Positions 1 through 64,000 of a stretch of 64,000 nt of DNA are shown here, piece by piece; position 1 is the first letter of the stretch; each line of letters opens with the position of its first letter. The notes beneath the pieces were generated by a model. It did no database searches and was not told where the DNA came from. It saw nothing but the letters and a program-made list of their open reading frames with translations. Location of the stretch: the IMG/VR virus record IMGVR_UViG_3300032007_000003, positions 96,001 to 160,000 of that record. One strand, given 5' to 3'. The position numbers and the translations under genes were made by a program. This DNA is from a virus. Lineage: Duplodnaviria; Heunggongvirae; Uroviricota; Caudoviricetes.

Positions 1-513
1 GTTATCTCAAAAGACCAAAGCGATATTAAAAGAATTGTTAAACCATTCTATTGGAAGTATCCATTCTTTAAGTGGGTTTCATTTAAAGAACTCAGAAATT
101 TGTCAAAAGAAGAATTTGCAAAGGAACTTAGAGAGGGTGCAATCACAATTGTTGTTGATGAATCAGCAAGTTTCATGTACTCAGCTATTGAGGCTATGAA
201 GAGTGGTAGTATTACAATGGTTAAAGTTCCTACCACAACTGTAGATTGGGCTAATGGTGAGGAACTTCCAAATTGTTGTGTATGGTTCAATGATTATGAC
301 ACATTGCATAAGCAGATTGCAGGCGTTGTACGTTCTTGGATTACTGATAAAGTACCAACTGTTCTTGCTGAAGAAGCTAAGAAGGTATATGAGGAATTTA
401 CAGAGGATAATACCAAGGCTGATATATTGGCATATGTAACAGATATCCTTGATAAGAGAAAGAAGGAAATGGAAGAGTTAATCACTCAAATTAAAGCCAA
501 GGAGGAAGAATAA
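1..513 (+). CDS. Putative GT-B glycosyltransferase, C-terminal part (5' truncated by window edge)
   Basis: Frame is open from base 1. 'LSKEEFAKELRE...VDESASFMYSAIEAMKSG' resembles the GT4 'E.F....EAM..G' nucleotide-sugar motif. Confidence 0.55.
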   Translation, partial: VISKDQSDIKRIVKPFYWKYPFFKWVSFKELRNLSKEEFAKELREGAITIVVDESASFMYSAIEAMKSGSITMVKVPTTTVDWANGEELPNCCVWFNDYDTLHKQIAGVVRSWITDKVPTVLAEEAKKVYEEFTEDNTKADILAYVTDILDKRKKEMEELITQIKAKEEE

Positions 514-514
514 T

Positions 515-1099
515 ATGAAAGAGTTTTTAGAAAGTAATTTGGTCGGACATATCGATATTGATAAATCGATATGTGTACACAACTATAAAGATTTCAAAAA
601 AACTGAAAAGGGACAAAAAATGATTGAGAAATACCTCGATAGGTGGGGTAAGTTAGGCTTTATTGAGGGACTTAAAGGTGAGATTAGAGAAAGATGCGCT
701 GTTGGTATGGAGCAGTTAGCTGTCTATCTAATATTTGAGGCTGTTGAAAAAGAATTAACTGGACCTTTTGAGACTATCGGTTTCCCAATGATACGTAGAA
801 TATGTTGTGGTTATGAAGCAAAATTGGATAATCTTGATTTATTTAATTTTGAAAAATTCATTAAGTATTGTAAGGAATTGGACATAGCTGAGTTAACTAA
901 TGAAGTTAATAATATTGTTAGTTGGACTCCAATTGATGCGGAAGCAGAAGCTTGTGATTTAGGCTGTGAAATGATAATAAATAGATTCAATGGCGATAAC
1001 AGAAGTTTCGATGAAATTAAAGAAGAATATATTAATAAACTAAAGGAAAAAATTAAGGAAAGATATGAAAGAGATAGGAATAATCATACCGATGCATGA
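515..1099 (+). CDS. Short paralogue of T4-gp23-type major capsid protein (N-terminal segment plus DAEAE helix)
   Basis: 'FLESNLVGHI', 'RWGKLGFIEGLKGEIRE', 'GPFETIGFPMIRRI' and 'IDAEAEACDL' recall gp23-like capsid motifs; only 194 aa. Confidence 0.55.
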   Translation: MKEFLESNLVGHIDIDKSICVHNYKDFKKTEKGQKMIEKYLDRWGKLGFIEGLKGEIRERCAVGMEQLAVYLIFEAVEKELTGPFETIGFPMIRRICCGYEAKLDNLDLFNFEKFIKYCKELDIAELTNEVNNIVSWTPIDAEAEACDLGCEMIINRFNGDNRSFDEIKEEYINKLKEKIKERYERDRNNHTDA

Positions 1100-1868
1100 G
1101 TTCGGTAAAGAGAATATAGAGCTTGTTAACAAGGCAATTGAATCAGTGCCAGAGGGTATGTCAATCTGTCTTTCAGTACCAAAGGGTACTACACCAGCAA
1201 AGGTAAAGGGTCTTTCAGATAGAGCAGCATTAGTACCATCAGTTGAAGAAGGTAGTACATTTGCTGAGTTGGTTGAAAATGGCGTTAAGGCTTTTGCAAA
1301 TAACCCAGATGTTAAGTGGTTTTCAATCCTTGAGTTTGATGATACTTATACACCAATTTGGCTTACAAATGCTAAGAAATATATGGACTTTATGCCAGAT
1401 ACAAGTGTGTTTATGTTCCTTGAGGATATTACAGATTTCAATAATGGAAAATATATTGGTTTCGGTAATGCAGAAGCTTGGGCTTCAAGTTTTTCTAATC
1501 AAATAGGTTACATTGACAATGACTGTCTTCAGAATTATTTTGATTTTTATTTAACTGGCTCTATTTTTAATATTAAGGATTGGCAAGAAGTTGGTGGTCT
1601 TAAACCACAAATTAAACTAACTTTTTGGTATGAATGGCTACTTAGATTAACAAATAAAGGAAAAACTGTTTTTGTTATACCAAAGGTAGGATATAATCAT
1701 AATCTTAATAGGAGTGGTTCGCTTGTTAATCTTTATCGAGATTCAATGTCTAAAGAAGAAATCGAATGGAATTTTGATTTAGCCAAACGTGAATATTTTT
1801 ATCATCCAAACATTAACAGAGACCAATCTAAATTTGAATATAAATCTGATGAAGAGGATAACAACTGA
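1065..1868 (+). CDS. GT-A/GT2-family glycosyltransferase
   Basis: 'IGIIIPMH' N-terminus, 'FSILEFDD' DxD-like motif, 'WQEVGGL'. Confidence 0.75.
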   Translation: MKEIGIIIPMHEFGKENIELVNKAIESVPEGMSICLSVPKGTTPAKVKGLSDRAALVPSVEEGSTFAELVENGVKAFANNPDVKWFSILEFDDTYTPIWLTNAKKYMDFMPDTSVFMFLEDITDFNNGKYIGFGNAEAWASSFSNQIGYIDNDCLQNYFDFYLTGSIFNIKDWQEVGGLKPQIKLTFWYEWLLRLTNKGKTVFVIPKVGYNHNLNRSGSLVNLYRDSMSKEEIEWNFDLAKREYFYHPNINRDQSKFEYKSDEEDNN

Positions 1869-2817
1869 AGAATTTAAAGAAAGAGCGTTTTTAGTTCATA
1901 AAGGCAGATATGTTTATAATAAAACAGATTTGGAACATCGAGATAGTAAGGGAAAAGTAGTTATTACTTGTCCCTTACACGGTGATTTCCATCAAACACC
2001 TAAAAATCATCTTCATGGTCAAGGTTGTCCATTATGTAATCATAGGTCTATTAAATACACTGTAGACGAAATTAAAGATAAAATATTTAATAAGTATGGA
2101 AATAAATATGATGTTTCTTTAATTAAAGAGTATAAAGGTAACACTCAGAAATTGCCGTTAATATGTAAAGAACATGGCTATTTCGAAGCAACATGGAACG
2201 ATTTAGACCACAATCATGGATGTCAAATTTGTGGAAAGATAAGAAATCATGAATTACTTAGAAAAACTAAAGAAAAATTTGTTAATCAATCCATAGTAAT
2301 TCACGGAAACAAATACGATTATTTTTTATCAAATTATATTAATGCTCATACAGATATTTTAATCAAATGTAAAAAATGTGGCTTAATCTTTCCAATGCCT
2401 CCACATGAGCATCTTAAAGGTAAAGGATGTCCTAGATGTAATGAAAGTCATTTAGAAAATGAGGTTAGATTATATCTAGATAGCCATAAAATTAAACACA
2501 TAGATAGGTGTGATAGAAAATATTTTAATTGGTTAAATAGACAACATCTAGATTTTTATCTTCCAGATTATAATATTGCAATTGAATACCAAGGAGAACA
2601 ACATTTTAAAATTGTAGACTTTTTTGGTGGAGAAAATGGCTATAAATACAGATTTATGCTAGATAAAAGAAAGAAAAAACTTTGTGAAGAACATGATATA
2701 AAAATAATTTATTTTACACACGAAAATTATGATTCATTTTTGAATGAAAAAACAATAAAAGAAGCAGAAAAACTATTAAAAGAAATAAATCATAATGGCA
2801 TTAATTGTGATGGTTAA
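1849..2817 (+). mobile_element. Free-standing homing endonuclease (repeated CPxHG/GCPxC zinc-ribbon units plus C-terminal PD-(D/E)XK/Vsr-like nuclease)
   Basis: Three zinc-ribbon units, then 'LDFYLPDYNIAIEYQGEQH'. ATG at 1849 overlaps the upstream gene end. Confidence 0.8.
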
Positions 2818-2830
2818 TGCCATTTTTTTT
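2794..2830 (+). terminator. Intrinsic terminator
   Basis: AATGGCATTAA-loop-TTAATGCCATT followed by a T-run. Confidence 0.75.
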
Positions 2831-2985
2831 TACATGTCATCAAAACGGCAACACGAAGATTTCCTCAATTGAGAAAATGTGAAAGAAAGTGTGTTGAAAT
2901 TGCACAGATTTGCCTTTGACTTGATATTTAGTATTAAAATAATATACTAACAAGGGATATTCCCCATATATAAATATCTAAAGAA

Positions 2986-3759
2986 ATGTCAGAAATTTGT
3001 GTAACTGAAGAAAAAGTTAAGAAAAAGAGAGGTAGAAAGCCATCCAAAGAAAGAAAAGGATATTTCTACGAAGAACAAGAGCAAGCTGTTGTAGATTACA
3101 TTTCAACTGATGATGAAAGGGAAAAGAATAAAATCTTCAACACAACGTTAAAGCCAGCATTCACAAAAATGATAGAATCAATTATAAGAAGATATAGTCT
3201 GTACCCACCAGATGAAGAATTCCAACAAACTTTTGATGATACAATGTCTTTTCTTATGACTAAACTATCATGTTTTGACCCTTCAACAAATTATAAAGCA
3301 TATTCATATTGCGGTACAATTTGTAAAAACTATTTAATATATAAAATTAATCAATTTGCAAAGAATCAGAAACGTAATGAGTCATATGATAGTCCAAATG
3401 ATTCAAATCAAGGTGATATTAATGACAATATAAGATTCTCTTATGACGAAACAGACCCTAGAAGGACTTTTCTATCTGAATTGACTGGTAACACAGTTGA
3501 GAATATTAAACGTATTCTAGAGGACAAGGATAAGCTTAGATTGAATGAAAATGAGATTAAGGTGGGAATGACTCTTATTAATCTTATGACAAATTGGGAT
3601 GAGATTTTTGCACAGATGGGTAGTAATAAATTCAATAAAAGTTCCATATTATTGTTTTTGAAGGAAACCACAATGTTGAATACAAAGGAGATAAGAGATG
3701 CACTTAAGGTATATAAGAAAAGATATTATGAAGTTAAGTGGAAACTTATCAATGAATAA
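2986..3759 (+). CDS. Late-transcription sigma factor, T4 gp55-like
   Basis: Basic N-terminus then 'GYFYEEQEQAVVDY' and 'FDPSTNYKAYSYCGTICKNYLI', resembling the gp55 region-2 'FDP...NPFAYFTQI' pattern. Confidence 0.6.
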   Translation: MSEICVTEEKVKKKRGRKPSKERKGYFYEEQEQAVVDYISTDDEREKNKIFNTTLKPAFTKMIESIIRRYSLYPPDEEFQQTFDDTMSFLMTKLSCFDPSTNYKAYSYCGTICKNYLIYKINQFAKNQKRNESYDSPNDSNQGDINDNIRFSYDETDPRRTFLSELTGNTVENIKRILEDKDKLRLNENEIKVGMTLINLMTNWDEIFAQMGSNKFNKSSILLFLKETTMLNTKEIRDALKVYKKRYYEVKWKLINE

Positions 3760-3788
3760 TATAAAACTTAATATTTATTACAAAAACA

Positions 3789-4187
3789 ATGGCTAAGTTT
3801 AAGATTGAATTAAATGACATACAGAATATTCGTGACCTTTTGCAAGAGACGTATAGGTTAGCTGATGAGCAGATAGTTCAAGCTCAGAACGAGATAAACA
3901 AATTGTCAGTATCCACGCAACTTGAACAAGAACCTATGGATGCTAAAAGTAAATATGCAAAGGCAATTAATGACTATCTAGGTATGAAAGATAAAGCGAT
4001 ATCAAAGAAGTTGGATATTGCAAAGATTTTGACTGATGTATATCATCATAATGGTGATGTCAAGGGTGCTATCGAAAATGGAGAAAATATCAAGAATATG
4101 GACTTCAATTTTGATGATATTAAGAAGATGATTGACAATAACATGCAAGAAGAAAAAACTAAGACAATTGAACTTAACAAGAAATAA
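3789..4187 (+). CDS. Hypothetical coiled-coil protein (late operon)
   Basis: ORF preceded by ATATTTATT at 3771-3779. Confidence 0.6.
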   Translation: MAKFKIELNDIQNIRDLLQETYRLADEQIVQAQNEINKLSVSTQLEQEPMDAKSKYAKAINDYLGMKDKAISKKLDIAKILTDVYHHNGDVKGAIENGENIKNMDFNFDDIKKMIDNNMQEEKTKTIELNKK

Positions 4188-6343
4188 TGGCTAACATCAA
4201 GGATAAACAGCAAGAAGCAATGGCAACCATTGATACTGCGAAAGCAATGGTTGATAAGGTGATTGCAATAATGAACATTATGCTTGCATCACCTAGTATT
4301 TCTTTGACATTTGCAACAAATCCAATAGGGTATATCTTGCAATTGTTAAAGCACCTAGGTGTTACTTATGAAGAACTTAGGGAGTATCTTGCTAATTTCT
4401 TGATATATATATTACCAGTATTGGAGGTATCGGTTAAAACTATATTACTTACCAATCTTAAGAATATGGTTTCTTGTTCTGTTGACCCTAGAATACCAGA
4501 GAAATATAGGGAAAACCTTAATGTTGGATGTGGCAGTGGACAAATTGAAGGTTATGGTATTAATGTTAGTATTGAATCTATTGATTTCCTAAATAAATTG
4601 TCTGAGAATCCATTGAGCGATTTTGGAAAGGAAATGTATTTTGGTCTTGATGGCATTGATGATGTGTATAAGTTTGCAAGGGCAGAGGACTTTGATGCAT
4701 TTTTGTGGTTTGTAATGCATAAGGGTAAATTCCCAAGTTCATCAAACTTTAGTTCTATATCTGGTACAATACATGGAATTGGTGGAGAAACAATACCAAA
4801 CCCATCAATATTAGATGCAGTTCAAGTTGACTTTAATTCCGATAGTCCTTCTTCAATAATGTTGGGTAATACTTTTATGTATCCAGATTATCAACATTCT
4901 ATAGTCTCAATGTGTATTGATAGAAAATACGATAGTGAGAATAAAATAATTTCAAATATATTAGTTCCAACATCATCAAACATATGTAGTGTAAACTGGT
5001 ATGTAAGACGTGCAGATTATTTAAAAAAGAATCTTGGTTTTGGGGAAAAGAGATTTGAGTCTAGGGATTTTTCTAAAGAAATCGCATTATGTAATTTACA
5101 ATATTTTGATACGGCATCTAGTAATATTTACCCTTCAAACGGATTGGTTAATAATATCGTTAGATTGACTATAAAGCCAAAACCTTTTATTCATATTCCG
5201 AAAGTTGATGAAGGCGAAAAACCTTGGGGGTTTGTACCTTTATTGTTTGATAGTCAAGGAAATTATGACATAAATGGAAAGTATACTGTTGTATTTGACA
5301 CGCAATCAAGACCATCATATAGTGGTGATTATGCAACATATACTACTGGTACTACTGACATTAAAATCAACATAAGAAGTGGAAATGTTAGTATTACTGA
5401 TAAAAACGAACTCAAGAAACATTTAGTAGAGTGTTATAAGGGATTGACTGTTTATGAATTTAATTATGATTTTGTAATGGGTATGAAATTGTTCGATGCC
5501 AAAGTCATGGCTACAACATTATTGGATACCCTTGTAAATACTAGATTAGGATTAAACGCATCTCTTGGTAAAAAGCATCAAGATGCCACAGATAAGATTA
5601 AGGAAATCATAAAGAACATTATAAACTCTGATGATTCTTCGGTTGAGGATTGTTATTTCTCATTCGATAATGAAAAATATAATCAATTGTTAAGGTCTAG
5701 CGAAGAAAAGAGAGCCAAAGACTATGCATTTGGCTCAAATGCAAGTTCTGATGGACTTGATAAAGTTTATGAGATTCTAGATGAATATGACTCTGCATCA
5801 TCTTTAGAGGAACGAATAGACATTATTAACCGTGCAATCACGCAAGCATCTATAGCAGTTGCAAGTGGTGCTGAAGAAGAAGACAAATATAGTATAGAAT
5901 TTGGATTTGTATTTGATTTAATTGAGAACCTTGTATTTGCAATTATTAATGCGATTTTATCACCAAAGGTATTATTACTGTTAGAGGTTAATAGACAAAT
6001 CATGGGTGGTAATTGGAAAGTATTTACAATCGAGGATTTGTTAAAGGCAATGCAAGGAATAATAATATCTATTATAAAAGAAGTTCGTGACCTTGTTATA
6101 CAAGAACTTTTAAAACTTGTTCTAAAGTATTTACAACCACTTAAGGAAATGATAGAGTCAATATTACTCAGAGAACAAATTGAAGAATACACTTCTGCAA
6201 TCAATAGTATTATCAAAAATTGTCCTATGGTTTGGTTTAATTTTGGCTATCAGCCAAAAGAAGTTAAACTTGATACTGTTGATTATGCTGATATTGATAT
6301 TAATGAAATAATAAATGCTGAAAAGCCTAATGAAAATTGTTAA
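4187..6343 (+). CDS. Large hypothetical protein, probably virion/baseplate
   Basis: 718-aa ORF coupled within the operon leading to the gp5-like gene. Confidence 0.5.
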   Translation: MANIKDKQQEAMATIDTAKAMVDKVIAIMNIMLASPSISLTFATNPIGYILQLLKHLGVTYEELREYLANFLIYILPVLEVSVKTILLTNLKNMVSCSVDPRIPEKYRENLNVGCGSGQIEGYGINVSIESIDFLNKLSENPLSDFGKEMYFGLDGIDDVYKFARAEDFDAFLWFVMHKGKFPSSSNFSSISGTIHGIGGETIPNPSILDAVQVDFNSDSPSSIMLGNTFMYPDYQHSIVSMCIDRKYDSENKIISNILVPTSSNICSVNWYVRRADYLKKNLGFGEKRFESRDFSKEIALCNLQYFDTASSNIYPSNGLVNNIVRLTIKPKPFIHIPKVDEGEKPWGFVPLLFDSQGNYDINGKYTVVFDTQSRPSYSGDYATYTTGTTDIKINIRSGNVSITDKNELKKHLVECYKGLTVYEFNYDFVMGMKLFDAKVMATTLLDTLVNTRLGLNASLGKKHQDATDKIKEIIKNIINSDDSSVEDCYFSFDNEKYNQLLRSSEEKRAKDYAFGSNASSDGLDKVYEILDEYDSASSLEERIDIINRAITQASIAVASGAEEEDKYSIEFGFVFDLIENLVFAIINAILSPKVLLLLEVNRQIMGGNWKVFTIEDLLKAMQGIIISIIKEVRDLVIQELLKLVLKYLQPLKEMIESILLREQIEEYTSAINSIIKNCPMVWFNFGYQPKEVKLDTVDYADIDINEIINAEKPNENC

Positions 6344-6348
6344 ATATT

Positions 6349-6705
6349 ATGGGTATAGAACAAATTTGTAACACTATTACTAATTTCTTTAATGATGTTA
6401 GACCACCATTCCCACAGATTAATAGAATCTTATTGGTGTGTTCAATGATACGTAGACCTGGACTTTCTACCATCTATTCAGTATCAAATATCGTTAAGGA
6501 TTTAAATAGACTTGGTATACCTACTGGACCGATGCCAGATGGTAGCTCAAATCTAACTGTTGGAGCATTTTTTGCTTCAACAAAGGAAATATATAGGGGT
6601 CTTAAAAATGATGTGTCAATACAAGTTGGAACAACTCCTGGAACGATGCAAGCAACACCAGCTGGTAATGCTACTCCAGGAATGGCATTTGGAGCACTAT
6701 TTTAA
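6349..6705 (+). CDS. Hypothetical protein (baseplate operon)
   Basis: ORF; ATG at 6349 preferred over the TTG start. Confidence 0.55.
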   Translation: MGIEQICNTITNFFNDVRPPFPQINRILLVCSMIRRPGLSTIYSVSNIVKDLNRLGIPTGPMPDGSSNLTVGAFFASTKEIYRGLKNDVSIQVGTTPGTMQATPAGNATPGMAFGALF

Positions 6706-6708
6706 TTT

Positions 6709-6900
6709 ATGAAGAAAAAAGTAGATTTCACGAAATTAAGTAACGCAGAAATTAACATTAAGATTATGGGTTACGAGAACGAATACAATGTAAAAAAAGA
6801 TAAAATCATTGCATTGGTTCAAGAATTAACAGAGCTTGATGAATTGTACATCAAGGCAAATGAAGAGTTACAAAAAAGAGGCGCATTAAAGGATGGCTAA
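6709..6900 (+). CDS. Small coiled-coil hypothetical protein
   Basis: ORF overlapping the next start. Confidence 0.55.
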   Translation: MKKKVDFTKLSNAEINIKIMGYENEYNVKKDKIIALVQELTELDELYIKANEELQKRGALKDG

Positions 6901-7807
6901 TATAATTGTAAAAGTCGGAAAGGTTAGAGAGGTCGAGAATGTCTATTCAAAGAATGGCAGTGATGGCATGCGTGTTAGAGCAGAATTGACAGAAGATAAA
7001 CCAAGGAAATTAGAAGATATTCCTTGGGCATTCCCTTTATTGCCTAAAGTTTTCCATGTATTACCAAAAGTAGGTGAAGCGGTTTTGGTTGTTTGTGAGG
7101 ATAGTAACAACAATAAATCCCAAAGATACTATATTGGACCAGTTATTGCTCAACCTCAATACATGACTTATGACAAGAAGGAGGATGCTACTTCCACTTT
7201 TAAGAATTTCGAATTTAACCCTATCGAGAAAATATCTAACTTTGACATGGCTAGAGGTGCTTTCCCAAACAATGAAGATGTATCTGTTGTTGGTAGAGGT
7301 TCTGAAGATGTTACGCTAAAATATAATGAATCCACAAAGAAGAGTGAGGTTGATATTCGTGCAGGAATTCGTACAGAGCCATCAATGGCTAGAGAAAATG
7401 ATTTGATAGGAAATATCATGTTTAATAATATAGACCCAGCTTATATACAGTTGAAATATAAGAGTGGACTTGCAAAGAACCAAAACCATCAAGTATCTAG
7501 CATGATTAATATGGTAGCTGACAATATTAACCTTATCAGCAATAGGGATAATAACGTTTGTGATAATGTACACGATAAGGATGCTTTGATTAAGGATGAA
7601 GATTCTGATATTGTAATGGATAGATTACATCAAGTACCAAAGGGCGATAAACTTGTCGAACTCCTTACAATTATGAAAGGCGCAATTATGAATCATGTAC
7701 ACCCTTGGGCTGGTATGGAACAATGTGGTGATTGGCCAGGTTACATTAAACAACTTGAAGGTTATGACATTAATTCAATCCTCTCAGAATACGTTAGAAT
7801 ATCTTAA
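6893..7807 (+). CDS. Baseplate central spike protein, gp5/VgrG-like
   Basis: N-terminal OB-fold pattern 'GMRVRA..IPWAFPLLP...LPKVGEAVLV...RYYIG'; C-terminal 'NHVHP' HxH spike-tip motif. Confidence 0.65.
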   Translation: MANIIVKVGKVREVENVYSKNGSDGMRVRAELTEDKPRKLEDIPWAFPLLPKVFHVLPKVGEAVLVVCEDSNNNKSQRYYIGPVIAQPQYMTYDKKEDATSTFKNFEFNPIEKISNFDMARGAFPNNEDVSVVGRGSEDVTLKYNESTKKSEVDIRAGIRTEPSMARENDLIGNIMFNNIDPAYIQLKYKSGLAKNQNHQVSSMINMVADNINLISNRDNNVCDNVHDKDALIKDEDSDIVMDRLHQVPKGDKLVELLTIMKGAIMNHVHPWAGMEQCGDWPGYIKQLEGYDINSILSEYVRIS

Positions 7808-7810
7808 ATT

Positions 7811-8293
7811 ATGTTTAAAGCAAGTTCGAATTACGGAAGTCCAAATTTAGGCAAAAATGTTGAAATAATAGGAGGGGCTAATTTCGGTTCAGAACCTTAT
7901 CTGATTAAAATTGGTGACAATACAACCATTTCATTTGATTGCGCATTTGTGACACATGATGCAGCAACTAGAGTGATTAGAAATCTTCCAGATGGGGATA
8001 AGGAAACTGTTATATATGCCCCAATAGTTGTTGGCAAGAATTGTTTTATAGGGTGTAGAACGGTTATACTTCCAGGTGTAACGATAGGCGACAATTGTAT
8101 AATCGGTGCTGGAAGCATTGTTAACCGTGACATACCTTCTAATACAGTTGCAGCTGGCACACCATGCAAGCCAATTTGTACTTTAGAGGCATATAGAAAT
8201 AAACATAAAGATGATTTTATGTATATTGTATCAAAGCCTTTTAATGAAAAGAAACAGATTTTATTAGATAAATTTAAAGCGAGACTCAATTAA
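7811..8293 (+). CDS. Hexapeptide-repeat (LbH) sugar O-acyltransferase
   Basis: 'IKIGDNTTIS', 'THD', 'VGKNCFIGCRTVILPGVTIGDNCIIGAGSIV..DIP....AGTP'. Confidence 0.9.
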   Translation: MFKASSNYGSPNLGKNVEIIGGANFGSEPYLIKIGDNTTISFDCAFVTHDAATRVIRNLPDGDKETVIYAPIVVGKNCFIGCRTVILPGVTIGDNCIIGAGSIVNRDIPSNTVAAGTPCKPICTLEAYRNKHKDDFMYIVSKPFNEKKQILLDKFKARLN

Positions 8294-8306
8294 GAATCTC
8301 GCTTTT
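8276..8306. terminator. Bidirectional terminator between convergent genes
   Basis: AAAGCGAGACTC-AATTAA-GAATCTCGCTTT. Confidence 0.75.
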
Positions 8307-8313
8307 ATTGTTT

Positions 8314-9507
8314 TTATTCAATTTCTAATGGTGATTGTAATCCCAAATTCATATCTGGGTTTATTTCCACTGAATCATTACCCATTTCATCGTTAATGAA
8401 TTCTTCAATGACTTCTTTAATAATTGATTTTGTATTCATTTTATTTTCTGTAATAGTTTTAAAGTTAGCTTTATTGTCCATTAATTTAGTTATAGTTTCA
8501 TAACTCATGTTAGGGAATCTTTGTTTAAGTTTATTTCTCAGTTCAACATATGATGAACACTCTGTCTCAAACATTCCATTACTTGTTTTAATTGAAAATA
8601 TTAATTTTGGCTGTGTTGGAGTTTGCTGAGGTGGAATTTGTTGTACTGCTGGTCTTCTAATACCCAATGTTTCCCCACTAACCTCTGGTAACATACTCTT
8701 CAACTCACCAAGCCAAGGTTTATCTTCAAGACTCCAATATCTCCATGTTCTCATATTTTTTCTGTATCCCTTGGAGAATAAATACTCTATAATTTCAGCA
8801 TCGTTTGTTGTAACAACATTATCACCTCTTTCTTTCTCACTAGTTGAAATCATGTTTACTAGCGATTGATTGGAGGTTATGGTAAGTTTTACTTTTCCTT
8901 CTTTTGTAAATACGAAAATAGCCGTTACCGATGACTTCTTATTTGCTAACCTTTTGGCTCTCTTGGCTTTCATTGCGTCATTTAACTCCATTTCAGTCAT
9001 CTGTTCAGCACTTGCAAGTCTCTGTATGGTGAACATTCCATTTGAACGCTGTGAAACAATATATCCAATTTCTTTAAATTCTCTTCCGTGTCCTTGTTTT
9101 GGGGCGTAGCCATACATGTAGGTATAATAGTGGCACATTTCATGTACCAATGTAGCCAAGAAAGAGTGTTCAGTACCGCTATAGTTGCCGTTCAGTTCTA
9201 TTCTAGGCTGACATAAACCAACAAAGTTTTTTCTATCAATATCTATTTTTTCCCAACCATTGTTCTTATACATTTTGCGGCTGTATCTGTTTATATAGAT
9301 ACCACGCCCAGTTATCTTAAACCAACCAAGAGTACCACCTTCAGAACCACGACCTGTGGTGAATATAGCAAAACTACACTCACCCAACTCACCACCAAAT
9401 AATTCATCATTCATTTCAGCATATCTAGCTGTCATCCATTCTACGGTTGGTTTAAATGTTTTATCCATTTTATCGTTTAATCTTTGCGAAAATTCGTTCC
9501 AATCCAT
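8314..9507 (-). CDS. SprT-like zinc metalloprotease with C-terminal extensions
   Basis: 'YAEMNDELFGGEL', 'TLVHEMCH', 'HGREF'. Late motif at 9525-9534. Confidence 0.85.
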   Translation of the reverse strand: MDWNEFSQRLNDKMDKTFKPTVEWMTARYAEMNDELFGGELGECSFAIFTTGRGSEGGTLGWFKITGRGIYINRYSRKMYKNNGWEKIDIDRKNFVGLCQPRIELNGNYSGTEHSFLATLVHEMCHYYTYMYGYAPKQGHGREFKEIGYIVSQRSNGMFTIQRLASAEQMTEMELNDAMKAKRAKRLANKKSSVTAIFVFTKEGKVKLTITSNQSLVNMISTSEKERGDNVVTTNDAEIIEYLFSKGYRKNMRTWRYWSLEDKPWLGELKSMLPEVSGETLGIRRPAVQQIPPQQTPTQPKLIFSIKTSNGMFETECSSYVELRNKLKQRFPNMSYETITKLMDNKANFKTITENKMNTKSIIKEVIEEFINDEMGNDSVEINPDMNLGLQSPLEIE

Positions 9508-9569
9508 TGTAAAACAATATTTCCTATAAATATCAAAAGGGTAGGAAAACTCCTACCCTTTATCTATTA

Positions 9570-10379
9570 TTAATCCCAATTGTCTAGTATTTTTGTAATT
9601 AATGGATTTCTTACTATGTCTTCTCTTGTAAACTCTGTGATTCCAACCTCATCTAATTTGCCTATATGTTCTATTGCATATAATAGTCCACTTTCTGATT
9701 TTTTTGTAACAATATCTCTACGGTTTGTTTGTAGAGAATCACCAGTTAAAATCATTTTACTATTTTCACCCAATCTTGTAAGTATCAGTCTTAGATTTTC
9801 CTTGGTATATTGTTCACATTCATTGACACATATTAAGGCATTATCGAATGTTTTACCTAATGCAAAATTAATAAATTCGTATTTTATATAATTATTGCTT
9901 ATTAAGGATTGTGCTGTCATATATGGGTCAGCATTTCCACTATTCCTTAAAATCTTCGTGATTGTCTGTTCATCACACTCAAGATATGGCTGTATCTTGG
10001 TTTCTAAATCACCTTTAAGGTAGCCTAGGTTTAAGTCTAATCCTCCCGCTGGAGCTGTAGGTATCATCATAATGATATTTGAATAATTACCATCCTTTAA
10101 CTCCTTAAGCGCATATGCTAGTGAGAGATAGGATTTTCCAGTACCTGGCGAACCAACTCCAAAGCATATTTGGTAATTTTTATTTTTAAGTAATTTCAAA
10201 AACTCTTTTTGTTTTTCGTTTTTACACTTTATGTCAATTTTGTAACTAAGTGTTTTTAATTTAGAACATAACCCTTCCGATGTAAGATAATTGAGAGCAC
10301 AGTCTCCTTTCATCTTTTGTTCAATGAATTCCATTTCTAATTCACTGACGCTTTCTTTTAAGTTTTTCTTTTTTCCCAT
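9570..10379 (-). CDS. phoH: PhoH-family ATPase
   Basis: 'GSPGTGKS', 'LGYLKG', 'GKTFDNA', 'LTRLGENSKMILTGD..QT', 'DIVRNPL'. Confidence 0.92.
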   Translation of the reverse strand: MGKKKNLKESVSELEMEFIEQKMKGDCALNYLTSEGLCSKLKTLSYKIDIKCKNEKQKEFLKLLKNKNYQICFGVGSPGTGKSYLSLAYALKELKDGNYSNIIMMIPTAPAGGLDLNLGYLKGDLETKIQPYLECDEQTITKILRNSGNADPYMTAQSLISNNYIKYEFINFALGKTFDNALICVNECEQYTKENLRLILTRLGENSKMILTGDSLQTNRRDIVTKKSESGLLYAIEHIGKLDEVGITEFTREDIVRNPLITKILDNWD

Positions 10380-10488
10380 AAAAATTAGTTTAGAAAAAAA
10401 GCGCATTAGTCCATTAAAGAACTAGTGCGCTTTTGATTATGTAATAATAAATGTTTCCATGTATCGTTGCTTTAATATAAATATCGCT

Positions 10489-11958
10489 TTAAGCATATTT
10501 GTTATTCAAATCATCTACGATATTGAATGATAGAACGTCATGGTGAATAATACTATTCATTCCATAAGTAATTTTAACATCAACGTAGTATCTCTGTGGT
10601 ATAAGAATGTTTGTATCTATGACGTAGAAGTTCTCAGAGAATGTCTTATTAATTTTATCCCACTCGATTACGTCTATCTCTCTAGTACCATCTTTCACAT
10701 AAACTCTTATGTTCAAATTATCTACTAGTTGAACAGTATTTGTTGTATAATTTGGCTTTGCTGATATAATTAGTTTCCTAATATCACCACGTTTAATATC
10801 TTCTTTTTCTTTAATGCCACTTATTGAAGGAGTAAATGTTGTGTTGGTTACACTCAATGAGTTTCCAATGTTGAAGAAATTAGGAGTATCTTTAAGCGTA
10901 AAATCAAGCTCCACATCGTCCAATTTTGTTCCTTGGTAATAGATATTACTCCAGACATCATAAAGCATTGTATCAGCCTCGAAATCGCCTTTAGAGAGCT
11001 TCAAATCAACATAATAGATACCTCTAGTATGCTTTTGTGATTCAAGTTCCATAATAATTTCATCGTCACTGTTCTTAATTGTAACAGTTGGGTTATTATC
11101 TAAATCTTGTAACGTATCTCCGATGGTACAATATAGGTATAATTTATTATTCTTGTTAAGGACGAAGTTTGCTCTATCATCCAATACCACATTGTCATAT
11201 CTAGTTTCTACGAATGGTTGGAAGAATGTATTAGTTTTATTGGTTAGTAAACCTAAATAATTTTCATATTCTGTTTCAGTAACCTCTAAAAATGGCGAGA
11301 ATGCGATACCTATACCGTAGTTTTTTAGTTCATCAGTTATAAATTTGTTAAACGTGTCGGTAATATCTACATTTATATTCTCATTACCAACATCAAAGTG
11401 TTGCCTTGCTATAACTAGTGAAGGTTCATTTGCTGAGAATTTGTCATATTCATTTGATAATGTACTATTTGTATAAACCCCTTCTTCATCCCATAGGATA
11501 CCGTTTTTCCTTTGAAACCAATTACACCCATCAGTTGATACTAATCTCTTTGGGTCAATTGGTGTTGGAGAATAATATCCTGCGTTTAGTGCATTCATTG
11601 AATAGTCAAATCCTTTTCCGCTATCCCATTCTTTAGGAATTAAGAAGAAAATTAAGTCAAAACTTGTTGCACGTATTTTTTTATTGTCATTAATTGAACT
11701 TGTTTCACATTCGTGTAATTGCGTAAAGTCCAAAAACCCAGCATTAGTAATATGGAGAGTGTGTTTCATTTTCTCCATATTCGGCATGATTCCATCATTC
11801 ATTAGTTTTTTAACTTTTGAATGGTCAAAATATATCAACGTTCTAGATACAATGGTATCTTTTCCATATACAAGTTCTGCAATGGGATTAAGACCAGTAT
11901 TAAGTTTACTATTTGAAATAATCGTATCTGTTTTTTCTATATAACTTTTATATATCAT
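10489..11958 (-). CDS. Hypothetical virion protein (beta-rich)
   Basis: 489-aa ORF coupled to the tail-completion-like gene. Confidence 0.5.
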   Translation of the reverse strand: MIYKSYIEKTDTIISNSKLNTGLNPIAELVYGKDTIVSRTLIYFDHSKVKKLMNDGIMPNMEKMKHTLHITNAGFLDFTQLHECETSSINDNKKIRATSFDLIFFLIPKEWDSGKGFDYSMNALNAGYYSPTPIDPKRLVSTDGCNWFQRKNGILWDEEGVYTNSTLSNEYDKFSANEPSLVIARQHFDVGNENINVDITDTFNKFITDELKNYGIGIAFSPFLEVTETEYENYLGLLTNKTNTFFQPFVETRYDNVVLDDRANFVLNKNNKLYLYCTIGDTLQDLDNNPTVTIKNSDDEIIMELESQKHTRGIYYVDLKLSKGDFEADTMLYDVWSNIYYQGTKLDDVELDFTLKDTPNFFNIGNSLSVTNTTFTPSISGIKEKEDIKRGDIRKLIISAKPNYTTNTVQLVDNLNIRVYVKDGTREIDVIEWDKINKTFSENFYVIDTNILIPQRYYVDVKITYGMNSIIHHDVLSFNIVDDLNNKYA

Positions 11959-13258
11959 CTTCGTTAGGGTAATTAATCATTATGTCTTCTTCATCACTTG
12001 GTTCATCTAGTGATGACTCTGTGATATTTTCTTTATCTATTGCCACATTTGGGTCGTATCCAACTAAGTATAGTTCAGAGCTTTCCTCAACATTATCTCT
12101 AGTGATTCTAACTGTTATTTCATCACCTTCATAAAATCTAATGTCATTATCTAAATTCATTAGTTCACCATTGACGATAATCTTAAAATCATAAACATTA
12201 TTTGTCTCAATAGTTGTTAATACCATTTCTTTATCAATTATGAACGATAATTCAGTTGTACACTCATCAAAATTCATCATTACCTTCATAACTTTATTGT
12301 AATATCTATTTGGAGTTGGTTCACAACAATTATCATTATCATCTGAAGGCTCATATATGATGTTTGGTTTATCTTTCTCATCGATTGGTATAACTTCACA
12401 ATGGTCATCTTTAGTCATTACATCTATCTTGTTGGTAAAACCTTCCATAAATATAACTTTTTCATCTTCTCTTCTGTTCTTGCCTCTTCTGTTAACAATA
12501 CCACTAGCATCTGAATCATGCGAAGATAAAATTAATCTTGATGGCACTCTTTCTACACTATAGTCTTCTTTGCGTATGATATAGCCTCTTACCTTTATCT
12601 TATATGACTGAGAGTAATATTTACGGTCATCTATTGTGTATTCAGATTCGTCAGATACATCATCTAATGTCATTGACATGGGATGGTCATTTGGAGAAAT
12701 ATAACAGTTAATGGCATTAAATTCATAATGCATAAGTTCATTAACTTTGTTTATAATCTCCATTTTATTTGATATTATAGAGACGGTATATATAAAATTA
12801 ATCTGGGTTGGTTGCTTCATTGTATACTTATCATAAGCTTCAGTGCCATTTTCTTGTAATACTGGAACATAGAACATGGCGAAATCCTTATGTCCTGGAA
12901 TGTTAAAATAATTTCCTTGGCTTTCACCCTTTTGTGGATTAAGTTCACGAGTTACAGTTAGGAAGTTTATGATTGGATTTCCAGTTTCATCTTGTTTATC
13001 CCATTCTTGTATGTACTCACTTAATCTCTGAGTACTATATAACTTATAAATAGGTAATTTCTTACCATCATATACAACATCTATGTGTTTTACAACCCAG
13101 TCATACATTGTTTGGTCTATGTCACTGAATTCGATTGGTTTTGGAAATGGCGTACCATACTCCAATATTACCTTTGACATATTCCTACGTCTCTCAGTGC
13201 CATGTGCATGGTGACGTAGTTTGAGTTTATCCATATATGGTTTTGGTTGTATTAACAT
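11948..13258 (-). CDS. Tail completion/neck protein (gp15-like) with C-terminal extension
   Basis: 'FSDIDQTMYDW', 'P.QINFIYTVSI.....E.INKVNE', 'YSQSYKIKVRGY' fit a tail-terminator-like pattern. Confidence 0.5.
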   Translation of the reverse strand: MLIQPKPYMDKLKLRHHAHGTERRRNMSKVILEYGTPFPKPIEFSDIDQTMYDWVVKHIDVVYDGKKLPIYKLYSTQRLSEYIQEWDKQDETGNPIINFLTVTRELNPQKGESQGNYFNIPGHKDFAMFYVPVLQENGTEAYDKYTMKQPTQINFIYTVSIISNKMEIINKVNELMHYEFNAINCYISPNDHPMSMTLDDVSDESEYTIDDRKYYSQSYKIKVRGYIIRKEDYSVERVPSRLILSSHDSDASGIVNRRGKNRREDEKVIFMEGFTNKIDVMTKDDHCEVIPIDEKDKPNIIYEPSDDNDNCCEPTPNRYYNKVMKVMMNFDECTTELSFIIDKEMVLTTIETNNVYDFKIIVNGELMNLDNDIRFYEGDEITVRITRDNVEESSELYLVGYDPNVAIDKENITESSLDEPSDEEDIMINYPNEDDI

Positions 13259-13323
13259 AATCTTGATTTTTTACAATAAATATTTGTTAAATGGTAATAT
13301 TTATAAGAAATAAGAAATATACA

Positions 13324-13707
13324 ATGGCACAGTTCTTCTTTTTGAAACAGAATAGTACGCTCCCTACTTTACGCATGGAGTTAATTGAGGATGGTAGACA
13401 TGATTTTCACAAGTTCCATGAATGTATTCAGAACGCTGAAATAACCTTTACAATGGTAAATATTGATACCAATGTAACAAAGGTTGCAAAGGCAAAGGCT
13501 TATATTAAGTTACGTGAGAATGATGACTGTACAGAACAATACGTCATATGCTATGATTGGAAAGCACGTGACACAAAGGAGGCTGGCTCATATAAGGGAA
13601 CTTTTGAAATTACTTTTAATGGAAATATTAAGAATGATTCATATACATATCCAAGTGGTATACTCAATATGCCGATTAGAGAAGACCTTATTGTGGTAAT
13701 AAAATAA
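13324..13707 (+). CDS. BppU-N-like Ig-fold baseplate/fibre protein
   Basis: 'FFLKQNSTLP.L', 'YDWKARDT..AGSYKGTFEITF'. Late motif at 13297-13305 favours this start. Confidence 0.55.
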   Translation: MAQFFFLKQNSTLPTLRMELIEDGRHDFHKFHECIQNAEITFTMVNIDTNVTKVAKAKAYIKLRENDDCTEQYVICYDWKARDTKEAGSYKGTFEITFNGNIKNDSYTYPSGILNMPIREDLIVVIK

Positions 13708-13719
13708 AAAGGAGAGAAC

Positions 13720-13974
13720 CTATTTCTCTCCTTTTTCTTTTAATATTTCATCAAATTTTTTCTTTTCCTCTTCTGTACATAATTCATAGAATTTCTGATA
13801 GTTAATTTGCAAATCATAGTTTTTATCCTTAACGTCTTTTAACTCGTTAAACATTGCACCATAATATGCCTCGAATTGGTAATATCCTTTTTTTGTAACA
13901 CCTTTTATGATGCCCATATTACCGCTATTTCTACTGATTATGTAATCTCCCTTTTGAAATTTTGGTTCAATCAT
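13720..13974 (-). CDS. Hypothetical protein
   Basis: ORF in the helicase operon. Confidence 0.6.
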   Translation of the reverse strand: MIEPKFQKGDYIISRNSGNMGIIKGVTKKGYYQFEAYYGAMFNELKDVKDKNYDLQINYQKFYELCTEEEKKKFDEILKEKGEK

Positions 13975-13975
13975 A

Positions 13976-14371
13976 TCAATTAAGCATTAAAACATTCTTT
14001 ATTGCAAGTTTACGCTCAACTTCTTCAAGGGTTTCACCGAATCTAAAGAATATCCTTCCATCCTCTGGATAATCCTCATAGGCATCCATATTCTCCCAAG
14101 CTAGAGCGATAATACCATCGGTACAATCTTGAAATCCAAAACAGCATGAATCTTGTATTAAATCAAGTTTTATTTTCATTTTTACGATATGAATTTCTGT
14201 CATGTACTCATCATTTGGAATGAGATTATTTACCAAACAACAAGGTTTATATTCGAAACCTTCCCCCCAGAATTCATCAATATTATCAGTGAATATAAAT
14301 TCATATCTGTAATATCCGTCAGTTTCCTCTCCAATTAATTTGATAAATCCTAGTTTTACTTCCTCTTCCAT
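13976..14371 (-). CDS. Hypothetical acidic protein
   Basis: ORF in the helicase operon. Confidence 0.6.
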   Translation of the reverse strand: MEEEVKLGFIKLIGEETDGYYRYEFIFTDNIDEFWGEGFEYKPCCLVNNLIPNDEYMTEIHIVKMKIKLDLIQDSCCFGFQDCTDGIIALAWENMDAYEDYPEDGRIFFRFGETLEEVERKLAIKNVLMLN

Positions 14372-14374
14372 AAT

Positions 14375-14815
14375 TTATTTATTTTTATTCATTTTTGTAA
14401 TCATATCCTTGAGATATGCTATTCTTTCAGCCCTACTTTTAATTTTCAATGCCTCATCCAAAGAACCATTTTTATCCAACTCGATAATGGTTTCAGCATC
14501 ACCCTTTCTGAAACCTTTTAATGGTTGTTCCTCTGCTTTAGGTTCTGGGTCTGATATCTGTATCTTCTCTGCTATTTCATCTCTCTTTAGTTTAGCCACT
14601 TCATCCAATTCATCATCAAGTTTGATAATTTCTTGAATCTTTTTTACATCTTCATTAGTAGCCTTAAGTTCGTCAATCTTATCACTCACTACCTTTTCCT
14701 CATCAATTACAGTGGCATCAATGATTATGCCATCCTTAACCATATATTCAATACGTTTACCATCTTTCTCAGTTACGATTTTAACAATATTCTTTAAATC
14801 AATTTTAAATTCCAT
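14375..14815 (-). CDS. Hypothetical protein
   Basis: ORF in the helicase operon. Confidence 0.6.
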   Translation of the reverse strand: MEFKIDLKNIVKIVTEKDGKRIEYMVKDGIIIDATVIDEEKVVSDKIDELKATNEDVKKIQEIIKLDDELDEVAKLKRDEIAEKIQISDPEPKAEEQPLKGFRKGDAETIIELDKNGSLDEALKIKSRAERIAYLKDMITKMNKNK

Positions 14816-14822
14816 AATTCAA

Positions 14823-14972
14823 TTATTTTATAGTATTATTATTTTCTCTTCTTTTGGTTGCATCACGAAACATAGATTTATATCCCTCATATTCTCTAGG
14901 CAGTGATTCAATCTCCCATAAACTCAAGAGTCCTTTGACACCATTATTATAAACACCTTTATCAATACTCAT
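14823..14972 (-). CDS. 49-aa hypothetical protein (not in ORF track)
   Basis: MSIDKGVYNNGVKGLLSLWEIES...TIK* fills the gap between its neighbours. Confidence 0.45.
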   Translation of the reverse strand: MSIDKGVYNNGVKGLLSLWEIESLPREYEGYKSMFRDATKRRENNNTIK

Positions 14973-14973
14973 A

Positions 14974-16935
14974 TTATTTATCATTTTCGCTGACAATGAT
15001 ATTGTCGATTATTTCTTGTTTTCCTCTAACTTTATCAAACATTTCTTTATAAAATGTATCAGAAAATACTTGATAATAAATAGTTACATCATTTTTTTGA
15101 TTTAATCTATGTATTCTATCTTCAGCTTGTAGATTATCTCCACTCACCCAACTGAAACTATTGAATATTGCAACACGGCTTGCAACTAGTGTAAGACCAA
15201 CGCCAGCACTCTGTATATTTCCAATAAAGACCTTTATATTAGGGTTATTTTGAAATTCCTCAACTGACTTATCTTTCCTCTTGATTGTCATCTTTCCATT
15301 GTGGACAACACATATATCCTTAAAAGCCTCTTTAATGGTATTAAGCTCCTCATCAAATGAACAAAATATGACAACCTTATGTCCTAAATTAATACATTTT
15401 TTTGCAAGACTGATGGTTTTGTTTGCCATAGAGTTAGCTAGCCATTGGCGCATCATAATACCCTCAGTAATCTTCTTATATTTCTCAATGTCCTCTTTAT
15501 TCTTACCATCTTTAGCTTGAATATATTCATCCCATACCCTTTCATAACTTTCTCTTTCTTTTTCGGTTAACTTATAATTCAAAACCTTAACAGTTTTCTT
15601 GACAATTTTACCAAAGTCACTCTTCAATCTTCTAATATAATAAGGCTTTATGATTTCTTGTAATTCATCTAGATTTGAAGAGCCATCCGTTACCCAGATT
15701 TTCTTTAGTGTTTTTTCAAGAACCTTATCTAGTTCTTCTTTTTCCTCAGATGTCAGCTCATACCAACTGTTTTTTCCTTTCTCTTGACAAAATAGGAATG
15801 TAACAGCATCACGTTCCTTTTTATTATAAAAACTCTTTCCATCACAATATCTTTCAACGTAGTATTTCCAATCATCAGCAAGAGGACAACCGATAATTTT
15901 AAGAATATTGAAAAAGTTGATTGGACGATTGGTGATTGGAGTACCAGTTATGGCATATATACCCTTTGGATTGCTTCTCTTAACCAAGTCAGACACAATC
16001 TTGAATATACCACTAGTAGTATTAGATAGTCTGTGTGCCTCATCAATTATCACCAAATCGAAGTTGGATTGGAACAATTGACTATTATCCATTGCTTCTC
16101 GTATGATATTTTTCTTTCTAGATACCTTTTCCTTTTCTTTAGTAACCTTTCTAAGTTTTCCATCTTCATATTCAAGTGTGGTAGATTTAACTGTCTCAGT
16201 TGGTATTTCATAGAAGTTTTTTAAAATATCATAATTGATAATGGTAAATTTATTCTCCTTCCACTTGCTACCCTCTACAATGGTAATCTCATCCTCAGAT
16301 ACGAGATTCTTCAATTCCTTGAACCATGTCAACTTAACTGAAGCTGGTGAAATAATCAACACCTTCTCGTATTTATCCTCAAGAGCTGCCACAATTGCTG
16401 CAAGAGTCTTACCACTACCCATTTCACTTGCGAGAATGCCCTTTTTACGGCTTGTGAGGAACTTTACAGCCTCTTCTTGGTAAGGATAAAGGTTAAATCC
16501 CATTCGCTCGTTGTAGGCATTAAAATCTATTAATTTATTCTCCCAAGGCTCACTCAAGAAATCTGTTAATATCGCTTTCTTTGGTGCAAATATTTCAATT
16601 GCCTTTTCTTGTGACCTTCTATAGATTGCATAGAAGTGATATAAGTTATCCATTTCTCCTAAGAACCAAGTGATTTTCAACACCTTTGGCACAAAATCAA
16701 GTAATAAATCACTATGTAGTTTCTCACCGTACCAATCAGCAATCTTTACAATCTTATTTATTTCCTTTGGCTCTCTCTCGTAATTTGACAAAACATATTC
16801 AGACTCAAAATCATTCAATGCTCTCGTTTGATAAGCAATTACAATGTTTTTGAGCTTAATTATATAAGAATTATTGCCTTTATAATTCTTAAGTAATTCA
16901 TATGTCTTTTCAATTTTTGATAAAGATAATCCCAT
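14974..16935 (-). CDS. SNF2/SMARCAL1-like superfamily-2 helicase
   Basis: 'LYPYQEEAV', 'EMGSGKT', 'IIDEAH', 'TGTP..N', 'AGVGLTL', 'QAEDRIHR'. Confidence 0.92.
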   Translation of the reverse strand: MGLSLSKIEKTYELLKNYKGNNSYIIKLKNIVIAYQTRALNDFESEYVLSNYEREPKEINKIVKIADWYGEKLHSDLLLDFVPKVLKITWFLGEMDNLYHFYAIYRRSQEKAIEIFAPKKAILTDFLSEPWENKLIDFNAYNERMGFNLYPYQEEAVKFLTSRKKGILASEMGSGKTLAAIVAALEDKYEKVLIISPASVKLTWFKELKNLVSEDEITIVEGSKWKENKFTIINYDILKNFYEIPTETVKSTTLEYEDGKLRKVTKEKEKVSRKKNIIREAMDNSQLFQSNFDLVIIDEAHRLSNTTSGIFKIVSDLVKRSNPKGIYAITGTPITNRPINFFNILKIIGCPLADDWKYYVERYCDGKSFYNKKERDAVTFLFCQEKGKNSWYELTSEEKEELDKVLEKTLKKIWVTDGSSNLDELQEIIKPYYIRRLKSDFGKIVKKTVKVLNYKLTEKERESYERVWDEYIQAKDGKNKEDIEKYKKITEGIMMRQWLANSMANKTISLAKKCINLGHKVVIFCSFDEELNTIKEAFKDICVVHNGKMTIKRKDKSVEEFQNNPNIKVFIGNIQSAGVGLTLVASRVAIFNSFSWVSGDNLQAEDRIHRLNQKNDVTIYYQVFSDTFYKEMFDKVRGKQEIIDNIIVSENDK

Positions 16936-17039
16936 ATTTTTATATTTTATCCTTGATAAAATATAAAAATATTTTTGAAAAAATCAAGTGTTTTAAATGA
17001 AAAAATGCAGATATTTATAAGAAATATTTATGTTTTATA

Positions 17040-17789
17040 ATGAAAATAGTTAAAATAAACGAATCTCAAAAGAAAAGATTATTTGAAGCATATAGGGAAG
17101 GTTTCTCATTTGACGAGTTATCGGTGCTTGGAAATGATGCTTTTTCTGATGAGGAATATAGTGGAAAGTTACAATTCGAATATTGTAGGAAATGGTTGGG
17201 TGAACCAGTTGCAAGAGGTACTTCTAGATGCATATTCATGTTAAGTGATAATCTAGTTCTTAAGTTGGCATGCGGTAGATATGAGGCAGGAAAGGCTCAG
17301 AATCGTCTTGAATGTCAGTTATATGAGGATAATCCTTCACCTTTAATGGTGAGAATATTTGGAAATGATGATAATTTTTCATATGTAATTTGCGAGAATG
17401 TTGTACCTGCACAAGACATTGATTTTGAAAAGATTATAGATATTCCATTTTATTACAGATATTATAAACAAATGGGTTCTGAATATGTTAATTATTTTGA
17501 AAATCCAAAAGGAAGCTATAATGAAGTTCCTTTTAATGTACATGATGTAGTATGCTATTTAGAGGCAAACTATTGTGTTGGCGAAGGCTATTATCATAAG
17601 GAAATAGAAGAATACATAAGGAAAAACCCTTGGCTGAAAGAACTTAAGACATTCATCATGAATACACAGATTGGTGATTTAACTAAACCTGATAACTATG
17701 GCATTGTGAATAGAGATGGTAAACCAATGATTGTAATTCTCGATGCTGGAATGAACTTAGAAAATTGGGAGACATATTATCGTGGCTAA
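17040..17789 (+). CDS. Protein-kinase-like enzyme with N-terminal 'KINESQ' tag
   Basis: Gly loop 'ARGTSR', 'VLKLA' Lys, 'QNRLE' Glu, 'GDLTKPDNYG' catalytic loop, 'ILDAG' DFG equivalent. Confidence 0.7.
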   Translation: MKIVKINESQKKRLFEAYREGFSFDELSVLGNDAFSDEEYSGKLQFEYCRKWLGEPVARGTSRCIFMLSDNLVLKLACGRYEAGKAQNRLECQLYEDNPSPLMVRIFGNDDNFSYVICENVVPAQDIDFEKIIDIPFYYRYYKQMGSEYVNYFENPKGSYNEVPFNVHDVVCYLEANYCVGEGYYHKEIEEYIRKNPWLKELKTFIMNTQIGDLTKPDNYGIVNRDGKPMIVILDAGMNLENWETYYRG

Positions 17790-18324
17790 TTTAAAATTTA
17801 ATACAAAAAACATAAGACGTGTTCCGATTAATAGAAACAGTCTTTTTTATGATGCAGATATGTTTGCATTGGAGAGAGAAATTGGAAAGGACTATATCGA
17901 ACAAGATATGGGGCAAACTGTTGTGCTTTATCAAGTTGATGCCTCACAAACACAAACTGATGCTGTGTATGGTGAAACAGACACTGATAATGTGGCATTC
18001 AAGACGCCAGTTGAAATTCCATGTACATATAAGATTGAACAACCAGAGTTAAAGTCATATGACAAATCAAAGCAACTTGGTACTTATATGAAAACAGGTA
18101 AACTCACCATAGGTGTATATCAAGAAACTCTTGTTGAACTTAATGTTGAGATTAAGAAGGGTGACTATATTGGTGTACAAATATCTCCAGAACATATGGA
18201 ATTCTTCGTAGTCAATAATGACGGTAAGAATAATTATGATAATGCTCATTCACTATGGGGCACAGTTCCATTGTATAGAACAATACAATGTTCACCAGTT
18301 GATACTAGTGAATTTAAGGCTTAA
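17782..18324 (+). CDS. Neck/head-closure protein (gp14-like)
   Basis: 'GQTVVLYQVD...DAVYGE....FKTPVEI', 'EIKKGDYI'; GTG start. Confidence 0.55.
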   Translation: MANLKFNTKNIRRVPINRNSLFYDADMFALEREIGKDYIEQDMGQTVVLYQVDASQTQTDAVYGETDTDNVAFKTPVEIPCTYKIEQPELKSYDKSKQLGTYMKTGKLTIGVYQETLVELNVEIKKGDYIGVQISPEHMEFFVVNNDGKNNYDNAHSLWGTVPLYRTIQCSPVDTSEFKA

Positions 18325-18356
18325 ACTAATATTTATATTAAAATACATATTTAATT

Positions 18357-18731
18357 ATGACACAGATTATAAGATTAACAGAATCAGATTTACATAAAAT
18401 CGTAGAAGAAACTGTAAGACGTACAGTTGATGAAGGTTGGGGCAAGGATGCTCTTAAGACAGCAGGACTTGGTGCAGCACTTGGTTTAGGTGCAGCTGGA
18501 ACACTTGCAACAGATAATCCAATCTCAAGAGGTCTTGATAGGCAATTCGCAGACCAAGAGGAAGTGGGAAGAGCATTCCCAGAGGATAGAGCAGAATTTG
18601 GTAAGGCTTTAAGTCCTAGAGGAAACGCTGAAGATAATACTATTTCTTGGGAAAAGGCTAATCAATTTGAAGGGAAGATTAGTAAAGCAATTACTGAATC
18701 AATTAACAAATACCTTAAGGAAAATGTGTAA
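18357..18731 (+). CDS. Tagged putative internal head protein with glycine-zipper segment
   Basis: 'IIRLTESDLHKIVEETVRRTVDEG' then 'AGLGAALGLGAAGTLA'. Late motif at 18329-18337. Confidence 0.6.
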   Translation: MTQIIRLTESDLHKIVEETVRRTVDEGWGKDALKTAGLGAALGLGAAGTLATDNPISRGLDRQFADQEEVGRAFPEDRAEFGKALSPRGNAEDNTISWEKANQFEGKISKAITESINKYLKENV

Positions 18732-18736
18732 TAAAG

Positions 18737-18769
18737 AAAGAGTGAGGAACAATCCCCACTCTTTTTTTT
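18737..18769. terminator. Bidirectional terminator
   Basis: AAAGAGTGAGGA-ACAA-TCCCCACTCTTT followed by a T-run. Confidence 0.75.
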
Positions 18770-18774
18770 GTTTT

Positions 18775-19989
18775 TTATTTTCTAGCTATTTGCTTATATA
18801 ATTCAACTCTATCCTTACATATTGCCTCAAGTGAATACTTGTCTTTAACAAAGTTATACAAATTGTCTTGTAGTTTCTTAAGCATATCCCTATCATTAGC
18901 AAGCTTATTGATGTACTTAGCCCATTGCTTATGATTCTTAGAAGAATCTACTAGAAGTGCAGTACCTTCCTCATTAATCTTACCACCTTTCTCAATCATA
19001 GGTACTAAATTAATGGTATATGCTCCAAAGTTCTGTGCTATAAATGCAGTATGAGTAAATCCACACTCAATTTCCTTAAGCTCAGATTTAACGCTATTAA
19101 ACTCATTCTCTTTCAATGGTGCGATAAGTACATCAACATTAGCATAGTGTGTGGCATATTTATTGATATCCCTAGTCCACATTCTACGGTATGATTCATT
19201 TGTGAATGGGTCATCAGTATATGCAATATATTTCATAAGGAAGTCCTTATGTTCTAGCGATACATTCTTATAGTTATCAGTGAAAATCTTCTCATAATCA
19301 CACCACACACTTTCCTCTGGCAGTATTGGACGTGTTGTCTTCTCACCAGTTTGTTGGTTATAGATTGTTCTATTACCTCTAGTATCGAAACCACATAATA
19401 CAAATTGTACCTTATCTTTATCGATTTGTTTTGCAATACCATCAAGTAATTGTAAATCCTTTAGGTGTGAAGAACCACAAATGATACCAACTCTAAGTTT
19501 ATCAGTAGGTGGTGTCTTTGGAACTGTATATTGTTCCTCATTTGGATTAATACCATTAGGGAATACCGCAACATTCTTATTATACTTCCTAAGCATATTA
19601 GCAAAGATTGGTGTTGTGGTTGTTACATAATCAGCCCTCTTTAAGTGATTAATAATTGGCTCATGCCATCTTTCCTTCTTTGCGGTTAGCGACATTGGAT
19701 GGTCTTCTCCAAGTTTAAAGTGGTCATCAACATCAATGATTACTGGTATGCCCAAGAACTTAATCATATCCATGATTTTACACTCTTTGTCAAGTTGCTT
19801 GTGTATGTGAATAAGGTCATATTGTTTTAAGAAAGTCTCAAGGTCTCCGTTTGGCATACTGTAAACAATATCTACATCAAATTCATCGCCATAGTGCTCT
19901 TGAATGTAAGTGTGTGGGTCTACTGAACGGAACTTACCCACACCAGTCCTATCACTAGGTATCACCAACATTTTAATTTTTTTATCCAT
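18775..19989 (-). CDS. GT-B glycosyltransferase
   Basis: 'IDVDD', 'ADYVTTTT', 'VFPNGI', 'DVLIAPL..NEFN..KSELK.IE'. Confidence 0.8.
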   Translation of the reverse strand: MDKKIKMLVIPSDRTGVGKFRSVDPHTYIQEHYGDEFDVDIVYSMPNGDLETFLKQYDLIHIHKQLDKECKIMDMIKFLGIPVIIDVDDHFKLGEDHPMSLTAKKERWHEPIINHLKRADYVTTTTPIFANMLRKYNKNVAVFPNGINPNEEQYTVPKTPPTDKLRVGIICGSSHLKDLQLLDGIAKQIDKDKVQFVLCGFDTRGNRTIYNQQTGEKTTRPILPEESVWCDYEKIFTDNYKNVSLEHKDFLMKYIAYTDDPFTNESYRRMWTRDINKYATHYANVDVLIAPLKENEFNSVKSELKEIECGFTHTAFIAQNFGAYTINLVPMIEKGGKINEEGTALLVDSSKNHKQWAKYINKLANDRDMLKKLQDNLYNFVKDKYSLEAICKDRVELYKQIARK

Positions 19990-20083
19990 ATTTTAATATA
20001 TTAAAACAATTATTGTCTTGTATTATTTTACAAATAATAACAAATTATTATGGATAAATCAATAATTAAAACAAAAAAGAGTG

Positions 20084-20788
20084 TTAACCGTTAACACTCT
20101 TTCTTTTATCATTCACATTACCTACTTTTTTCATTGTGCATTCATATAAATCTCCATTTTTTGCTAAGAATCTGAAAGATTTACCGATTGATATTGTATT
20201 TACCTCATTACCATCTTGCCTTCCTTCAGACACAATCTTCTTATTAAGGGAAACAGCATACTTTCTTACAATTTCCTCAACAATTGTCCTAATCATTGGA
20301 TAATCAACTTGAGGTGCTGCTGCATATTGCATCTGTGGTTGAGGTGCATACTGCTGTTGCACACCTTCATTAACGATTTGTCTTACGTTCTGTGGAGGTG
20401 TATATGTTGGTTGCTGTGGTACAGCATCCATCATTCCTTCGGTAAGGAATGAAAGGTCACGATTATCACCGCCACCAAATGCAGCATATAGGTCTGATTC
20501 ATCAATTGGATTAGACATAAACGCTTCTCTGATTGCGGCTGGTACGTTTGCAGCATTTTCACCCATTTGTCCACCGAATGAAGGTGGTGCTTGGGTCTTC
20601 CTATTCCTAGCTGTTGTCATCAAATCACTAGTTAGGGTATCTCCATTAAGTGACTCATTAATTCCGTCCTTGTGTCCTGCTGCAATTTTATCAAGAGTGC
20701 CATTTGCTTCTAATTTCATGAGCTTTGCTGCTCTAGACATCGATTCATTTAATCTAGCCCTCTTTTGTTCTTCAGTCATATTTGCCAT
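20084..20788 (-). CDS. Hypothetical late protein (Q/P-rich)
   Basis: ORF in a minus-strand late operon; contains several LNE/INE/LTE motifs. Confidence 0.6.
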   Translation of the reverse strand: MANMTEEQKRARLNESMSRAAKLMKLEANGTLDKIAAGHKDGINESLNGDTLTSDLMTTARNRKTQAPPSFGGQMGENAANVPAAIREAFMSNPIDESDLYAAFGGGDNRDLSFLTEGMMDAVPQQPTYTPPQNVRQIVNEGVQQQYAPQPQMQYAAAPQVDYPMIRTIVEEIVRKYAVSLNKKIVSEGRQDGNEVNTISIGKSFRFLAKNGDLYECTMKKVGNVNDKRKSVNG

Positions 20789-21507
20789 TATCTTCTGTTG
20801 TTATTTAAAAAATCATTTTCATCGAAATCTACTTCGTCAGAATCATAACCCTTATCCATTACTGGTCCTTTTTGTGGCTTTGTTAAAGTCCTTTCAGCAT
20901 CATCAAGGTCAAATAAACGCCAAAAGTCTTCACCTTTTTTTGGAGTATTTTCTATATTCTGCCTAATCATATCATATTTTCTACTATTAGGCTGAGATGT
21001 ATAGACATTTTTCTTCCATTGTTGTGTTACTCTTGGTTGTCCTACTGGACCTTTTGTTGCATTTTGTTGCTGACCAACTTTTACGTCATTTTGGAATTGC
21101 ATTCTTTGTCTATCCAATGGGCTGATAAAGTTATCTAATTTTGCATTATCATAGAATGTACCCATTGTTTTATCACCAGTAAGATTGTATTCACCGAATG
21201 AACTTGGTGGTGCTTCAAAAAATTTCTTGTTTTTCATTGGAATCCAAGAAACGATTCTATCAAGTCTAAAGAATTTCCATTTTGGAGCACCTCTACGGCT
21301 TCCACCACCTTCTTGAAACGCTCTAACAACAGGATAACCTTTCTTCGTTGTACCTATTGCAAAAGGTTTAATGACACGACTACCCTTTGGATTTCCAGCA
21401 TCATCACCTTGTCCGTCATCGTATCTGATGCGGACTTGATATTTGTTTTGGATTGCATCAAGAACAGCATTAAACGCTACTTCTTCATTTAAAAGGCAGT
21501 TTGCCAT
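20788..21507 (-). CDS. WYL-domain protein
   Basis: 'AIQNKYQVRIRY', 'R.IKPFAIG', 'WKFFRLDRI'. Confidence 0.75.
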   Translation of the reverse strand: MANCLLNEEVAFNAVLDAIQNKYQVRIRYDDGQGDDAGNPKGSRVIKPFAIGTTKKGYPVVRAFQEGGGSRRGAPKWKFFRLDRIVSWIPMKNKKFFEAPPSSFGEYNLTGDKTMGTFYDNAKLDNFISPLDRQRMQFQNDVKVGQQQNATKGPVGQPRVTQQWKKNVYTSQPNSRKYDMIRQNIENTPKKGEDFWRLFDLDDAERTLTKPQKGPVMDKGYDSDEVDFDENDFLNNNRR

Positions 21508-21516
21508 GTCTTAATA

Positions 21517-21858
21517 TTAGTCTTTTTCGTTATATGGGTTATAGTTAACCTTCATATTCATTTCATCCAAACGACTCTGAGGTGTGACATTCATACTTTG
21601 TCCTGCATATAGTTCATTAAGTTGGTTCTGATATGTGTTATCAACAATCAATGATTTTAATGCTTCCAACTTTCTCTGCATCTTTCTGTCAGCGAAGAAA
21701 GCGTTGGTCTCAGCAATTGCTTGTCTTGTCTCTTCCTCGTTCAATTCCTTCTTTACATTAGCCTTTTTGATTGAATCAACCCTCTTGTCAACAAGTTCCA
21801 TTCCAATGAGAATGTTCTTTGCTAGCCTATGTAATCTATCATTATCATAACTTCTCAT
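21517..21858 (-). CDS. Hypothetical protein
   Basis: ORF. Confidence 0.6.
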   Translation of the reverse strand: MRSYDNDRLHRLAKNILIGMELVDKRVDSIKKANVKKELNEEETRQAIAETNAFFADRKMQRKLEALKSLIVDNTYQNQLNELYAGQSMNVTPQSRLDEMNMKVNYNPYNEKD

Positions 21859-21884
21859 AATTTATTTATTTAAAACTGAATGTA

Positions 21885-22307
21885 TTAAGTGGTCGTTTTC
21901 TGACCAATTTGCTGACCTACGAAATATTGTCCATCATCTACATTCTTAGTTGTATCAACAAGGTTTGTACCATAAGGATTTTCCTTGTTATATATTGAGA
22001 TTGCCATTGCCCTCTCACGTCCACTGATTCCATTTCTACCCTTTATATCGTAGTAGCCACCACCATTTTCGGTATCGAAATTGCTATAGTTAATCTGTGA
22101 TGTTGGTTTTGTACAATCTGGTAAGAAGTGTGTATGACCGCCATGTAGAGTTCCTTTACCTTGTGCGTCACCGTCACTTACTGCATCTTGGTGAGTTGCA
22201 CTGTATTGATTCTCGATGTTGTAGTCACTACGAGTAATCTCTTGGTGTCTCTCTTCCATGCCTCTCTTTTCAAGACAAGTCTGCCCGTTCTGAACTGTAT
22301 TTGCCAT
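21885..22307 (-). CDS. Hypothetical late protein (partial paralogue of 22364-22765)
   Basis: 'GQTCLEKRGMEER'. Late-type motif at 22342-22350. Confidence 0.6.
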   Translation of the reverse strand: MANTVQNGQTCLEKRGMEERHQEITRSDYNIENQYSATHQDAVSDGDAQGKGTLHGGHTHFLPDCTKPTSQINYSNFDTENGGGYYDIKGRNGISGRERAMAISIYNKENPYGTNLVDTTKNVDDGQYFVGQQIGQKTTT

Positions 22308-22363
22308 ATTCTTTATAAAATTTAAGTAATTTATTTTCTATTATAAATAGTTAATTGTAAATA

Positions 22364-22765
22364 TTATAGTTCTTCAACCTTAGATTTACCCTCTAAAGTT
22401 TCGATTTTTGTATTTAATTTATCTCTTTTCTCTCTTAGTTTGTCCAATTTAGTCTTGTTGGCTTTCTCTTCTTTCTTTTTAGCAGCTTCCATTTGGTCTT
22501 GAACACTCTGGTTAGTGCTTCCAACTGGAAACTCATTCTGAATCATGTATTCGGCATCAACCAATGTCTTTGTATATTGTAAGTCTATCTTCCATTCATT
22601 TCTGTATAGATGCTCATTCCTAGCCTCAATACCGAATCTTTCAAGACAAGTTTGTTTACCACCTATGCTAGCATTAGAAGATGGCTGCTGTGACTTCGTA
22701 CCACCCATTATATTCTCAATGGTATTGCCAATCTTTTTAAGTGTATTATCTATTGTGTTTGCCAT
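22364..22765 (-). CDS. Hypothetical late protein
   Basis: 'KQTCLERFGIEAR'. Confidence 0.6.
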   Translation of the reverse strand: MANTIDNTLKKIGNTIENIMGGTKSQQPSSNASIGGKQTCLERFGIEARNEHLYRNEWKIDLQYTKTLVDAEYMIQNEFPVGSTNQSVQDQMEAAKKKEEKANKTKLDKLREKRDKLNTKIETLEGKSKVEEL

Positions 22766-24149
22766 TGTTCAACTTTATTAATTGTTCTTCAGTTATATAT
22801 ATTTTCTTACTGTTTTTCTTGATTTCTTCAGCAATACGGTCTAATGACTTACTTCCACCGACAACAAATATTGATGATAAATCACCTCTCATATGATAAA
22901 CATCCAATGCTCTGTTAACCAAAACCAATACTTTTTCTGGTGGTAAGTCTTCATTATATTCTGATAATACCTTCTCTAGAGGTTCCATTCCAAAGTCTGT
23001 AAACGCATCAGTTCCATCTGGCATTATCATCCAGTCATCAAATCCTATATAATATAACACATCGAACTCATTTGCAACCCAGAATATTTTACCACTATTA
23101 TTATCTATTTCGATTCTTTGATTCTTTTTTGTTGTGTTAAATTGCTCAATATAACTTATAATATCTCCATACATTTCATTAAATTTAGCCTTGTTTCTAT
23201 TCAAATCTTGCTGTGCTACCATTCTATCAGCTTCATTTTGAGAAATCCAAGGGAAATATGTTTGACCATATTTATCCACCGCTTCATCAATGAATATGTG
23301 TTCACCACCACATAATCTTACAACTTCTTCTGGAGTTATTTCAATTTTTGTCTTTTCTGAATCAACATGTGTTTCTCTATTACTGAAATAAGACTCAATA
23401 AAATCTGCATATTCATCATATGGAAAATAAGAACTATGCCCAGCTATATTGGTATTAGCCCTAAGAATTGCTGTATTTTTCATAATTATTCCCATCCATT
23501 GATAGATATATCTAACAGGAAACGTTGTCAATTTTCCATATTTTGTGAATTCCCTTAAAGCCTTTGCATACATGTCTGGATTAATCAACACACCCCAACT
23601 CTGTTTTCCATTTGGATTTGACATGAACTCATTGAAAACATAGTTTTCATCATATTCATAAATGTAATCATAATAAGGGTGTTCCTCATCAAAAGATTCG
23701 TTTATCTTCCTACTCTCAGTTTTAATCTTAGCTGTTGGTGTACTTTGCTTATTGATTTTTACATCACTAGGCTTAACACTTGCGGTAGGCTTTGGAGGTT
23801 CTATTGGAGATACCTCTGCTTGACTCCTAGCCCTTTCTACAGTTTTCTTGTAGAAATTGTAAGCTTTTTGACCACCTTGCGTTATATCGTTAGGATTCAT
23901 TCTCTGCATTCTTTTCTTTGCATCCTCGACACTAACATAGCTAGTATTCTGTTCCTTTCCATTCAAATTATCATTACCTTTCTTGTTATATGCCTTGGTA
24001 GACGCAAGACTCTTAAGGTTCTTGAGGTTATTTTTGGGCATGACTTTTTCTAGCGCATTATACCATGCACTATAGTATTGTCTATCCTTCAATGGAACTG
24101 GAGCCTTTCTTCTAGTTACCTTTTGTGAATCCTCTAAAAATAATGCCAT
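22746..24149 (-). CDS. Multi-module hypothetical late protein with C-terminal tag
   Basis: Ends 'KKIYITEEQLIKL'; internal 'KINES'. Confidence 0.6.
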   Translation of the reverse strand: MALFLEDSQKVTRRKAPVPLKDRQYYSAWYNALEKVMPKNNLKNLKSLASTKAYNKKGNDNLNGKEQNTSYVSVEDAKKRMQRMNPNDITQGGQKAYNFYKKTVERARSQAEVSPIEPPKPTASVKPSDVKINKQSTPTAKIKTESRKINESFDEEHPYYDYIYEYDENYVFNEFMSNPNGKQSWGVLINPDMYAKALREFTKYGKLTTFPVRYIYQWMGIIMKNTAILRANTNIAGHSSYFPYDEYADFIESYFSNRETHVDSEKTKIEITPEEVVRLCGGEHIFIDEAVDKYGQTYFPWISQNEADRMVAQQDLNRNKAKFNEMYGDIISYIEQFNTTKKNQRIEIDNNSGKIFWVANEFDVLYYIGFDDWMIMPDGTDAFTDFGMEPLEKVLSEYNEDLPPEKVLVLVNRALDVYHMRGDLSSIFVVGGSKSLDRIAEEIKKNSKKIYITEEQLIKLNNGKHNR

Positions 24150-24151
24150 TG

Positions 24152-24400
24152 TTAAATTGTATTTGATGATTTTCTACCACCTACAGCACCCCACTGTTGT
24201 GGAGATTGTGCGTCTGCGAATTTCTCAGTATCCATTGGATTAGCCTTCTTAGGGCTTCCGTCCTTATCAGTTATTGTAGGTTGAAGCTCAACTTTGTCCA
24301 AACCATCATATTCTGGAATTGTACTCGTTCCAAAGTCTTGGTCTGTTACGCTTTCAAATAATCTTGTATACTGAGATTCATTCAAATTAATTATTTTCAT
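24152..24400 (-). CDS. Small tagged late protein
   Basis: 'MKIINLNESQYTRLFES'. Confidence 0.6.
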   Translation of the reverse strand: MKIINLNESQYTRLFESVTDQDFGTSTIPEYDGLDKVELQPTITDKDGSPKKANPMDTEKFADAQSPQQWGAVGGRKSSNTI

Positions 24401-24419
24401 AATACATTCTTTTATTTGC

Positions 24420-24433
24420 TATAAATATTTATA
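24420..24433. promoter_or_regulatory. Palindromic bidirectional late promoter
   Basis: Perfect palindrome TATAAATATTTATA between divergent genes, about 20 nt from each start. Confidence 0.7.
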
Positions 24434-24455
24434 TTAAGCAAATAATGTATAAATA

Positions 24456-26444
24456 ATGGCAAATTTAAAGGTAAACAATTACAATAATCTATATTTGAGA
24501 ATTAACGGAGATGAATATTGGGACTTTTTCGTTAATAAGGATACTTATGGCTCATTTAAGATTAATGATGGTTTGTATGATGAATGTCTTATCTCATACA
24601 TAGATTTGTCAGATGAAGAATGTTTTGACTCTGATAATTGGATATATGGTAAAAGTGGCTATACATGGGATAAATCTTTAGCACTTGGATACACCTTATA
24701 TAATATAACATATACTGGAGTCGATAACGGTCTTTTTACCTATCGTAAAGATAGAATTACTAATAAAGATTTTCTAGAATTATTCCAAAATAATAAACTC
24801 ATAATTGAAGAAAATGACTATAGATTAAAACTTCATGCGGTGAGTGGAAACACGTTACAGTATGATTATCCACTTCATAAGGAAAACGGATATACAAAAC
24901 TTAATGGTGGTTTCTATCAAGGATTTTTCAAAACAGAATGTGATAAATATCAAATTTTGCCATTAGCATTTGAACATGGAGATACACTTAATTTAGAGTT
25001 TACATTGAAAAAATGTGATTTGGAGAAGGAATCTGACAAAACATTAAATGACAAATATCCAGAGAATAAAGGTATATTCTTCTATGTTGGTACTAGAGCA
25101 GAAAATAAGTGGATTTATCTCTATGATAAAGATGATGTAGATGGTCTTGAAGAATGTTATGAGTTAGGTGTAGATGACTTTGTTGAAGATGGAGAAATTG
25201 ATAAAAAAGACCACATAATTGGAAACTTTTATAGTCCAAATCCCGATTTTGATGGGTATGACCCATTTGAACTTGGTGACTACACAAACTACAATTACTA
25301 TGATGATGAGTTATATGCTGACGATTATTGTGATTGGAATGACATGTACGATTATCTAGAGATAGAATCTGAGAAAAAGCCTAAGACTATAGATGAGAAT
25401 GCAAAACATTCAACACTTACTTGGTGTTGTGGTGAAATAAATGAAGACGAATATATACTAAAACCTTGGTTTCGTGGTTGTGGATGTCCAATATCATATA
25501 AAAAAATAAAGAAAAAAGATGAAGACCCATTTGACCCAAATCCATTGAAGATGGGTACTGAATTTGGTGATGATTACATATTCGATACAAGTGAGGTTAT
25601 TGGACTTGATGAAGCAATAGATTATATTGAGGCAGAACTTGATATCACTGATTTTGAATATGAAACAGATAATGGATTCAGAGTTTCTGAAGGAAATCAA
25701 TACTATTTCTATACTGACAATAAGTTCTTATTCTTTGATAGAACAAAAACAGGTAAAACCGTTTCAAATTGGGTTGAAGGAACACAATTTATGTATAGTG
25801 GACGTAGAAGCAAATTCAAAGGTAATTTATTCATTTTAATGAATCGCACAAAGACTGGTTATACAGTTAATACTATTGATGAACTTCGTGACCAATCAGC
25901 AAACGAATATAATCCTTATAATGACTTATATAACAATGCCTTAGCCTTTAGAATCACTGATAAGGGCGAAATAGGCTATAGAATGCTTGTAATGGATTGT
26001 AAAAAGGAAGGAAGGGATAAAACAAGTATTATTGAGGGTTATTCATTTGAAAATGTAATACCTAATTGTGAATGGACAACTGTTAATGTTAAGATTATGT
26101 TTACATTTGGAAAAATGAAACTAATGTTCTATGTGAATGGTAAATTGGTTTACATTACCAAAGACCTTCCAATGCTCAATCTCAAGGCTCTTAACGAGAT
26201 ATACGATAAACAAGAGGGCGTGCCATATAATATATCTCTTGGTGGTGGAACACAAGGACTTGCAGAAACAATTTTACAAAATTATATGTTGAATCCTACT
26301 AGAGTTTATCCACTTGAGAAGAACTTTGCAGGAACCTTCATCGGTTATATCTCTTCGTTCAAGATTTATAACTGCTTCATGGAACAGATGATTATCGAGC
26401 ATAATTTCAAATATGAAAATAATAAATTAAAATTAATAAGCTAA
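24456..26444 (+). CDS. Virion protein with concanavalin-A/LamG-like C-terminal region
   Basis: 'WTTVNV', 'LMFYVNGKLV', 'ISLGGG', 'FIGYISSFKIYN'; acidic central insert. Confidence 0.55.
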   Translation: MANLKVNNYNNLYLRINGDEYWDFFVNKDTYGSFKINDGLYDECLISYIDLSDEECFDSDNWIYGKSGYTWDKSLALGYTLYNITYTGVDNGLFTYRKDRITNKDFLELFQNNKLIIEENDYRLKLHAVSGNTLQYDYPLHKENGYTKLNGGFYQGFFKTECDKYQILPLAFEHGDTLNLEFTLKKCDLEKESDKTLNDKYPENKGIFFYVGTRAENKWIYLYDKDDVDGLEECYELGVDDFVEDGEIDKKDHIIGNFYSPNPDFDGYDPFELGDYTNYNYYDDELYADDYCDWNDMYDYLEIESEKKPKTIDENAKHSTLTWCCGEINEDEYILKPWFRGCGCPISYKKIKKKDEDPFDPNPLKMGTEFGDDYIFDTSEVIGLDEAIDYIEAELDITDFEYETDNGFRVSEGNQYYFYTDNKFLFFDRTKTGKTVSNWVEGTQFMYSGRRSKFKGNLFILMNRTKTGYTVNTIDELRDQSANEYNPYNDLYNNALAFRITDKGEIGYRMLVMDCKKEGRDKTSIIEGYSFENVIPNCEWTTVNVKIMFTFGKMKLMFYVNGKLVYITKDLPMLNLKALNEIYDKQEGVPYNISLGGGTQGLAETILQNYMLNPTRVYPLEKNFAGTFIGYISSFKIYNCFMEQMIIEHNFKYENNKLKLIS

Positions 26445-26445
26445 T

Positions 26446-27099
26446 ATGCCAAGCAAGAGTAAAGCGCAGCAGAGATTCTTCGGAATGGTAGATGCCTATA
26501 AGAAGGGTGAAATGAAGAATGCTAGCAGCAAGATAAAGAAAGCAGCAGATGGAATGCCAATGAGTGATGTCAAGGATTTTGCTGAGACAAAGCATAAGGG
26601 ACTCCCAGAGAAGGTTGATGAAAATATCATAAGATTGACCGAGAACGACCTTCACAGAATGGTGATGGAAGTGGTAAATCGAATGATAACTGAAAGGAGA
26701 GAGGGAGACCATGAATTTGTAAAGGGTAAGGATGGATATTCACAATATTACATAAATCACGGCAATAAAACAGTATCTGCTATACATGGTTATCCAAGAG
26801 CTGGAAAGAACTATGCAAAGAAACATGGTTATGAATATCATGATTGTGTGGATGAATCTGTAGAAATGGAAGATGTACCACAAGACCATATCTTCTCTGA
26901 GAAAGAAATGCAGTGGCTTTATGATAACCAAGACAAGTTGAGTCCAATACAGCAGAAGGTTCTAAATGCTGGAATGTGGGTTCGTGCTCGTCAAGCAAAT
27001 TATCATGGTTACGCAAAGAGGTGGTCAAACATCATCCTTAAGAATGGTGAAACCTATTATTATGAAAGTAACGGAGAAATAAGAAAAACTGGAACATAA
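26446..27099 (+). CDS. DUF3008-like N-terminus plus internal tag and cargo modules
   Basis: 'MPSKSKAQQRFFGMV...VKDFAETKHKGLPEKV' then 'IIRLTENDLH'. Confidence 0.65.
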   Translation: MPSKSKAQQRFFGMVDAYKKGEMKNASSKIKKAADGMPMSDVKDFAETKHKGLPEKVDENIIRLTENDLHRMVMEVVNRMITERREGDHEFVKGKDGYSQYYINHGNKTVSAIHGYPRAGKNYAKKHGYEYHDCVDESVEMEDVPQDHIFSEKEMQWLYDNQDKLSPIQQKVLNAGMWVRARQANYHGYAKRWSNIILKNGETYYYESNGEIRKTGT

Positions 27100-27128
27100 A
27101 AGGGAGTGACTCGTTATCACTCCTTTTT

Positions 27129-27464
27129 TTATTGTATATAATCATTCATCATGAAGAAATCATCAATCACTCCAAGTTTGAGTGCAACCCTATATGCTGT
27201 TTGATTTCCCTTGAAGAATTCTGTCTTGGTATCATACTTTAAAGCCTCTTCCTCAATGTGTTTATAAGTCCAATATCCCTTTTTATGTTGTTTTTGTTTA
27301 ACCATCCAATCCATATCATCGATGTATCCATATCTGTGAGCTGCCAAAAACGCACTTAGGTTGCCTTTTTGGAATTCTTCTTTGGTGTGATATTTCTTGG
27401 CTTCAGCCATCATATTTTCCTTATTTTTCCAGTAATTTTTAGGGTGTTTTATTTTTTTTTCCAT
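27129..27464 (-). CDS. Stand-alone two-repeat protein resembling homing-endonuclease DNA-binding repeats
   Basis: Two 'YW....EA.KY.TK.EF.KGN..A...A...G.ID' units and no nuclease motif. Confidence 0.55.
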   Translation of the reverse strand: MEKKIKHPKNYWKNKENMMAEAKKYHTKEEFQKGNLSAFLAAHRYGYIDDMDWMVKQKQHKKGYWTYKHIEEEALKYDTKTEFFKGNQTAYRVALKLGVIDDFFMMNDYIQ

Positions 27465-27567
27465 TTTTTGTCGGGTTTATATACATAAATACTAATATTT
27501 GGAAAACAAGTTAAAAAAGTTTTATATTTATTATTAAAAATAACATAATAAAATAATAGGTAAAATA

Positions 27568-29889
27568 ATGGCAAACGGACTTTATTACTATAAACTAGTA
27601 AGCCCTTATCCAGAAGATGTAACAAAAGACTGTAAGTTGACTATCAATGAGATTGACAGTAACTTTGTAACTCTTAAGGATAACGACATCAAGAAGGCTG
27701 AGTTTATCAGGGACGAAAAGACTTTAGTCCTTACAAGAAATAACGGTGAGAAGCTTATCGTTAATCTTGATGATGTTACATACAACTTAGATGTTAATGC
27801 TGAGTGTGGTGAGAGTGGAACAACCTTAACCATTTCTTATGATGGAAAGGATGGTAAGAACACCGTTACAATCGCTAACATTCTAACTGCTGACAACCTT
27901 ATGGATATTATTGGCAGTGACATTCTTACAAAGGTTATTACCGATGGTACTATTAAGGGTCATGGAACTATGGATTCTCCACTTGGTATTTCTGGTGTTG
28001 AGAAGACAGGTATGTTGGCTCCAGCTTTAGAAGTGTTTGACCTTACAACTGGAGGTACACTTCCATATGTCGCTAAACTTGGTACAAGATATATTACCAA
28101 GGAATATGTTAACGACTACGGTTATCTTTATAACGGTGCTGGACTCGCAAAAATTTCTCAACGTCTAAAGGATGATTACATCGGTAGAAACACTAGAGAA
28201 GATGCAAGATATGCATGGAGAGTTCCTTCCAAGGCTGATTGGGATGCATTGCTTAATTCAATTGAACCATGTAAATATCGTAATCATGGTTCTGCAAAAT
28301 GCCACGTAGAGCTTGGTAAAGTCGCTGGTAAATATCTTAAGTCAGAGTGTGGTTGGCAAGGTCAACCAGATTGTGAATGCACAATTACAAAACCTAATAC
28401 TGGTTGCACATATGATGAAGAAAACTATGTTGATGATGGTATAATAGGCGAAAGCGATGTTCCAGTAGAGAGACCAGAATCTCCATTTGGTGTTGACAAG
28501 TATGGTATGACAATTCTTCCAGCAGGTGTAGTTACTCTTGATACTTATGGAAGACCACAAGCTGCTTCATTCCAAGAACAAGCAATATTCTGGACAACTT
28601 CACATATATATGGCGATGATGACCAAGATGTATATACAAAGATATTTGATTGGAATAAAGCTGGTGTAAGTCAAGTTGGAGAATGCCCAAAACCATATTA
28701 TTCAGTAAGATTGGTTAAGGATTATAATGGCTCTAACTATTATGACAGTGAATATATCGATGGCATCTTATACAAGACAATATTATTCCCAGAAAGTGGA
28801 CAAATTTGGCTTGCATCTAACTATGCTGATAAGAGTGGTTTCGTTGAGTACGAACCAGGTGGTGCAACACCAGAAATTGTTGAAGTAAACAACGGTGAAG
28901 TTCTTGAGAAGAGAGTTGAGATGTTCATCAATGAGTGGAATGGTCATTATTGGGAGAAGAAAATTATGCATGAGGGTGATACGATTGTTGTTGAAAACCC
29001 ATGCTTCGACCAAGGTACTGGTGCAACCACTAATGTTTGTTGGACTGATAAAGAACATGTACCTCATTGCATAGAGGTTGAAATTCCAAAGGAATCTCAG
29101 AGCAATATCGAATATAGAGTATTTACTGAGGACGAAGGTTGTAACAAGGTTCTTGTTAATACCGATGACCTTGTAGTAGAGAGAATTGTTCAAATTATCG
29201 TTCCAATGCTTCAAAGAGAACGTGAAGAGCGCATCGAAGGTGATAGAATACTTGACGAGAAGATTGATGCTGAAACAGAGAGAGCAGAAGAAGTTGAAGC
29301 TCAACTTTGGGATGCAATAGCACAAGAGGCATCTGCTAGAACTGATGTTGACAACCAATTATGGGATGCAATTGCGCAAGAGGCATCTGCAAGAACTGAC
29401 GTTGATAATCAGTTGTGGGATGCAATAGCACAAGAAGCATCTGCTAGAACTGACGTTGACAATCAGATTTGGACTGCACTCAATAATGAAATTAATGGCA
29501 GACTTGATGTTGATGCCCAGATGTGGGCTGCTATCAATGCTGAAGCAGAAGCAAGAGAGACCACTGATAATTTGTTGTGGCAAGCAATTGAGGATGAAAC
29601 CGCTAGAGCACAAGAGGTTGAGGCACAACTTTGGGATGGCATTAACGGAGAAACCGCTAGAGCACAAGAGGTTGAAAGACAACTTTGGGAATCTCTCAAT
29701 AATGAGATTGAACGTGCAATCGCAAGAGAGGATGAAATTGATGGACAATTGGTTGATTGGACAAAGAACCCATTCACAATGTCAGTTGCGGTTGAAAAAG
29801 GCAAAGATAATCTTGTACTTGAGTCAAAAGATGAGAATCCAGAGCATTTTATCAAGATTAAATTTGATGGAAGTTTTGGCGAAATTTAA
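27568..29889 (+). CDS. Fibre-like protein with Fibrobacter major-paralogous (FISUMP) domain and 18-aa coiled-coil repeats
   Basis: 'YGYLYN', 'WRVPSKADWDAL', 'AGKYLKS..GW', 'DKYGMTILPAG', 'FWT', 'YSVRLVKD'. Confidence 0.7.
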   Translation: MANGLYYYKLVSPYPEDVTKDCKLTINEIDSNFVTLKDNDIKKAEFIRDEKTLVLTRNNGEKLIVNLDDVTYNLDVNAECGESGTTLTISYDGKDGKNTVTIANILTADNLMDIIGSDILTKVITDGTIKGHGTMDSPLGISGVEKTGMLAPALEVFDLTTGGTLPYVAKLGTRYITKEYVNDYGYLYNGAGLAKISQRLKDDYIGRNTREDARYAWRVPSKADWDALLNSIEPCKYRNHGSAKCHVELGKVAGKYLKSECGWQGQPDCECTITKPNTGCTYDEENYVDDGIIGESDVPVERPESPFGVDKYGMTILPAGVVTLDTYGRPQAASFQEQAIFWTTSHIYGDDDQDVYTKIFDWNKAGVSQVGECPKPYYSVRLVKDYNGSNYYDSEYIDGILYKTILFPESGQIWLASNYADKSGFVEYEPGGATPEIVEVNNGEVLEKRVEMFINEWNGHYWEKKIMHEGDTIVVENPCFDQGTGATTNVCWTDKEHVPHCIEVEIPKESQSNIEYRVFTEDEGCNKVLVNTDDLVVERIVQIIVPMLQREREERIEGDRILDEKIDAETERAEEVEAQLWDAIAQEASARTDVDNQLWDAIAQEASARTDVDNQLWDAIAQEASARTDVDNQIWTALNNEINGRLDVDAQMWAAINAEAEARETTDNLLWQAIEDETARAQEVEAQLWDGINGETARAQEVERQLWESLNNEIERAIAREDEIDGQLVDWTKNPFTMSVAVEKGKDNLVLESKDENPEHFIKIKFDGSFGEI
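29302..29475 (+). repeat. 54-bp in-frame tandem repeat (QLWDAIAQEASARTDVDN x3, degenerate to about 29740)
   Basis: Units start at 29302, 29356, 29410 and 29464. Confidence 0.9.
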
Positions 29890-29914
29890 TAATATAGGAA
29901 AATAAATAAAGACG

Positions 29915-32900
29915 ATGAATAATAGGCTACAATTTAGACACCATAATGAGGTGTTCAACACTAGAGAGGACGCTATTGATTATATCAAAAGTCAAATAAG
30001 ATTTGCGGAAAGTGGTCTCGCATTTGACGATAAAACATTCGGCTATTCTTTGTTCGCAGAACCAACTGTTTTGTTGTATAAGAAGGATGAAGGTGAACTA
30101 CAACCAGGCGTACTCCCAGACCCACACCTTATGTTGGTTATTGGTTCTCAGACTAATTTGGAAGAACCTGTCCAGTATTCTAATAACAGATTCTGTATTA
30201 TCGATATTGATAAGACAGAACAAGAAATCGCTGATTTACAAGAGGAATTTGAGAAGGCTATAAGGTCTCTTACTCTTATACCTTTAAGTAGTGATACATT
30301 AAACTTCTATTCTAACAAGACAGAGGAAGGCACTTATGTAAGCGGTGATGTTAAGGTTGCTGAGACTCACATCTTTGATGATGTAAGGTACAAAAATAAC
30401 TTGTTGGTTACACCAGAAGGTTTGTTTATTTATGTAAACCTTGAGTACGATAAGGAGAATGAGGAGTTCACCTTCACCGTAAGCAATGCAGATGATACTC
30501 TTTCATCAGTAACAGTTGATATTTCTGACAATTACCTCGTTAATGGTAGATACAGTGTTCAAGACGAGTCACTTCACCTTTTCATGAAGAAGGGTGAGGA
30601 GATTGTGATTGACTGTAAGTACCTTATCGCTGAGTGGGGCGTTATTGGTGATGCTGCTAAGTCTCCAGTAATTCTTACAAAGGAAGAAGTTAAGTACGGT
30701 ACTGAGGAATATTCAAGACTTGAGCCTTGGCAAGACGTACTTAAGGCTAACGTTAGAATCAAGGATGAGGAGTTTGACCCACAGACTGGTAAACCTCTCC
30801 CATTGGACAAGGATAAATCTACAAACATCTTACAGAGAACACAAGATGGTAGATACTTGTTCGTTGATGGCGTTGCTTCTAATATCATATATTGGCAGAA
30901 TGGTGAACGTACAAACGTTAAGGAGGTACTTGATGAGCTTTCAAACATTAAACTTTCAACCGATAATGACAATATCTTGACAGAGAAGACAGACGGTTTC
31001 TTCGCTTCATCTAAGTTGGAGTATGTATCTAAGGATAACAAACTTATATTCAAGACTTCTGGACAGAATGGAGAGAAGAAGACAGAAATCCAACTTAATA
31101 GTGTTGAACTTTTTGAACATATTTACTATGACCCAACTAAGGAGGCTCTTATTGTAACTTATAAAGACAATAAGGGAGAAACTCAGTTCGTTGAAATTCC
31201 AATTGGTGAAATGATTCGTGATTGGGAATGGGAACCTCAGAATGAAGGACATAACGTTAAGATTGTTAAGATAAGAAAAGTTAGTGGAAATGATAAGGTT
31301 TCTGCTGATGCAAAAATTTATCAAGACCCAGATAACATCTTGGTTGACAAGAACCATGAGTTGTTTGTAAAGGGTACTTCTGATAATATCAGACATGGAG
31401 AAGATTCAAACGTTAAGAAAGAAATAGATACCCTTCACGAGATAGATGCAGCTCTTGATAACAAGATTAATAATGAGACAGCTAGAGCAAAGCAAGCAGA
31501 ACAGACTCTTGATAACAAGATTGACCAAGAGATTGCTGATAGAACATCTGAAATTCAGAGACTTGATGATACTCTTGGAAGTGGTTTCACAACTGATATC
31601 CACGAGACTGTTACCTATAAGCTCAATGAAGAAATTGAAGACAGAATCGCTGATGTTAATGCAGAAGAGGCTCGTGCAAAGGAAGAGGAACTAAGAATAG
31701 ACACAACAATCGGTAGTGGCTTCTCAACAGATGCACACGAGACTGTTACCTATAAATTCAACCAGTTGCAAGACCAAGTTAACTCAGAGGCACAGAAGCT
31801 TCAGAATGAGATTAACCGTTCAATAGCAAAGGATATTGAACATGATGGAAGACTCGATGCAATCGATGCTGAAATTGGCGAAGGGTTCGGTCCACGTAAC
31901 ACCGTAAGAGATGAAATTGAAAATTTACAGAGTGAAATCGACTTTGTAAGTGCAGATACATCAATGAGGTTGACAGACGTTATCAATGAGGACGAATCAA
32001 TTGACGTTGAAACTAGAAACGATGCTAATGGTAAACCAACCGTGAAGGTTGTTAAAGTTAATCTTAGTACCGAGGTAGAGGATGAAAGAAAGAATATCAT
32101 TAAGCTTAACAGCGATGGATTATTTGCAAATGTCGATTTGTCATATGAAAAGACTGCAAATAAACTTATCTTCCACACATCAAACGGTGAGCCAGACAAG
32201 GAAATCCAGCTTGAGAGTATGTCTTCAATTATAAGCATTGAATACAATCCGTCTAAGGAAGCTATCGTTATTACTTATATGACTAATGGTCATGAAATTA
32301 AGACGGTTGAAATTCCAGTTGGTGACTTGATTAACGAGTGGAGAGTTGAGGATGGACACCCACACGCAGTTCAACTTGAAAAGGTAAGAATTTCAAGTGG
32401 TACAAGTGAGCAAGATATTCTTAAGGCTTCTGTAATCATAACAGATGACCATGATGATAATATCTTGGTAATGGATGACGGTGCTCTTTATGTATCTGGA
32501 CAAGGTATTACTAATAACAAGGCTGAGATAGATGCTTTGAAGGAAAGAATGACCACAGCAGAGGATGATATTGATGCACTTGAGAATGGTCTTAGAGAAG
32601 AGGCTAGCGCTAGAACAATTGCAGACGAAGCTCTTGGTAGAAGAATTGACCAAGAAATCGAGAATAGAATTGCTGATGTCAATGAAGAGGAAGAGAGAGC
32701 TAAGGATGCAGAACTTGCACTTTCCAACAAGATTGATACCGATGTTCTTGCAGAAAAGAATCGTGCAATCAGTGCAGAGACAAGTCTTGACACTAAGATT
32801 GACCAAGAGATTGCTGATAGAGAGGCAGATGTTCTTTCAGAAGAGAATAGAGCACAAGCAGCAGAGCTTGTACTTTCCCACAAGATTGATGCTGATGTTC

Positions 32901-35122
32901 TTGCAGAGAAGAATCGTGCAATCAGTGCAGAGACAGCTCTTGACACTAAGATTGACCAAGAGATTGCTAACAGAATTGCCGACATTAACGAGGAAGAAAA
33001 TCGTGCAAAGGGTGTTGAAAACATTATTTCTGGTAATGTTATTTCTGAAGAGACTCGTGCAACTAGTGAGGAAGCAAGAATTGAACACTTGCTTAATGAT
33101 GAAGTTTCTCGTTCTATTGCCAAGGACACTGAACATGACACGAAGATTCAACAGAACGCTGATAACATCTTAGATGAAACTGTACGTGCTAAGGAAATTG
33201 AAAACATTATCTCTGGTAATGTTGTTTCTGAAGAGACTCGTGCAATGTCAGAAGAGGCTTCTATAAAGTCTACTCTTAGCGCTGAAGCAGCAAATAGAAT
33301 CAGTGGCGACACAATGTTGTCACATTTGATTGAGGATGAAGCAGAAAGAAGAATTAGTGGTGACACAGTACTTCAGAGCAACCTTAATACTGAAATCTCT
33401 CGTGCTAGAGAAACTGAGGATAGACTTGATACAAGGCTTGAGGCAGAAATTGCAAGGGCAAATACAGCAGAAGGATTGCTTAATGCTGCAATTACAGAGG
33501 AAACTCTTAGAGCACAAAGTGCTGATAATGAGTTATATCAGAGAATTGCTGATGAGTCATCAGATAGAGCAGCATCAGACGCTAGTCTTTCAAATGCAAT
33601 AATTCAAGAGACTTCAAGAGCAACAATTGCTGAGAATTCACTTAGAGATGCACTTTCTGCTGAAACCAACAATAGGTTGAATGCTGAAGGAAACCTTGGT
33701 AACGCAATCACTGCTGAAACGCAAGCAAGACAAAGTGCTGATGATGTCTTACAAGATGCTATTAATGCAGCAACTCATTCATATTCAGCAACAACTACAG
33801 CAAGAATGAATAAGTCTGCAAATAATGTGGTCACAACAGATGTAATTATACCAACAGACAATAATATTATCATTGTGGATGAAGGTGTTAAGGCATTTGT
33901 AAGATTGGATTATGATGCAGCTACTAATCAGTTGATTCTTGAGAAAACAAGTCCTAGTGGCAGAACAAGTGATGTCGTAACATTGAATGCTGGTTCTATC
34001 ATAAACAGCATAACTTATGACACAGCAACTAAGGAGCTTGTAATTAGGTATCAGTCAACGTCTGACCCATCGCATGCTGAAAGGGAGACTAGAGTTAATA
34101 TTAGTGACTTATTCAATCCTATGATTGTAAAGAATCCATCGTCTGGTAGTGCTGTGGAACTTAGTATTTCTAAGGGTACTGGAAGACTTGGTGAGGATGA
34201 GGTAAGTGGAAAAGTTCTTCTTACAAACCTCGCTGACAATGCAGTTAGAATTGTTAACAACGGTCTTTATGTTTCAAACTCTGCAATGACTGAGGCTGAA
34301 GAAATTGCTAAATGTGCTAAAAATGAGCTTAAGGCACTTGAGAAAGCTGTAATAGGTCATCATATTAATGAAGAATGCGGTAGCGGATATACTTATGAGG
34401 CTAACCCACAAGCAAGGTATATTAACAGCGCACAGTCATTTAGCAATGCTGACTATATCCTTGACCAGTCAATAAAGAATGTAGAAGCTAAGGTTGACAC
34501 ACTCTCTAGTGATACAGATTGTATTGATGCAAAAGCTAGCAAAATTTATGAACTTCTTTATGGCGAAGGACAGACAATGCCAGAATGTGGTGAAGGTGCT
34601 CACTATCAGCCATACATAGGTTCTTGTATTATCAGCGCTGCGACATCATTCAATGAGGCTGACCAGATGCTTAACGACCAAATTTGTGAGATTCTCACAA
34701 TGTGGGTAAGTGGTATAACATGTACCAATGAGTCAGAGTGGGTTGAGGATGGAATGAACAAGAAGATACAAGTTCATAGTAGACTTTCACACGGTAAATT
34801 CGCACAAGAAACAGACGATGAATTGTTCATCAAGGACTTGTATGGTGAGTACATTGACCCAACAAATAGTGGATTCACTGACACCAATGTTCTTAGAATA
34901 GTATGTCTTGAGTCAGAGCCTAGTGGTACTACCCCATCTGTAGAATCAAAACAGAATGGTATATACTTGAGCAATGAGTGGGATTGTGGATTGTACTACG
35001 GTCCTAGTGACACACAAGCTAAGAATAAGGCAGCAGCTTCTGGATATAAGACAGACCCATATTCAACTGATGAAACTTCAACTGCGCACGATTACAACTA
35101 CATGAATAATGTAAGACAATAA
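29915..35122 (+). CDS. Long tail-fibre-like protein (coiled-coil repeats with repeated beta knobs)
   Basis: Many 'E..RA...E..L..KI' repeats; repeated 'L.Y....NKLIF..S...I.Y.P.KEA.V.TY...VEIP.G' domains. Confidence 0.7.
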   Translation: MNNRLQFRHHNEVFNTREDAIDYIKSQIRFAESGLAFDDKTFGYSLFAEPTVLLYKKDEGELQPGVLPDPHLMLVIGSQTNLEEPVQYSNNRFCIIDIDKTEQEIADLQEEFEKAIRSLTLIPLSSDTLNFYSNKTEEGTYVSGDVKVAETHIFDDVRYKNNLLVTPEGLFIYVNLEYDKENEEFTFTVSNADDTLSSVTVDISDNYLVNGRYSVQDESLHLFMKKGEEIVIDCKYLIAEWGVIGDAAKSPVILTKEEVKYGTEEYSRLEPWQDVLKANVRIKDEEFDPQTGKPLPLDKDKSTNILQRTQDGRYLFVDGVASNIIYWQNGERTNVKEVLDELSNIKLSTDNDNILTEKTDGFFASSKLEYVSKDNKLIFKTSGQNGEKKTEIQLNSVELFEHIYYDPTKEALIVTYKDNKGETQFVEIPIGEMIRDWEWEPQNEGHNVKIVKIRKVSGNDKVSADAKIYQDPDNILVDKNHELFVKGTSDNIRHGEDSNVKKEIDTLHEIDAALDNKINNETARAKQAEQTLDNKIDQEIADRTSEIQRLDDTLGSGFTTDIHETVTYKLNEEIEDRIADVNAEEARAKEEELRIDTTIGSGFSTDAHETVTYKFNQLQDQVNSEAQKLQNEINRSIAKDIEHDGRLDAIDAEIGEGFGPRNTVRDEIENLQSEIDFVSADTSMRLTDVINEDESIDVETRNDANGKPTVKVVKVNLSTEVEDERKNIIKLNSDGLFANVDLSYEKTANKLIFHTSNGEPDKEIQLESMSSIISIEYNPSKEAIVITYMTNGHEIKTVEIPVGDLINEWRVEDGHPHAVQLEKVRISSGTSEQDILKASVIITDDHDDNILVMDDGALYVSGQGITNNKAEIDALKERMTTAEDDIDALENGLREEASARTIADEALGRRIDQEIENRIADVNEEEERAKDAELALSNKIDTDVLAEKNRAISAETSLDTKIDQEIADREADVLSEENRAQAAELVLSHKIDADVLAEKNRAISAETALDTKIDQEIANRIADINEEENRAKGVENIISGNVISEETRATSEEARIEHLLNDEVSRSIAKDTEHDTKIQQNADNILDETVRAKEIENIISGNVVSEETRAMSEEASIKSTLSAEAANRISGDTMLSHLIEDEAERRISGDTVLQSNLNTEISRARETEDRLDTRLEAEIARANTAEGLLNAAITEETLRAQSADNELYQRIADESSDRAASDASLSNAIIQETSRATIAENSLRDALSAETNNRLNAEGNLGNAITAETQARQSADDVLQDAINAATHSYSATTTARMNKSANNVVTTDVIIPTDNNIIIVDEGVKAFVRLDYDAATNQLILEKTSPSGRTSDVVTLNAGSIINSITYDTATKELVIRYQSTSDPSHAERETRVNISDLFNPMIVKNPSSGSAVELSISKGTGRLGEDEVSGKVLLTNLADNAVRIVNNGLYVSNSAMTEAEEIAKCAKNELKALEKAVIGHHINEECGSGYTYEANPQARYINSAQSFSNADYILDQSIKNVEAKVDTLSSDTDCIDAKASKIYELLYGEGQTMPECGEGAHYQPYIGSCIISAATSFNEADQMLNDQICEILTMWVSGITCTNESEWVEDGMNKKIQVHSRLSHGKFAQETDDELFIKDLYGEYIDPTNSGFTDTNVLRIVCLESEPSGTTPSVESKQNGIYLSNEWDCGLYYGPSDTQAKNKAAASGYKTDPYSTDETSTAHDYNYMNNVRQ
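32729..32980 (+). repeat. Intragenic duplication with 153-bp period
   Basis: aagattgat...gatgttcttgcaga.aagaatcgtgcaatcagtgcagagaca...cttgacactaagattgaccaagagattgct at 32729 and 32882. Confidence 0.85.
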
Positions 35123-35129
35123 ATAATAG

Positions 35130-35162
35130 AAAAAGTGGTTAGAGAAATCTAGCCACTTTTTT
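35130..35162 (+). terminator. Intrinsic terminator
   Basis: AAAAGTGGTTAGA-GAAA-TCTAGCCACTTTT. Confidence 0.8.
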
Positions 35163-35201
35163 ATTGTTATGTGATATTTATATAGAAAATAAACGTTTAT
35201 T

Positions 35202-35585
35202 ATGAATAAGGGAAAGAATATTAAGAATATTGTAGAAGAGTTAAAGGTTTTGAAAACACAACTCTCAGAAGATTATCTATTTAATGATGAAGAGGGTGTA
35301 ATGGAAGACCCTCAAGGAATGGGTGGACAAATGCCTCCACAAGACCCATCAATGATGCAGCAACAACCACAACAGATGATGGGAAATGGGGATTCTGAGG
35401 AAGAGATTGCAATGCATGCTCAAGAGGTTATTCAACATGAACCAATTATCGGTAAGATTAGAGAAACAGCTATTGAGGGCTTGAAGAAATATGCAGACCA
35501 TCCAACTAGCTCATTATATGAATTCTTCAAGAAAGTATTCTTGGAGAGTGATAAGGTATTGACAGATACTGGAAATAAAAAATAA
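35202..35585 (+). CDS. Hypothetical late protein (Q/M/P-rich linker)
   Basis: Late motif at 35173-35182. Confidence 0.6.
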   Translation: MNKGKNIKNIVEELKVLKTQLSEDYLFNDEEGVMEDPQGMGGQMPPQDPSMMQQQPQQMMGNGDSEEEIAMHAQEVIQHEPIIGKIRETAIEGLKKYADHPTSSLYEFFKKVFLESDKVLTDTGNKK

Positions 35586-35590
35586 TAGTT

Positions 35591-36091
35591 ATGGCAATTT
35601 ATACGAAATTAACGCCAATTGTTCTTAAATGGGAAGGTGGTTATGCTGGAAATATTGATGGTATGACTTGTACCATGAAAGGAGTTACGTTGGCTACATA
35701 TAGAAAATTCTTTGGAAAGAATAAGAACTGCAAGGACTTAAAAGAAATAACACAAGCCGAGTGGGATTTAATCTTTAAAGAAGGCTATTGGGATAAGTGG
35801 AAAGCTGATGAGATTGAAAATCAATCAATCGCTAACTTGCTTGTCGATTGGTGTTGGACTAGTGGTGTTTATGGTATTAAGCTACCACAAAGGGTTCTTG
35901 GAGTTAAGGATGATGGTGTTGTTGGGAATAAAACCATCGCAGCAATAAATGATTATCCAGACAAGAAAGAGCTTTTCCAAAAGCTATGGAATAGAAGGAA
36001 AAAGCATTTCCAAGACATTGCCAAGAACGGCAAGGAAAAGTTTTTAAATGGATGGTTGAATAGACTAAATGATTTTAAATACTTTGAATAA
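35591..36091 (+). CDS. Endolysin, GH108 family with PG_binding_3 domain
   Basis: 'KWEGGY', 'T..GVT..TY', 'QRVLGVKDDGVVG.KT', 'FLNGWLNR'. Confidence 0.88.
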   Translation: MAIYTKLTPIVLKWEGGYAGNIDGMTCTMKGVTLATYRKFFGKNKNCKDLKEITQAEWDLIFKEGYWDKWKADEIENQSIANLLVDWCWTSGVYGIKLPQRVLGVKDDGVVGNKTIAAINDYPDKKELFQKLWNRRKKHFQDIAKNGKEKFLNGWLNRLNDFKYFE

Positions 36092-36092
36092 T

Positions 36093-36242
36093 ATGGGTAA
36101 ATATAGTGAAGTGGACGTAACATGGGCATCTATTGAAAAAAAGTATGATTATGATAAAGTTACTTGGAATACGCTTAATAATGGCATACCTACATACTCG
36201 CTTTTCGATGCTGATGGAAATAAGATTAAAATTGAAATCTAA
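36093..36242 (+). CDS. 49-aa hypothetical protein (not in ORF track)
   Basis: MGKYSEVDVTW...KIEI*, 1 nt after the endolysin stop. Confidence 0.5.
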   Translation: MGKYSEVDVTWASIEKKYDYDKVTWNTLNNGIPTYSLFDADGNKIKIEI

Positions 36243-36274
36243 ATCTTAATAATAGTTAATAATTGGGGTGATAT

Positions 36275-36306
36275 TTTGTCATCCCAATTTTTTTTCGTAT
36301 CTTTAC
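36275..36306 (+). promoter_or_regulatory. Bacteroidota-type -33/-7 promoter overlapping a terminator hairpin
   Basis: TTTG(36275)-N19-TATCTTTAC. Confidence 0.7.
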
Positions 36307-36336
36307 AGCAAATAATAAAAGAAATAAGAAGTATCT

Positions 36337-36942
36337 ATGATTTACGATGATTTTGTAAAATGGTTAGACAATTTGGACTTATCCACAGTTGATGCAAACC
36401 CAATTACCTTCAATCTAACAGACTTTGAGAGTGATATGGACTTTGCCAACTCAATGGTGTTAGCTGGAAGGCATCTAGTTGACGAGGAAGATATTGTTGT
36501 ACGTTATTCAAAGCCATATACTGAGGATAAGAGCGACATTATCGTGCGCTTTCAGATTCTTAGAAGCAAGGCTAAAATGTTCTTCAATTACCTCAAGGGC
36601 AACGATACCAAGATTTGTTGCGTACTCTGCTCAAACAAGGAGATTAAGGAGGCAATCAAGTTCTTTAATTCCCTTGGTGTCAAGGGTGAGGACATGGTAA
36701 GCCTTTCATCAAAGGAAATGGACTATACCGCAATGCTTAAGGAGGCTCTTGATGACTATAACAAGGATAAGGGAGAGAATAGCGCATGTTCACTTATCGT
36801 TTCAATCTCGATTGAGCATGACGATAACACTGAGAATGATTACCCAATGCTGTCTTATGATTTCATTGAGGGTAATGACTTCAGCAACTTTGATGTCACA
36901 AAGGCATGGGTTAAGAGTGAAATCTTAAAAATTAAGGAATAA
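36337..36942 (+). CDS. Hypothetical early protein
   Basis: ORF downstream of a host-type promoter. Confidence 0.65.
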   Translation: MIYDDFVKWLDNLDLSTVDANPITFNLTDFESDMDFANSMVLAGRHLVDEEDIVVRYSKPYTEDKSDIIVRFQILRSKAKMFFNYLKGNDTKICCVLCSNKEIKEAIKFFNSLGVKGEDMVSLSSKEMDYTAMLKEALDDYNKDKGENSACSLIVSISIEHDDNTENDYPMLSYDFIEGNDFSNFDVTKAWVKSEILKIKE

Positions 36943-37304
36943 TGAAAAGTATGTTGTCGGATATTTGTTTGGCATGGTTGATAATGGTAGTGATAAACTA
37001 TGTGTATCTCTATGTAGCAACTAAGTTTGGAATTTTCAAAGAGTTCACAAAGTGGCTAATGACTGATGATAGTTATTGGTTTACTCGACCAAGGCAAGTT
37101 CCGTTTTGGTGGTTCTTCGTTCCACCATATTGCATGATGTTTTCAATTGCTATAGTGGCATTTTTACTATATAGGTTGATTCTTAAACCATTATATAGTA
37201 TCACTATCTACCCCATATCCAAATTAGTGGTTTGGATTGGTGATTTCATCTTTAAACCAATTAAAAGAAACATCTTCTACTCTGAACTAGAAAATTCTCA
37301 TTGA
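36942..37304 (+). CDS. Hypothetical membrane protein
   Basis: Two or three hydrophobic segments. Confidence 0.6.
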   Translation: MKSMLSDICLAWLIMVVINYVYLYVATKFGIFKEFTKWLMTDDSYWFTRPRQVPFWWFFVPPYCMMFSIAIVAFLLYRLILKPLYSITIYPISKLVVWIGDFIFKPIKRNIFYSELENSH

Positions 37305-38332
37305 AGATAAACCTCATCAATTTGCTGGGCATTACTTAAGTGCCTAGCAATTTCTTTATATCCACCTTTCTGATACAAAGAAGATGGGTCTTCATCCCCT
37401 TCAACTGGTATGTATCTCACCTTACCATATAATCTTCCATGATTAAGGAATTTATAGATTTCCTTTACAGTGCTAAAGGCATCGGCATCAAGGAACACGT
37501 TTACATTACCATTCGCCTTTGTGATTAAGTCCCAATATAGCTTATATTCTTTATTGAGTGATTTACCCAATAATGGTACTGAATTAGGTACTACGATGTG
37601 GTCAAAAGTTCCCTCTACCAATGTAATATCTGCATCCCATTGTATTTTATTCTCGTTAAATATGATTTCCTTTTTCTTTGCAAGTGGGTTATCATATTTA
37701 ACCCTTTCAAATCCTTCTTTCTTTGGTAAATAATCTCTACCAACCCAGTAGTTAAGTTCATCGTATTCGTTATACGATGGTATAATTATCCTATATGAAG
37801 ATTTCTTCCATTTCTTTTCTTCTTCTTTCTCAGTGAATCCTATTCCATATTGATTAATTATATTCCATCCAATACCTCTTTCATTGAGATACCTCATAGC
37901 ACCTTTATTATAATATTTACCTTCCTTAAATGGTTTGAAACTAGGTGGAAATTTAAGGTCTTCCTTTTCAATAATGGAAGTATCGATATTGAAGTCGTTT
38001 GATGAGAAATTAAGTTTATATAATTCACTATCTCTGATTGTACGAATAATATCCTTATACTCTTGTAGTAAGTTATCATTGCCATACATTCTAATAAGTT
38101 TTACAATAGTACCACTCATGTGCTCATCCATTGATGAGCAAGACCAACAATTAAATAATTGAGATTTGATATTGAGTTCTAAATTAAATTTTCTAGCTTC
38201 TGTTATTCCATTTCTTTCAATACATTTTGGACAAGGAAATTGATATTGAAAATTGTCATTATCAAATCCACTTTTTGATTCCCCTAGAATCAATACTAAT
38301 ATGTCGTAAATTTTTTTAATTTCGTCAATCAT
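37298..38332 (-). CDS. DNA primase (zinc finger plus TOPRIM)
   Basis: 'CPKC...CWSC', 'YLNERGI', 'RIIIP', 'LVEGTFD', 'FLDADA', 'DP'. Confidence 0.88.
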   Translation of the reverse strand: MIDEIKKIYDILVLILGESKSGFDNDNFQYQFPCPKCIERNGITEARKFNLELNIKSQLFNCWSCSSMDEHMSGTIVKLIRMYGNDNLLQEYKDIIRTIRDSELYKLNFSSNDFNIDTSIIEKEDLKFPPSFKPFKEGKYYNKGAMRYLNERGIGWNIINQYGIGFTEKEEEKKWKKSSYRIIIPSYNEYDELNYWVGRDYLPKKEGFERVKYDNPLAKKKEIIFNENKIQWDADITLVEGTFDHIVVPNSVPLLGKSLNKEYKLYWDLITKANGNVNVFLDADAFSTVKEIYKFLNHGRLYGKVRYIPVEGDEDPSSLYQKGGYKEIARHLSNAQQIDEVYLQ

Positions 38333-39722
38333 TTTTTTTAATTTCTTTTAATAATCTCTCTTTTGTTTTGATTAAATTTTTGTTTTTAATATCTAAATGT
38401 GTATATTCTAATAACTTGATATTATGTTCTTCACAATATTTCTTTTTAATTTTGTCTCTTATTTGATTTAATTCATATTGTTTTTGCAGCGTTTTGGTAT
38501 CTTTTCCACCAAAGTTAATTGGTTTAAAATGTTGTTCTCCTTGACATTCTATTATTATATTTTCTTTTGGTAAATAAAAATCAGGTCTAAGTGCGCTTTT
38601 ATATTTTAATCCATCAAATGTTTTCTTTTCTTCAAAATCTATATTATTTTTGGTTAGTAACAATCTAACTTCATTTTCTAAACGATAGTTTTGTTTACAC
38701 TTCGGACAGCCACTTCCTTGTATGTGAGAATGAGGAGTAGTGAAAAAAGAGCCGTGTTCTATTCCGTTTGAATCTTTCTTATGACATATTATTTCTATCT
38801 TAGTTCTATTATTTTTATACTCAGATTTAGAATAGTCATATAATTCACCGTGTTTTTCTTTTGACCTTTTAATAAATTCTTCTGTGTTTATTGGTTGATT
38901 ATTTGCACATTTTGGGCATCCACTACCATCTAAATGACTTGATGGCGTTTGCCAAAATTCACCGTGTTTTGGACAAATTATACAAACTTTATCTAAGCTA
39001 TGTTTATATTTAACTTTTGAATAATCGTATTTATCACCATGAATATTTTTACTTTCTTCTATAAATTGTTCTGTAGTTTTGGTTAATATTTTTTTTATTT
39101 CTTCTAAACCACATTTGGGACATCCATTACCTTGCAGATGACTTGATGGTAACTGCCAGAAGTCGCCATGAATAGGACAAGTTATACAAACTTTTCCGTC
39201 TTCTCTTCTTTCTTCAAGATTGGTTTTTTCATATGAAAATCTATTATCGCCAAATATTTCTTTTGAGCGTTTTATAAAATCATTTGTGGAGATACTTCTT
39301 AATTTGCTTATTTTTTCACAAGCACATTTAGGGCATCCCATACCTTTTAAATGATTATCTGCTTGCTGAATAAAAGAACCATGAATTGGGCATATTATCT
39401 CTACGTTGTATCTGTTTCCTATGTATTTGGTTTTAGAATAATTATATTTGTTATTATGTATTTTGTTGGACTTATTTATAAACCACTCTGTTGTTTGTGT
39501 TTTATCTTGTCCAATTTTTTCAAAAGTACATTTTGGACATCCGTGACCAAGTAATACATTATTAGGAGTTTTCCAGAATTCACCATGAATTGGACAAATT
39601 ATACACACTCTACCCTTTTCGTCTCTATTATTCACATCAGCTTTTGACAAATCATATTTTGCGTTATATAATTCATTTACTCTTTTGATAAATTCTTCGT
39701 TTGTTAATTTTTTACCTTTCAT
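38325..39722 (-). mobile_element. Free-standing homing endonuclease (5 zinc-ribbon units plus PD-(D/E)XK)
   Basis: Repeated 'ICPIHG.F..P..HL.G.GCPKC'; 'PDFYLP..NIIIECQGEQH'. Confidence 0.82.
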
Positions 39723-39806
39723 ATTAATTGTTTTCTTATAAATATTTGCAGCAATTAAAAAGTTATTTATTTATTAAAACTTCTAAGTAATTTTTATTTT
39801 ATATTG

Positions 39807-39838
39807 CAAAGATATGTTAAAATATCGAGAAAAACAAA
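39807..39838 (-). promoter_or_regulatory. Bacteroidota-type promoter
   Basis: Minus strand reads TTTG-N20-TATCTTTG. Confidence 0.75.
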
Positions 39839-39876
39839 TAATTGGAGATATTTATAAGAAATAAATTTTAGAAAAT

Positions 39877-40146
39877 ATGGCAAAGAAAATCAAGGATAGT
39901 GACATTTTAAAGGCTATGGCGATGCATCTTGATGAAGATTCAGTTGTATTCGGAGCGAATGGTCATTATGCTGTTGGAGCATATTACGATATCACCAAAG
40001 TAAGTAGTGTATTTGGTGATAAGGACTATAATAGCCAAGACACAATAGATGCTGCTGATTCAACTGAGGCAGCAACAAAATATCGTACAGACGATGATAA
40101 AATGATTGAAGGCTTCCAAAAAGCTGAATGGTTAAAGGAGTTTTAA
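39877..40146 (+). CDS. Hypothetical late protein
   Basis: GATATTTATA at 39847-39856. Confidence 0.6.
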   Translation: MAKKIKDSDILKAMAMHLDEDSVVFGANGHYAVGAYYDITKVSSVFGDKDYNSQDTIDAADSTEAATKYRTDDDKMIEGFQKAEWLKEF

Positions 40147-40150
40147 TACT

Positions 40151-41575
40151 ATGAGAAGAGTTGCATCATCAAGTGAATTTTTTGATATATTGGATAAGAT
40201 TGGTAATGGAAAGTTCGTTACCATCGGTTATGTGACTGGAGCAAACTTAGATGTTCCAACTGTCAGTAGAAGAAATCCAGCTACTAATAGAATGAAGAAG
40301 TATCCAGATTATACTGTATTTGGCGGTGAAGAAGAAATTGGAGCTTTAGTTAAGATTACTAGTTATAACATGAGGTATCTTAACAGAACCACCGTTGGTC
40401 AAAAATATGGTAAATTCAAAGCCTCAGCTAATGATATCAGAATCAATTTTGGTATTGACCCAATAGCTGATAAGGTTGGTTACAAACAAGGTACGAATTG
40501 GAGTCCAAATGGTCCAGAAATCTATAATGGTCAAAATGCGGATTTGCAATCTCATTCTTATAATCCTCAAAACATATTTGGAGTTAAGCCAAAAGGTGTT
40601 GTTTATGCAATTAACAAGGAGGGTCATATTATTAAGGAGCTTTCTCCTGAACAAGTTAGACCTTATCTTAAAGCAAAACGTGAAATTGATGGAGTTGCCG
40701 CATTGAGAAAAATGGGTGCAGAAGAGGATAGAATTCAAGACTATATTAATCAGATTAACAATTTGAAGTTTAAGTATATCAATTTTGAGTCGAATTCAAT
40801 TCTTTGGATTGCTGCAACAATTAATGGCGAAAAGATAGTTTACATTAACGATAACTTATATAGAGCAGTTGATGGTATTGATATAAATCCACAAGATTTC
40901 AGAGCAATTGCAAGAGAAAGATATCAAATAGATTTGAATGATTTACAAGAAATGACTAAGAAAACTATGGGTAAAAACATATTAAGACTAACTGAGACTG
41001 ATTTGCATAGAATGGTTATAGAGTCAGCAAAAAGAGTACTAAAGGAAATGGGTAGATATGATTCTGACCTTGATGCTGATGAAATCTATGGTGATAGGGC
41101 TGATAGAGAATATAGACAATCTATGGCAGACAAACTACATCAAGAAGAATGGGAAATGAGAAATCTCAGACTAAGGCAGAAATATCCTGGGAAATCCCCT
41201 GAATGGTATGAGGCAATGATTGACACATTTTATGAGAGTAAAAAATCAAAGAAAACCATTAAGGAGGATTGGAAACAAGCACCTTGGGAACAAGCAGACC
41301 CAATAGAAGACCAAGGTGAATATGGTGTAGAATCTTTCAAGAACAATCAAAACTATTCTCACTTTGCAGTAAACAAGGCAACAAATAAGATAGTTAATGG
41401 TTGGGATTATAGTGAGTATGACCCAAGCGAATTGAGACAGTTTAAGAAAGACTATTTTGATGCCGATATGATTGATTATGGCTTTAATCCTAAAGATTAT
41501 AAAATTGTTACTAGTAAGTTCCTTATTCGCCAAGGGATTAACCCAGATGATAATAACAATTGGGCAAACAGTTAA
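40151..41575 (+). CDS. Multi-module late protein with internal tag
   Basis: 'KNILRLTETDLHRMVIESAKRVLKEM' separates N- and C-terminal modules. Confidence 0.65.
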   Translation: MRRVASSSEFFDILDKIGNGKFVTIGYVTGANLDVPTVSRRNPATNRMKKYPDYTVFGGEEEIGALVKITSYNMRYLNRTTVGQKYGKFKASANDIRINFGIDPIADKVGYKQGTNWSPNGPEIYNGQNADLQSHSYNPQNIFGVKPKGVVYAINKEGHIIKELSPEQVRPYLKAKREIDGVAALRKMGAEEDRIQDYINQINNLKFKYINFESNSILWIAATINGEKIVYINDNLYRAVDGIDINPQDFRAIARERYQIDLNDLQEMTKKTMGKNILRLTETDLHRMVIESAKRVLKEMGRYDSDLDADEIYGDRADREYRQSMADKLHQEEWEMRNLRLRQKYPGKSPEWYEAMIDTFYESKKSKKTIKEDWKQAPWEQADPIEDQGEYGVESFKNNQNYSHFAVNKATNKIVNGWDYSEYDPSELRQFKKDYFDADMIDYGFNPKDYKIVTSKFLIRQGINPDDNNNWANS

Positions 41576-41577
41576 AT

Positions 41578-43092
41578 ATGAAAAAAAACATTGTTATAAT
41601 ACATTATAATACTCCTTTCCTTACTGAATGTTTGGTTAGGAGTATTAATTTATTTGTCAAAGATGCAATTATCTATATTCTAGATAACAGTGATGACCAA
41701 CCATTTACTGCTGATTTTGACAATGTTTTGCTTATTGATAATACAAAGGGAGAAATAATTGATTTTGATGCATTATTGAAAAAGTATCCAAATAAGAATA
41801 AATCTCATGGTAAGGTTAATGGTTGGGGAAGTGCCAAACATTGTTATAGTGTAGAAAAATGTATGGAAATTATTAAGGATAACTTTATTTTATTGGATTC
41901 TGATGTATTATTAAAAAAAGACATATCTGATTTATTCGATGAGAACAACATTTATGCTGGAGAAATAATCACACAGCCTTCTAGTTCTATAAAAAGGGTT
42001 TTACCATTTATAACCTATATAAATACAAAGATGTGTTTAGAAAACAATGTACATTACTTCGATGATAATTACATGCACGGATTATATAAGAGTAGTGAAG
42101 CTGATAAATATGACACTGGTGCTGCACTATTTATAAATGCTTCAAAACATAAACACAAAGATATAAAGTATAGTGATTATGTTCTGCATTATGGTCATGG
42201 CTCATGGAATAAAAAAGGTTTTAAACCAGTATGTACTCCAAATGAATGGTTGAATATACATAAAAAGCTTTGGTCAAGTGATAGAAATAAAAGAGTAATA
42301 TATACGTGTATAACTGGAGGGTATGATACAATAATAAATCCTACAGTGATTACTAAAGGTTTTGATTATGTTTGCTTTACTGACAACATAAAGATGGAAA
42401 GCAGTGTTTGGGACATAAGACCATTACCAAAAGAAACTGATGGTTTATCACAAGTTAAAAAACAGAGGTATGTTAAGATTAACCCACATTTGCTATTAAA
42501 TGATTATGATATTTCAATATGGGTCGATGGAAATGTTACAATTAAGAACGATTTAAATGAATTTGTTGATAAATATCTAATGGACAAATATTCGATATAT
42601 GTACCGAAGCACCCATCTAGAACTTGCATATATTCTGAATCAAATGTTGTGGTTGCAATGAAAAAAGACACTAAAGAAAACGTAACACCTCAAATTGAAA
42701 GATATAAGAAAGAAGGTTTTCCAAAAGATTATGGGTTGTTACAAAGTAATATAATGCTCAGAAAACATAATGAAAAAGATTGTATAAGATTTATGGAACA
42801 ATGGTTTGAAGAACTTAAGAATGGTTCTCACAGAGACCAATTATCTTTCAATTATGTAGCATGGAAAAATAATGATATTAAGGTTTTCTATCTCGATAAG
42901 ACAATATATAAGTCAAAATGGTTCAATTGGGGAGGTGGACACAAGAAATTTACTAAGACATCTTTAAAAACACCTTTAAATGCAGTGAAACCATTAAAGA
43001 ATAAAAAATCAAACGATGAGCTTAAAAAGAATTTTAAAGCCATCATTGAAAATAGAAATAGAATACCAACTTATAAAGTTAATATGTATTAA
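41578..43092 (+). CDS. Two-domain glycosyltransferase (GT-A plus DUF616/TOD1-MUCI70-like)
   Basis: 'ILLDSDV'; then 'VIYTCITGGYD', 'CFTD', 'SIWVDGN', 'HP.R.CIY.E', 'RDQLSFNYV.W'. Confidence 0.8.
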   Translation: MKKNIVIIHYNTPFLTECLVRSINLFVKDAIIYILDNSDDQPFTADFDNVLLIDNTKGEIIDFDALLKKYPNKNKSHGKVNGWGSAKHCYSVEKCMEIIKDNFILLDSDVLLKKDISDLFDENNIYAGEIITQPSSSIKRVLPFITYINTKMCLENNVHYFDDNYMHGLYKSSEADKYDTGAALFINASKHKHKDIKYSDYVLHYGHGSWNKKGFKPVCTPNEWLNIHKKLWSSDRNKRVIYTCITGGYDTIINPTVITKGFDYVCFTDNIKMESSVWDIRPLPKETDGLSQVKKQRYVKINPHLLLNDYDISIWVDGNVTIKNDLNEFVDKYLMDKYSIYVPKHPSRTCIYSESNVVVAMKKDTKENVTPQIERYKKEGFPKDYGLLQSNIMLRKHNEKDCIRFMEQWFEELKNGSHRDQLSFNYVAWKNNDIKVFYLDKTIYKSKWFNWGGGHKKFTKTSLKTPLNAVKPLKNKKSNDELKKNFKAIIENRNRIPTYKVNMY

Positions 43093-43096
43093 TGTT

Positions 43097-43426
43097 ATGA
43101 TTACAGTTAAGAATTTAATGACAATAGAGAGAATTCTATTGGAAATTTACACAAAACATAAGTTTGAACTAGAATTTAATTCAGCTTTTAAGTTATACAA
43201 CCATCTTAGAATTATTGGTAGAATAACAAATTATTCTTTCCAAATACAAGATGAATTCATTCAATCAACCTCAGACAAGGAAAAAATGAAAGATTTCCAC
43301 GAAAAGGTGTTGAATGGAGAGGTTGAATATGATTGGGTTAATGCTGCGTCATTTATTGGTGAACTTATGGAGGAACTTAAGAATGAAGATGTTAATGAAA
43401 TGGTTAACAAACTGAAGTTTTGGTAA
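43097..43426 (+). CDS. Hypothetical protein
   Basis: ATG at 43097, just after the upstream stop. Confidence 0.55.
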   Translation: MITVKNLMTIERILLEIYTKHKFELEFNSAFKLYNHLRIIGRITNYSFQIQDEFIQSTSDKEKMKDFHEKVLNGEVEYDWVNAASFIGELMEELKNEDVNEMVNKLKFW

Positions 43427-43451
43427 ATAAATGTTAAAATTGGATTGATTA

Positions 43452-43484
43452 TTTGGTCAGTTCAATTTTTTTTCGTACCTTTAC
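43452..43484 (+). promoter_or_regulatory. Bacteroidota-type promoter overlapping a hairpin
   Basis: TTTG-N20-TACCTTTAC. Confidence 0.7.
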
Positions 43485-43509
43485 AGCAAAATTTCAAAAG
43501 TTAATCAAT

Positions 43510-43905
43510 ATGAGTGCAACATTAATTACATTTATCATTATTGCATGTATTGCAGCAGTAGTGATTATCAATCGTATCTTCATCAAGGAAGAGGAACTGA
43601 TTAAAAAGGCAGAGAAGAATTGGTTCTATCACACTCTCGCAAAAATGACTTGTCCCAAGTATAATGGGTACTACATGAACATTTCGGAGATACTTAGCGA
43701 GGAGAGGTTTTTAGAACCATCTGAGTATGAAACACATTCGGTTGGCAGTTATCTCAAGATGCGCAAGGAACTGAAGGGTATTCTTGCTACCGCTGGGAAT
43801 TTTCATGGCTACAAGCTGAATTTCAACTTTGGTGAGATTAGCACTGGACTTGCTGTAATGGTTTTGTTTGGTATTGTCGTAACATTAGGTGTGATTTATG
43901 GATAG
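43510..43905 (+). CDS. Hypothetical membrane protein (2 TM)
   Basis: Hydrophobic N- and C-termini. Confidence 0.6.
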   Translation: MSATLITFIIIACIAAVVIINRIFIKEEELIKKAEKNWFYHTLAKMTCPKYNGYYMNISEILSEERFLEPSEYETHSVGSYLKMRKELKGILATAGNFHGYKLNFNFGEISTGLAVMVLFGIVVTLGVIYG

Positions 43906-44254
43906 AGAGGAAGAAATTCTTAGCCTTATTGAGAAGAAAAAGGAATTACTCAAGAAGACGGAAAATGAACTCCGTTCACTTGATTTTGAACTCCATGAAA
44001 TAGAGAAGGAGAAAGTCTTAAAGAAATTTAGCATTGGTGATATTATCATGCATCGTGAAAAGTATCTTTTCAGACTTGATGAAGTTCAAGTGTGCGGTGG
44101 TTTTGCTGCAAGTAAACAGTTGATACTAGTTAACTTTGAAGGTGGTAGTAAATATGACATACCGCAACCTATTTGTAGACTCTGGACTTTATTAGAGTTT
44201 GGTAGACTTGCTAATAGTGAGGAAATTGAACGTTTTAAAAAAGAGTTTGAATAA
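43898..44254 (+). CDS. Hypothetical protein
   Basis: ORF. Confidence 0.6.
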   Translation: MDREEEILSLIEKKKELLKKTENELRSLDFELHEIEKEKVLKKFSIGDIIMHREKYLFRLDEVQVCGGFAASKQLILVNFEGGSKYDIPQPICRLWTLLEFGRLANSEEIERFKKEFE

Positions 44255-44262
44255 GTAACGAT

Positions 44263-44301
44263 AAAAAAGCGAGATTCTTTCGAGTCTCGCTTTCTTTTTT
44301 T
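44263..44301. terminator. Bidirectional terminator
   Basis: AAAGCGAGATTC-TTTC-GAGTCTCGCTTT. Confidence 0.8.
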
Positions 44302-44302
44302 G

Positions 44303-45076
44303 TTAAACATCAATATAAGTCGTTCTTTTATCTTCTTTATCCCAATATCTGATTATATAGTTGATGATTTTTGTTGTATCGTTTATGTTTTCTGCCTCGC
44401 ATACAATTTCACTTGAGAATGATAATTCCCCAAATCGTTTCTTATTCATAAATCCCAACACAGCAACGTAGGCATCACAAGCATCAAAGTTTTCCTTCTT
44501 AAGTTCACCGTTCCTATTGTAAAGCCACTCAATATCAGGGAAAACATCTGCCACCTTGCCTTGGATAACAGTTTTCTTATCGATAGTCCAAGGATAACCA
44601 CCAAACAATACTAGTTTACAATCCTTAATTTCCTTATGAATCTTTGAGAATTCATATTGTTTTTCATCCTTACCATATTTTCTTATTGACATAAGTTCTG
44701 GAAATGAATACTCTCTAGCATCGTATGATGATATGTAGTTTGGAACAATGCCTAGAATGTTATAAACGCAGTCTGAGACCATTCCATTGAAGCGTAGAAG
44801 GGTTGATACAGTTAAAACATTGTTACTTCTCATTAATGGCTCTTCAATTATAACTTCATCGACACCAAAGTCTTTATATTTTAGAACAAATTCTTCAAAT
44901 ATCTTTTTTTTCAAAAATAGTTGTTCTATTCCCTTTATTTTACTTGAAACTTTAGGACTGATGTGGGTAAGTTCAATTACTTTACCATATTCAGAGCCAT
45001 CATCTTCAAGTAGACATATACCAATACACTGGGTGGATATATCAAGACCCATTAAAATTGGATGATTGTTTCTCAT
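44303..45076 (-). CDS. RuvC-like Holliday junction resolvase
   Basis: 'LMGLDISTQCIG', 'VIIEEP', 'DACDAY'. Confidence 0.8.
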   Translation of the reverse strand: MRNNHPILMGLDISTQCIGICLLEDDGSEYGKVIELTHISPKVSSKIKGIEQLFLKKKIFEEFVLKYKDFGVDEVIIEEPLMRSNNVLTVSTLLRFNGMVSDCVYNILGIVPNYISSYDAREYSFPELMSIRKYGKDEKQYEFSKIHKEIKDCKLVLFGGYPWTIDKKTVIQGKVADVFPDIEWLYNRNGELKKENFDACDAYVAVLGFMNKKRFGELSFSSEIVCEAENINDTTKIINYIIRYWDKEDKRTTYIDV

Positions 45077-46004
45077 TTATAATTTCTTTTAATAACTCTT
45101 CTTTATTTTCGTAAACTTTGTAAGGATATTTAATTTCTAAATTACTATAGTAAAGTAGTTTAATATTGTTATTCTCACAAAGATTTAATTTTCTATTATC
45201 TCGTTTAACAGTTTCAATGTATTTCTTAGTACCACCAAAAAACTTAATTTCTTTAAAATGTTCTATCCCTTGGCATTCAATTGCTATGTTATATTCAGGC
45301 AGATAAAAGTCTAAACTTAATCTTTTTAGCCAAGGAAAGTCTTTTTTATTTGCTTGATGAATATATTCTATTTTATTATCATCTAACAACTTAATTATTT
45401 CTAATTCTAATTTACTACAAGAACATTTAGGACATCCGTGATTTAAAAGATGTACGTTTGGTTTTTGCCAAAATTCACCATGTTTAGGACAAATTATGCA
45501 AACTTCTGTGTGATTATTAATGTAATCTACTTTAGAATAATCATATTTATTACCATGAATTTTTTCTGCTATTGATATGAAATATTCATTATTTTTCCTT
45601 TTTACAATACTATTATTTTCATTTGCGCACTTTGGACATCCTTGTCCAGTTGAGTGATTTATGCAAGCTTGCATAAATGTTCCGTGTATTGGACATACTA
45701 TATTTAGTTTTGTATTTGAAGTAAGTTTTTTAGTGCTATCTATACTGTAGATATACTTTTCTCCGTGTGTTCTTTTAAATTTATCAAGCCACTCCTCATT
45801 ACTGTGTAAAACTCCACCATTACATTTTGTACACCCTCTACCTTTTGTGTGGTCTTGAGGTGCTTGCCAAAATTCGCCATGAATGGGGCATACAATACAC
45901 ACCTTAGTTTTGTTATTTATATAATCTACTTTTGAGTAGTCGTATTTACCATTATGAACTTTAGTAGATTCTTCTATAAACTCTTCTTTTGTTTTCTTCT
46001 TCAT
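45042..46004 (-). mobile_element. Free-standing homing endonuclease (3 zinc-ribbon units plus PD-(D/E)XK)
   Basis: 'CPIHGEFWQ', 'GCPKC', 'LDFYLPEYNIAIECQG.EH'. Confidence 0.82.
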
Positions 46005-46077
46005 AGTGAAAAATAATAAATAATATATTAAAATAATAATATAATATATTACATTATTAAAGATTTTTTAATAAAAA

Positions 46078-46109
46078 TTTGTTTTTTTAACTTTTTTTAT
46101 ATATCTTTG
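46078..46109 (+). promoter_or_regulatory. Bacteroidota-type promoter
   Basis: TTTG-N20-TATCTTTG. Confidence 0.78.
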
Positions 46110-46126
46110 CATTAAAGACTAATTTA

Positions 46127-46474
46127 ATGAGCAGATTATATATAAATCCTACACTAGAGAAACAAATTCGTCAATATTGTCAACTCAATGATATTGAGGA
46201 TATTAACGCTTTTGCTAACAGGTGTGTAAATCAAGGATTCAATATTATCAAGTTTGGTACTTCACCAAAGGATAATTTTGAGAGAGAAACTAAAGGAATA
46301 AAAGACATCAAGAAGACTAATGGAAAAAAAGAAGTTGACATTAAAAAAGTGGAAGAACAACCCACAATTGAAAGAGAAGAATCAACCGCAGTTAAAAAAG
46401 AAGAAAGCAAACCAACTGAAGAAAGAAAAGAAGGGATAATAGTTCGAAAAATTCAAATTATTAAAAAGAAATGA
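46127..46474 (+). CDS. Hypothetical protein (possible ribbon-helix-helix N-terminus)
   Basis: 'RLYINPTLEKQIRQYC...INAFANRCV'. Confidence 0.5.
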   Translation: MSRLYINPTLEKQIRQYCQLNDIEDINAFANRCVNQGFNIIKFGTSPKDNFERETKGIKDIKKTNGKKEVDIKKVEEQPTIEREESTAVKKEESKPTEERKEGIIVRKIQIIKKK

Positions 46475-48840
46475 TAGATGTAAAAAGTAAGGGTAGAATC
46501 AATGTACATTGGAATGTATCACCTTATGACTATAATAAGGAAAAGGAGAAATCAATAATTGCAAAGTTCAGTAAAAAATACAGTTTACCAAAGGAAAGAA
46601 TTAAGGTAATACCAGAATTTTTAATGGTTGATGATGAAGGTAAAGAGATTTCTCTCAATGCTGATGTGATACAGAATGTTCAAGACCCACAATTTCAAAT
46701 TAAGCTATTCGAATCGTATCTTAAGACAAAGAATATTGCAAATTATGACTTTGACCTAATAAAGAAGATAGATGCAGATATTAATGGAAAAATCGATTAT
46801 CAAGTATACGACAAGTACAGAAGGTATTCTATCAAATGGATACGCTGGAGTAACTTCCTAAGTTATGGCTCTGATAATTATTTTGATTTTACAAACATTC
46901 ATGGATTAACATCATTAAGTGGTGAAAATCAGAGTGGTAAAACAACATTATCAATTGACTTGATTCATTTCTTGCTGTTTGGTAAGACTGAAAAGGTTGC
47001 AACTCAAGATAAAATATTTAACAAACACTTACCAAAAGAAACAAATGTTATTGTTGAAGGATGTATAACTATTGATGGTGTGGATTATGTTATTAAGAGG
47101 ACATTATCAAGACCATCATTGGATAGAAGAAGTGATAAGAGTAAGACAACTCAGAAGGTTGAATATTATAAGATTATAGGTGATTCCAAGGAGGAACTTG
47201 AAGATTATGATGTAGAGAATCAACAAGAGGAAAATGGTGTTCAAACCAACAAAGCCATTAAGGATGCAATTGGTATTGAAAGTGACTTTGATTTGATTAT
47301 GTCGGTTACAGAGTCAACTCTAGATGACCTTGTGAATAAGAAAGAGGCTGATAGAGGAAGACTTTTATCAAGATGGATAGGATTGTTACCACTTGAAGAA
47401 AAAGACAAGCTAGCAAGGGAAAAATTCAATTCTGAAATCAAACCAATGTTGTTATCCAATAGGTATAACGAGGAAACAATGCTTCAAGAGATTGAGGCAT
47501 TTGAGTTACAGAAAAAGACTTTGACTGAGGAAATAGAGAAATTAAATAAAGAAAATAAAGCCTTAGATAAAGAAATAACAACTTTAGAAAAGAATAAGGA
47601 AACATTATTAGCTTCAAAGTCTATAATTGACAATAGCATTCTTAAGATTGATGTTACTACATTAAATAAAAAGATAGAAGATAGTATATTTAATGGTAAG
47701 AAAAAGAAAGAAGAAATTGAAGATATTAGTAAGGAACTCAGTAGAATTGGAGATATTGAATTCTCTGTTGAGGAATATGACACTACTCAAGCAGAACTGA
47801 CAAAACTTACTGGTGAAATTGCTGTTATGAGGGAAAGGTATAAGAATACCGAGCATAATATACAGCATCTTAAATCAAGCGAGATTTGTCCTACTTGTGG
47901 AAGAAAATTAGAAAATGTAGACAATTCAGCAAAGATAAACGAATTTACAAAGGAACTTGAGAAACTTGCTATTGACGGTAAGAAAAAAAGTGAATTAAAG
48001 GTGAAGTTAACAACTAAGATTGAACAACTCAAGGCTGATAGGGAAAAATACAATAGAAAATCGAATCTGACTGTTAAGAAAGCAGCATTGGAAGTTAATG
48101 TTGAAAAGTTACGTGCAGAGTATCAAGAATACAAGGCAACGAAAACAGAATATGATAAAAATAGCGAAGCAATTGATAAAAATAACGCAATAGATATTCA
48201 GATTCGTAATAATGATGTATTTATACGAGATAAGAGAAATACCAAAGATACCAATACAAATATAGTTACGAGGAATGAGACTGAGATAAAAAACTATAAT
48301 AGACAAGTAGAGGATAGAAGAGAGGTAATTAAGAAGTTACAAGAAGAGGAAAAACTTGTTAGAAACTGGAAGATTTATCTCGAACTTGTTGGTAAGGATG
48401 GTATTTCAAAGATGGTTCTAAGAAAGACATTACCAATAATCAACGCAAAGTTATCTAAGTTATTGAATGATGTATGTGACTTTGATGTTGAGGTAGCAAT
48501 AAACCAGAAGAATGATGTGATGTTCTATCTAATTAAGGATGGTGTCTATTCAGACTTGAGTAGTGGTAGTGGATTTGAGCTTACAGCTAGTGGCATTGCA
48601 TTAAGAACTGTTCTTTCAGAACTTTCAACAATACCAGTTTCAAATATACTAACATATGATGAGGTATGGGGACGTGTAGCGAAAGCTAATTATGAGAATA
48701 TGAAGAATCTTATTGAGAAGGTTGCAAAACAATATGAGGCAGTTTTCTTGATAAGTCACTCAGACGAGGTACGTGATTGGTGTGATTGTCATGTATCTGT
48801 TGTAAAGGAAAATAACATTTCAAAGGTTGTTTTGAAATGA
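46471..48840 (+). CDS. SbcC/Rad50/gp46-like recombination ATPase
   Basis: 'NFLSYG', Walker A 'GENQSGKTT', zinc hook 'CPTCG', 'LSSGSGFE', 'YDEV', 'ISH'. Confidence 0.92.
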   Translation: MIDVKSKGRINVHWNVSPYDYNKEKEKSIIAKFSKKYSLPKERIKVIPEFLMVDDEGKEISLNADVIQNVQDPQFQIKLFESYLKTKNIANYDFDLIKKIDADINGKIDYQVYDKYRRYSIKWIRWSNFLSYGSDNYFDFTNIHGLTSLSGENQSGKTTLSIDLIHFLLFGKTEKVATQDKIFNKHLPKETNVIVEGCITIDGVDYVIKRTLSRPSLDRRSDKSKTTQKVEYYKIIGDSKEELEDYDVENQQEENGVQTNKAIKDAIGIESDFDLIMSVTESTLDDLVNKKEADRGRLLSRWIGLLPLEEKDKLAREKFNSEIKPMLLSNRYNEETMLQEIEAFELQKKTLTEEIEKLNKENKALDKEITTLEKNKETLLASKSIIDNSILKIDVTTLNKKIEDSIFNGKKKKEEIEDISKELSRIGDIEFSVEEYDTTQAELTKLTGEIAVMRERYKNTEHNIQHLKSSEICPTCGRKLENVDNSAKINEFTKELEKLAIDGKKKSELKVKLTTKIEQLKADREKYNRKSNLTVKKAALEVNVEKLRAEYQEYKATKTEYDKNSEAIDKNNAIDIQIRNNDVFIRDKRNTKDTNTNIVTRNETEIKNYNRQVEDRREVIKKLQEEEKLVRNWKIYLELVGKDGISKMVLRKTLPIINAKLSKLLNDVCDFDVEVAINQKNDVMFYLIKDGVYSDLSSGSGFELTASGIALRTVLSELSTIPVSNILTYDEVWGRVAKANYENMKNLIEKVAKQYEAVFLISHSDEVRDWCDCHVSVVKENNISKVVLK

Positions 48841-48857
48841 GTGTTTAACCAATCGAT

Positions 48858-49583
48858 ATGAATCAATATGTAAATGACTTTAATAGAACAACACAAGTCT
48901 ATTATAATGATTTAAAGAAATATAAACCATTAACAAAGGCTAAAGAAAAAAGATTGCTTAAATTATCAAGAAAGGGTAATTTGAAAGCGAAGAATGAATT
49001 ATTGGAAGCGAATTTAAAGTTTGTATTCGACATTGCTAAACATTATACTGGTCGTGGTCTTTCAATTTCAGAGTTAATTTCTGAGGGAAATATGGGATTA
49101 TTGAAAGCAGTTGAAAAGTTTGATGAAGAAAAGGACGTTAAGTTTATTTCTTATGCCGTATGGTGGATAAAACAAGGTATGTTGGAAGCCATAAAGAAAA
49201 AGCGATTAATTACATTAGTCGAAATTGACCCAACAGAGTCTAATGATAACATTTTTGAATGTAAGATAGCTGATTCCGAAGATGAAACAATGGGGGGTGT
49301 GAGTGATATTGGTTTCTCGAATGAATCTGAAGAACACAAGAAAGAGTTGAGTGCTAACCAAAGGGAAGTCATTGGAAAACTATTAAATTCCTTAAATTCA
49401 AGAGAAAAGGAGATTATTGAACATTATTATGGGCTTAGTAATAAGAGAGAATTAACATTAAATGAGATTGGTAAAAAATATAATCTCAGTTCTGAAAGAG
49501 TGAGACAAGTTAAATTAACAGCCATAAGAAAACTTCGTTCATCAATGATGATGTATGATGATATGGAAGAATTGTTAGGTTAA
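48858..49583 (+). CDS. RpoD/sigma-70-family sigma factor
   Basis: 'EANLKFVFDIAKHY.GRGL...ELISEGNMGLLKAVEKFD...KFISYAVWWIKQ'; region 4 'TLNEIG..YNLSSERVRQ'. Confidence 0.92.
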   Translation: MNQYVNDFNRTTQVYYNDLKKYKPLTKAKEKRLLKLSRKGNLKAKNELLEANLKFVFDIAKHYTGRGLSISELISEGNMGLLKAVEKFDEEKDVKFISYAVWWIKQGMLEAIKKKRLITLVEIDPTESNDNIFECKIADSEDETMGGVSDIGFSNESEEHKKELSANQREVIGKLLNSLNSREKEIIEHYYGLSNKRELTLNEIGKKYNLSSERVRQVKLTAIRKLRSSMMMYDDMEELLG

Positions 49584-49609
49584 TAATATTTATATATAAT
49601 AAAACAACT

Positions 49610-50032
49610 ATGGGAAAGAAAGAAACGTCAAAAAAAACAACTAAGAAAAAGACAACCAAGAAGAGTGTTATAAAAGAAGTTGCGGATAAGATAATTGAAT
49701 CACAAGAGGTTAAGATGGATTTGATTGAAGAAGACCCACCAATTGACCAAGAACTTTTAGAAGAAGTATTAAGTGTTGGTGGTGAAATCATTGAGAAGAA
49801 GGAACTTGAATATGAACCAACACAAGAAAAAATTGAAAAGACTATAGAGTTTATGAATGGAGACCCAAGTGTTATTATTCCTTCAAATGATATTCAACTT
49901 AAAAAGGCTGAAACAATTGAAGAGGCGGCATTCAAGGATACATTTAAGAATGTTAAAATAGAAAATAAGAGGAATAGCAGAATTGACAGAACATTTGGCT
50001 ATTCTTGGAACGGAACAGAAATAGATTATTAA
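49610..50032 (+). CDS. Hypothetical late protein
   Basis: ATATTTATA at 49586-49594. Confidence 0.6.
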   Translation: MGKKETSKKTTKKKTTKKSVIKEVADKIIESQEVKMDLIEEDPPIDQELLEEVLSVGGEIIEKKELEYEPTQEKIEKTIEFMNGDPSVIIPSNDIQLKKAETIEEAAFKDTFKNVKIENKRNSRIDRTFGYSWNGTEIDY

Positions 50033-50037
50033 TCAAA

Positions 50038-50613
50038 ATGAGCGAGAACAGTATGACAAGAAAAATGCTCGATACTTTGAGAAGAGGAAGAATTGAGCAA
50101 GCAAAATGGGCAGCAGAGCAGTTTGTTAATGAAGCAAAGGAAGAGGACAATTTCATTACAAGAGCTAAAATTTTAATGGAAGAGGCTATTGACGATAGTA
50201 AAAAAAAAATCTTAACTGAGGAAGAAGAGGTTGATGATAACCATAAGGATTCTTTCGAGATTAATAAGGGAACTCCACAATTCGGTGATGTAAGAGTATC
50301 ACAAGAGGAAGCTATCAGAAAAGCCATTAACAATAATGTACAATTCTCAGATAATGCTTTGAAGTACTATCCAAAAGCTGATGATATGACATTGGATGGC
50401 AAGATACCTTCATTAAATCTCGATTTTCAGTTTAGATATAATGACCCAAGTGGTGATGGTTGTTATGTTTGGACTGATGCAATGCAGCTTACAGATACCA
50501 ATGCAAGAACATTGGGAAAAATTAGGGATGCATTCTCAAATTGGAAGGATTCAATCACACAAGATGGAGACCTTATGGAGAAGTTAAAGAAAGCAGCAGA
50601 AAATAAAGATTAA
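50038..50613 (+). CDS. Hypothetical late protein
   Basis: ORF with 'ILTEE' motif. Confidence 0.6.
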   Translation: MSENSMTRKMLDTLRRGRIEQAKWAAEQFVNEAKEEDNFITRAKILMEEAIDDSKKKILTEEEEVDDNHKDSFEINKGTPQFGDVRVSQEEAIRKAINNNVQFSDNALKYYPKADDMTLDGKIPSLNLDFQFRYNDPSGDGCYVWTDAMQLTDTNARTLGKIRDAFSNWKDSITQDGDLMEKLKKAAENKD

Positions 50614-50637
50614 TAATTGTTAAAAATTGGATTGATG

Positions 50638-50670
50638 TTTGGTCAGTTCAATTTTTTTTTGTATATTTAC
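50638..50670 (+). promoter_or_regulatory. Bacteroidota-type promoter overlapping a hairpin
   Basis: TTTG-N20-TATATTTAC. Confidence 0.7.
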
Positions 50671-50693
50671 ACCATGAATAAAATAATAGAATT

Positions 50694-51440
50694 ATGAGCG
50701 AGAAAGATAAAGAAGAGAGGGTAAAAAAGGTATTAACTCTTTCAAATGAAGAAGTAGATGCTTGGTGGGAAGACAAGTTTAAGGAGTCTCTTAGAAAGAA
50801 ACATGATGAGGTAAAGGAGCACCCATTTTGGCGTACCCTTTCAAATGATTTCCATGTTGATTGCATGGATAAAATGCGAGACATGCTTAATGAGTTCATT
50901 GAGTTTTTTAACAAGGATACTATTGAAAGATGTCCTCAAGCCTTAATTATGCTTGAACTGATGCATAACATTTTTGATTCAATGTTAAAGGCAAAGATTA
51001 TGCCAAAGTATCACCATAAGACAATTATGGAAACAAAGGCATTTGGCAATTATATTCTTTGTCTTCAGACAGCGTTGCAGTTGGTACACTATTACCTCGA
51101 TAACATTTACAGTGAGAGGGATGTCGTAGGTTATGACCCACATCTTAACTGGAATGATGAGGAGGAAACTTATGACTCTTGCCCATATACCAAATATACA
51201 GCTTTGGAAAATGGTGATGGGACATACAGATTAGTCCAAATTATCGATAAGGATGAAGTGGATAAATTTGCTGAATGGGAAAAGGAAGCTGCCACTGAAT
51301 ATGCTAAGATAGCAAAAGATTTCGCTGAACGTGGATTTAAGGACTATGCCGAATATAACATTAAGAAAGCTGAATATTATAAGGAGAAATATGAAGATTT
51401 GATTGACAACAAGGAGAAACATTTTATCATCAAAAAATAA
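50694..51440 (+). CDS. Hypothetical early protein
   Basis: ORF. Confidence 0.65.
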   Translation: MSEKDKEERVKKVLTLSNEEVDAWWEDKFKESLRKKHDEVKEHPFWRTLSNDFHVDCMDKMRDMLNEFIEFFNKDTIERCPQALIMLELMHNIFDSMLKAKIMPKYHHKTIMETKAFGNYILCLQTALQLVHYYLDNIYSERDVVGYDPHLNWNDEEETYDSCPYTKYTALENGDGTYRLVQIIDKDEVDKFAEWEKEAATEYAKIAKDFAERGFKDYAEYNIKKAEYYKEKYEDLIDNKEKHFIIKK

Positions 51441-51835
51441 TGAACAAATTATCAGTTAAACATTTTAATTTCAAAACTACATACCGTTTGGAGAATGAGG
51501 ATGGGACTTTGTTAACTAGATTGGAAATCGATAGACTATACATGGAGAAATCTCGAAAAGAACGTTTAGGTTTCCCAATCGATGAAAGCGTTTATTATCT
51601 CTGTGACTTTGTTACCCCACGAGAACACAAGCGCAAGGGTTATGGTAGAGAGCTACTTAACCGAATAAAGGAAGAAACAAAGGGACAGTTCATCTACTTA
51701 ATTGTTCATTCATCAAATGAGGAAGCTTTTCCAGATGATAAGTTGGTTGAATTTTACAAGTCAGTCGGATTTAAGGTTCATAAGCAGAAGGATGAATACA
51801 AGTATTACACTTGGATGGTATTAGATAACAGATAA
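51440..51835 (+). CDS. GNAT-family N-acetyltransferase
   Basis: 'FVTPREHKRKGYGRELL', 'LVEFYKSVGF'. Confidence 0.85.
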   Translation: MNKLSVKHFNFKTTYRLENEDGTLLTRLEIDRLYMEKSRKERLGFPIDESVYYLCDFVTPREHKRKGYGRELLNRIKEETKGQFIYLIVHSSNEEAFPDDKLVEFYKSVGFKVHKQKDEYKYYTWMVLDNR

Positions 51836-51897
51836 AGGGTGCTAGAAATAGCATCCTTTTTTTGTTATTATGATATTTATATAAAAAATAATGTTAT

Positions 51898-52107
51898 ATG
51901 ATTTCAGAGAGCAGAATAAGAGAGATTATCAATGAGGAAATAAGCAAGACTGAGGTTGAATCGATTGTATCCAACCGTCTATCTTCTGCCTATAATTCAA
52001 GGGACTTTAAGAAAGCGGTTAAGGATATAACGGCAGATGTAATTGAAGACTTATTCCGCACCTTGTGGAATCGTAGCAGCACATGGAAGGGAGGAGTTAC
52101 TAGATGA
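51898..52107 (+). CDS. Small late protein
   Basis: 'ISESRIREIINEEI'; GATATTTATA at 51872-51881. Confidence 0.6.
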   Translation: MISESRIREIINEEISKTEVESIVSNRLSSAYNSRDFKKAVKDITADVIEDLFRTLWNRSSTWKGGVTR

Positions 52108-52499
52108 AGTTAATACACATCAATGAGGCAGTATTCAACAGACTCCTAGAGGATAATAGAAGACCACCTTTTCAAGACTTTTACGACAGCGTTGTTGCGT
52201 TCATAGAGGGAATGCGCAAAGACCCTATAAGAACAGTCCCAAACGAGCTTTTAAAAGGTTGTGGACTTCATAATGGAGAGCTTAGAAAGAAACTTTATGA
52301 CTATGGGATAATCACCAAGGATGAGAGAATTGATGAACCATATGACGAAACAACTGGTAGCCAACAATCTCGTTATTACGTAACATACGATTGGTCTGAG
52401 AGAATTAAGAAGGAAATGAAGGATAAGGAGAGGATTGGGAATCCAATGAAAAAAGCATTTATAAGGAAACTATATAATGATTTCTTTAATATAAAATAA
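52104..52499 (+). CDS. Tagged late protein
   Basis: 'MKLIHINEAVFNRLLED'. Confidence 0.6.
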   Translation: MKLIHINEAVFNRLLEDNRRPPFQDFYDSVVAFIEGMRKDPIRTVPNELLKGCGLHNGELRKKLYDYGIITKDERIDEPYDETTGSQQSRYYVTYDWSERIKKEMKDKERIGNPMKKAFIRKLYNDFFNIK

Positions 52500-52524
52500 A
52501 ACTTAGTAAAAAAAGAAAAAAAAT

Positions 52525-52695
52525 ATGAAAGACAAAGTAAGAACTCTTGATTTTTATGGCTTTGATGATGATAATACAATGTATGATGTAAACTCATACT
52601 CTATTTCAAGCGTTAAGGAGGTTAAGAATAAGAAATACATCAGGCCTGATGAAGAAGAACCAATCACTAGTGGTGATACCGAAACTAATAATTAA
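52525..52695 (+). CDS. 56-aa hypothetical protein (not in ORF track)
   Basis: MKDKVRTLDFYGF...TNN*. Confidence 0.5.
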   Translation: MKDKVRTLDFYGFDDDNTMYDVNSYSISSVKEVKNKKYIRPDEEEPITSGDTETNN

Positions 52696-52721
52696 TTATT
52701 AAAATAGAAAGAGATAAAATC

Positions 52722-53126
52722 ATGAATAAACCTATTCAATTAACAGAGCAAGACCTTCATATGTTGGTGGAGGACGCAGTAAGAGCATACCTTACAGAGA
52801 ATGGTATGGACGAAGGATGGTTTGGTGACAAGTGGAATCAAACTAAGACAGCAGCTAATACCATGTTCCAAGGAAACAAAGGAACTGGTTTGAAACAGAA
52901 ATTCAATAATGCTAGACAGAATTGGAACACCCAAGGCCAGTTGAATGGATTGAACAATTTAAGACAGCAACTTGAGCAGTTCATCGATACTGGACAGCTA
53001 AATCCACAGATGACAATTGCGCAACTTATTGGTGGTAAGTACAATGGTAACAAGTTTGGTAGAATGAGTGGTATGATTGGAAATAGACAATCTCAGATTT
53101 CTAAAAGAGGTGGTCAATACAACTAA
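52722..53126 (+). CDS. Tagged late protein
   Basis: 'IQLTEQDLHMLVEDAVRAYLTE..MDEG'. Confidence 0.65.
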   Translation: MNKPIQLTEQDLHMLVEDAVRAYLTENGMDEGWFGDKWNQTKTAANTMFQGNKGTGLKQKFNNARQNWNTQGQLNGLNNLRQQLEQFIDTGQLNPQMTIAQLIGGKYNGNKFGRMSGMIGNRQSQISKRGGQYN

Positions 53127-53149
53127 CGTAATAAAATCCAAGAAAGAGG

Positions 53150-53539
53150 CTAGTCTTTCTTGGATTTTTTCTTAAGTGGACAACTGCTTATTGTAATTCC
53201 TAAATTAAATTCCGTATTTAGTTGATGCATCTTTTTTCTAAACTGAAACCCATGTTTAAAGAAAAGATATTCATTTTTCTTTTTAATTGACTTCACGTAA
53301 TGATGAATCATTTCGTGGACAATTACCTCACGCAATACTTCCTCAGTCCAATCAACGTCATTGGTAATCCATATTTTGCCGTGAACAGTACCATCATCAT
53401 CTTGTTTGTTTGTATAACGACCATATGTACATTTATCTAATTTAATATAATGACAGTCGCACATAGATAATTCCCCATTAAAGTACATCTTATTGTACTT
53501 TTTGTATAATTCTTTTATTAATTCCTTTGTAACTTTCAT
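53150..53539 (-). CDS. Short SprT-like metalloprotease
   Basis: 'YNKMYFNGEL', 'IVHEMIH', 'HGFQF'. Confidence 0.8.
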   Translation of the reverse strand: MKVTKELIKELYKKYNKMYFNGELSMCDCHYIKLDKCTYGRYTNKQDDDGTVHGKIWITNDVDWTEEVLREVIVHEMIHHYVKSIKKKNEYLFFKHGFQFRKKMHQLNTEFNLGITISSCPLKKKSKKD

Positions 53540-53543
53540 AATG

Positions 53544-53575
53544 TAAATATACGAAATCTTTTATAAATAGCCAAA
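53544..53575 (-). promoter_or_regulatory. Bacteroidota-type promoter with a late-like motif in its spacer
   Basis: Minus strand reads TTTG-N20-TATATTTA(C); the spacer contains CTATTTATA. Confidence 0.65.
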
Positions 53576-53651
53576 TATTAAGTGTTAAATTATGTTTAAT
53601 AAAAATTTTGGTATAAGTGTGATATTTATATTTAAATAAATGTCTTTAGAT

Positions 53652-53993
53652 ATGAACAAGATAATTAGACTTACAGAGAGTGACCTACATAATATTGTAA
53701 AGGAAGCTGTATATAGAATATTGAAAGAAGATGGTGAAATTGGTGGTGGCGGTGCTACAAACTGTGTTGGTATCAACGTAGGTGGTGCTGCTGGACAAGC
53801 TAAGAACCATATTGATGCACCTGCTTTTGGTGGGAAAAATAAAAAAAAAGTAGGAGGAAACGCATTTAGTGAGCCAATTATGAGACAAGCTCATAATCTT
53901 GGTGATGTAACTAAAGCCCCAGCAAATCAAGTTGATATGAAGCCAGCATTGGATAGAACTCCTGGTTTCTCAATGGGCACACGCAAGAAGTAG
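53652..53993 (+). CDS. Tagged late protein (Gly-rich)
   Basis: 'MNKIIRLTESDLHNIVKEAVYRILKED'; GATATTTATA at 53621-53630. Confidence 0.65.
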   Translation: MNKIIRLTESDLHNIVKEAVYRILKEDGEIGGGGATNCVGINVGGAAGQAKNHIDAPAFGGKNKKKVGGNAFSEPIMRQAHNLGDVTKAPANQVDMKPALDRTPGFSMGTRKK

Positions 53994-53999
53994 TTTATT

Positions 54000-54161
54000 A
54001 TGATAGATTACGAGGCAAATGAGGAAACCATCAAGAAGGTTAGGGAAATCGATGAGCAGATAAAAGAAGAGGACTCTAAGGAAGTTGCTGATGGTGGAAA
54101 ATTGACAAGGCTCATGTTTGAGCAGTTATTAAGAGGAATTTATATAAATCAATTTAAATAA
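54000..54161 (+). CDS. 53-aa hypothetical protein (not in ORF track)
   Basis: MIDYEANEETIKK...QFK*. Confidence 0.5.
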   Translation: MIDYEANEETIKKVREIDEQIKEEDSKEVADGGKLTRLMFEQLLRGIYINQFK

Positions 54162-54168
54162 TAATATT

Positions 54169-54990
54169 ATGATAGCAAAAATTAACGTAGGCGATTTGAG
54201 AAGAGTTATCAAGGAAAGTCAAAACGAGTTTAAGCCAACAGTTTTTGGAATGGATAAGTCGAAAGAAATCAATGACAAGGCTTACAGTGATATCAAGAAG
54301 GAAACTGAGAAGTATGATGGTGGTCTCACCAAAGAGAAAAAACAAATTGGTGGTGGCATCTCAGCTACTGACAACAAAGGTATGCACGATTTGACTTATG
54401 ATAACATTAATAAGCCTTTCCAAGACAGAGTTAAGTCTCAGATGAAAGGTTATCCATCAAAGGATGCCGAAACCAAACACAAGGATGATGAGTTTGGGAA
54501 TGCAACATTTGACAATGATGGAAATATTTATAATGCAGCTAAAGACCATGCTAAAGCTGTTAAGGACGGTAAGGACGCAGCAGTTGAAATTGGTCTAACT
54601 GGTAGTAAACTTAATAAAACTGACGTAGAAAAACAAAGAAAAACAATGGGAGAATCAAAGAAAATCAAAATGCTTACCTTTAAGAATACACAATTTATTT
54701 CTGAGAATCATATGCTGACAAGAATTCCAGATGAATATAAGACAGAGGGTAATAGATTTGTGATGAAAGACAGTGCCGATAATCAATATCTTGTTGAATG
54801 GCATGCTAAAGAGCCAATGGTTACTAAGAAACCAAATATGACCTTGGTAAATGAACAGAAGGAAAGAATGAAACAGCTTTGGGGTTACAAATGCGCAGAG
54901 GCTAAGACTTCAACTTCTAGTTTTAGAGTACAAGAGGACAAGGGTTTCGCAGACATGGTAAACAAGGCTAGAAAGTTAATGAAGGATTAA
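54169..54990 (+). CDS. Hypothetical late protein
   Basis: 'KINVGDLRRVIKES' tag-like start. Confidence 0.6.
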   Translation: MIAKINVGDLRRVIKESQNEFKPTVFGMDKSKEINDKAYSDIKKETEKYDGGLTKEKKQIGGGISATDNKGMHDLTYDNINKPFQDRVKSQMKGYPSKDAETKHKDDEFGNATFDNDGNIYNAAKDHAKAVKDGKDAAVEIGLTGSKLNKTDVEKQRKTMGESKKIKMLTFKNTQFISENHMLTRIPDEYKTEGNRFVMKDSADNQYLVEWHAKEPMVTKKPNMTLVNEQKERMKQLWGYKCAEAKTSTSSFRVQEDKGFADMVNKARKLMKD

Positions 54991-55015
54991 TAATGATTTA
55001 ATTAATAGTGAAGAA

Positions 55016-55783
55016 ATGAAAAACAATGACATAAACATTAATTTAAATCAGTCTAGTGGTGATGATAAGATTTCATCAGTTACAAAAGCTATCAAGGGTG
55101 CTGCTGATACAATAGCAGATGCTTCATGGAAAAGAATTGTTAAAGTTTATTTGGTTGTGTTTTTCTTTCTAGCCACAGCATTGGGCGGTCTATTTATATA
55201 TAATATAGAGACAGACAAAGAGGTAATGCACCAGACTGCTATGAAAATGGTGCAAGAGAAGAAAGAAGAGAGTATTAGAGATTTCGTTGTAACTCCAAAG
55301 GTACAGAAGGATATTGAAATACTTCTTTATACTCTCAATGCAGATAGAGTGTTTATATTTGAACTACACAATGGTAAAAAGAACATAAGCGGTTTACCTT
55401 TTAAGTATGCTGATATGACATATGAAGTTGCAAATAGGGAAAGAGGCGTTGATAGGTGTTATACCAAATATCAAGACGTACCTTTGACTATGTACAAATA
55501 TCCGGACTATATGCATAAGAAAAAGTTCATGATTGGCACTGTTGATGATATAGAGAAAATTGATTACGAATTCGCAAAGTGTACTAGAGAAGATGGAGGT
55601 GAATACCTTGCAATGGTATATATTAATGGAAGTGATGGAACACCTTTAGCATTCCTTGGTGTTTCATTCCATAGCAAAAAAGAAGCTCCATCTGATGAAA
55701 TCATTGAAGATAAATTAAAATCATATGGTAAAGCCATAGGTGAACTCATTGATTTGAAAGTACAAATGAATAAATCTAATTAA
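55016..55783 (+). CDS. Putative T4-gpT-like holin (one TM plus GAF-like domain)
   Basis: Single TM, then 'ADRVFIFELHNG....GLPF.Y.DMTYE' and 'LAFLGVSF'. Confidence 0.5.
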   Translation: MKNNDININLNQSSGDDKISSVTKAIKGAADTIADASWKRIVKVYLVVFFFLATALGGLFIYNIETDKEVMHQTAMKMVQEKKEESIRDFVVTPKVQKDIEILLYTLNADRVFIFELHNGKKNISGLPFKYADMTYEVANRERGVDRCYTKYQDVPLTMYKYPDYMHKKKFMIGTVDDIEKIDYEFAKCTREDGGEYLAMVYINGSDGTPLAFLGVSFHSKKEAPSDEIIEDKLKSYGKAIGELIDLKVQMNKSN

Positions 55784-55786
55784 GTT

Positions 55787-56491
55787 ATGATTAAAGATTT
55801 CTTAAAAAAGTTTTATAACAAATATTCTTCATGGATAATCACATTTTTGATTATCTTGATAGTGGGGTTGGTGGCATATTTCAACTACAGACTTCAACAG
55901 AAACAGAAGGAGATAGATGAAATAGAGTTCACCGACACCACTGGAACGTATCACAAGGTGTATTATGAGAAGAAGTTTAAGGAACTCAAGAAAGAAAATA
56001 GAGAGTTGTATGATTCTCTGAAGCAATATAAGGATAAAATAGACTATATTGTACAATTCTATCACGAGAAGGAATATAATACTGGTCAAAACAGTAATAA
56101 ACCAATTATTAAAGATAGCGTTGTTAACGATACTAGTTTCATTAAGATTCCTAATGTATGTAGAACATATGAATATACTAGTGAACCAAACGACACGTTC
56201 CAATATAAACTCAGTGTGAACTCGCTGACGCAGCCTAATTGGTATCTCATACAAGCTAAGGTGAAAAACAAATTCACCATTGTAAATAAAGAAGAAGGTG
56301 GAGCTAACCATATAACGATTAAACCAGATAATGGTGGAATAATAACAAACCCAACTGTTTGGAAAAAGAAAGAGAATAGAAACTTTTTGGATAGATTCTC
56401 ATTCGGTCCAGGTATTACAGCTGGTTATGACCCAATTAATAAACAATGGGGTGTTGTGGTTGGTGCTTCAGTAACATTTGATTTAAAATGA
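55787..56491 (+). CDS. Membrane-anchored protein, candidate spanin
   Basis: N-terminal TM, coiled coil, C-terminal amphipathic beta-hairpin 'FSFGPGITAGYD...WGVVVGASVTF'. Confidence 0.4.
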   Translation: MIKDFLKKFYNKYSSWIITFLIILIVGLVAYFNYRLQQKQKEIDEIEFTDTTGTYHKVYYEKKFKELKKENRELYDSLKQYKDKIDYIVQFYHEKEYNTGQNSNKPIIKDSVVNDTSFIKIPNVCRTYEYTSEPNDTFQYKLSVNSLTQPNWYLIQAKVKNKFTIVNKEEGGANHITIKPDNGGIITNPTVWKKKENRNFLDRFSFGPGITAGYDPINKQWGVVVGASVTFDLK

Positions 56492-56569
56492 GATAAAATG
56501 CTCAACAATTATTGAATTGTTGAGCATTTTTTTTATATTTTATATGGAGTAAAAATATTTAATATAACT

Positions 56570-56770
56570 ATGGAAATTAAAAATGGAAGTATAATAAAGA
56601 CAAAAGATGGTGAATATGTTGTTAAGGAGATAATGAAAATGGTTAATCCTTTCACATTAAAGCCAATTATAATGTGTCTAGTTAACGTTGGTGGTCTTCA
56701 AAGAACAATATCTGAAAATGATATCATCAGTGTTAGGAATAATCATTTAAAAAATATTGAAGAACCATGA
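56570..56770 (+). CDS. Hypothetical protein
   Basis: ORF. Confidence 0.55.
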   Translation: MEIKNGSIIKTKDGEYVVKEIMKMVNPFTLKPIIMCLVNVGGLQRTISENDIISVRNNHLKNIEEP

Positions 56771-56958
56771 TTGCAAGTTTATTATTACAATTAAAGGTGT
56801 TTTTATTTATAATGGCTATATTGACATTGATTGTCGATATATTCCATGTTATAAGTGTATTCCATCTTAAGAGTGGAAAACTAGCTACACAGAACGAGCT
56901 TATCGTTTTCGGTGTTGCATTATCATATATACTAACAATGTTGATTTGTGGATTTTAA
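56767..56958 (+). CDS. Small 2-TM protein
   Basis: Hydrophobic ORF. Confidence 0.55.
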   Translation: MIASLLLQLKVFLFIMAILTLIVDIFHVISVFHLKSGKLATQNELIVFGVALSYILTMLICGF

Positions 56959-57435
56959 ATGAAAAGCTTACAAGAAAGAATGAATGACATGAAGCCTTAT
57001 TTTCGTGGTATAGAAATGTATAATGAGGCTTTAATGGTTAAGGTTGTATATCCAAGAAACTGGAAAGCATATCCTTCCAACGATGGTAGGATAAAGGTCA
57101 CTCCATCAGATGATGGGACTTTAACCTATTACTATGCAGATTCAAAGGATACTAGTTATGAAGATATGTTTGACTTGGTTGAGGAAACAATCAAGGCAAA
57201 CAACGATATCGTGCTTAAACTTAAGCTTCTTAAGGATAAAGTTACTGAATTGAAGGAATTGTTCTCAGAACTTTCATATGATGAACTTACAACGCTTAAA
57301 TTTGTCACTGAGAAGGTTAAAAATGAGAAACCTAAGAGGAAGTACACCAAGAAGAAAAAAGAGGATGAGAAGCCACGAGAAGAGCCTCAAATCGAAGAAA
57401 ATAATGTGGTAGAAGAAACAACGGAGGAGCAATAA
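56959..57435 (+). CDS. Hypothetical protein
   Basis: ORF. Confidence 0.6.
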   Translation: MKSLQERMNDMKPYFRGIEMYNEALMVKVVYPRNWKAYPSNDGRIKVTPSDDGTLTYYYADSKDTSYEDMFDLVEETIKANNDIVLKLKLLKDKVTELKELFSELSYDELTTLKFVTEKVKNEKPKRKYTKKKKEDEKPREEPQIEENNVVEETTEEQ

Positions 57436-57797
57436 TGGAGTGGATTGTTATTTTTGTTTTTTCAATAGTTGCATACGCTATTTCAAACCATTTTGTTTAT
57501 GCCCACGGTCCAGTTCATATATATGACAAGATTAGGGATTTAGCTAATAAACTTAGTCCTAATCTTGGAGAGCTGTTCTCATGTATGATATGTTTTCCTA
57601 CTTGGGTTGGATTTATTCTTAGTGTAGCGAATTCATTTTTCTTACCAGAACTTGCAGTTACTCCAATGATGCTATTACTTGCTGGTTATGCCCCTTGGTG
57701 GGTAATAATGATTCTAGATGGCTTTTTTGCAAGCGGCATTGTATGGTTGATACATACTTTTCAAGAGGCTTTAGAAAGGAGTAATGCAAATGAATGA
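57435..57797 (+). CDS. DUF1360-like membrane protein
   Basis: 'GELFSCMICFPTWVG' plus TM segments. Confidence 0.6.
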   Translation: MEWIVIFVFSIVAYAISNHFVYAHGPVHIYDKIRDLANKLSPNLGELFSCMICFPTWVGFILSVANSFFLPELAVTPMMLLLAGYAPWWVIMILDGFFASGIVWLIHTFQEALERSNANE

Positions 57798-58005
57798 ATA
57801 CGAGAGGGAAGTTATCACTTACAATAGTGAAAAGAAAATGGATGAACTTGCCTTAAAGGGACATCAATGGAATATTGCAGAACAATTGAATGGTACAATG
57901 GGTAAGGATATGGGAGATGTATTAAGCGGTAAGAAGAAGGTTGAATTTACTTTTTGGACTAAAGTAAAATTTAAGATTAATAATTTCTTAAAGATTTTCA
58001 ATTAA
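57790..58005 (+). CDS. Hypothetical protein
   Basis: ORF. Confidence 0.55.
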   Translation: MNEYEREVITYNSEKKMDELALKGHQWNIAEQLNGTMGKDMGDVLSGKKKVEFTFWTKVKFKINNFLKIFN

Positions 58006-58006
58006 A

Positions 58007-58258
58007 ATGGAATTTAAATTTGGCACTTTTAGCATATTTGAACTTGGTCAAATGATTTCAGAGAAACTAAAGGAAGATGGGGTTACAAATCAATCTGTAC
58101 TTTATGTATATCTCAATGAGGAAGAGTTCAAGAAGGTCGATGAGGATTTGTTTTTAAGAAATAGAAAGAATGAAGATGAAGAGTTTATACCGTCTGAGGG
58201 AGAAATAGATATAAACATTGATTTGACTAAAATTATTATTAAGCAGAAAACAGTATGA
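58007..58258 (+). CDS. Hypothetical protein
   Basis: ORF. Confidence 0.55.
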   Translation: MEFKFGTFSIFELGQMISEKLKEDGVTNQSVLYVYLNEEEFKKVDEDLFLRNRKNEDEEFIPSEGEIDINIDLTKIIIKQKTV

Positions 58259-58809
58259 ATGTAATTAAAACTGATATAGAAGGTGTTGTAATTATAGAAC
58301 CAAAAATATTTGAGGATTCTAGAGGATATTTCTTTGAATCGTTCTCACAAAGGGAATTTGATGAAAAGGTTGCACCAATTGTATTCCTACAAGACAATGA
58401 AAGCAAATCATCCTATGGTGTTATGAGAGGATTACATTTTCAAAAGCCACCTTTTACACAAAGTAAGTTGGTAAGATGTGTAAAGGGGTCGGTATTAGAC
58501 GTTGCCGTAGATATAAGGAAAGGTAGCCCTACATATGGAAAGCATGTTGCTGTTGAACTAACAGAAGATAACCATAGACAATTATTCATTCCAAAGGGGT
58601 TTGCACATGGTTTTGCAGTTCTAAGTGATACAGCAATATTCCAATATAAATGTGATGACTTCTATCATCCAGAGGCTGATGGTGGAATAAGTATTCTAGA
58701 TGAGTCTCTTGAAATAGATTGGAAGATTCCAACTGATAAGGCAATATTATCAGATAAGGATACAAAACATCCAATGTTGAAGAACTTTGATACACCATTT
58801 ACAAAATAA
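58255..58809 (+). CDS. rfbC: dTDP-4-dehydrorhamnose 3,5-epimerase
   Basis: 'D.RGYFFESF', 'QDNES.S..GV.RGLHFQ', 'DVAVDIRKGSPTYG', 'GFAHGF', 'YKCD.FY'. Confidence 0.95.
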   Translation: MNVIKTDIEGVVIIEPKIFEDSRGYFFESFSQREFDEKVAPIVFLQDNESKSSYGVMRGLHFQKPPFTQSKLVRCVKGSVLDVAVDIRKGSPTYGKHVAVELTEDNHRQLFIPKGFAHGFAVLSDTAIFQYKCDDFYHPEADGGISILDESLEIDWKIPTDKAILSDKDTKHPMLKNFDTPFTK

Positions 58810-58814
58810 TAAGT

Positions 58815-58843
58815 AAAGAGTGGGGAATAGTCCTCACTCTTTT
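58815..58843. terminator. Bidirectional terminator
   Basis: AAAGAGTGGGGA-ATAG-TCCTCACTCTTT. Confidence 0.75.
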
Positions 58844-59079
58844 TCTTTTGTCCATTTCTTATCTATTTCTCCATTGTCATAACTTTTAAACGATGTGGAA
58901 CAACCACCATATCTAACTCTCATACCTCCTTTGTTTCCAACAGAATATAGTTCACAGTTGTTGAATACTATATTTTCTCCATTAGCGTTCACTATGACAT
59001 ATTGTATTGTATTATCGTCAAATATTATTAATTGGTCTTTTGTACCATTTATGATACCATCTTGTGTATATTTTTCCAT
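58834..59079 (-). CDS. Hypothetical protein
   Basis: ORF. Confidence 0.55.
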   Translation of the reverse strand: MEKYTQDGIINGTKDQLIIFDDNTIQYVIVNANGENIVFNNCELYSVGNKGGMRVRYGGCSTSFKSYDNGEIDKKWTKEKE

Positions 59080-59082
59080 AAT

Positions 59083-59778
59083 TCAAGGGCGTGTACTACC
59101 TCTTTTAACTTTCTCATCACTCCAGTGGGTTAATTCCTTTATTTTTTTAATCCAATCGCTTCTATATTTGCTTTTGCTGACATCACCCATAAAAATGATA
59201 TATTTGAACTTATTTCTTTTTGATTCCTCTTCAACTTTATTATATAGTCTTATTCCATCTTGTTTATTTTTACAGATTACCATTTCAAGTTTTCCATTAC
59301 AATCCACTAATAGTTTATTCTTGTATATTTGTACTGTTTTAAACATGTATTTATTTTTGGCATCTGCTGAGATAAAATTATCAAATATCCATTTAAAATC
59401 TTTTCTTTGTATTCTTGGATGATAACCATATACCCAAAATGTCTCTTCGATGTTATATGGGGCACGGTCAATAACAATCCAATCATCGTCAGTTGTAGTA
59501 TAGTCAATGAATTCTCCAGAGTCAGTTCTAACTTTATTAATCAAACTCTCATTTTCATCCCTACATTTAATAATGACAAGTTCGTATTCAGATTCAATCA
59601 TTACATGTTCATGGTTATTAAATCTTATTGGAAACATTACTTTCTTATTTTCCTTTAATAACTTTTCAAACTGTTTATATATCTTTTCTTCTGTTGTATC
59701 TGAATATATCGTATGTAATTGTTTACCATGATTAATTAATATAATACTATATATTTTCTTTTTGTTTCTACGTGCCAT
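59083..59778 (-). CDS. Hypothetical protein
   Basis: ORF; ATG at 59778. Confidence 0.6.
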   Translation of the reverse strand: MARRNKKKIYSIILINHGKQLHTIYSDTTEEKIYKQFEKLLKENKKVMFPIRFNNHEHVMIESEYELVIIKCRDENESLINKVRTDSGEFIDYTTTDDDWIVIDRAPYNIEETFWVYGYHPRIQRKDFKWIFDNFISADAKNKYMFKTVQIYKNKLLVDCNGKLEMVICKNKQDGIRLYNKVEEESKRNKFKYIIFMGDVSKSKYRSDWIKKIKELTHWSDEKVKRGSTRP

Positions 59779-59780
59779 AA

Positions 59781-60119
59781 CTAAAACCAAATTTGTACTT
59801 CTTTTTTCCCATTTTCGTCTTCAGAAACACATAGGTCAGAACAATAACCATTGTTTGCTCCATAAGCCATACCATCATCTTCAAGTACAAGTAATTTAAC
59901 ATCATCATTTAATGCGCCATTATCTCTAACAAATTTTCTTAATTCTTTCATTGTTAATTGTTTAACTGGCCATCCTTGGAAATCGTATTGTTGTTCACCT
60001 CTGTGTTCTACCCTAGATAAAAAGAATAGAGTCTCATTGATGGCAGCTCTTTCACGTATATCTAGTTTATCATTTATTGTTAAGTTGTTTAATATTGTCA
60101 CTACTTCCTTTGTATCCAT
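59781..60119 (-). CDS. Hypothetical protein
   Basis: ORF. Confidence 0.6.
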   Translation of the reverse strand: MDTKEVVTILNNLTINDKLDIRERAAINETLFFLSRVEHRGEQQYDFQGWPVKQLTMKELRKFVRDNGALNDDVKLLVLEDDGMAYGANNGYCSDLCVSEDENGKKEVQIWF

Positions 60120-60169
60120 GTTTTTTTTCTTTAAAAGTTAATTATTTTTTAAATTTAATTAAATAAATA

Positions 60170-60201
60170 TTTGGAATTTTAACTTTTTTTTAATATCTTT
60201 G
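60170..60201 (+). promoter_or_regulatory. Bacteroidota-type promoter (near-leaderless transcript)
   Basis: TTTG-N20-TATCTTTG; the ATG follows 5 nt later. Confidence 0.75.
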
Positions 60202-60206
60202 CATAA

Positions 60207-60392
60207 ATGAAGATAGGTGATATTGTAGAATATAAGGGCAAAGAATATTATCTCTATAGCATATATAAAGGAGATTTGTGCAGAATAGTTAGATTTAGAG
60301 ATGGTAAATATACTCACACCAAGCAAGGCATTGAGTATTTAAATGCTAATATTGTGAACTTAAACATAAATGAACTAAAACTAATAATTTGA
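60207..60392 (+). CDS. Hypothetical protein
   Basis: 'MKIGDIVEYKG' start typical of small phage early proteins. Confidence 0.55.
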   Translation: MKIGDIVEYKGKEYYLYSIYKGDLCRIVRFRDGKYTHTKQGIEYLNANIVNLNINELKLII

Positions 60393-60395
60393 ATT

Positions 60396-60866
60396 ATGGC
60401 AAAATTTTTTGAAACGTCTGCTGATATAGCTGAATTGGCTCAAGCAAAGTTTGAAGAGACTGGTCTTCCACAGATGGGCATCGACTTAAAGGTTATATCA
60501 GTTACAAAATCTAAGAACGTATTGAAAGCAACTAAGGCTGGTGCAACAATACAATACCTAACAAAGAAAGATGCAATCCTTGTAATTTATGAAGAGGCTT
60601 TTGATAGACTTAGTGACGAATATAAGGAAAAACTTATGGAAGGTGCTATCAGCAACATTTCCTATGATACAGAAAAGGATAAGTTGAATGTTGATGGCGA
60701 TATTGCAAAGGAACTTTTCAGAATGCGTAGGAAGTATGAGAATTATGTTGACGTTATGGAGGCATCCTATATTGTAATTGAGGAAATTGAGGATGAAGAA
60801 CGCAGACGCAAGGAAGAAGAGAAACTAAAGAAAGCAGAAGAAAGGGCTGCTAAGAAGAAACAGTAA
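60396..60866 (+). CDS. Hypothetical protein, possibly a degenerate phage metallopeptidase fold
   Basis: 'ILVIYEEAFDRLSDEYKEKLMEGAIS' lacks HExxH. Confidence 0.4.
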   Translation: MAKFFETSADIAELAQAKFEETGLPQMGIDLKVISVTKSKNVLKATKAGATIQYLTKKDAILVIYEEAFDRLSDEYKEKLMEGAISNISYDTEKDKLNVDGDIAKELFRMRRKYENYVDVMEASYIVIEEIEDEERRRKEEEKLKKAEERAAKKKQ

Positions 60867-60872
60867 ATTGAT

Positions 60873-61094
60873 ATGACTAAAAGTTCTTATGGTAGGGTAA
60901 TGAAGAAAAAAAGTGAAAAACTTAGAGAAAAGGCTAAGAGAATGGTACTTAAGGAATACCCTAAACTCATGGAAGATGAGGAAATGAGAAAGAAAACATT
61001 TGCTGCAATTGATAATGCTAATGTAGCTGTTGATGCAAATGGAGAATTACAAATTATATATGAACCTAATAATGATTTAAAAAATTTAAAATAA
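60873..61094 (+). CDS. Hypothetical protein
   Basis: ORF. Confidence 0.55.
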   Translation: MTKSSYGRVMKKKSEKLREKAKRMVLKEYPKLMEDEEMRKKTFAAIDNANVAVDANGELQIIYEPNNDLKNLK

Positions 61095-61095
61095 A

Positions 61096-61800
61096 ATGAG
61101 CAATCTTAACAAAAATTGGATTAACCTTGTGTTTGTCATTGACAAATCTGGAAGTATGTATTCTTCAAAGGAAGATGTTGTTGGTGGCTTTGACAAGACC
61201 ATCACAGAGCAAAAGAAGGATAAGGATGGTAAGGTGACTGTATCACTTTTCACATTTAATGAAAAAGTAAATCAAGAATATCTTGGCGTAGATATTAATG
61301 ATATTGCAAAGTTCCATTATTCACCGGATGGTATGACGGCCATGAACGATGGTATTGGTACTGCAATTGACAAGGTTGGGGAATGGCTTTATGAGAAAGA
61401 TAAGAGAGGTGCAGAACTTCCAGGTAAGACACTCGTTGTTGTTATGACTGACGGTATGGAGAATGCATCAAAGGAATACACACTTAAGCAAGTTCAAGAG
61501 AAGATTAAGGAACAAACTGAGAAGTATTCTTGGGAATTCATCTACATGGGTACTGATATTACCACTTCAAAGGCAGCAGATGACCTTGGATTCAAGTTCA
61601 AGACTTATGGTTCTAGGAAGAAGTTTGCTAATAATTACGATATTATTAACTGTGCAACTACAGCGTATAGGTCAATGGCTAAGACTAGTGCTTCATTAGC
61701 AGATACTAGTGCATTGTTCTGTGCAACCCTTGATGAAGCAGCTACTAAGAATACAGCAGATTATGAGGCTGAGATTGGTAAGAAGATTACCAATACATAA
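61096..61800 (+). CDS. von Willebrand factor A (vWA) domain protein
   Basis: MIDAS residues 'DKSGSM', 'GMTAMND', 'MTDG.EN'. Confidence 0.88.
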   Translation: MSNLNKNWINLVFVIDKSGSMYSSKEDVVGGFDKTITEQKKDKDGKVTVSLFTFNEKVNQEYLGVDINDIAKFHYSPDGMTAMNDGIGTAIDKVGEWLYEKDKRGAELPGKTLVVVMTDGMENASKEYTLKQVQEKIKEQTEKYSWEFIYMGTDITTSKAADDLGFKFKTYGSRKKFANNYDIINCATTAYRSMAKTSASLADTSALFCATLDEAATKNTADYEAEIGKKITNT

Positions 61801-61848
61801 AAAATAACAAGGGGATTAGTGCAATCCCCTTTAATATTTCTTAACAAC

Positions 61849-62160
61849 ATGGAAGATAAAGAAAAAGACTTACAAGACATTGTAAATGAAATTAAGCCAA
61901 TAGTTAAATCAGTATATAGTGAGAATAGTAAAATCACGATATTGGAGAATGAGGTTGATGAATATGGAACTAAAACAATTACACTATGTGGAGGCTTAAA
62001 TGGATGTGGCGAATGGAAAAATTATTTTACTGACTTATCAAAGACATTTGAAGAACTAGAGAAAAATGGTTTCGATGTGTGGGTAATTAAGTTAGATAAC
62101 GATTGTGCAGACGATATATTTTATTGCAAAATTGGTATAAATAAAAAGAAAAATGAGTGA
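61849..62160 (+). CDS. Hypothetical protein
   Basis: ATG at 61849, after the hairpin at 61810-61832. Confidence 0.55.
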   Translation: MEDKEKDLQDIVNEIKPIVKSVYSENSKITILENEVDEYGTKTITLCGGLNGCGEWKNYFTDLSKTFEELEKNGFDVWVIKLDNDCADDIFYCKIGINKKKNE

Positions 62161-63046
62161 CATTAAGCTACTTGAAAAAATAAAGAATTACGATAAACCT
62201 TGGTGTTATCAATATCAGAAAAGGTTGGATACATTACAAGAGGATATGGAGAAATACGGATGGTCTCAAGAATATATCGACAATATTTCTTTGGATGATT
62301 TTGTATTTTCTTATATTGATTCAGTGGAAGATAAAAGGGAGGCTACCGAATTCATTAAACGATATGAATGGTTAGGTACAATTGGTTCTTTTCCAACGCA
62401 TTGGTTTGCAGCAAGATATAAGGGAATATTAGGCGGTGTTATCATTATGGGTATGCCAAATGCCTTTAGTAAATTATTGGGTGAAGAAACAAAAAACCTT
62501 GAGAGGTTGATTGCTAGAGGTGCATCTGCTTCATGGTGTCCATTCAATCTTGGTAGTAAATTTCTTATGTGGACTATAAAATGGATGGTGGAAAACACTA
62601 GATACCGTTTGTTCACTTGTTATAGTGACCCACAAGCAAAAGAAGTTGGAAGCATTTATCAAGGGCTTAATTTCTTCTATCTTGGGCAAGGTAGTGGTAC
62701 TACTGTTAGATGTGTTAATCCATACAACCAAGATAAAATTATCACAGATAGAGCATTTAGGGCAAGGAGTTTCTACAAGAGATACGCAAATGACCTTGGT
62801 ATCGAATGGCAGAAGAATTGGAATACAGACCAATGTATGCTATGGGAGAATGTTCCAGATGACATAGAGGAGAAACTTAGAAATTATTCCAAGGAAATGT
62901 ATGCGAAAGCTGAAAAAATACATTTTCCATCCAAGCATAAATACGCATTTATACTTGGAAGAGATAAACGAGAAACAAAAGCTCTTAGGAAGAGATTCTT
63001 AGAATTGAATAAAGTATACGAATATCCAAAGGAAAGAGGGAAATAA
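62153..63046 (+). CDS. Mom-family (GNAT-like) DNA adenine-modification protein
   Basis: 'EFIKRYEWLG', 'CYSDP...EVGSIYQGLNFFYLG', 'KHKY' match the Mom-like 'SxAD...G.IYQA.NF.Y.G' pattern. Confidence 0.7.
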   Translation: MSDIKLLEKIKNYDKPWCYQYQKRLDTLQEDMEKYGWSQEYIDNISLDDFVFSYIDSVEDKREATEFIKRYEWLGTIGSFPTHWFAARYKGILGGVIIMGMPNAFSKLLGEETKNLERLIARGASASWCPFNLGSKFLMWTIKWMVENTRYRLFTCYSDPQAKEVGSIYQGLNFFYLGQGSGTTVRCVNPYNQDKIITDRAFRARSFYKRYANDLGIEWQKNWNTDQCMLWENVPDDIEEKLRNYSKEMYAKAEKIHFPSKHKYAFILGRDKRETKALRKRFLELNKVYEYPKERGK

Positions 63047-63253
63047 ATGGCAAGTTTGGAATTACCGAAAAATCAGATTGTGTTAGGTGACTATATACCA
63101 ATGTATGAACCAGAAACATTGGAGGAAGCTTTAAGTCAGTTTGTGGGTGAAGTTAACAATGCAATCACTAGGCAAAGGATTATCTTCGCCTTGGATGAAT
63201 GGAACATGCGTAATGGAACTAACATAACAATTGACGATTTAGAATTAAATTAA
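63047..63253 (+). CDS. Small protein resembling a tail-sheath C-terminal fragment
   Basis: 'LEEALSQFVGEVNNAITRQRI'. Confidence 0.4.
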   Translation: MASLELPKNQIVLGDYIPMYEPETLEEALSQFVGEVNNAITRQRIIFALDEWNMRNGTNITIDDLELN

Positions 63254-63256
63254 GTT

Positions 63257-63448
63257 ATGATAGGATATAAAATAGAATATGGTACAGTTGGTCACGATTG
63301 CTGGGGTGCTCTTGAATTTTCTTGGGATGGTGACTACAATGGTATAGTTTACACAGACTATAACGAATGCGAAAAGGAAATGAATAAATTAAAGAAAGAA
63401 CACCCATACGACATGGAGTTCAGAATCTATAATGTTGAAATAAGATAA
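63257..63448 (+). CDS. Hypothetical protein
   Basis: ORF. Confidence 0.55.
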   Translation: MIGYKIEYGTVGHDCWGALEFSWDGDYNGIVYTDYNECEKEMNKLKKEHPYDMEFRIYNVEIR

Positions 63449-63451
63449 TAT

Positions 63452-64000
63452 ATGGCAATAGTAATTAATTTATTCGCAGGACCAGGTGTTGGTAAAAGCA
63501 CCACAGCAGCACGTATATTTGCTGAACTTAAACTAATGGGAGTCAACTGTGAAATGGCTCTTGAATTTGCAAAGGATAAAGTATGGGAAGAGTCATTTAA
63601 GACGATGGATGACCAAATTTATATCTTCGGTAAGCAATTTCATAAGATATGGAGATTAAAGGATAAGGTTGATGTAATCATAACAGATTCCCCTCTTCCA
63701 ATATCAATTGTTTATGATAAGGAGAATTCACAAGCATTCCACACATTAATAATGGAACAGTTCAATAAGTTCACCAACTTTAATTTCCTACTTGAGAGAG
63801 GTGGTGAGTATCAAACTGAGGGTAGAGTACAAACCGAAGAGGAAGCAAAGGAGGTTGACAATACTGTTAAGAGAGTTCTAGATGAGAATGGAATCAAGTA
63901 TACGACATTGCCTATTGATGGCGCATATAGTGTGATAACTGATTTTATAATGAGAGAATTTAAGTATCATACTAAACAAAATCTAACAATTATAAACGAA
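63452..64000 (+). CDS. P-loop kinase/ATPase (AAA_28/NadR-like), runs off the window
   Basis: 'INLFAGPGVGKST', 'EFAKD.VWE', 'VIITDSP', 'Y...GR.Q..EEA'. Confidence 0.8.
   Translation, partial: MAIVINLFAGPGVGKSTTAARIFAELKLMGVNCEMALEFAKDKVWEESFKTMDDQIYIFGKQFHKIWRLKDKVDVIITDSPLPISIVYDKENSQAFHTLIMEQFNKFTNFNFLLERGGEYQTEGRVQTEEEAKEVDNTVKRVLDENGIKYTTLPIDGAYSVITDFIMREFKYHTKQNLTIINE

Follow-up and report, generated by a model that had tools for sequence, protein, structure and literature searches.

A 194-residue derivative of the major capsid protein, encoded among glycosyltransferase-like genes of an uncultured T4-like phage

The gene and its neighbourhood

The window that we analysed is a stretch of 64,000 nucleotides corresponding to positions 96001-160000 of the 412,435-bp virus record of an uncultured T4-like phage. 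Close to its beginning, the program-made list of open reading frames places a 194-aa ORF at 515..1099 (+), which belongs to a tightly packed block of co-directional genes (230, 75, 328, 199, 111, 360, 194 and 267 aa). We refer to its product as the mini-MCP, for reasons of homology to the major capsid protein (MCP) that are detailed below. The features of the locus, in window coordinates, are the following:

1-513 (+): 3' part of the upstream 360-aa gene; its stop codon (511-513) ends 1 nt before the ATG of the 194-aa ORF
499-505 (+): Shine-Dalgarno-like AAGGAGG, read from the sequence, upstream of the ATG at 515
515-1099 (+): mini-MCP ORF, 194 aa, a compact all-alpha protein (AF2 model, dN/dS)
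515-811 (+): residues 1-99, module homologous to MCP 1-84 (BLASTP, hhalign)
563-610 (+): residues 17-32, a 16-residue insert missing from the MCP (alignment gap; invariant columns in the close clade)
644-673 (+): residues 44-53, W..LGF.EGL block, predicted exposed loop (non-helical in the AF2 model)
731-742 (+): residues 73-76, I-F-E|A, putative gp21-type prohead-protease site (soft loop in the AF2 model; alignment)
767-799 (+): residues 85-95, FET..FP.IRR block, counterpart of T4 gp23 91-101
932-988 (+): residues 140-158, IDAEAE helix, matching the long P-domain ('spine') helix of the MCP at 465-490
1065-1099 (+): 35-nt overlap between the end of the 194-aa ORF and the start of the next gene (sequence)
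1065-1868 (+): downstream 267-aa gene, GT-A fold, conserved LEFDD (DxD-like) motif (AF2 and Foldseek)

The AAGGAGG motif points to a translational coupling of the 194-aa ORF to the upstream gene. The preliminary description of this locus placed the ORF among glycosyltransferase genes, and this setting was borne out. The 230-aa gene located 3.3 kb upstream is a certified Glyco_tranf_2_5. The AF2 model of the 267-aa downstream product has a pLDDT of 65, with its first 120 residues being confident, and in Foldseek it has 344 matches in the PDB (E of 0.001 or better), with GT-A enzymes at the top; Glycos_transf_2 clusters are also found among its Atlas look-alikes. The 360-aa upstream gene is GT1/GT-B-like by Atlas features only (Glycos_transf_1 clusters among its look-alikes, 0.98-0.99), and as it has no match in Pfam or NCBIfam, this assignment is to be taken as a lead. 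We also considered a glycosylation site in the conserved ...SSDNTDA tail of the mini-MCP, but dropped it: this tail is kept only where it overlaps the next gene and is absent from a relative (L027) that has no such overlap, so that its conservation is a by-product of the overlap.

The ATATTTATA motif, which we regard as promoter-like, is found at 15 sites in the window (including 9525, 10476, 17011, 24425 and 39737) for an expectation of 3.8, and most of these sites precede a start codon by 15-30 nt. Neither the block holding the 194-aa ORF nor its upstream region contains this motif, and no promoter-like motif was found for the block. Further downstream, a 257-aa protein (window 2986-3759, +) whose position is conserved in relatives has a weak Sigma70_r2 match (E 0.075) and may be a late sigma factor of the phage.

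Relationship to the capsid protein of the same phage

The Gp23-type MCP of this genome is a protein of 677 aa encoded at G000:C1:52141-54174, 44 kb upstream of the ORF, which thus lies outside the head module, as initially described. The Pfam Gp23 model finds this one gene and no second full-length MCP paralogue in the 412-kb genome, meaning that the phage has no detectable gp24-type vertex paralogue. The preliminary description likened the first ~100 residues of the ORF to the N-terminus of gp23-type capsid proteins. The alignment to the phage's own MCP gives a clear similarity: all the motifs that had been quoted are present in the ORF and align with the MCP, and BLASTP pairs ORF residues 1-96 with MCP residues 1-81 at 39% identity (E 2e-16). 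Profile-profile comparison of the N-terminal module gives E 2.2e-17 in hhalign, and 6e-22 with a deep profile. The homology spans residues 1-99 of the ORF and 1-84 of the MCP, i.e., the propeptide-like part and the start of the N-arm.

Within this module, the same residue is found at 12 positions across 95 small proteins of the family and 34 MCP N-termini: W44, G48, F49, G52, L53, A62, E66, A69, F90, P91, R94 and R95 (for W44, G48, F49, G52 and L53, the conservation threshold is 70% or more in both groups). Other features of the small family are missing from the MCP, namely the insert at residues 17-32, in which I19, V21, H22, Y24, D26, F27 and T30 are conserved in the close clade, the F110/F112/F115 set and the F158-N159-G160 segment. 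These conserved features that are specific to the family point to a function beyond mimicry.

The preliminary description also noticed that, after its N-terminal part, the ORF jumps to an IDAEAE helix that normally lies hundreds of residues later, and the profile comparisons agree with it. In pairwise BLAST, the IDAEAE segment has no significant match to the MCP (E 0.71). With a profile of the C-terminal half of the family, the best match within the MCP is at 465-490 (hhalign, E 8.4e-5, 60% probability), the controls being a reversed MCP at E 0.45 and 40 column shuffles of which the best reaches 0.37. This second match is located ~385 residues past the end of the first one and in the same order as in the ORF. 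The HMM of the C-terminal half, searched against all 3690 frames of the genome, matches MCP 467-494 (E 6e-4), and it also matches weakly the equivalent helix of T4 gp23 (272-315, ...VHGMDADAEL...). A small frame at G000:C1:397891-398142, which scored E 1.7e-4 with the same HMM, was set aside as a chance match because its translation is devoid of any family motif. Across the wide family, D141 and E143 are nearly invariant. The 26 aligned columns lend moderate support to a homology between the IDAEAE helix and the spine helix (the long helix of the P domain) of the MCP.

What is missing is the PF07068-type HK97 body (A and P domains, E-loop, mixed alpha/beta structure, ~300 residues or more), for which the 194-aa ORF is indeed too short, as had been remarked: its AF2 model is strandless, and neither the ORF nor any of 79 family members has a Pfam Gp23 (PF07068) match. 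Sequence homology therefore supports the initial idea of an internally deleted capsid derivative, i.e., an MCP from which the N-terminal part and the IDAEAE helix were kept, without everything between and after.

A family without a database name: origin, selection and fold

An exhaustive profile search against 1.84 billion representatives returned 313 matches at E 0.001 or better. Among the matches listed, two kinds can be distinguished, MCP N-termini on the one hand, and many small proteins of 120-210 aa on the other hand, which match over both the MCP-like module and the D.EAE helix. Three metagenome proteins of 250-370 aa (P0241, P0255 and P0348) are tandem fusions of two mini-MCP modules. 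One match of 3518 aa (P0305) was rejected: it is a surface protein of bacterial origin, with repeats that only look like the FE..FP.IR block. The ORF has no family in Pfam, PHROGs or NCBIfam, the small proteins tested, among them ten distant members, have none in Pfam or PHROGs, and three family members searched with tblastn against 50,697 deposited phage records gave no match. The literature searched contains no description of such a family, nor of a truncated capsid paralogue of this kind.

In a tree of the common module (95 small proteins, 34 MCPs, 69 columns), the small proteins and the MCPs fall on opposite sides of one branch with an SH-aLRT of 99.7; the 69 columns resolve the inner branching poorly, yet the split between the two groups is strong. 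Since a single branch parts the small proteins from the MCP N-termini, the family arose once, and the tree indicates one old duplication followed by truncation rather than repeated derivation or gene conversion. Capsid genes can thus give up the body that forms the shell and live on as a widespread new family that carries no database name.

The gene is not a decaying remnant. Its close homologues, 139 proteins of 190-200 aa and 54-100% identity, are found on metagenome contigs of up to 430 kb, with both halves conserved. Pairwise dN/dS is 0.12-0.22 for the whole gene, 0.08-0.15 for the N-terminal half and 0.12-0.42 for the C-terminal half, values that are rough because dS is near saturation; as estimated from these sequences, purifying selection acts on both halves and the gene is maintained, which is the opposite of neutral decay. 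The small protein evolves faster than the MCP (54-78% vs. 82-95% identity among the relatives listed).

Based on a 79-sequence alignment, AF2 predicts a compact all-alpha domain of ten helices with a mean pLDDT of 92.3 and a pTM of 0.88, in which the sole soft internal spot is a dip in pLDDT at residues 71-80. The 194-aa protein is thus confidently predicted to fold autonomously. In Foldseek, the model has no match in the PDB, and its only match in BFVD is another uncharacterised member of the family.

A possible role in the prohead and its alternatives

The MCP N-terminus of this phage aligns with T4 gp23 (E 1e-8), so that the W..L.EGL block corresponds to T4 gp23 13-22 and the FP.IRR block to T4 gp23 95-101. 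In T4, the first 65 residues of gp23 are removed by gp21 (PMC9958956), and the N-terminal region lies inside the unexpanded head, where it probably contacts the scaffolding core (PMC9546572). The T4 head-length mutations A66D, A94V and G97S map to this region (PMC9546572), and A94V and G97S fall in the counterpart (T4 gp23 91-101) of the FET..FP.IRR block. Moreover, gp23 Met98 clusters in space with His282 and Met284 (PMC9546572), which in the gp23 sequence come just before the DADAEL helix. In T4, the counterparts of the two retained pieces are therefore close to each other in three dimensions. As for the 12 common positions, they sit, in the MCP, in a part that is removed or remodelled, and are therefore best explained by assembly contacts.

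The genome also encodes a Peptidase_S77 (gp21-type) prohead protease (PF03420, E 4.5e-24; phrog_207, E 2e-40). Between the protease and the MCP lies the gene of a very acidic 482-aa protein (pI 4.3; G000:C1:50620-52068, +, equivalent to L028:6621-8069), which is strongly conserved, has a helical C-terminal part and no PHROGs family, and is the positional counterpart of gp22 and likely the scaffold. An acidic protein of 109 aa (L028:3954-4283) has an LTE/IVE-type leader like those of the small T4 core proteins. A complex prediction for the small protein and the 482-aa scaffold candidate, run without controls, scored 0.01 and speaks neither way on binding.

The rule for cleavage by gp21 is (L/I)-x-E. 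In the close clade, E75 is invariant within I-F-E|A and aligns with the I-Y-E|A of the MCP, whose E/A pair is conserved among diverse MCPs. The gp21-type protease may thus cleave the mini-MCP at I-F-E75|A, in this clade only: across the wide family, an [LI]xE site is found in 41 of the 79 members, so that cleavage cannot be a family-wide property. The putative leader ending at E75 would comprise 75 residues, which are part of the folded domain in the AF2 model.

Taken together, we tentatively favour, at somewhat less than an even chance, a reading in which the mini-MCP reproduces, as a free protein, the module of the MCP that faces the core, and docks to the same partner in the assembling prohead. 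A single old derivation from a Gp23-type capsid gene produced an autonomous helical domain that lost the whole HK97 body; all it retained is the portion located inside the immature head (the N-terminus, which is propeptide-like, and the opening residues of the N-arm), together with the start of the long P-domain helix. As the protein keeps the residues that the MCP conserves in its removable, core-facing part, its most likely partner would be that of the MCP N-terminus. This would be the scaffolding core, with the portal and the protease as further possibilities. The mini-MCP would then act as an accessory protein of the prohead core, which either rides into the head or tunes the contacts between shell and core, and which in this clade might be cut by the gp21-type protease at I-F-E75|A. 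The role of assembly modulator, which was among those suggested initially, is compatible with this scenario. Several observations nevertheless go against it: the gene is outside the head module and apparently coupled in translation between two glycosyltransferase-like genes, ATATTTATA is found neither upstream nor in the block, [LI]xE is limited to 41/79 members, and the family has conserved features of its own.

Several known systems offer partial parallels. The N-terminal region of T4 gp23 is homologous to the mini-MCP through the MCP of this phage, and it is located inside the immature head and cut by the prohead protease (PMC9958956, PMC9546572); here, however, it is a separate gene product, fused to a segment resembling the spine helix and to extra helices in a closed domain. 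Among model phages, the closest counterpart is T4 gp61.1, an uncharacterised protein of 54 aa (gene 61.1, L030:2967-3131, -), of which residues 2-38 are 46% identical to gp23 57-93 over 37 aa (pairwise E 1e-8), the context of the cleavage site being included. Here too, a portion of the capsid N-terminus is reproduced in a separate protein whose gene is remote from the head genes. Unlike the mini-MCP, it is smaller, it carries a different piece (the cleavage site and 66-93) with no part of the spine helix, and it is too short for a folded domain; no relation between gp61.1 and the mini-MCP family is detectable. The start of gp61.1 resembles the targeting peptide of the internal proteins. The T4 vertex protein gp24 is also an MCP paralogue encoded by a separate gene, but it retains the whole HK97 fold and forms pentons, whereas the mini-MCP has ~110 MCP-derived residues and no beta structure.

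As a functional model, we propose the T4 core and internal proteins (gp67, gp68, IPI-III and Alt), small proteins that are taken up into the prohead core, where gp21 cuts or degrades them. Their targeting peptide of ~10 residues is unrelated to gp23, however, while the packaging of the mini-MCP is a proposal only. Direct comparison and PHROGs reveal no sequence relation of the mini-MCP to gp67, gp68 or gp22, and we found no report in the literature of a similarity of gp67 or gp68 to gp23. SaPI CpmB and P4 Sid, the capsid-size redirectors encoded by satellites, are small helical proteins that carry or imitate a morphogenetic interaction surface and thereby alter assembly. These are encoded by parasites of the phage, whereas the mini-MCP is a conserved gene of the phage itself that copies its shell protein and not the scaffold.

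The core of T4-type proheads has never been seen, and in solved heads the N-terminus is disordered or already cut (PMC9958956, PMC9546572). To see how the T4-type capsid N-terminus engages the scaffolding core, and how this sets head size, the family offers the N-terminal module as a small protein kept intact by selection, and with it a direct handle for binding and structural studies.

The same homology and the same common residues would equally fit a competitor that stays soluble, does not enter the head, and deprives the MCP of the scaffold, the portal or the protease by titration, thereby setting the timing, the nucleation or the size of the assembly. Scaffold mimics encoded by satellites act in a similar manner. 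The T4 head-length mutations that fall in the retained block and the tandem forms with two modules would suit such a competitor, but nothing separates it from the accessory core protein that we prefer, and the position of the gene is silent on dosage and timing. We hold it to be a serious rival, though a rather unlikely one. A broader possibility, which we put forward as a speculation with a low chance of being right, is that this soluble, self-folding replica of a core-facing capsid patch acts as a separate control of head assembly, either by setting how 400-kb heads nucleate or how large they become, or else, for this clade, by bringing the two co-translated glycosyltransferases into the prohead. 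If so, the shell protein would have spawned its own trans-acting assembly factor.

The glycosyltransferases lead to another alternative, in which the mini-MCP is the partner or adaptor of the two enzymes that flank it and binds one or both of them, for instance to guide them to the prohead or to the capsid protein, or to act as their regulator. The architecture of the locus speaks for it, with an upstream stop located 1 nt before the start, a strong Shine-Dalgarno, an overlap of 35 nt with the next gene and a GT-A fold encoded downstream, and so does the order GT-B-like/small protein/GT-A-like, which is retained in relatives whose small protein is just 34-41% identical. But the entire 15-kb region is syntenic among these phages, so that the conserved order is not specific to these three genes; distant members of the family adjoin genes other than glycosyltransferases, and the conserved tail is an artefact of the overlap. 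We give such an adaptor, also a serious rival, about the same low probability as the soluble competitor.

A less probable alternative, which had also been raised from the sequence, is that the mini-MCP misleads, as a decoy, or blocks a capsid-sensing host defence of the Lit or CapRel type. It does copy a surface of the MCP, is encoded outside the structural module and evolves faster than the MCP. Yet purifying selection on both halves and the old, single origin of the family do not favour this hypothesis. For Lit, the sensed epitope is the Gol peptide of T4 (gp23 93-122), and only the start of its counterpart is kept here (T4 gp23 91-101 and a few residues, followed by divergence). Besides, a copy of the trigger should activate the sensor and not block it. 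We therefore regard a decoy as quite improbable.

Lastly, a transcription-related role, in which the C-terminal half would be a sigma region-2-like bundle acting with the sigma-like late gene found 2 kb downstream (Sigma70_r2, E 0.075), is very improbable, for although VIA-align superposes the stretch 107-192 onto numerous sigma region-2 domains, ECF ones among them, at Z 5-6.6, a Z below 8 is in the noise range for helical bundles according to the tool's own note, none of the 79 members has a Pfam sigma match and Foldseek returns nothing for the model.

Two further observations concern the surroundings of these genes. By eye, and with no HMM match, the start of a 304-aa protein (window 6893-7807, +) resembles the OB domain of gp5/VgrG-type baseplate spikes. 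Between the GT-A-like and the sigma-like genes, an HNH/homing endonuclease gene (window 1789-2817, +; phrog_559, E 7e-59) is missing at the same place in the relatives L018 and L027, and is thus a recent mobile insertion; more such nucleases are found around the MCP gene, at 48.7-49.7 kb, 54.4-56.5 kb and 63.2 kb of G000.

Follow-up and report, generated by a model that had tools for sequence, protein, structure and literature searches.

A conserved 26-residue helix motif on unrelated late proteins of a T4-like jumbo phage, and its possible role as a capsid address

The class A helix motif and a separate class B leader

The window (the whole stretch of 64,000 nucleotides that was analysed) encodes five copies of a 26-residue helix motif, termed class A (consensus MKKIIRLTESDLHRIVKESVNRILKE), and 11 copies occur in 10 proteins across the 412-kb genome of the uncultured T4-like phage to which the window belongs. 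The sequence-only reading that preceded this work had named five places for class A in the window, and motif starts were confirmed at all of them (18369, 26629, 40982, 52734, and 53664). Its more general claim, that unrelated late ORFs share one motif, was borne out with more copies than it had listed. The strict class A pattern gave 11 matches in the proteins of the genome compared to 0 in 200 shuffles, and a genome scan with a class A profile HMM returned 10 carriers at E-values of 1e-13 to 1e-23, followed by a next match at E 0.04. When the motif was masked, every pairwise BLAST comparison of the class A carrier bodies gave an E-value > 0.3.

Three of the window carriers have the motif at the N-terminus. 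The 124-aa protein encoded at 18357..18731 (plus strand) carries it at residues 5-28 (nt 18369-18440) ahead of a Gly/Ala-rich body, and a copy of the late-type promoter motif ATATTTATA lies at 18329-18337. The 134-aa carrier at 52722..53126 (plus strand; motif nt 52734-52805) has a basic, Gln/Asn/Gly-rich body. The third, a 113-aa carrier at 53652..53993 (plus strand; motif nt 53664-53735), follows ATATTTATA at 53622-53630. Its ORF is readable from 53640, and the true start is most likely the ATG at 53652, because this codon lies 30 nt from ATATTTATA, as in other units, and because 113-aa orthologues start there; the motif would therefore sit at the extreme N-terminus. AlphaFold2 predicts a helix at residues 9-27 of this protein with the remainder at low confidence, and >140 full-length orthologues were found in metagenomes. 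Between the last two carriers lies a minus-strand gene for a SprT-like zinc metalloprotease (53150..53539), and this arrangement is repeated in a 348-kb relative.

In the other two carriers the motif is internal. The 217-aa protein at 26446..27099 (plus strand) has a DUF3008 module at residues 4-57, the motif at residues 62-85 (nt 26629-26700), and a C-terminal module that is also found, in another phage, behind the motif of the family of the 40151 protein. That 474-aa protein (40151..41575, plus strand), whose unit begins with ATATTTATA at 39848, consists of a folded N-domain (residues ~20-270), a hinge, the motif helix (residues 278-301; nt 40982-41053), a variable linker, and a small folded C-domain (~400-470). 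A conserved L265-x-E267 followed by a flexible hinge precedes the motif helix, which AlphaFold2 places between low-confidence hinges with folded domains on either side. Comparison of this fold with the PDB gave no convincing match (Foldseek best E 0.02; VIA-align best Z 5.9, within noise). The portability claimed for the motif thus holds in the window for N-terminal and internal positions; C-terminal copies, also claimed, were not shown in the window but do occur in database relatives.

Pfam and PHROGs searches of the window carriers, the out-of-window carriers, and 113 database carriers found nothing recurrent; the sole domain matches were DUF3008 ahead of one motif and a sub-threshold DUF5856. 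No recognisable effector domain appeared in any carrier body (Pfam and PHROGs, with Foldseek and VIA-align for the 474-aa fold), nor did Pfam detect an ADP-ribosyltransferase-like domain in the related protein L031. The earlier description of these proteins as injected effectors is therefore purely inferential.

A second leader, class B, is present on three proteins. It reads MKIVKINESQKKRLFE, with I-N-E and L-F-E, on a 249-aa protein of phrog_4301 (unknown function; 17040..17789, plus strand; ATATTTATA at 17011); MKIINLNESQYTRLFE on an 82-aa protein (24152..24400, minus strand; minus-strand ATATTTATA at 24420-24428); and MKLIHINEAVFNRLLE on a 131-aa protein (52104..52499, plus strand). These leaders share 11/16 and 8/16 identities and are among the most similar N-termini of the genome. 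The sequence-only reading was right about these three places, and the class A profile detected nothing at a fourth that it had named, the C-terminus of the protein at 22746-24149. Classes A and B had also been treated as one tag. However, the class A profile misses class B, and in relatives class B is confined to orthologues of its three proteins. Thus, we conclude that class B is a small leader in its own right and a different motif from class A. Additional weaker versions had been proposed at 51898, at 54169, and in the SprT tail; like the C-terminus of 22746-24149, these were unsupported, with the best class A profile E-value being 5.7 (54169) and the others undetected.

Conservation and spread of the class A peptide

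The motif opens with IIRL, a short segment in extended form, and continues as an amphipathic helix that is N-capped (TESDLH-IVKESV-RIL-E). Both the polar and the hydrophobic faces of the helix are strongly conserved (T8, D11, H13, K17, E18, S19). In a logo of 124 distinct instances, the motif closes on L/I-x-E, with L or I at P3 in 117/124 and E at P1 in 114/124; the columns that follow this terminal L/I-x-E are noise, so that conservation stops sharply there. The same boundary was seen in 131 internal and C-terminal database copies. By itself L/I-x-E is common, with a background frequency of about 1.4% of positions.

Identical motif residues were encoded by identical codons in 46% of cases compared to 40% expected. 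The synonymous sites are thus random, which implies that selection acts on the motif peptide and not on the DNA, and which led us to reject a DNA-level cassette or recent duplication as the source of the repeat. Modules are exchanged between proteins exactly at the motif, as would be expected if it were a mere recombination joint or recently copied cassette lacking any peptide function. However, the peptide hardly varies among thousands of clusters despite the randomised synonymous sites, and we regard this explanation, which the codon comparison largely refutes, as scarcely credible.

The motif is N-terminal in 87% of cases (106 of 122 copies in the IMG/VR set lie ≤12 residues from the protein start). 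The internal and tandem copies fit poorly with a simple N-terminal leader. Many database proteins have two or three copies with disordered linkers between them, an arrangement in which the helix could associate with itself or with other carriers to build an inner-body- or condensate-like structure, tandem copies acting as cross-links and later cleavage being optional. The resemblance of the motif to idealised designed helical-repeat proteins and the mostly predicted disorder of the carrier bodies are also consistent with self-association. However, a generic coiled coil would not typically have such polar conservation or the extended IIRL, and 118 of the 120 carriers in an unbiased locus set have a single copy. 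We therefore consider self-association improbable as the main role, although it overlaps with capsid targeting rather than excluding it.

Related jumbo phages have 9-20 motif copies per complete genome, and the class A profile matched 6148 protein clusters in a library of 1.84 billion proteins. The bodies of 120 carriers make up 71 families, and carrier bodies are conserved between orthologues. Searches of Pfam and PHROGs gave no family that spans the motif, the PDB returned only de novo designed helical repeats, and the matches in the ESM Atlas were only unnamed viral clusters. A tblastn search of 50,697 GenBank phage records, a collection whose T-even content was unchecked, with two-copy carriers as queries gave no true match, and no cultured phage with the motif came to light. 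A degenerate DNA pattern found just three true matches in cellular genomes, all on MAG contigs. The motif was not found printed in the literature, and a comparative paper on jumbo phages does not mention it. In metagenomes, thousands of unnamed phage proteins carry the motif, which is absent from Pfam, the PDB, the GenBank phage records searched, and the literature. The host of the phage is probably a rumen or gut Prevotella.

Late-type units and the head gene block

Exact copies of ATATTTATA number 15 in the window compared to 3.8 expected, and one is placed 25-31 nt ahead of the first ATG in every unit that holds a carrier. For example, the copy at 51873..51881 (plus strand) heads the unit 51898-53126, which contains three leader genes, one each of classes A and B and a third that resembles class C. 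The claim that every carrier lies in a ATATTTATA-headed unit was upheld: all 13 carriers (10/10 class A and 3/3 class B) are in such units, compared to 172 of 572 other genes (Fisher p 7.5e-6). Moreover, ATATTTATA heads the units of the capsid protein, the protease, the scaffold-like protein (genome positions 50620-52068), the portal, and the terminase. This arrangement suggests indirectly that the carriers are expressed late together with the head genes.

The head genes resemble those of T4. The prohead protease belongs to the gp21 family (Peptidase_S77 match at genome positions 49857-50303, in the gene at 49746-50447; 82.8 bits, cut-off 27). A terminase and a portal are also encoded, as is a gp23-type major capsid protein (PF07068, 214 bits) whose alignment with mature T4 gp23 starts near residue 72 and in which LIYE/A (residue 60) is a likely propeptide site. 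The head gene block includes three carriers near the protease. Those at genome positions 47953 and 48325 are between portal and protease, the slot held in T4 by the core proteins gp67 and gp68, and that at 40383 is just ahead of the terminase. In the relative G020, a carrier begins 33 nt downstream of the protease gene. Peptidase_S77 is present in six of seven near-complete motif-bearing records; a match was not found in the 95%-complete, motif-bearing G032.

Most carriers in the window are instead away from head genes, among helicase, glycosyltransferase, and fibre-like late genes. This location is one reason to consider that the helix docks to a different late hub, such as a phage chaperone, an assembly factor of the tail or baseplate, or an adaptor in late regulation or degradation, and is left uncut by the head protease. 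The conservation of carrier bodies among orthologues agrees with this explanation, as does that of both helix faces, which implies one specific partner of unspecified identity. By contrast, the strongest conserved neighbours are head genes (scaffold-like, protease, portal, and terminase), with a scaffold-like gene ≤4 kb from the motif in 22 of 77 loci; no enzyme or chaperone family recurs ≤4 kb from carriers at the 77 motif loci; and the conservation cliff at L/I-x-E matches the protease rule. On balance, we consider a different late hub unlikely, although less so than self-association.

A SprT-like gene lies between carriers in G000 and G020, and the motif might be a substrate of this neighbouring metalloprotease rather than of the head protease; alternatively, it might be a recognition site for a modifying enzyme. 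However, SprT-like genes are near only 7 of the 77 loci, where no other enzyme family is recurrent, and modified peptides typically have a core with Cys or one rich in Ser/Thr or Gly, which the motif lacks. Both forms of this explanation seem very unlikely to us.

A possible capsid address and its relation to known systems

The interpretation that we favour, with roughly even confidence, is that the motif is a lineage-specific, T4-style, protease-trimmed address to the capsid (prohead core) in a clade of T4-like jumbo phages sampled from rumen and gut. Late in infection, the helix would attach its carrier to the core of the prohead during assembly, probably by docking to the scaffold-like protein or to the capsid protein on its inner face. 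Cleavage by the prohead protease (Peptidase_S77) would follow, after the Glu of the terminal L/I-x-E and possibly also after L-T-E at motif residue 9. Inside the head, cutting would free a small, mostly disordered cargo or, where a protein has several modules, each of these separately. The docking, cutting, and packaging steps, like any injection into the host, are inferred. The terminal L-x-E may instead be structural, because the predicted helix end coincides with the putative cut site. A capsid-targeting tag had been proposed by the sequence-only reading; the S77 protease, the L/I-x-E boundary, the late units, the head-block carriers, and the module swaps are consistent with that proposal, whereas its merging of classes A and B does not stand.

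In T4, the internal proteins have in common only a 10-residue targeting sequence (CTS), which is removed at L/I-x-E, and other such leaders occur in T4-related phages (PMC9026906, PMC3012670). The CTS is described on IPI, IPII, IPIII, and the Alt propeptides, from which the prohead protease gp21 removes it (Mullaney and Black, 1996, as cited in PMC9026906 and PMC3012670). Like the CTS, class A is a short N-terminal peptide that ends in L/I-x-E and is common to unrelated, fast-evolving small late proteins; here too there are a gp21-family protease (Peptidase_S77) and a gp23-type capsid, and the carriers are scattered, some of them beside head genes. Unlike the CTS, the motif is 26 rather than 10 residues long, is strongly conserved on both helix faces, continues as a long conserved helix past its first L-x-E, and has no similarity to T-even leaders. 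It also occurs in internal, tandem, and C-terminal positions, with 9-20 carriers per genome and thousands of metagenome clusters. The lack of a sequence match and the difference in length imply that the motif is an analogue of the T4 leader and not a member by descent.

The giant phages phiKZ, 201phi2-1, and SPN3US have propeptide-bearing ejection or inner-body proteins that are cut by a gp21-related protease (PMC9026906, PMC5694885, PMC7411985). These are likewise jumbo phages in which many head-loaded proteins are cut after Glu and propeptides may have several sites. However, proteases of the phiKZ type cut at S/A/G-x-E, whereas P3 at the boundary described here is L/I; their substrates form paralogue families, whereas the carrier bodies are not paralogues and share one portable tag; and no shared conserved helix has been described in those phages. 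Encapsulin cargo-loading peptides and the C-terminal capsid-targeting segment of the HK97 protease are also short and portable and dock diverse cargo inside an HK97-fold shell, but they are C-terminal and, as a rule, not proteolytically removed. The class A motif is unrelated to them in sequence. The polyvalent proteins of phages, described by Iyer et al. (2017, cited in PMC7824862), likewise consist of several modules that are shuffled from phage to phage, and their delivery together with the DNA has been proposed. Whereas these are giant chains of recognisable enzyme domains, the carriers are mostly small, single-module proteins without known domains.

We tentatively raise a bolder possibility, less probable than the capsid address alone: across the whole clade, one helix may serve as a universal plug-in address, so that any protein or module behind or around it is loaded in the prohead and freed by the protease on one or both sides, as a rapidly exchangeable, capsid-delivered arsenal of thousands of mostly disordered proteins.

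Should the capsid reading prove wrong, such conservation of a 26-residue peptide on a large number of unrelated proteins must still reflect one specific partner. If it is right, the address would name a function for at least 6148 unnamed protein clusters, amounting to 9-20 genes per 300-400-kb phage. The T4 principle of shared leader, variable cargo, and protease release would have arisen anew with another peptide of much greater length, and would apply to multi-module proteins as well. The motif would also offer a portable packaging tag for engineering Bacteroidota phages and loading them with foreign proteins. Moreover, it would flag unknown genes, in abundant rumen and gut phages, whose products are likely delivered into Prevotella-type hosts, and these would be prime candidates for anti-defence and takeover functions.

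A shared 26-residue motif and two other leader types

A regular expression for the class A motif, a 26-residue helix, found copies at window 18369, 26629, 40982, 52734, and 53664, and 11 copies in 10 proteins across the whole genome, compared to none in 200 residue shuffles. A profile built from these copies cleanly separated the 10 carriers (E 1e-13 to 1e-23) from the next protein (E 0.04). With the motif masked, the carriers were mutually dissimilar (all pairwise BLAST E > 0.3). Three window carriers (starting at 18357, 52722, and 53652) have the motif at the N-terminus; in two others it is internal, at residue 62 of 217 and at residue 278 of 474. For the gene listed at 53640, the true start is almost certainly 53652, because its 113-aa orthologues begin there and the gap from promoter to ATG is then 30 nt, as in other units (25-31 nt). 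These results bear out the sequence-only reading that one tag recurs at these places in unrelated ORFs. The weaker versions that it placed at 51898, 54169, the SprT tail, and the C-terminus of 22746-24149 were unsupported by the class A profile.

That reading had also joined RLTESDLH and INESQ sequences into one tag. The second group, class B (MK-h-h-x-h-NE-x4-RL-F/L-E), is real; it occurs at window 17040, 24400 (minus strand), and 52104, and its N-termini rank among the most similar in the genome. However, class B was undetected by the class A profile, and in four relatives it was confined to orthologues of the same three proteins. Thus, as judged from sequence, class B is a second, small leader type and no variant of the class A tag. 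A third shared N-terminal leader links MISESRIREIINEEIS (window 51898-52107) to MMNKERIREIIREEVD (genome 387117, outside the window; 9/16 identical). The latter gene lies directly upstream of a 661-aa carrier (L005, genome 387803-389788) with two class A motifs and a sub-threshold N-terminal match to DUF5856. A subset of carriers, including this one and many database proteins, has the element (I/Y)GD(T/S)PKGQ(Y/F)(M/A)LG(R/K)L immediately after the motif.

Probable late promoter context and head genes

The window spans bases 96001-160000 of one 412,435-bp record (34% G+C). The gene products of this genome include a prohead protease of the T4 gp21 family (Peptidase_S77, 82.8 bits), a major capsid protein of the gp23 family (214 bits), which can be aligned to T4 capsid protein structures that have been solved, a portal protein, and a large terminase. 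Together they identify the source, by gene content, as an uncultured T4-like jumbo phage. Two upstream motifs predominate genome-wide: the Bacteroidota-type TAnnTTTG (112 genes), often within TTTCGTATATTTGCA, and ATATTTATA (74 genes), which peaks 20-30 nt ahead of start codons with a fixed ATG spacing of 25-31 nt. These two promoter-like classes split the genome into blocks. ATATTTATA is likely a late promoter, since it lies upstream of the capsid protein, scaffold-like protein, protease, terminase, and portal genes. Units headed by ATATTTATA hold 10/10 class A and 3/3 class B carriers, compared to 172/572 other genes (p 7.5e-6), and all 7 relevant units in the window start with the exact 9-mer; the earlier claim that every carrier lies in such a unit therefore holds genome-wide. 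A rival explanation is that the motif is a docking tag for some other late hub.

Three carriers lie within the head gene block: 40383 immediately precedes the terminase gene, and 47953 and 48325 are between the portal and protease genes. In T4, the portal-protease interval encodes gp67 and gp68, both small core proteins. A 179-aa carrier starts 33 nt past the protease gene (L059 2-1783) in G020, a relative of 348 kb. This protease gene is an ORF of ~600 aa whose S77 domain is split into two halves by a large insertion that resembles an intein carrying a homing endonuclease. In the present genome, a homing-endonuclease-like ORF (323 aa, genome 48707-49678, minus strand, outside the window) separates the protease gene from carrier 48325, and its KxxTxEEF-type N-terminus resembles those at window 1849, 38325-39722, and 45042-46004.

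A scaffold-like gene lies within 4 kb at 22/77 motif loci. The scaffold-like protein of this phage (genome 50620-52068, outside the window), encoded between the protease and capsid genes, had no match in PHROG and Pfam searches. Its helical N-terminus of 50 residues ends in LLSE, contains KVVRESLLDY, which is loosely similar to the second half of the motif, and is followed by a long Asp/Glu/Gly-rich stretch. An alternative is that the motif is an enzyme recognition site. This is opposed by the lack of a recurrent enzyme neighbour within 4 kb at the 77 loci, except for an SprT-like gene (7/77). Class A carriers flank this SprT-like gene, which encodes a zinc metalloprotease (Pfam E 9e-11), at window 53150-53539 (minus strand) and again in G020 (L059 2352-2870).

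Distribution and modularity

When 1.84 billion representative proteins were searched with the profile, 6148 clusters scored E<=0.001 and 500 reached E<=1e-10; many have two or three motif copies separated by low-complexity linkers. None of 10 top hits looked up had a name, no name for the motif was found in Pfam, PHROGs, PDB, the ESM Atlas, or the literature, and GenBank phages gave no match. In IMG/VR, 186 stretches encode the motif. Five complete genomes of 295-413 kb have 9-20 copies each, and motif contigs of 80-130 kb are 24-48% fragments of such genomes. Six of the seven motif-bearing records at least 90% complete encode an S77 protease. The exception, G032 (317 kb, locus L085), has no S77 match and a gp23 open frame of only 93 aa with no intact match; it may use another genetic code, and be misread under table 11, or be more divergent. 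Across 596 Gb of prokaryote genomes, a degenerate DNA pattern for IIRLTE-S-DLH had only 3 true matches, each in a MAG contig: rumen Prevotellaceae (L097, 88 kb), rumen Prevotella (L100, 69 kb), and a Clostridium-labelled 2-kb contig. These are probably phage contigs binned alongside their host, and the rumen bins hint at a Prevotella or Prevotellaceae host.

By body, the 120 distinct IMG/VR carriers form 71 families. In one relative of the 474-aa carrier (window 40151-41575), the N-domain and motif are retained but are followed by the module that forms the C-terminus of DUF3008 carrier 26446-27099 (E 1e-40); two others stop 3-5 residues past the motif; and in another phage, an extra 128-residue domain is fused before the motif of the 47953 family. 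These sequence comparisons imply that the motif is a joint where modules are added, dropped, and exchanged, in agreement with its proposed mobility. The DUF3008 piece (window 26446-26620, residues 4-57, N-terminal of the internal motif) is itself a portable module, since the matches to five PHROGs are limited to these 57 residues, which sit at varied positions in proteins of 91-587 aa. Codons for identical motif residues were identical in 46% of pairs, compared to 40% expected from codon usage, which refutes a bare recombination joint and implies selection on the peptide instead of the DNA.

A putative capsid or prohead-core address

The logo consensus of 124 distinct instances is M-K-K-I-I-R-L-T-E-S-D-L-H-R-I-V-K-E-S-V-N-R-I-L-K-E, with near-invariant T8, E9, D11, L12, H13, V20, L24, and E26; the column right after E26 is Gly/Asp/Glu/Ser-rich noise. 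The last three positions are L/I (117/124), any residue, and E (114/124), and therefore match the T4 gp21 cleavage rule, L/I-x-E (PMC9026906). L-T-E, whose Glu is residue 9, makes another such triplet, near the end of T4's 10-residue leader. In the AlphaFold2 model of the 113-aa carrier (window 53652-53993; 63 orthologues), residues 9-27 form a helix (pLDDT about 80) and the rest is without confident structure, although this body is conserved among orthologues. In the 474-aa carrier model, the motif is a separate helix flanked by two low-confidence hinges, with a folded N-domain on one side and a linker plus a small folded C-domain on the other, and a near-invariant L265-x-E267 lies just ahead of the first hinge. 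A further rival is that the helix mediates mutual association.

T4 internal proteins are diverse, have only a targeting sequence in common, are loaded into the scaffolding core, and are trimmed at L/I-x-E (PMC3012670, PMC9026906). The motif features agree with these descriptions, but by sequence and by length the motif is no member of the T-even leader family. Because of this agreement, we think that the motif most likely addresses its carriers to the capsid or prohead core and is trimmed by the S77 protease, a reading that we judge about evenly balanced between right and wrong. Coincidence of the putative cut site with the helix end is a weak point of the trimming reading. No known effector domain was recognized in the cargo by Pfam and PHROGs searches of the carriers or by fold searches of the 474-aa carrier. 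The small late genes clustered at window 51.9-54 kb bear three different leaders, and this cluster is reminiscent of the variable internal-protein loci that are a feature of T-even phages.
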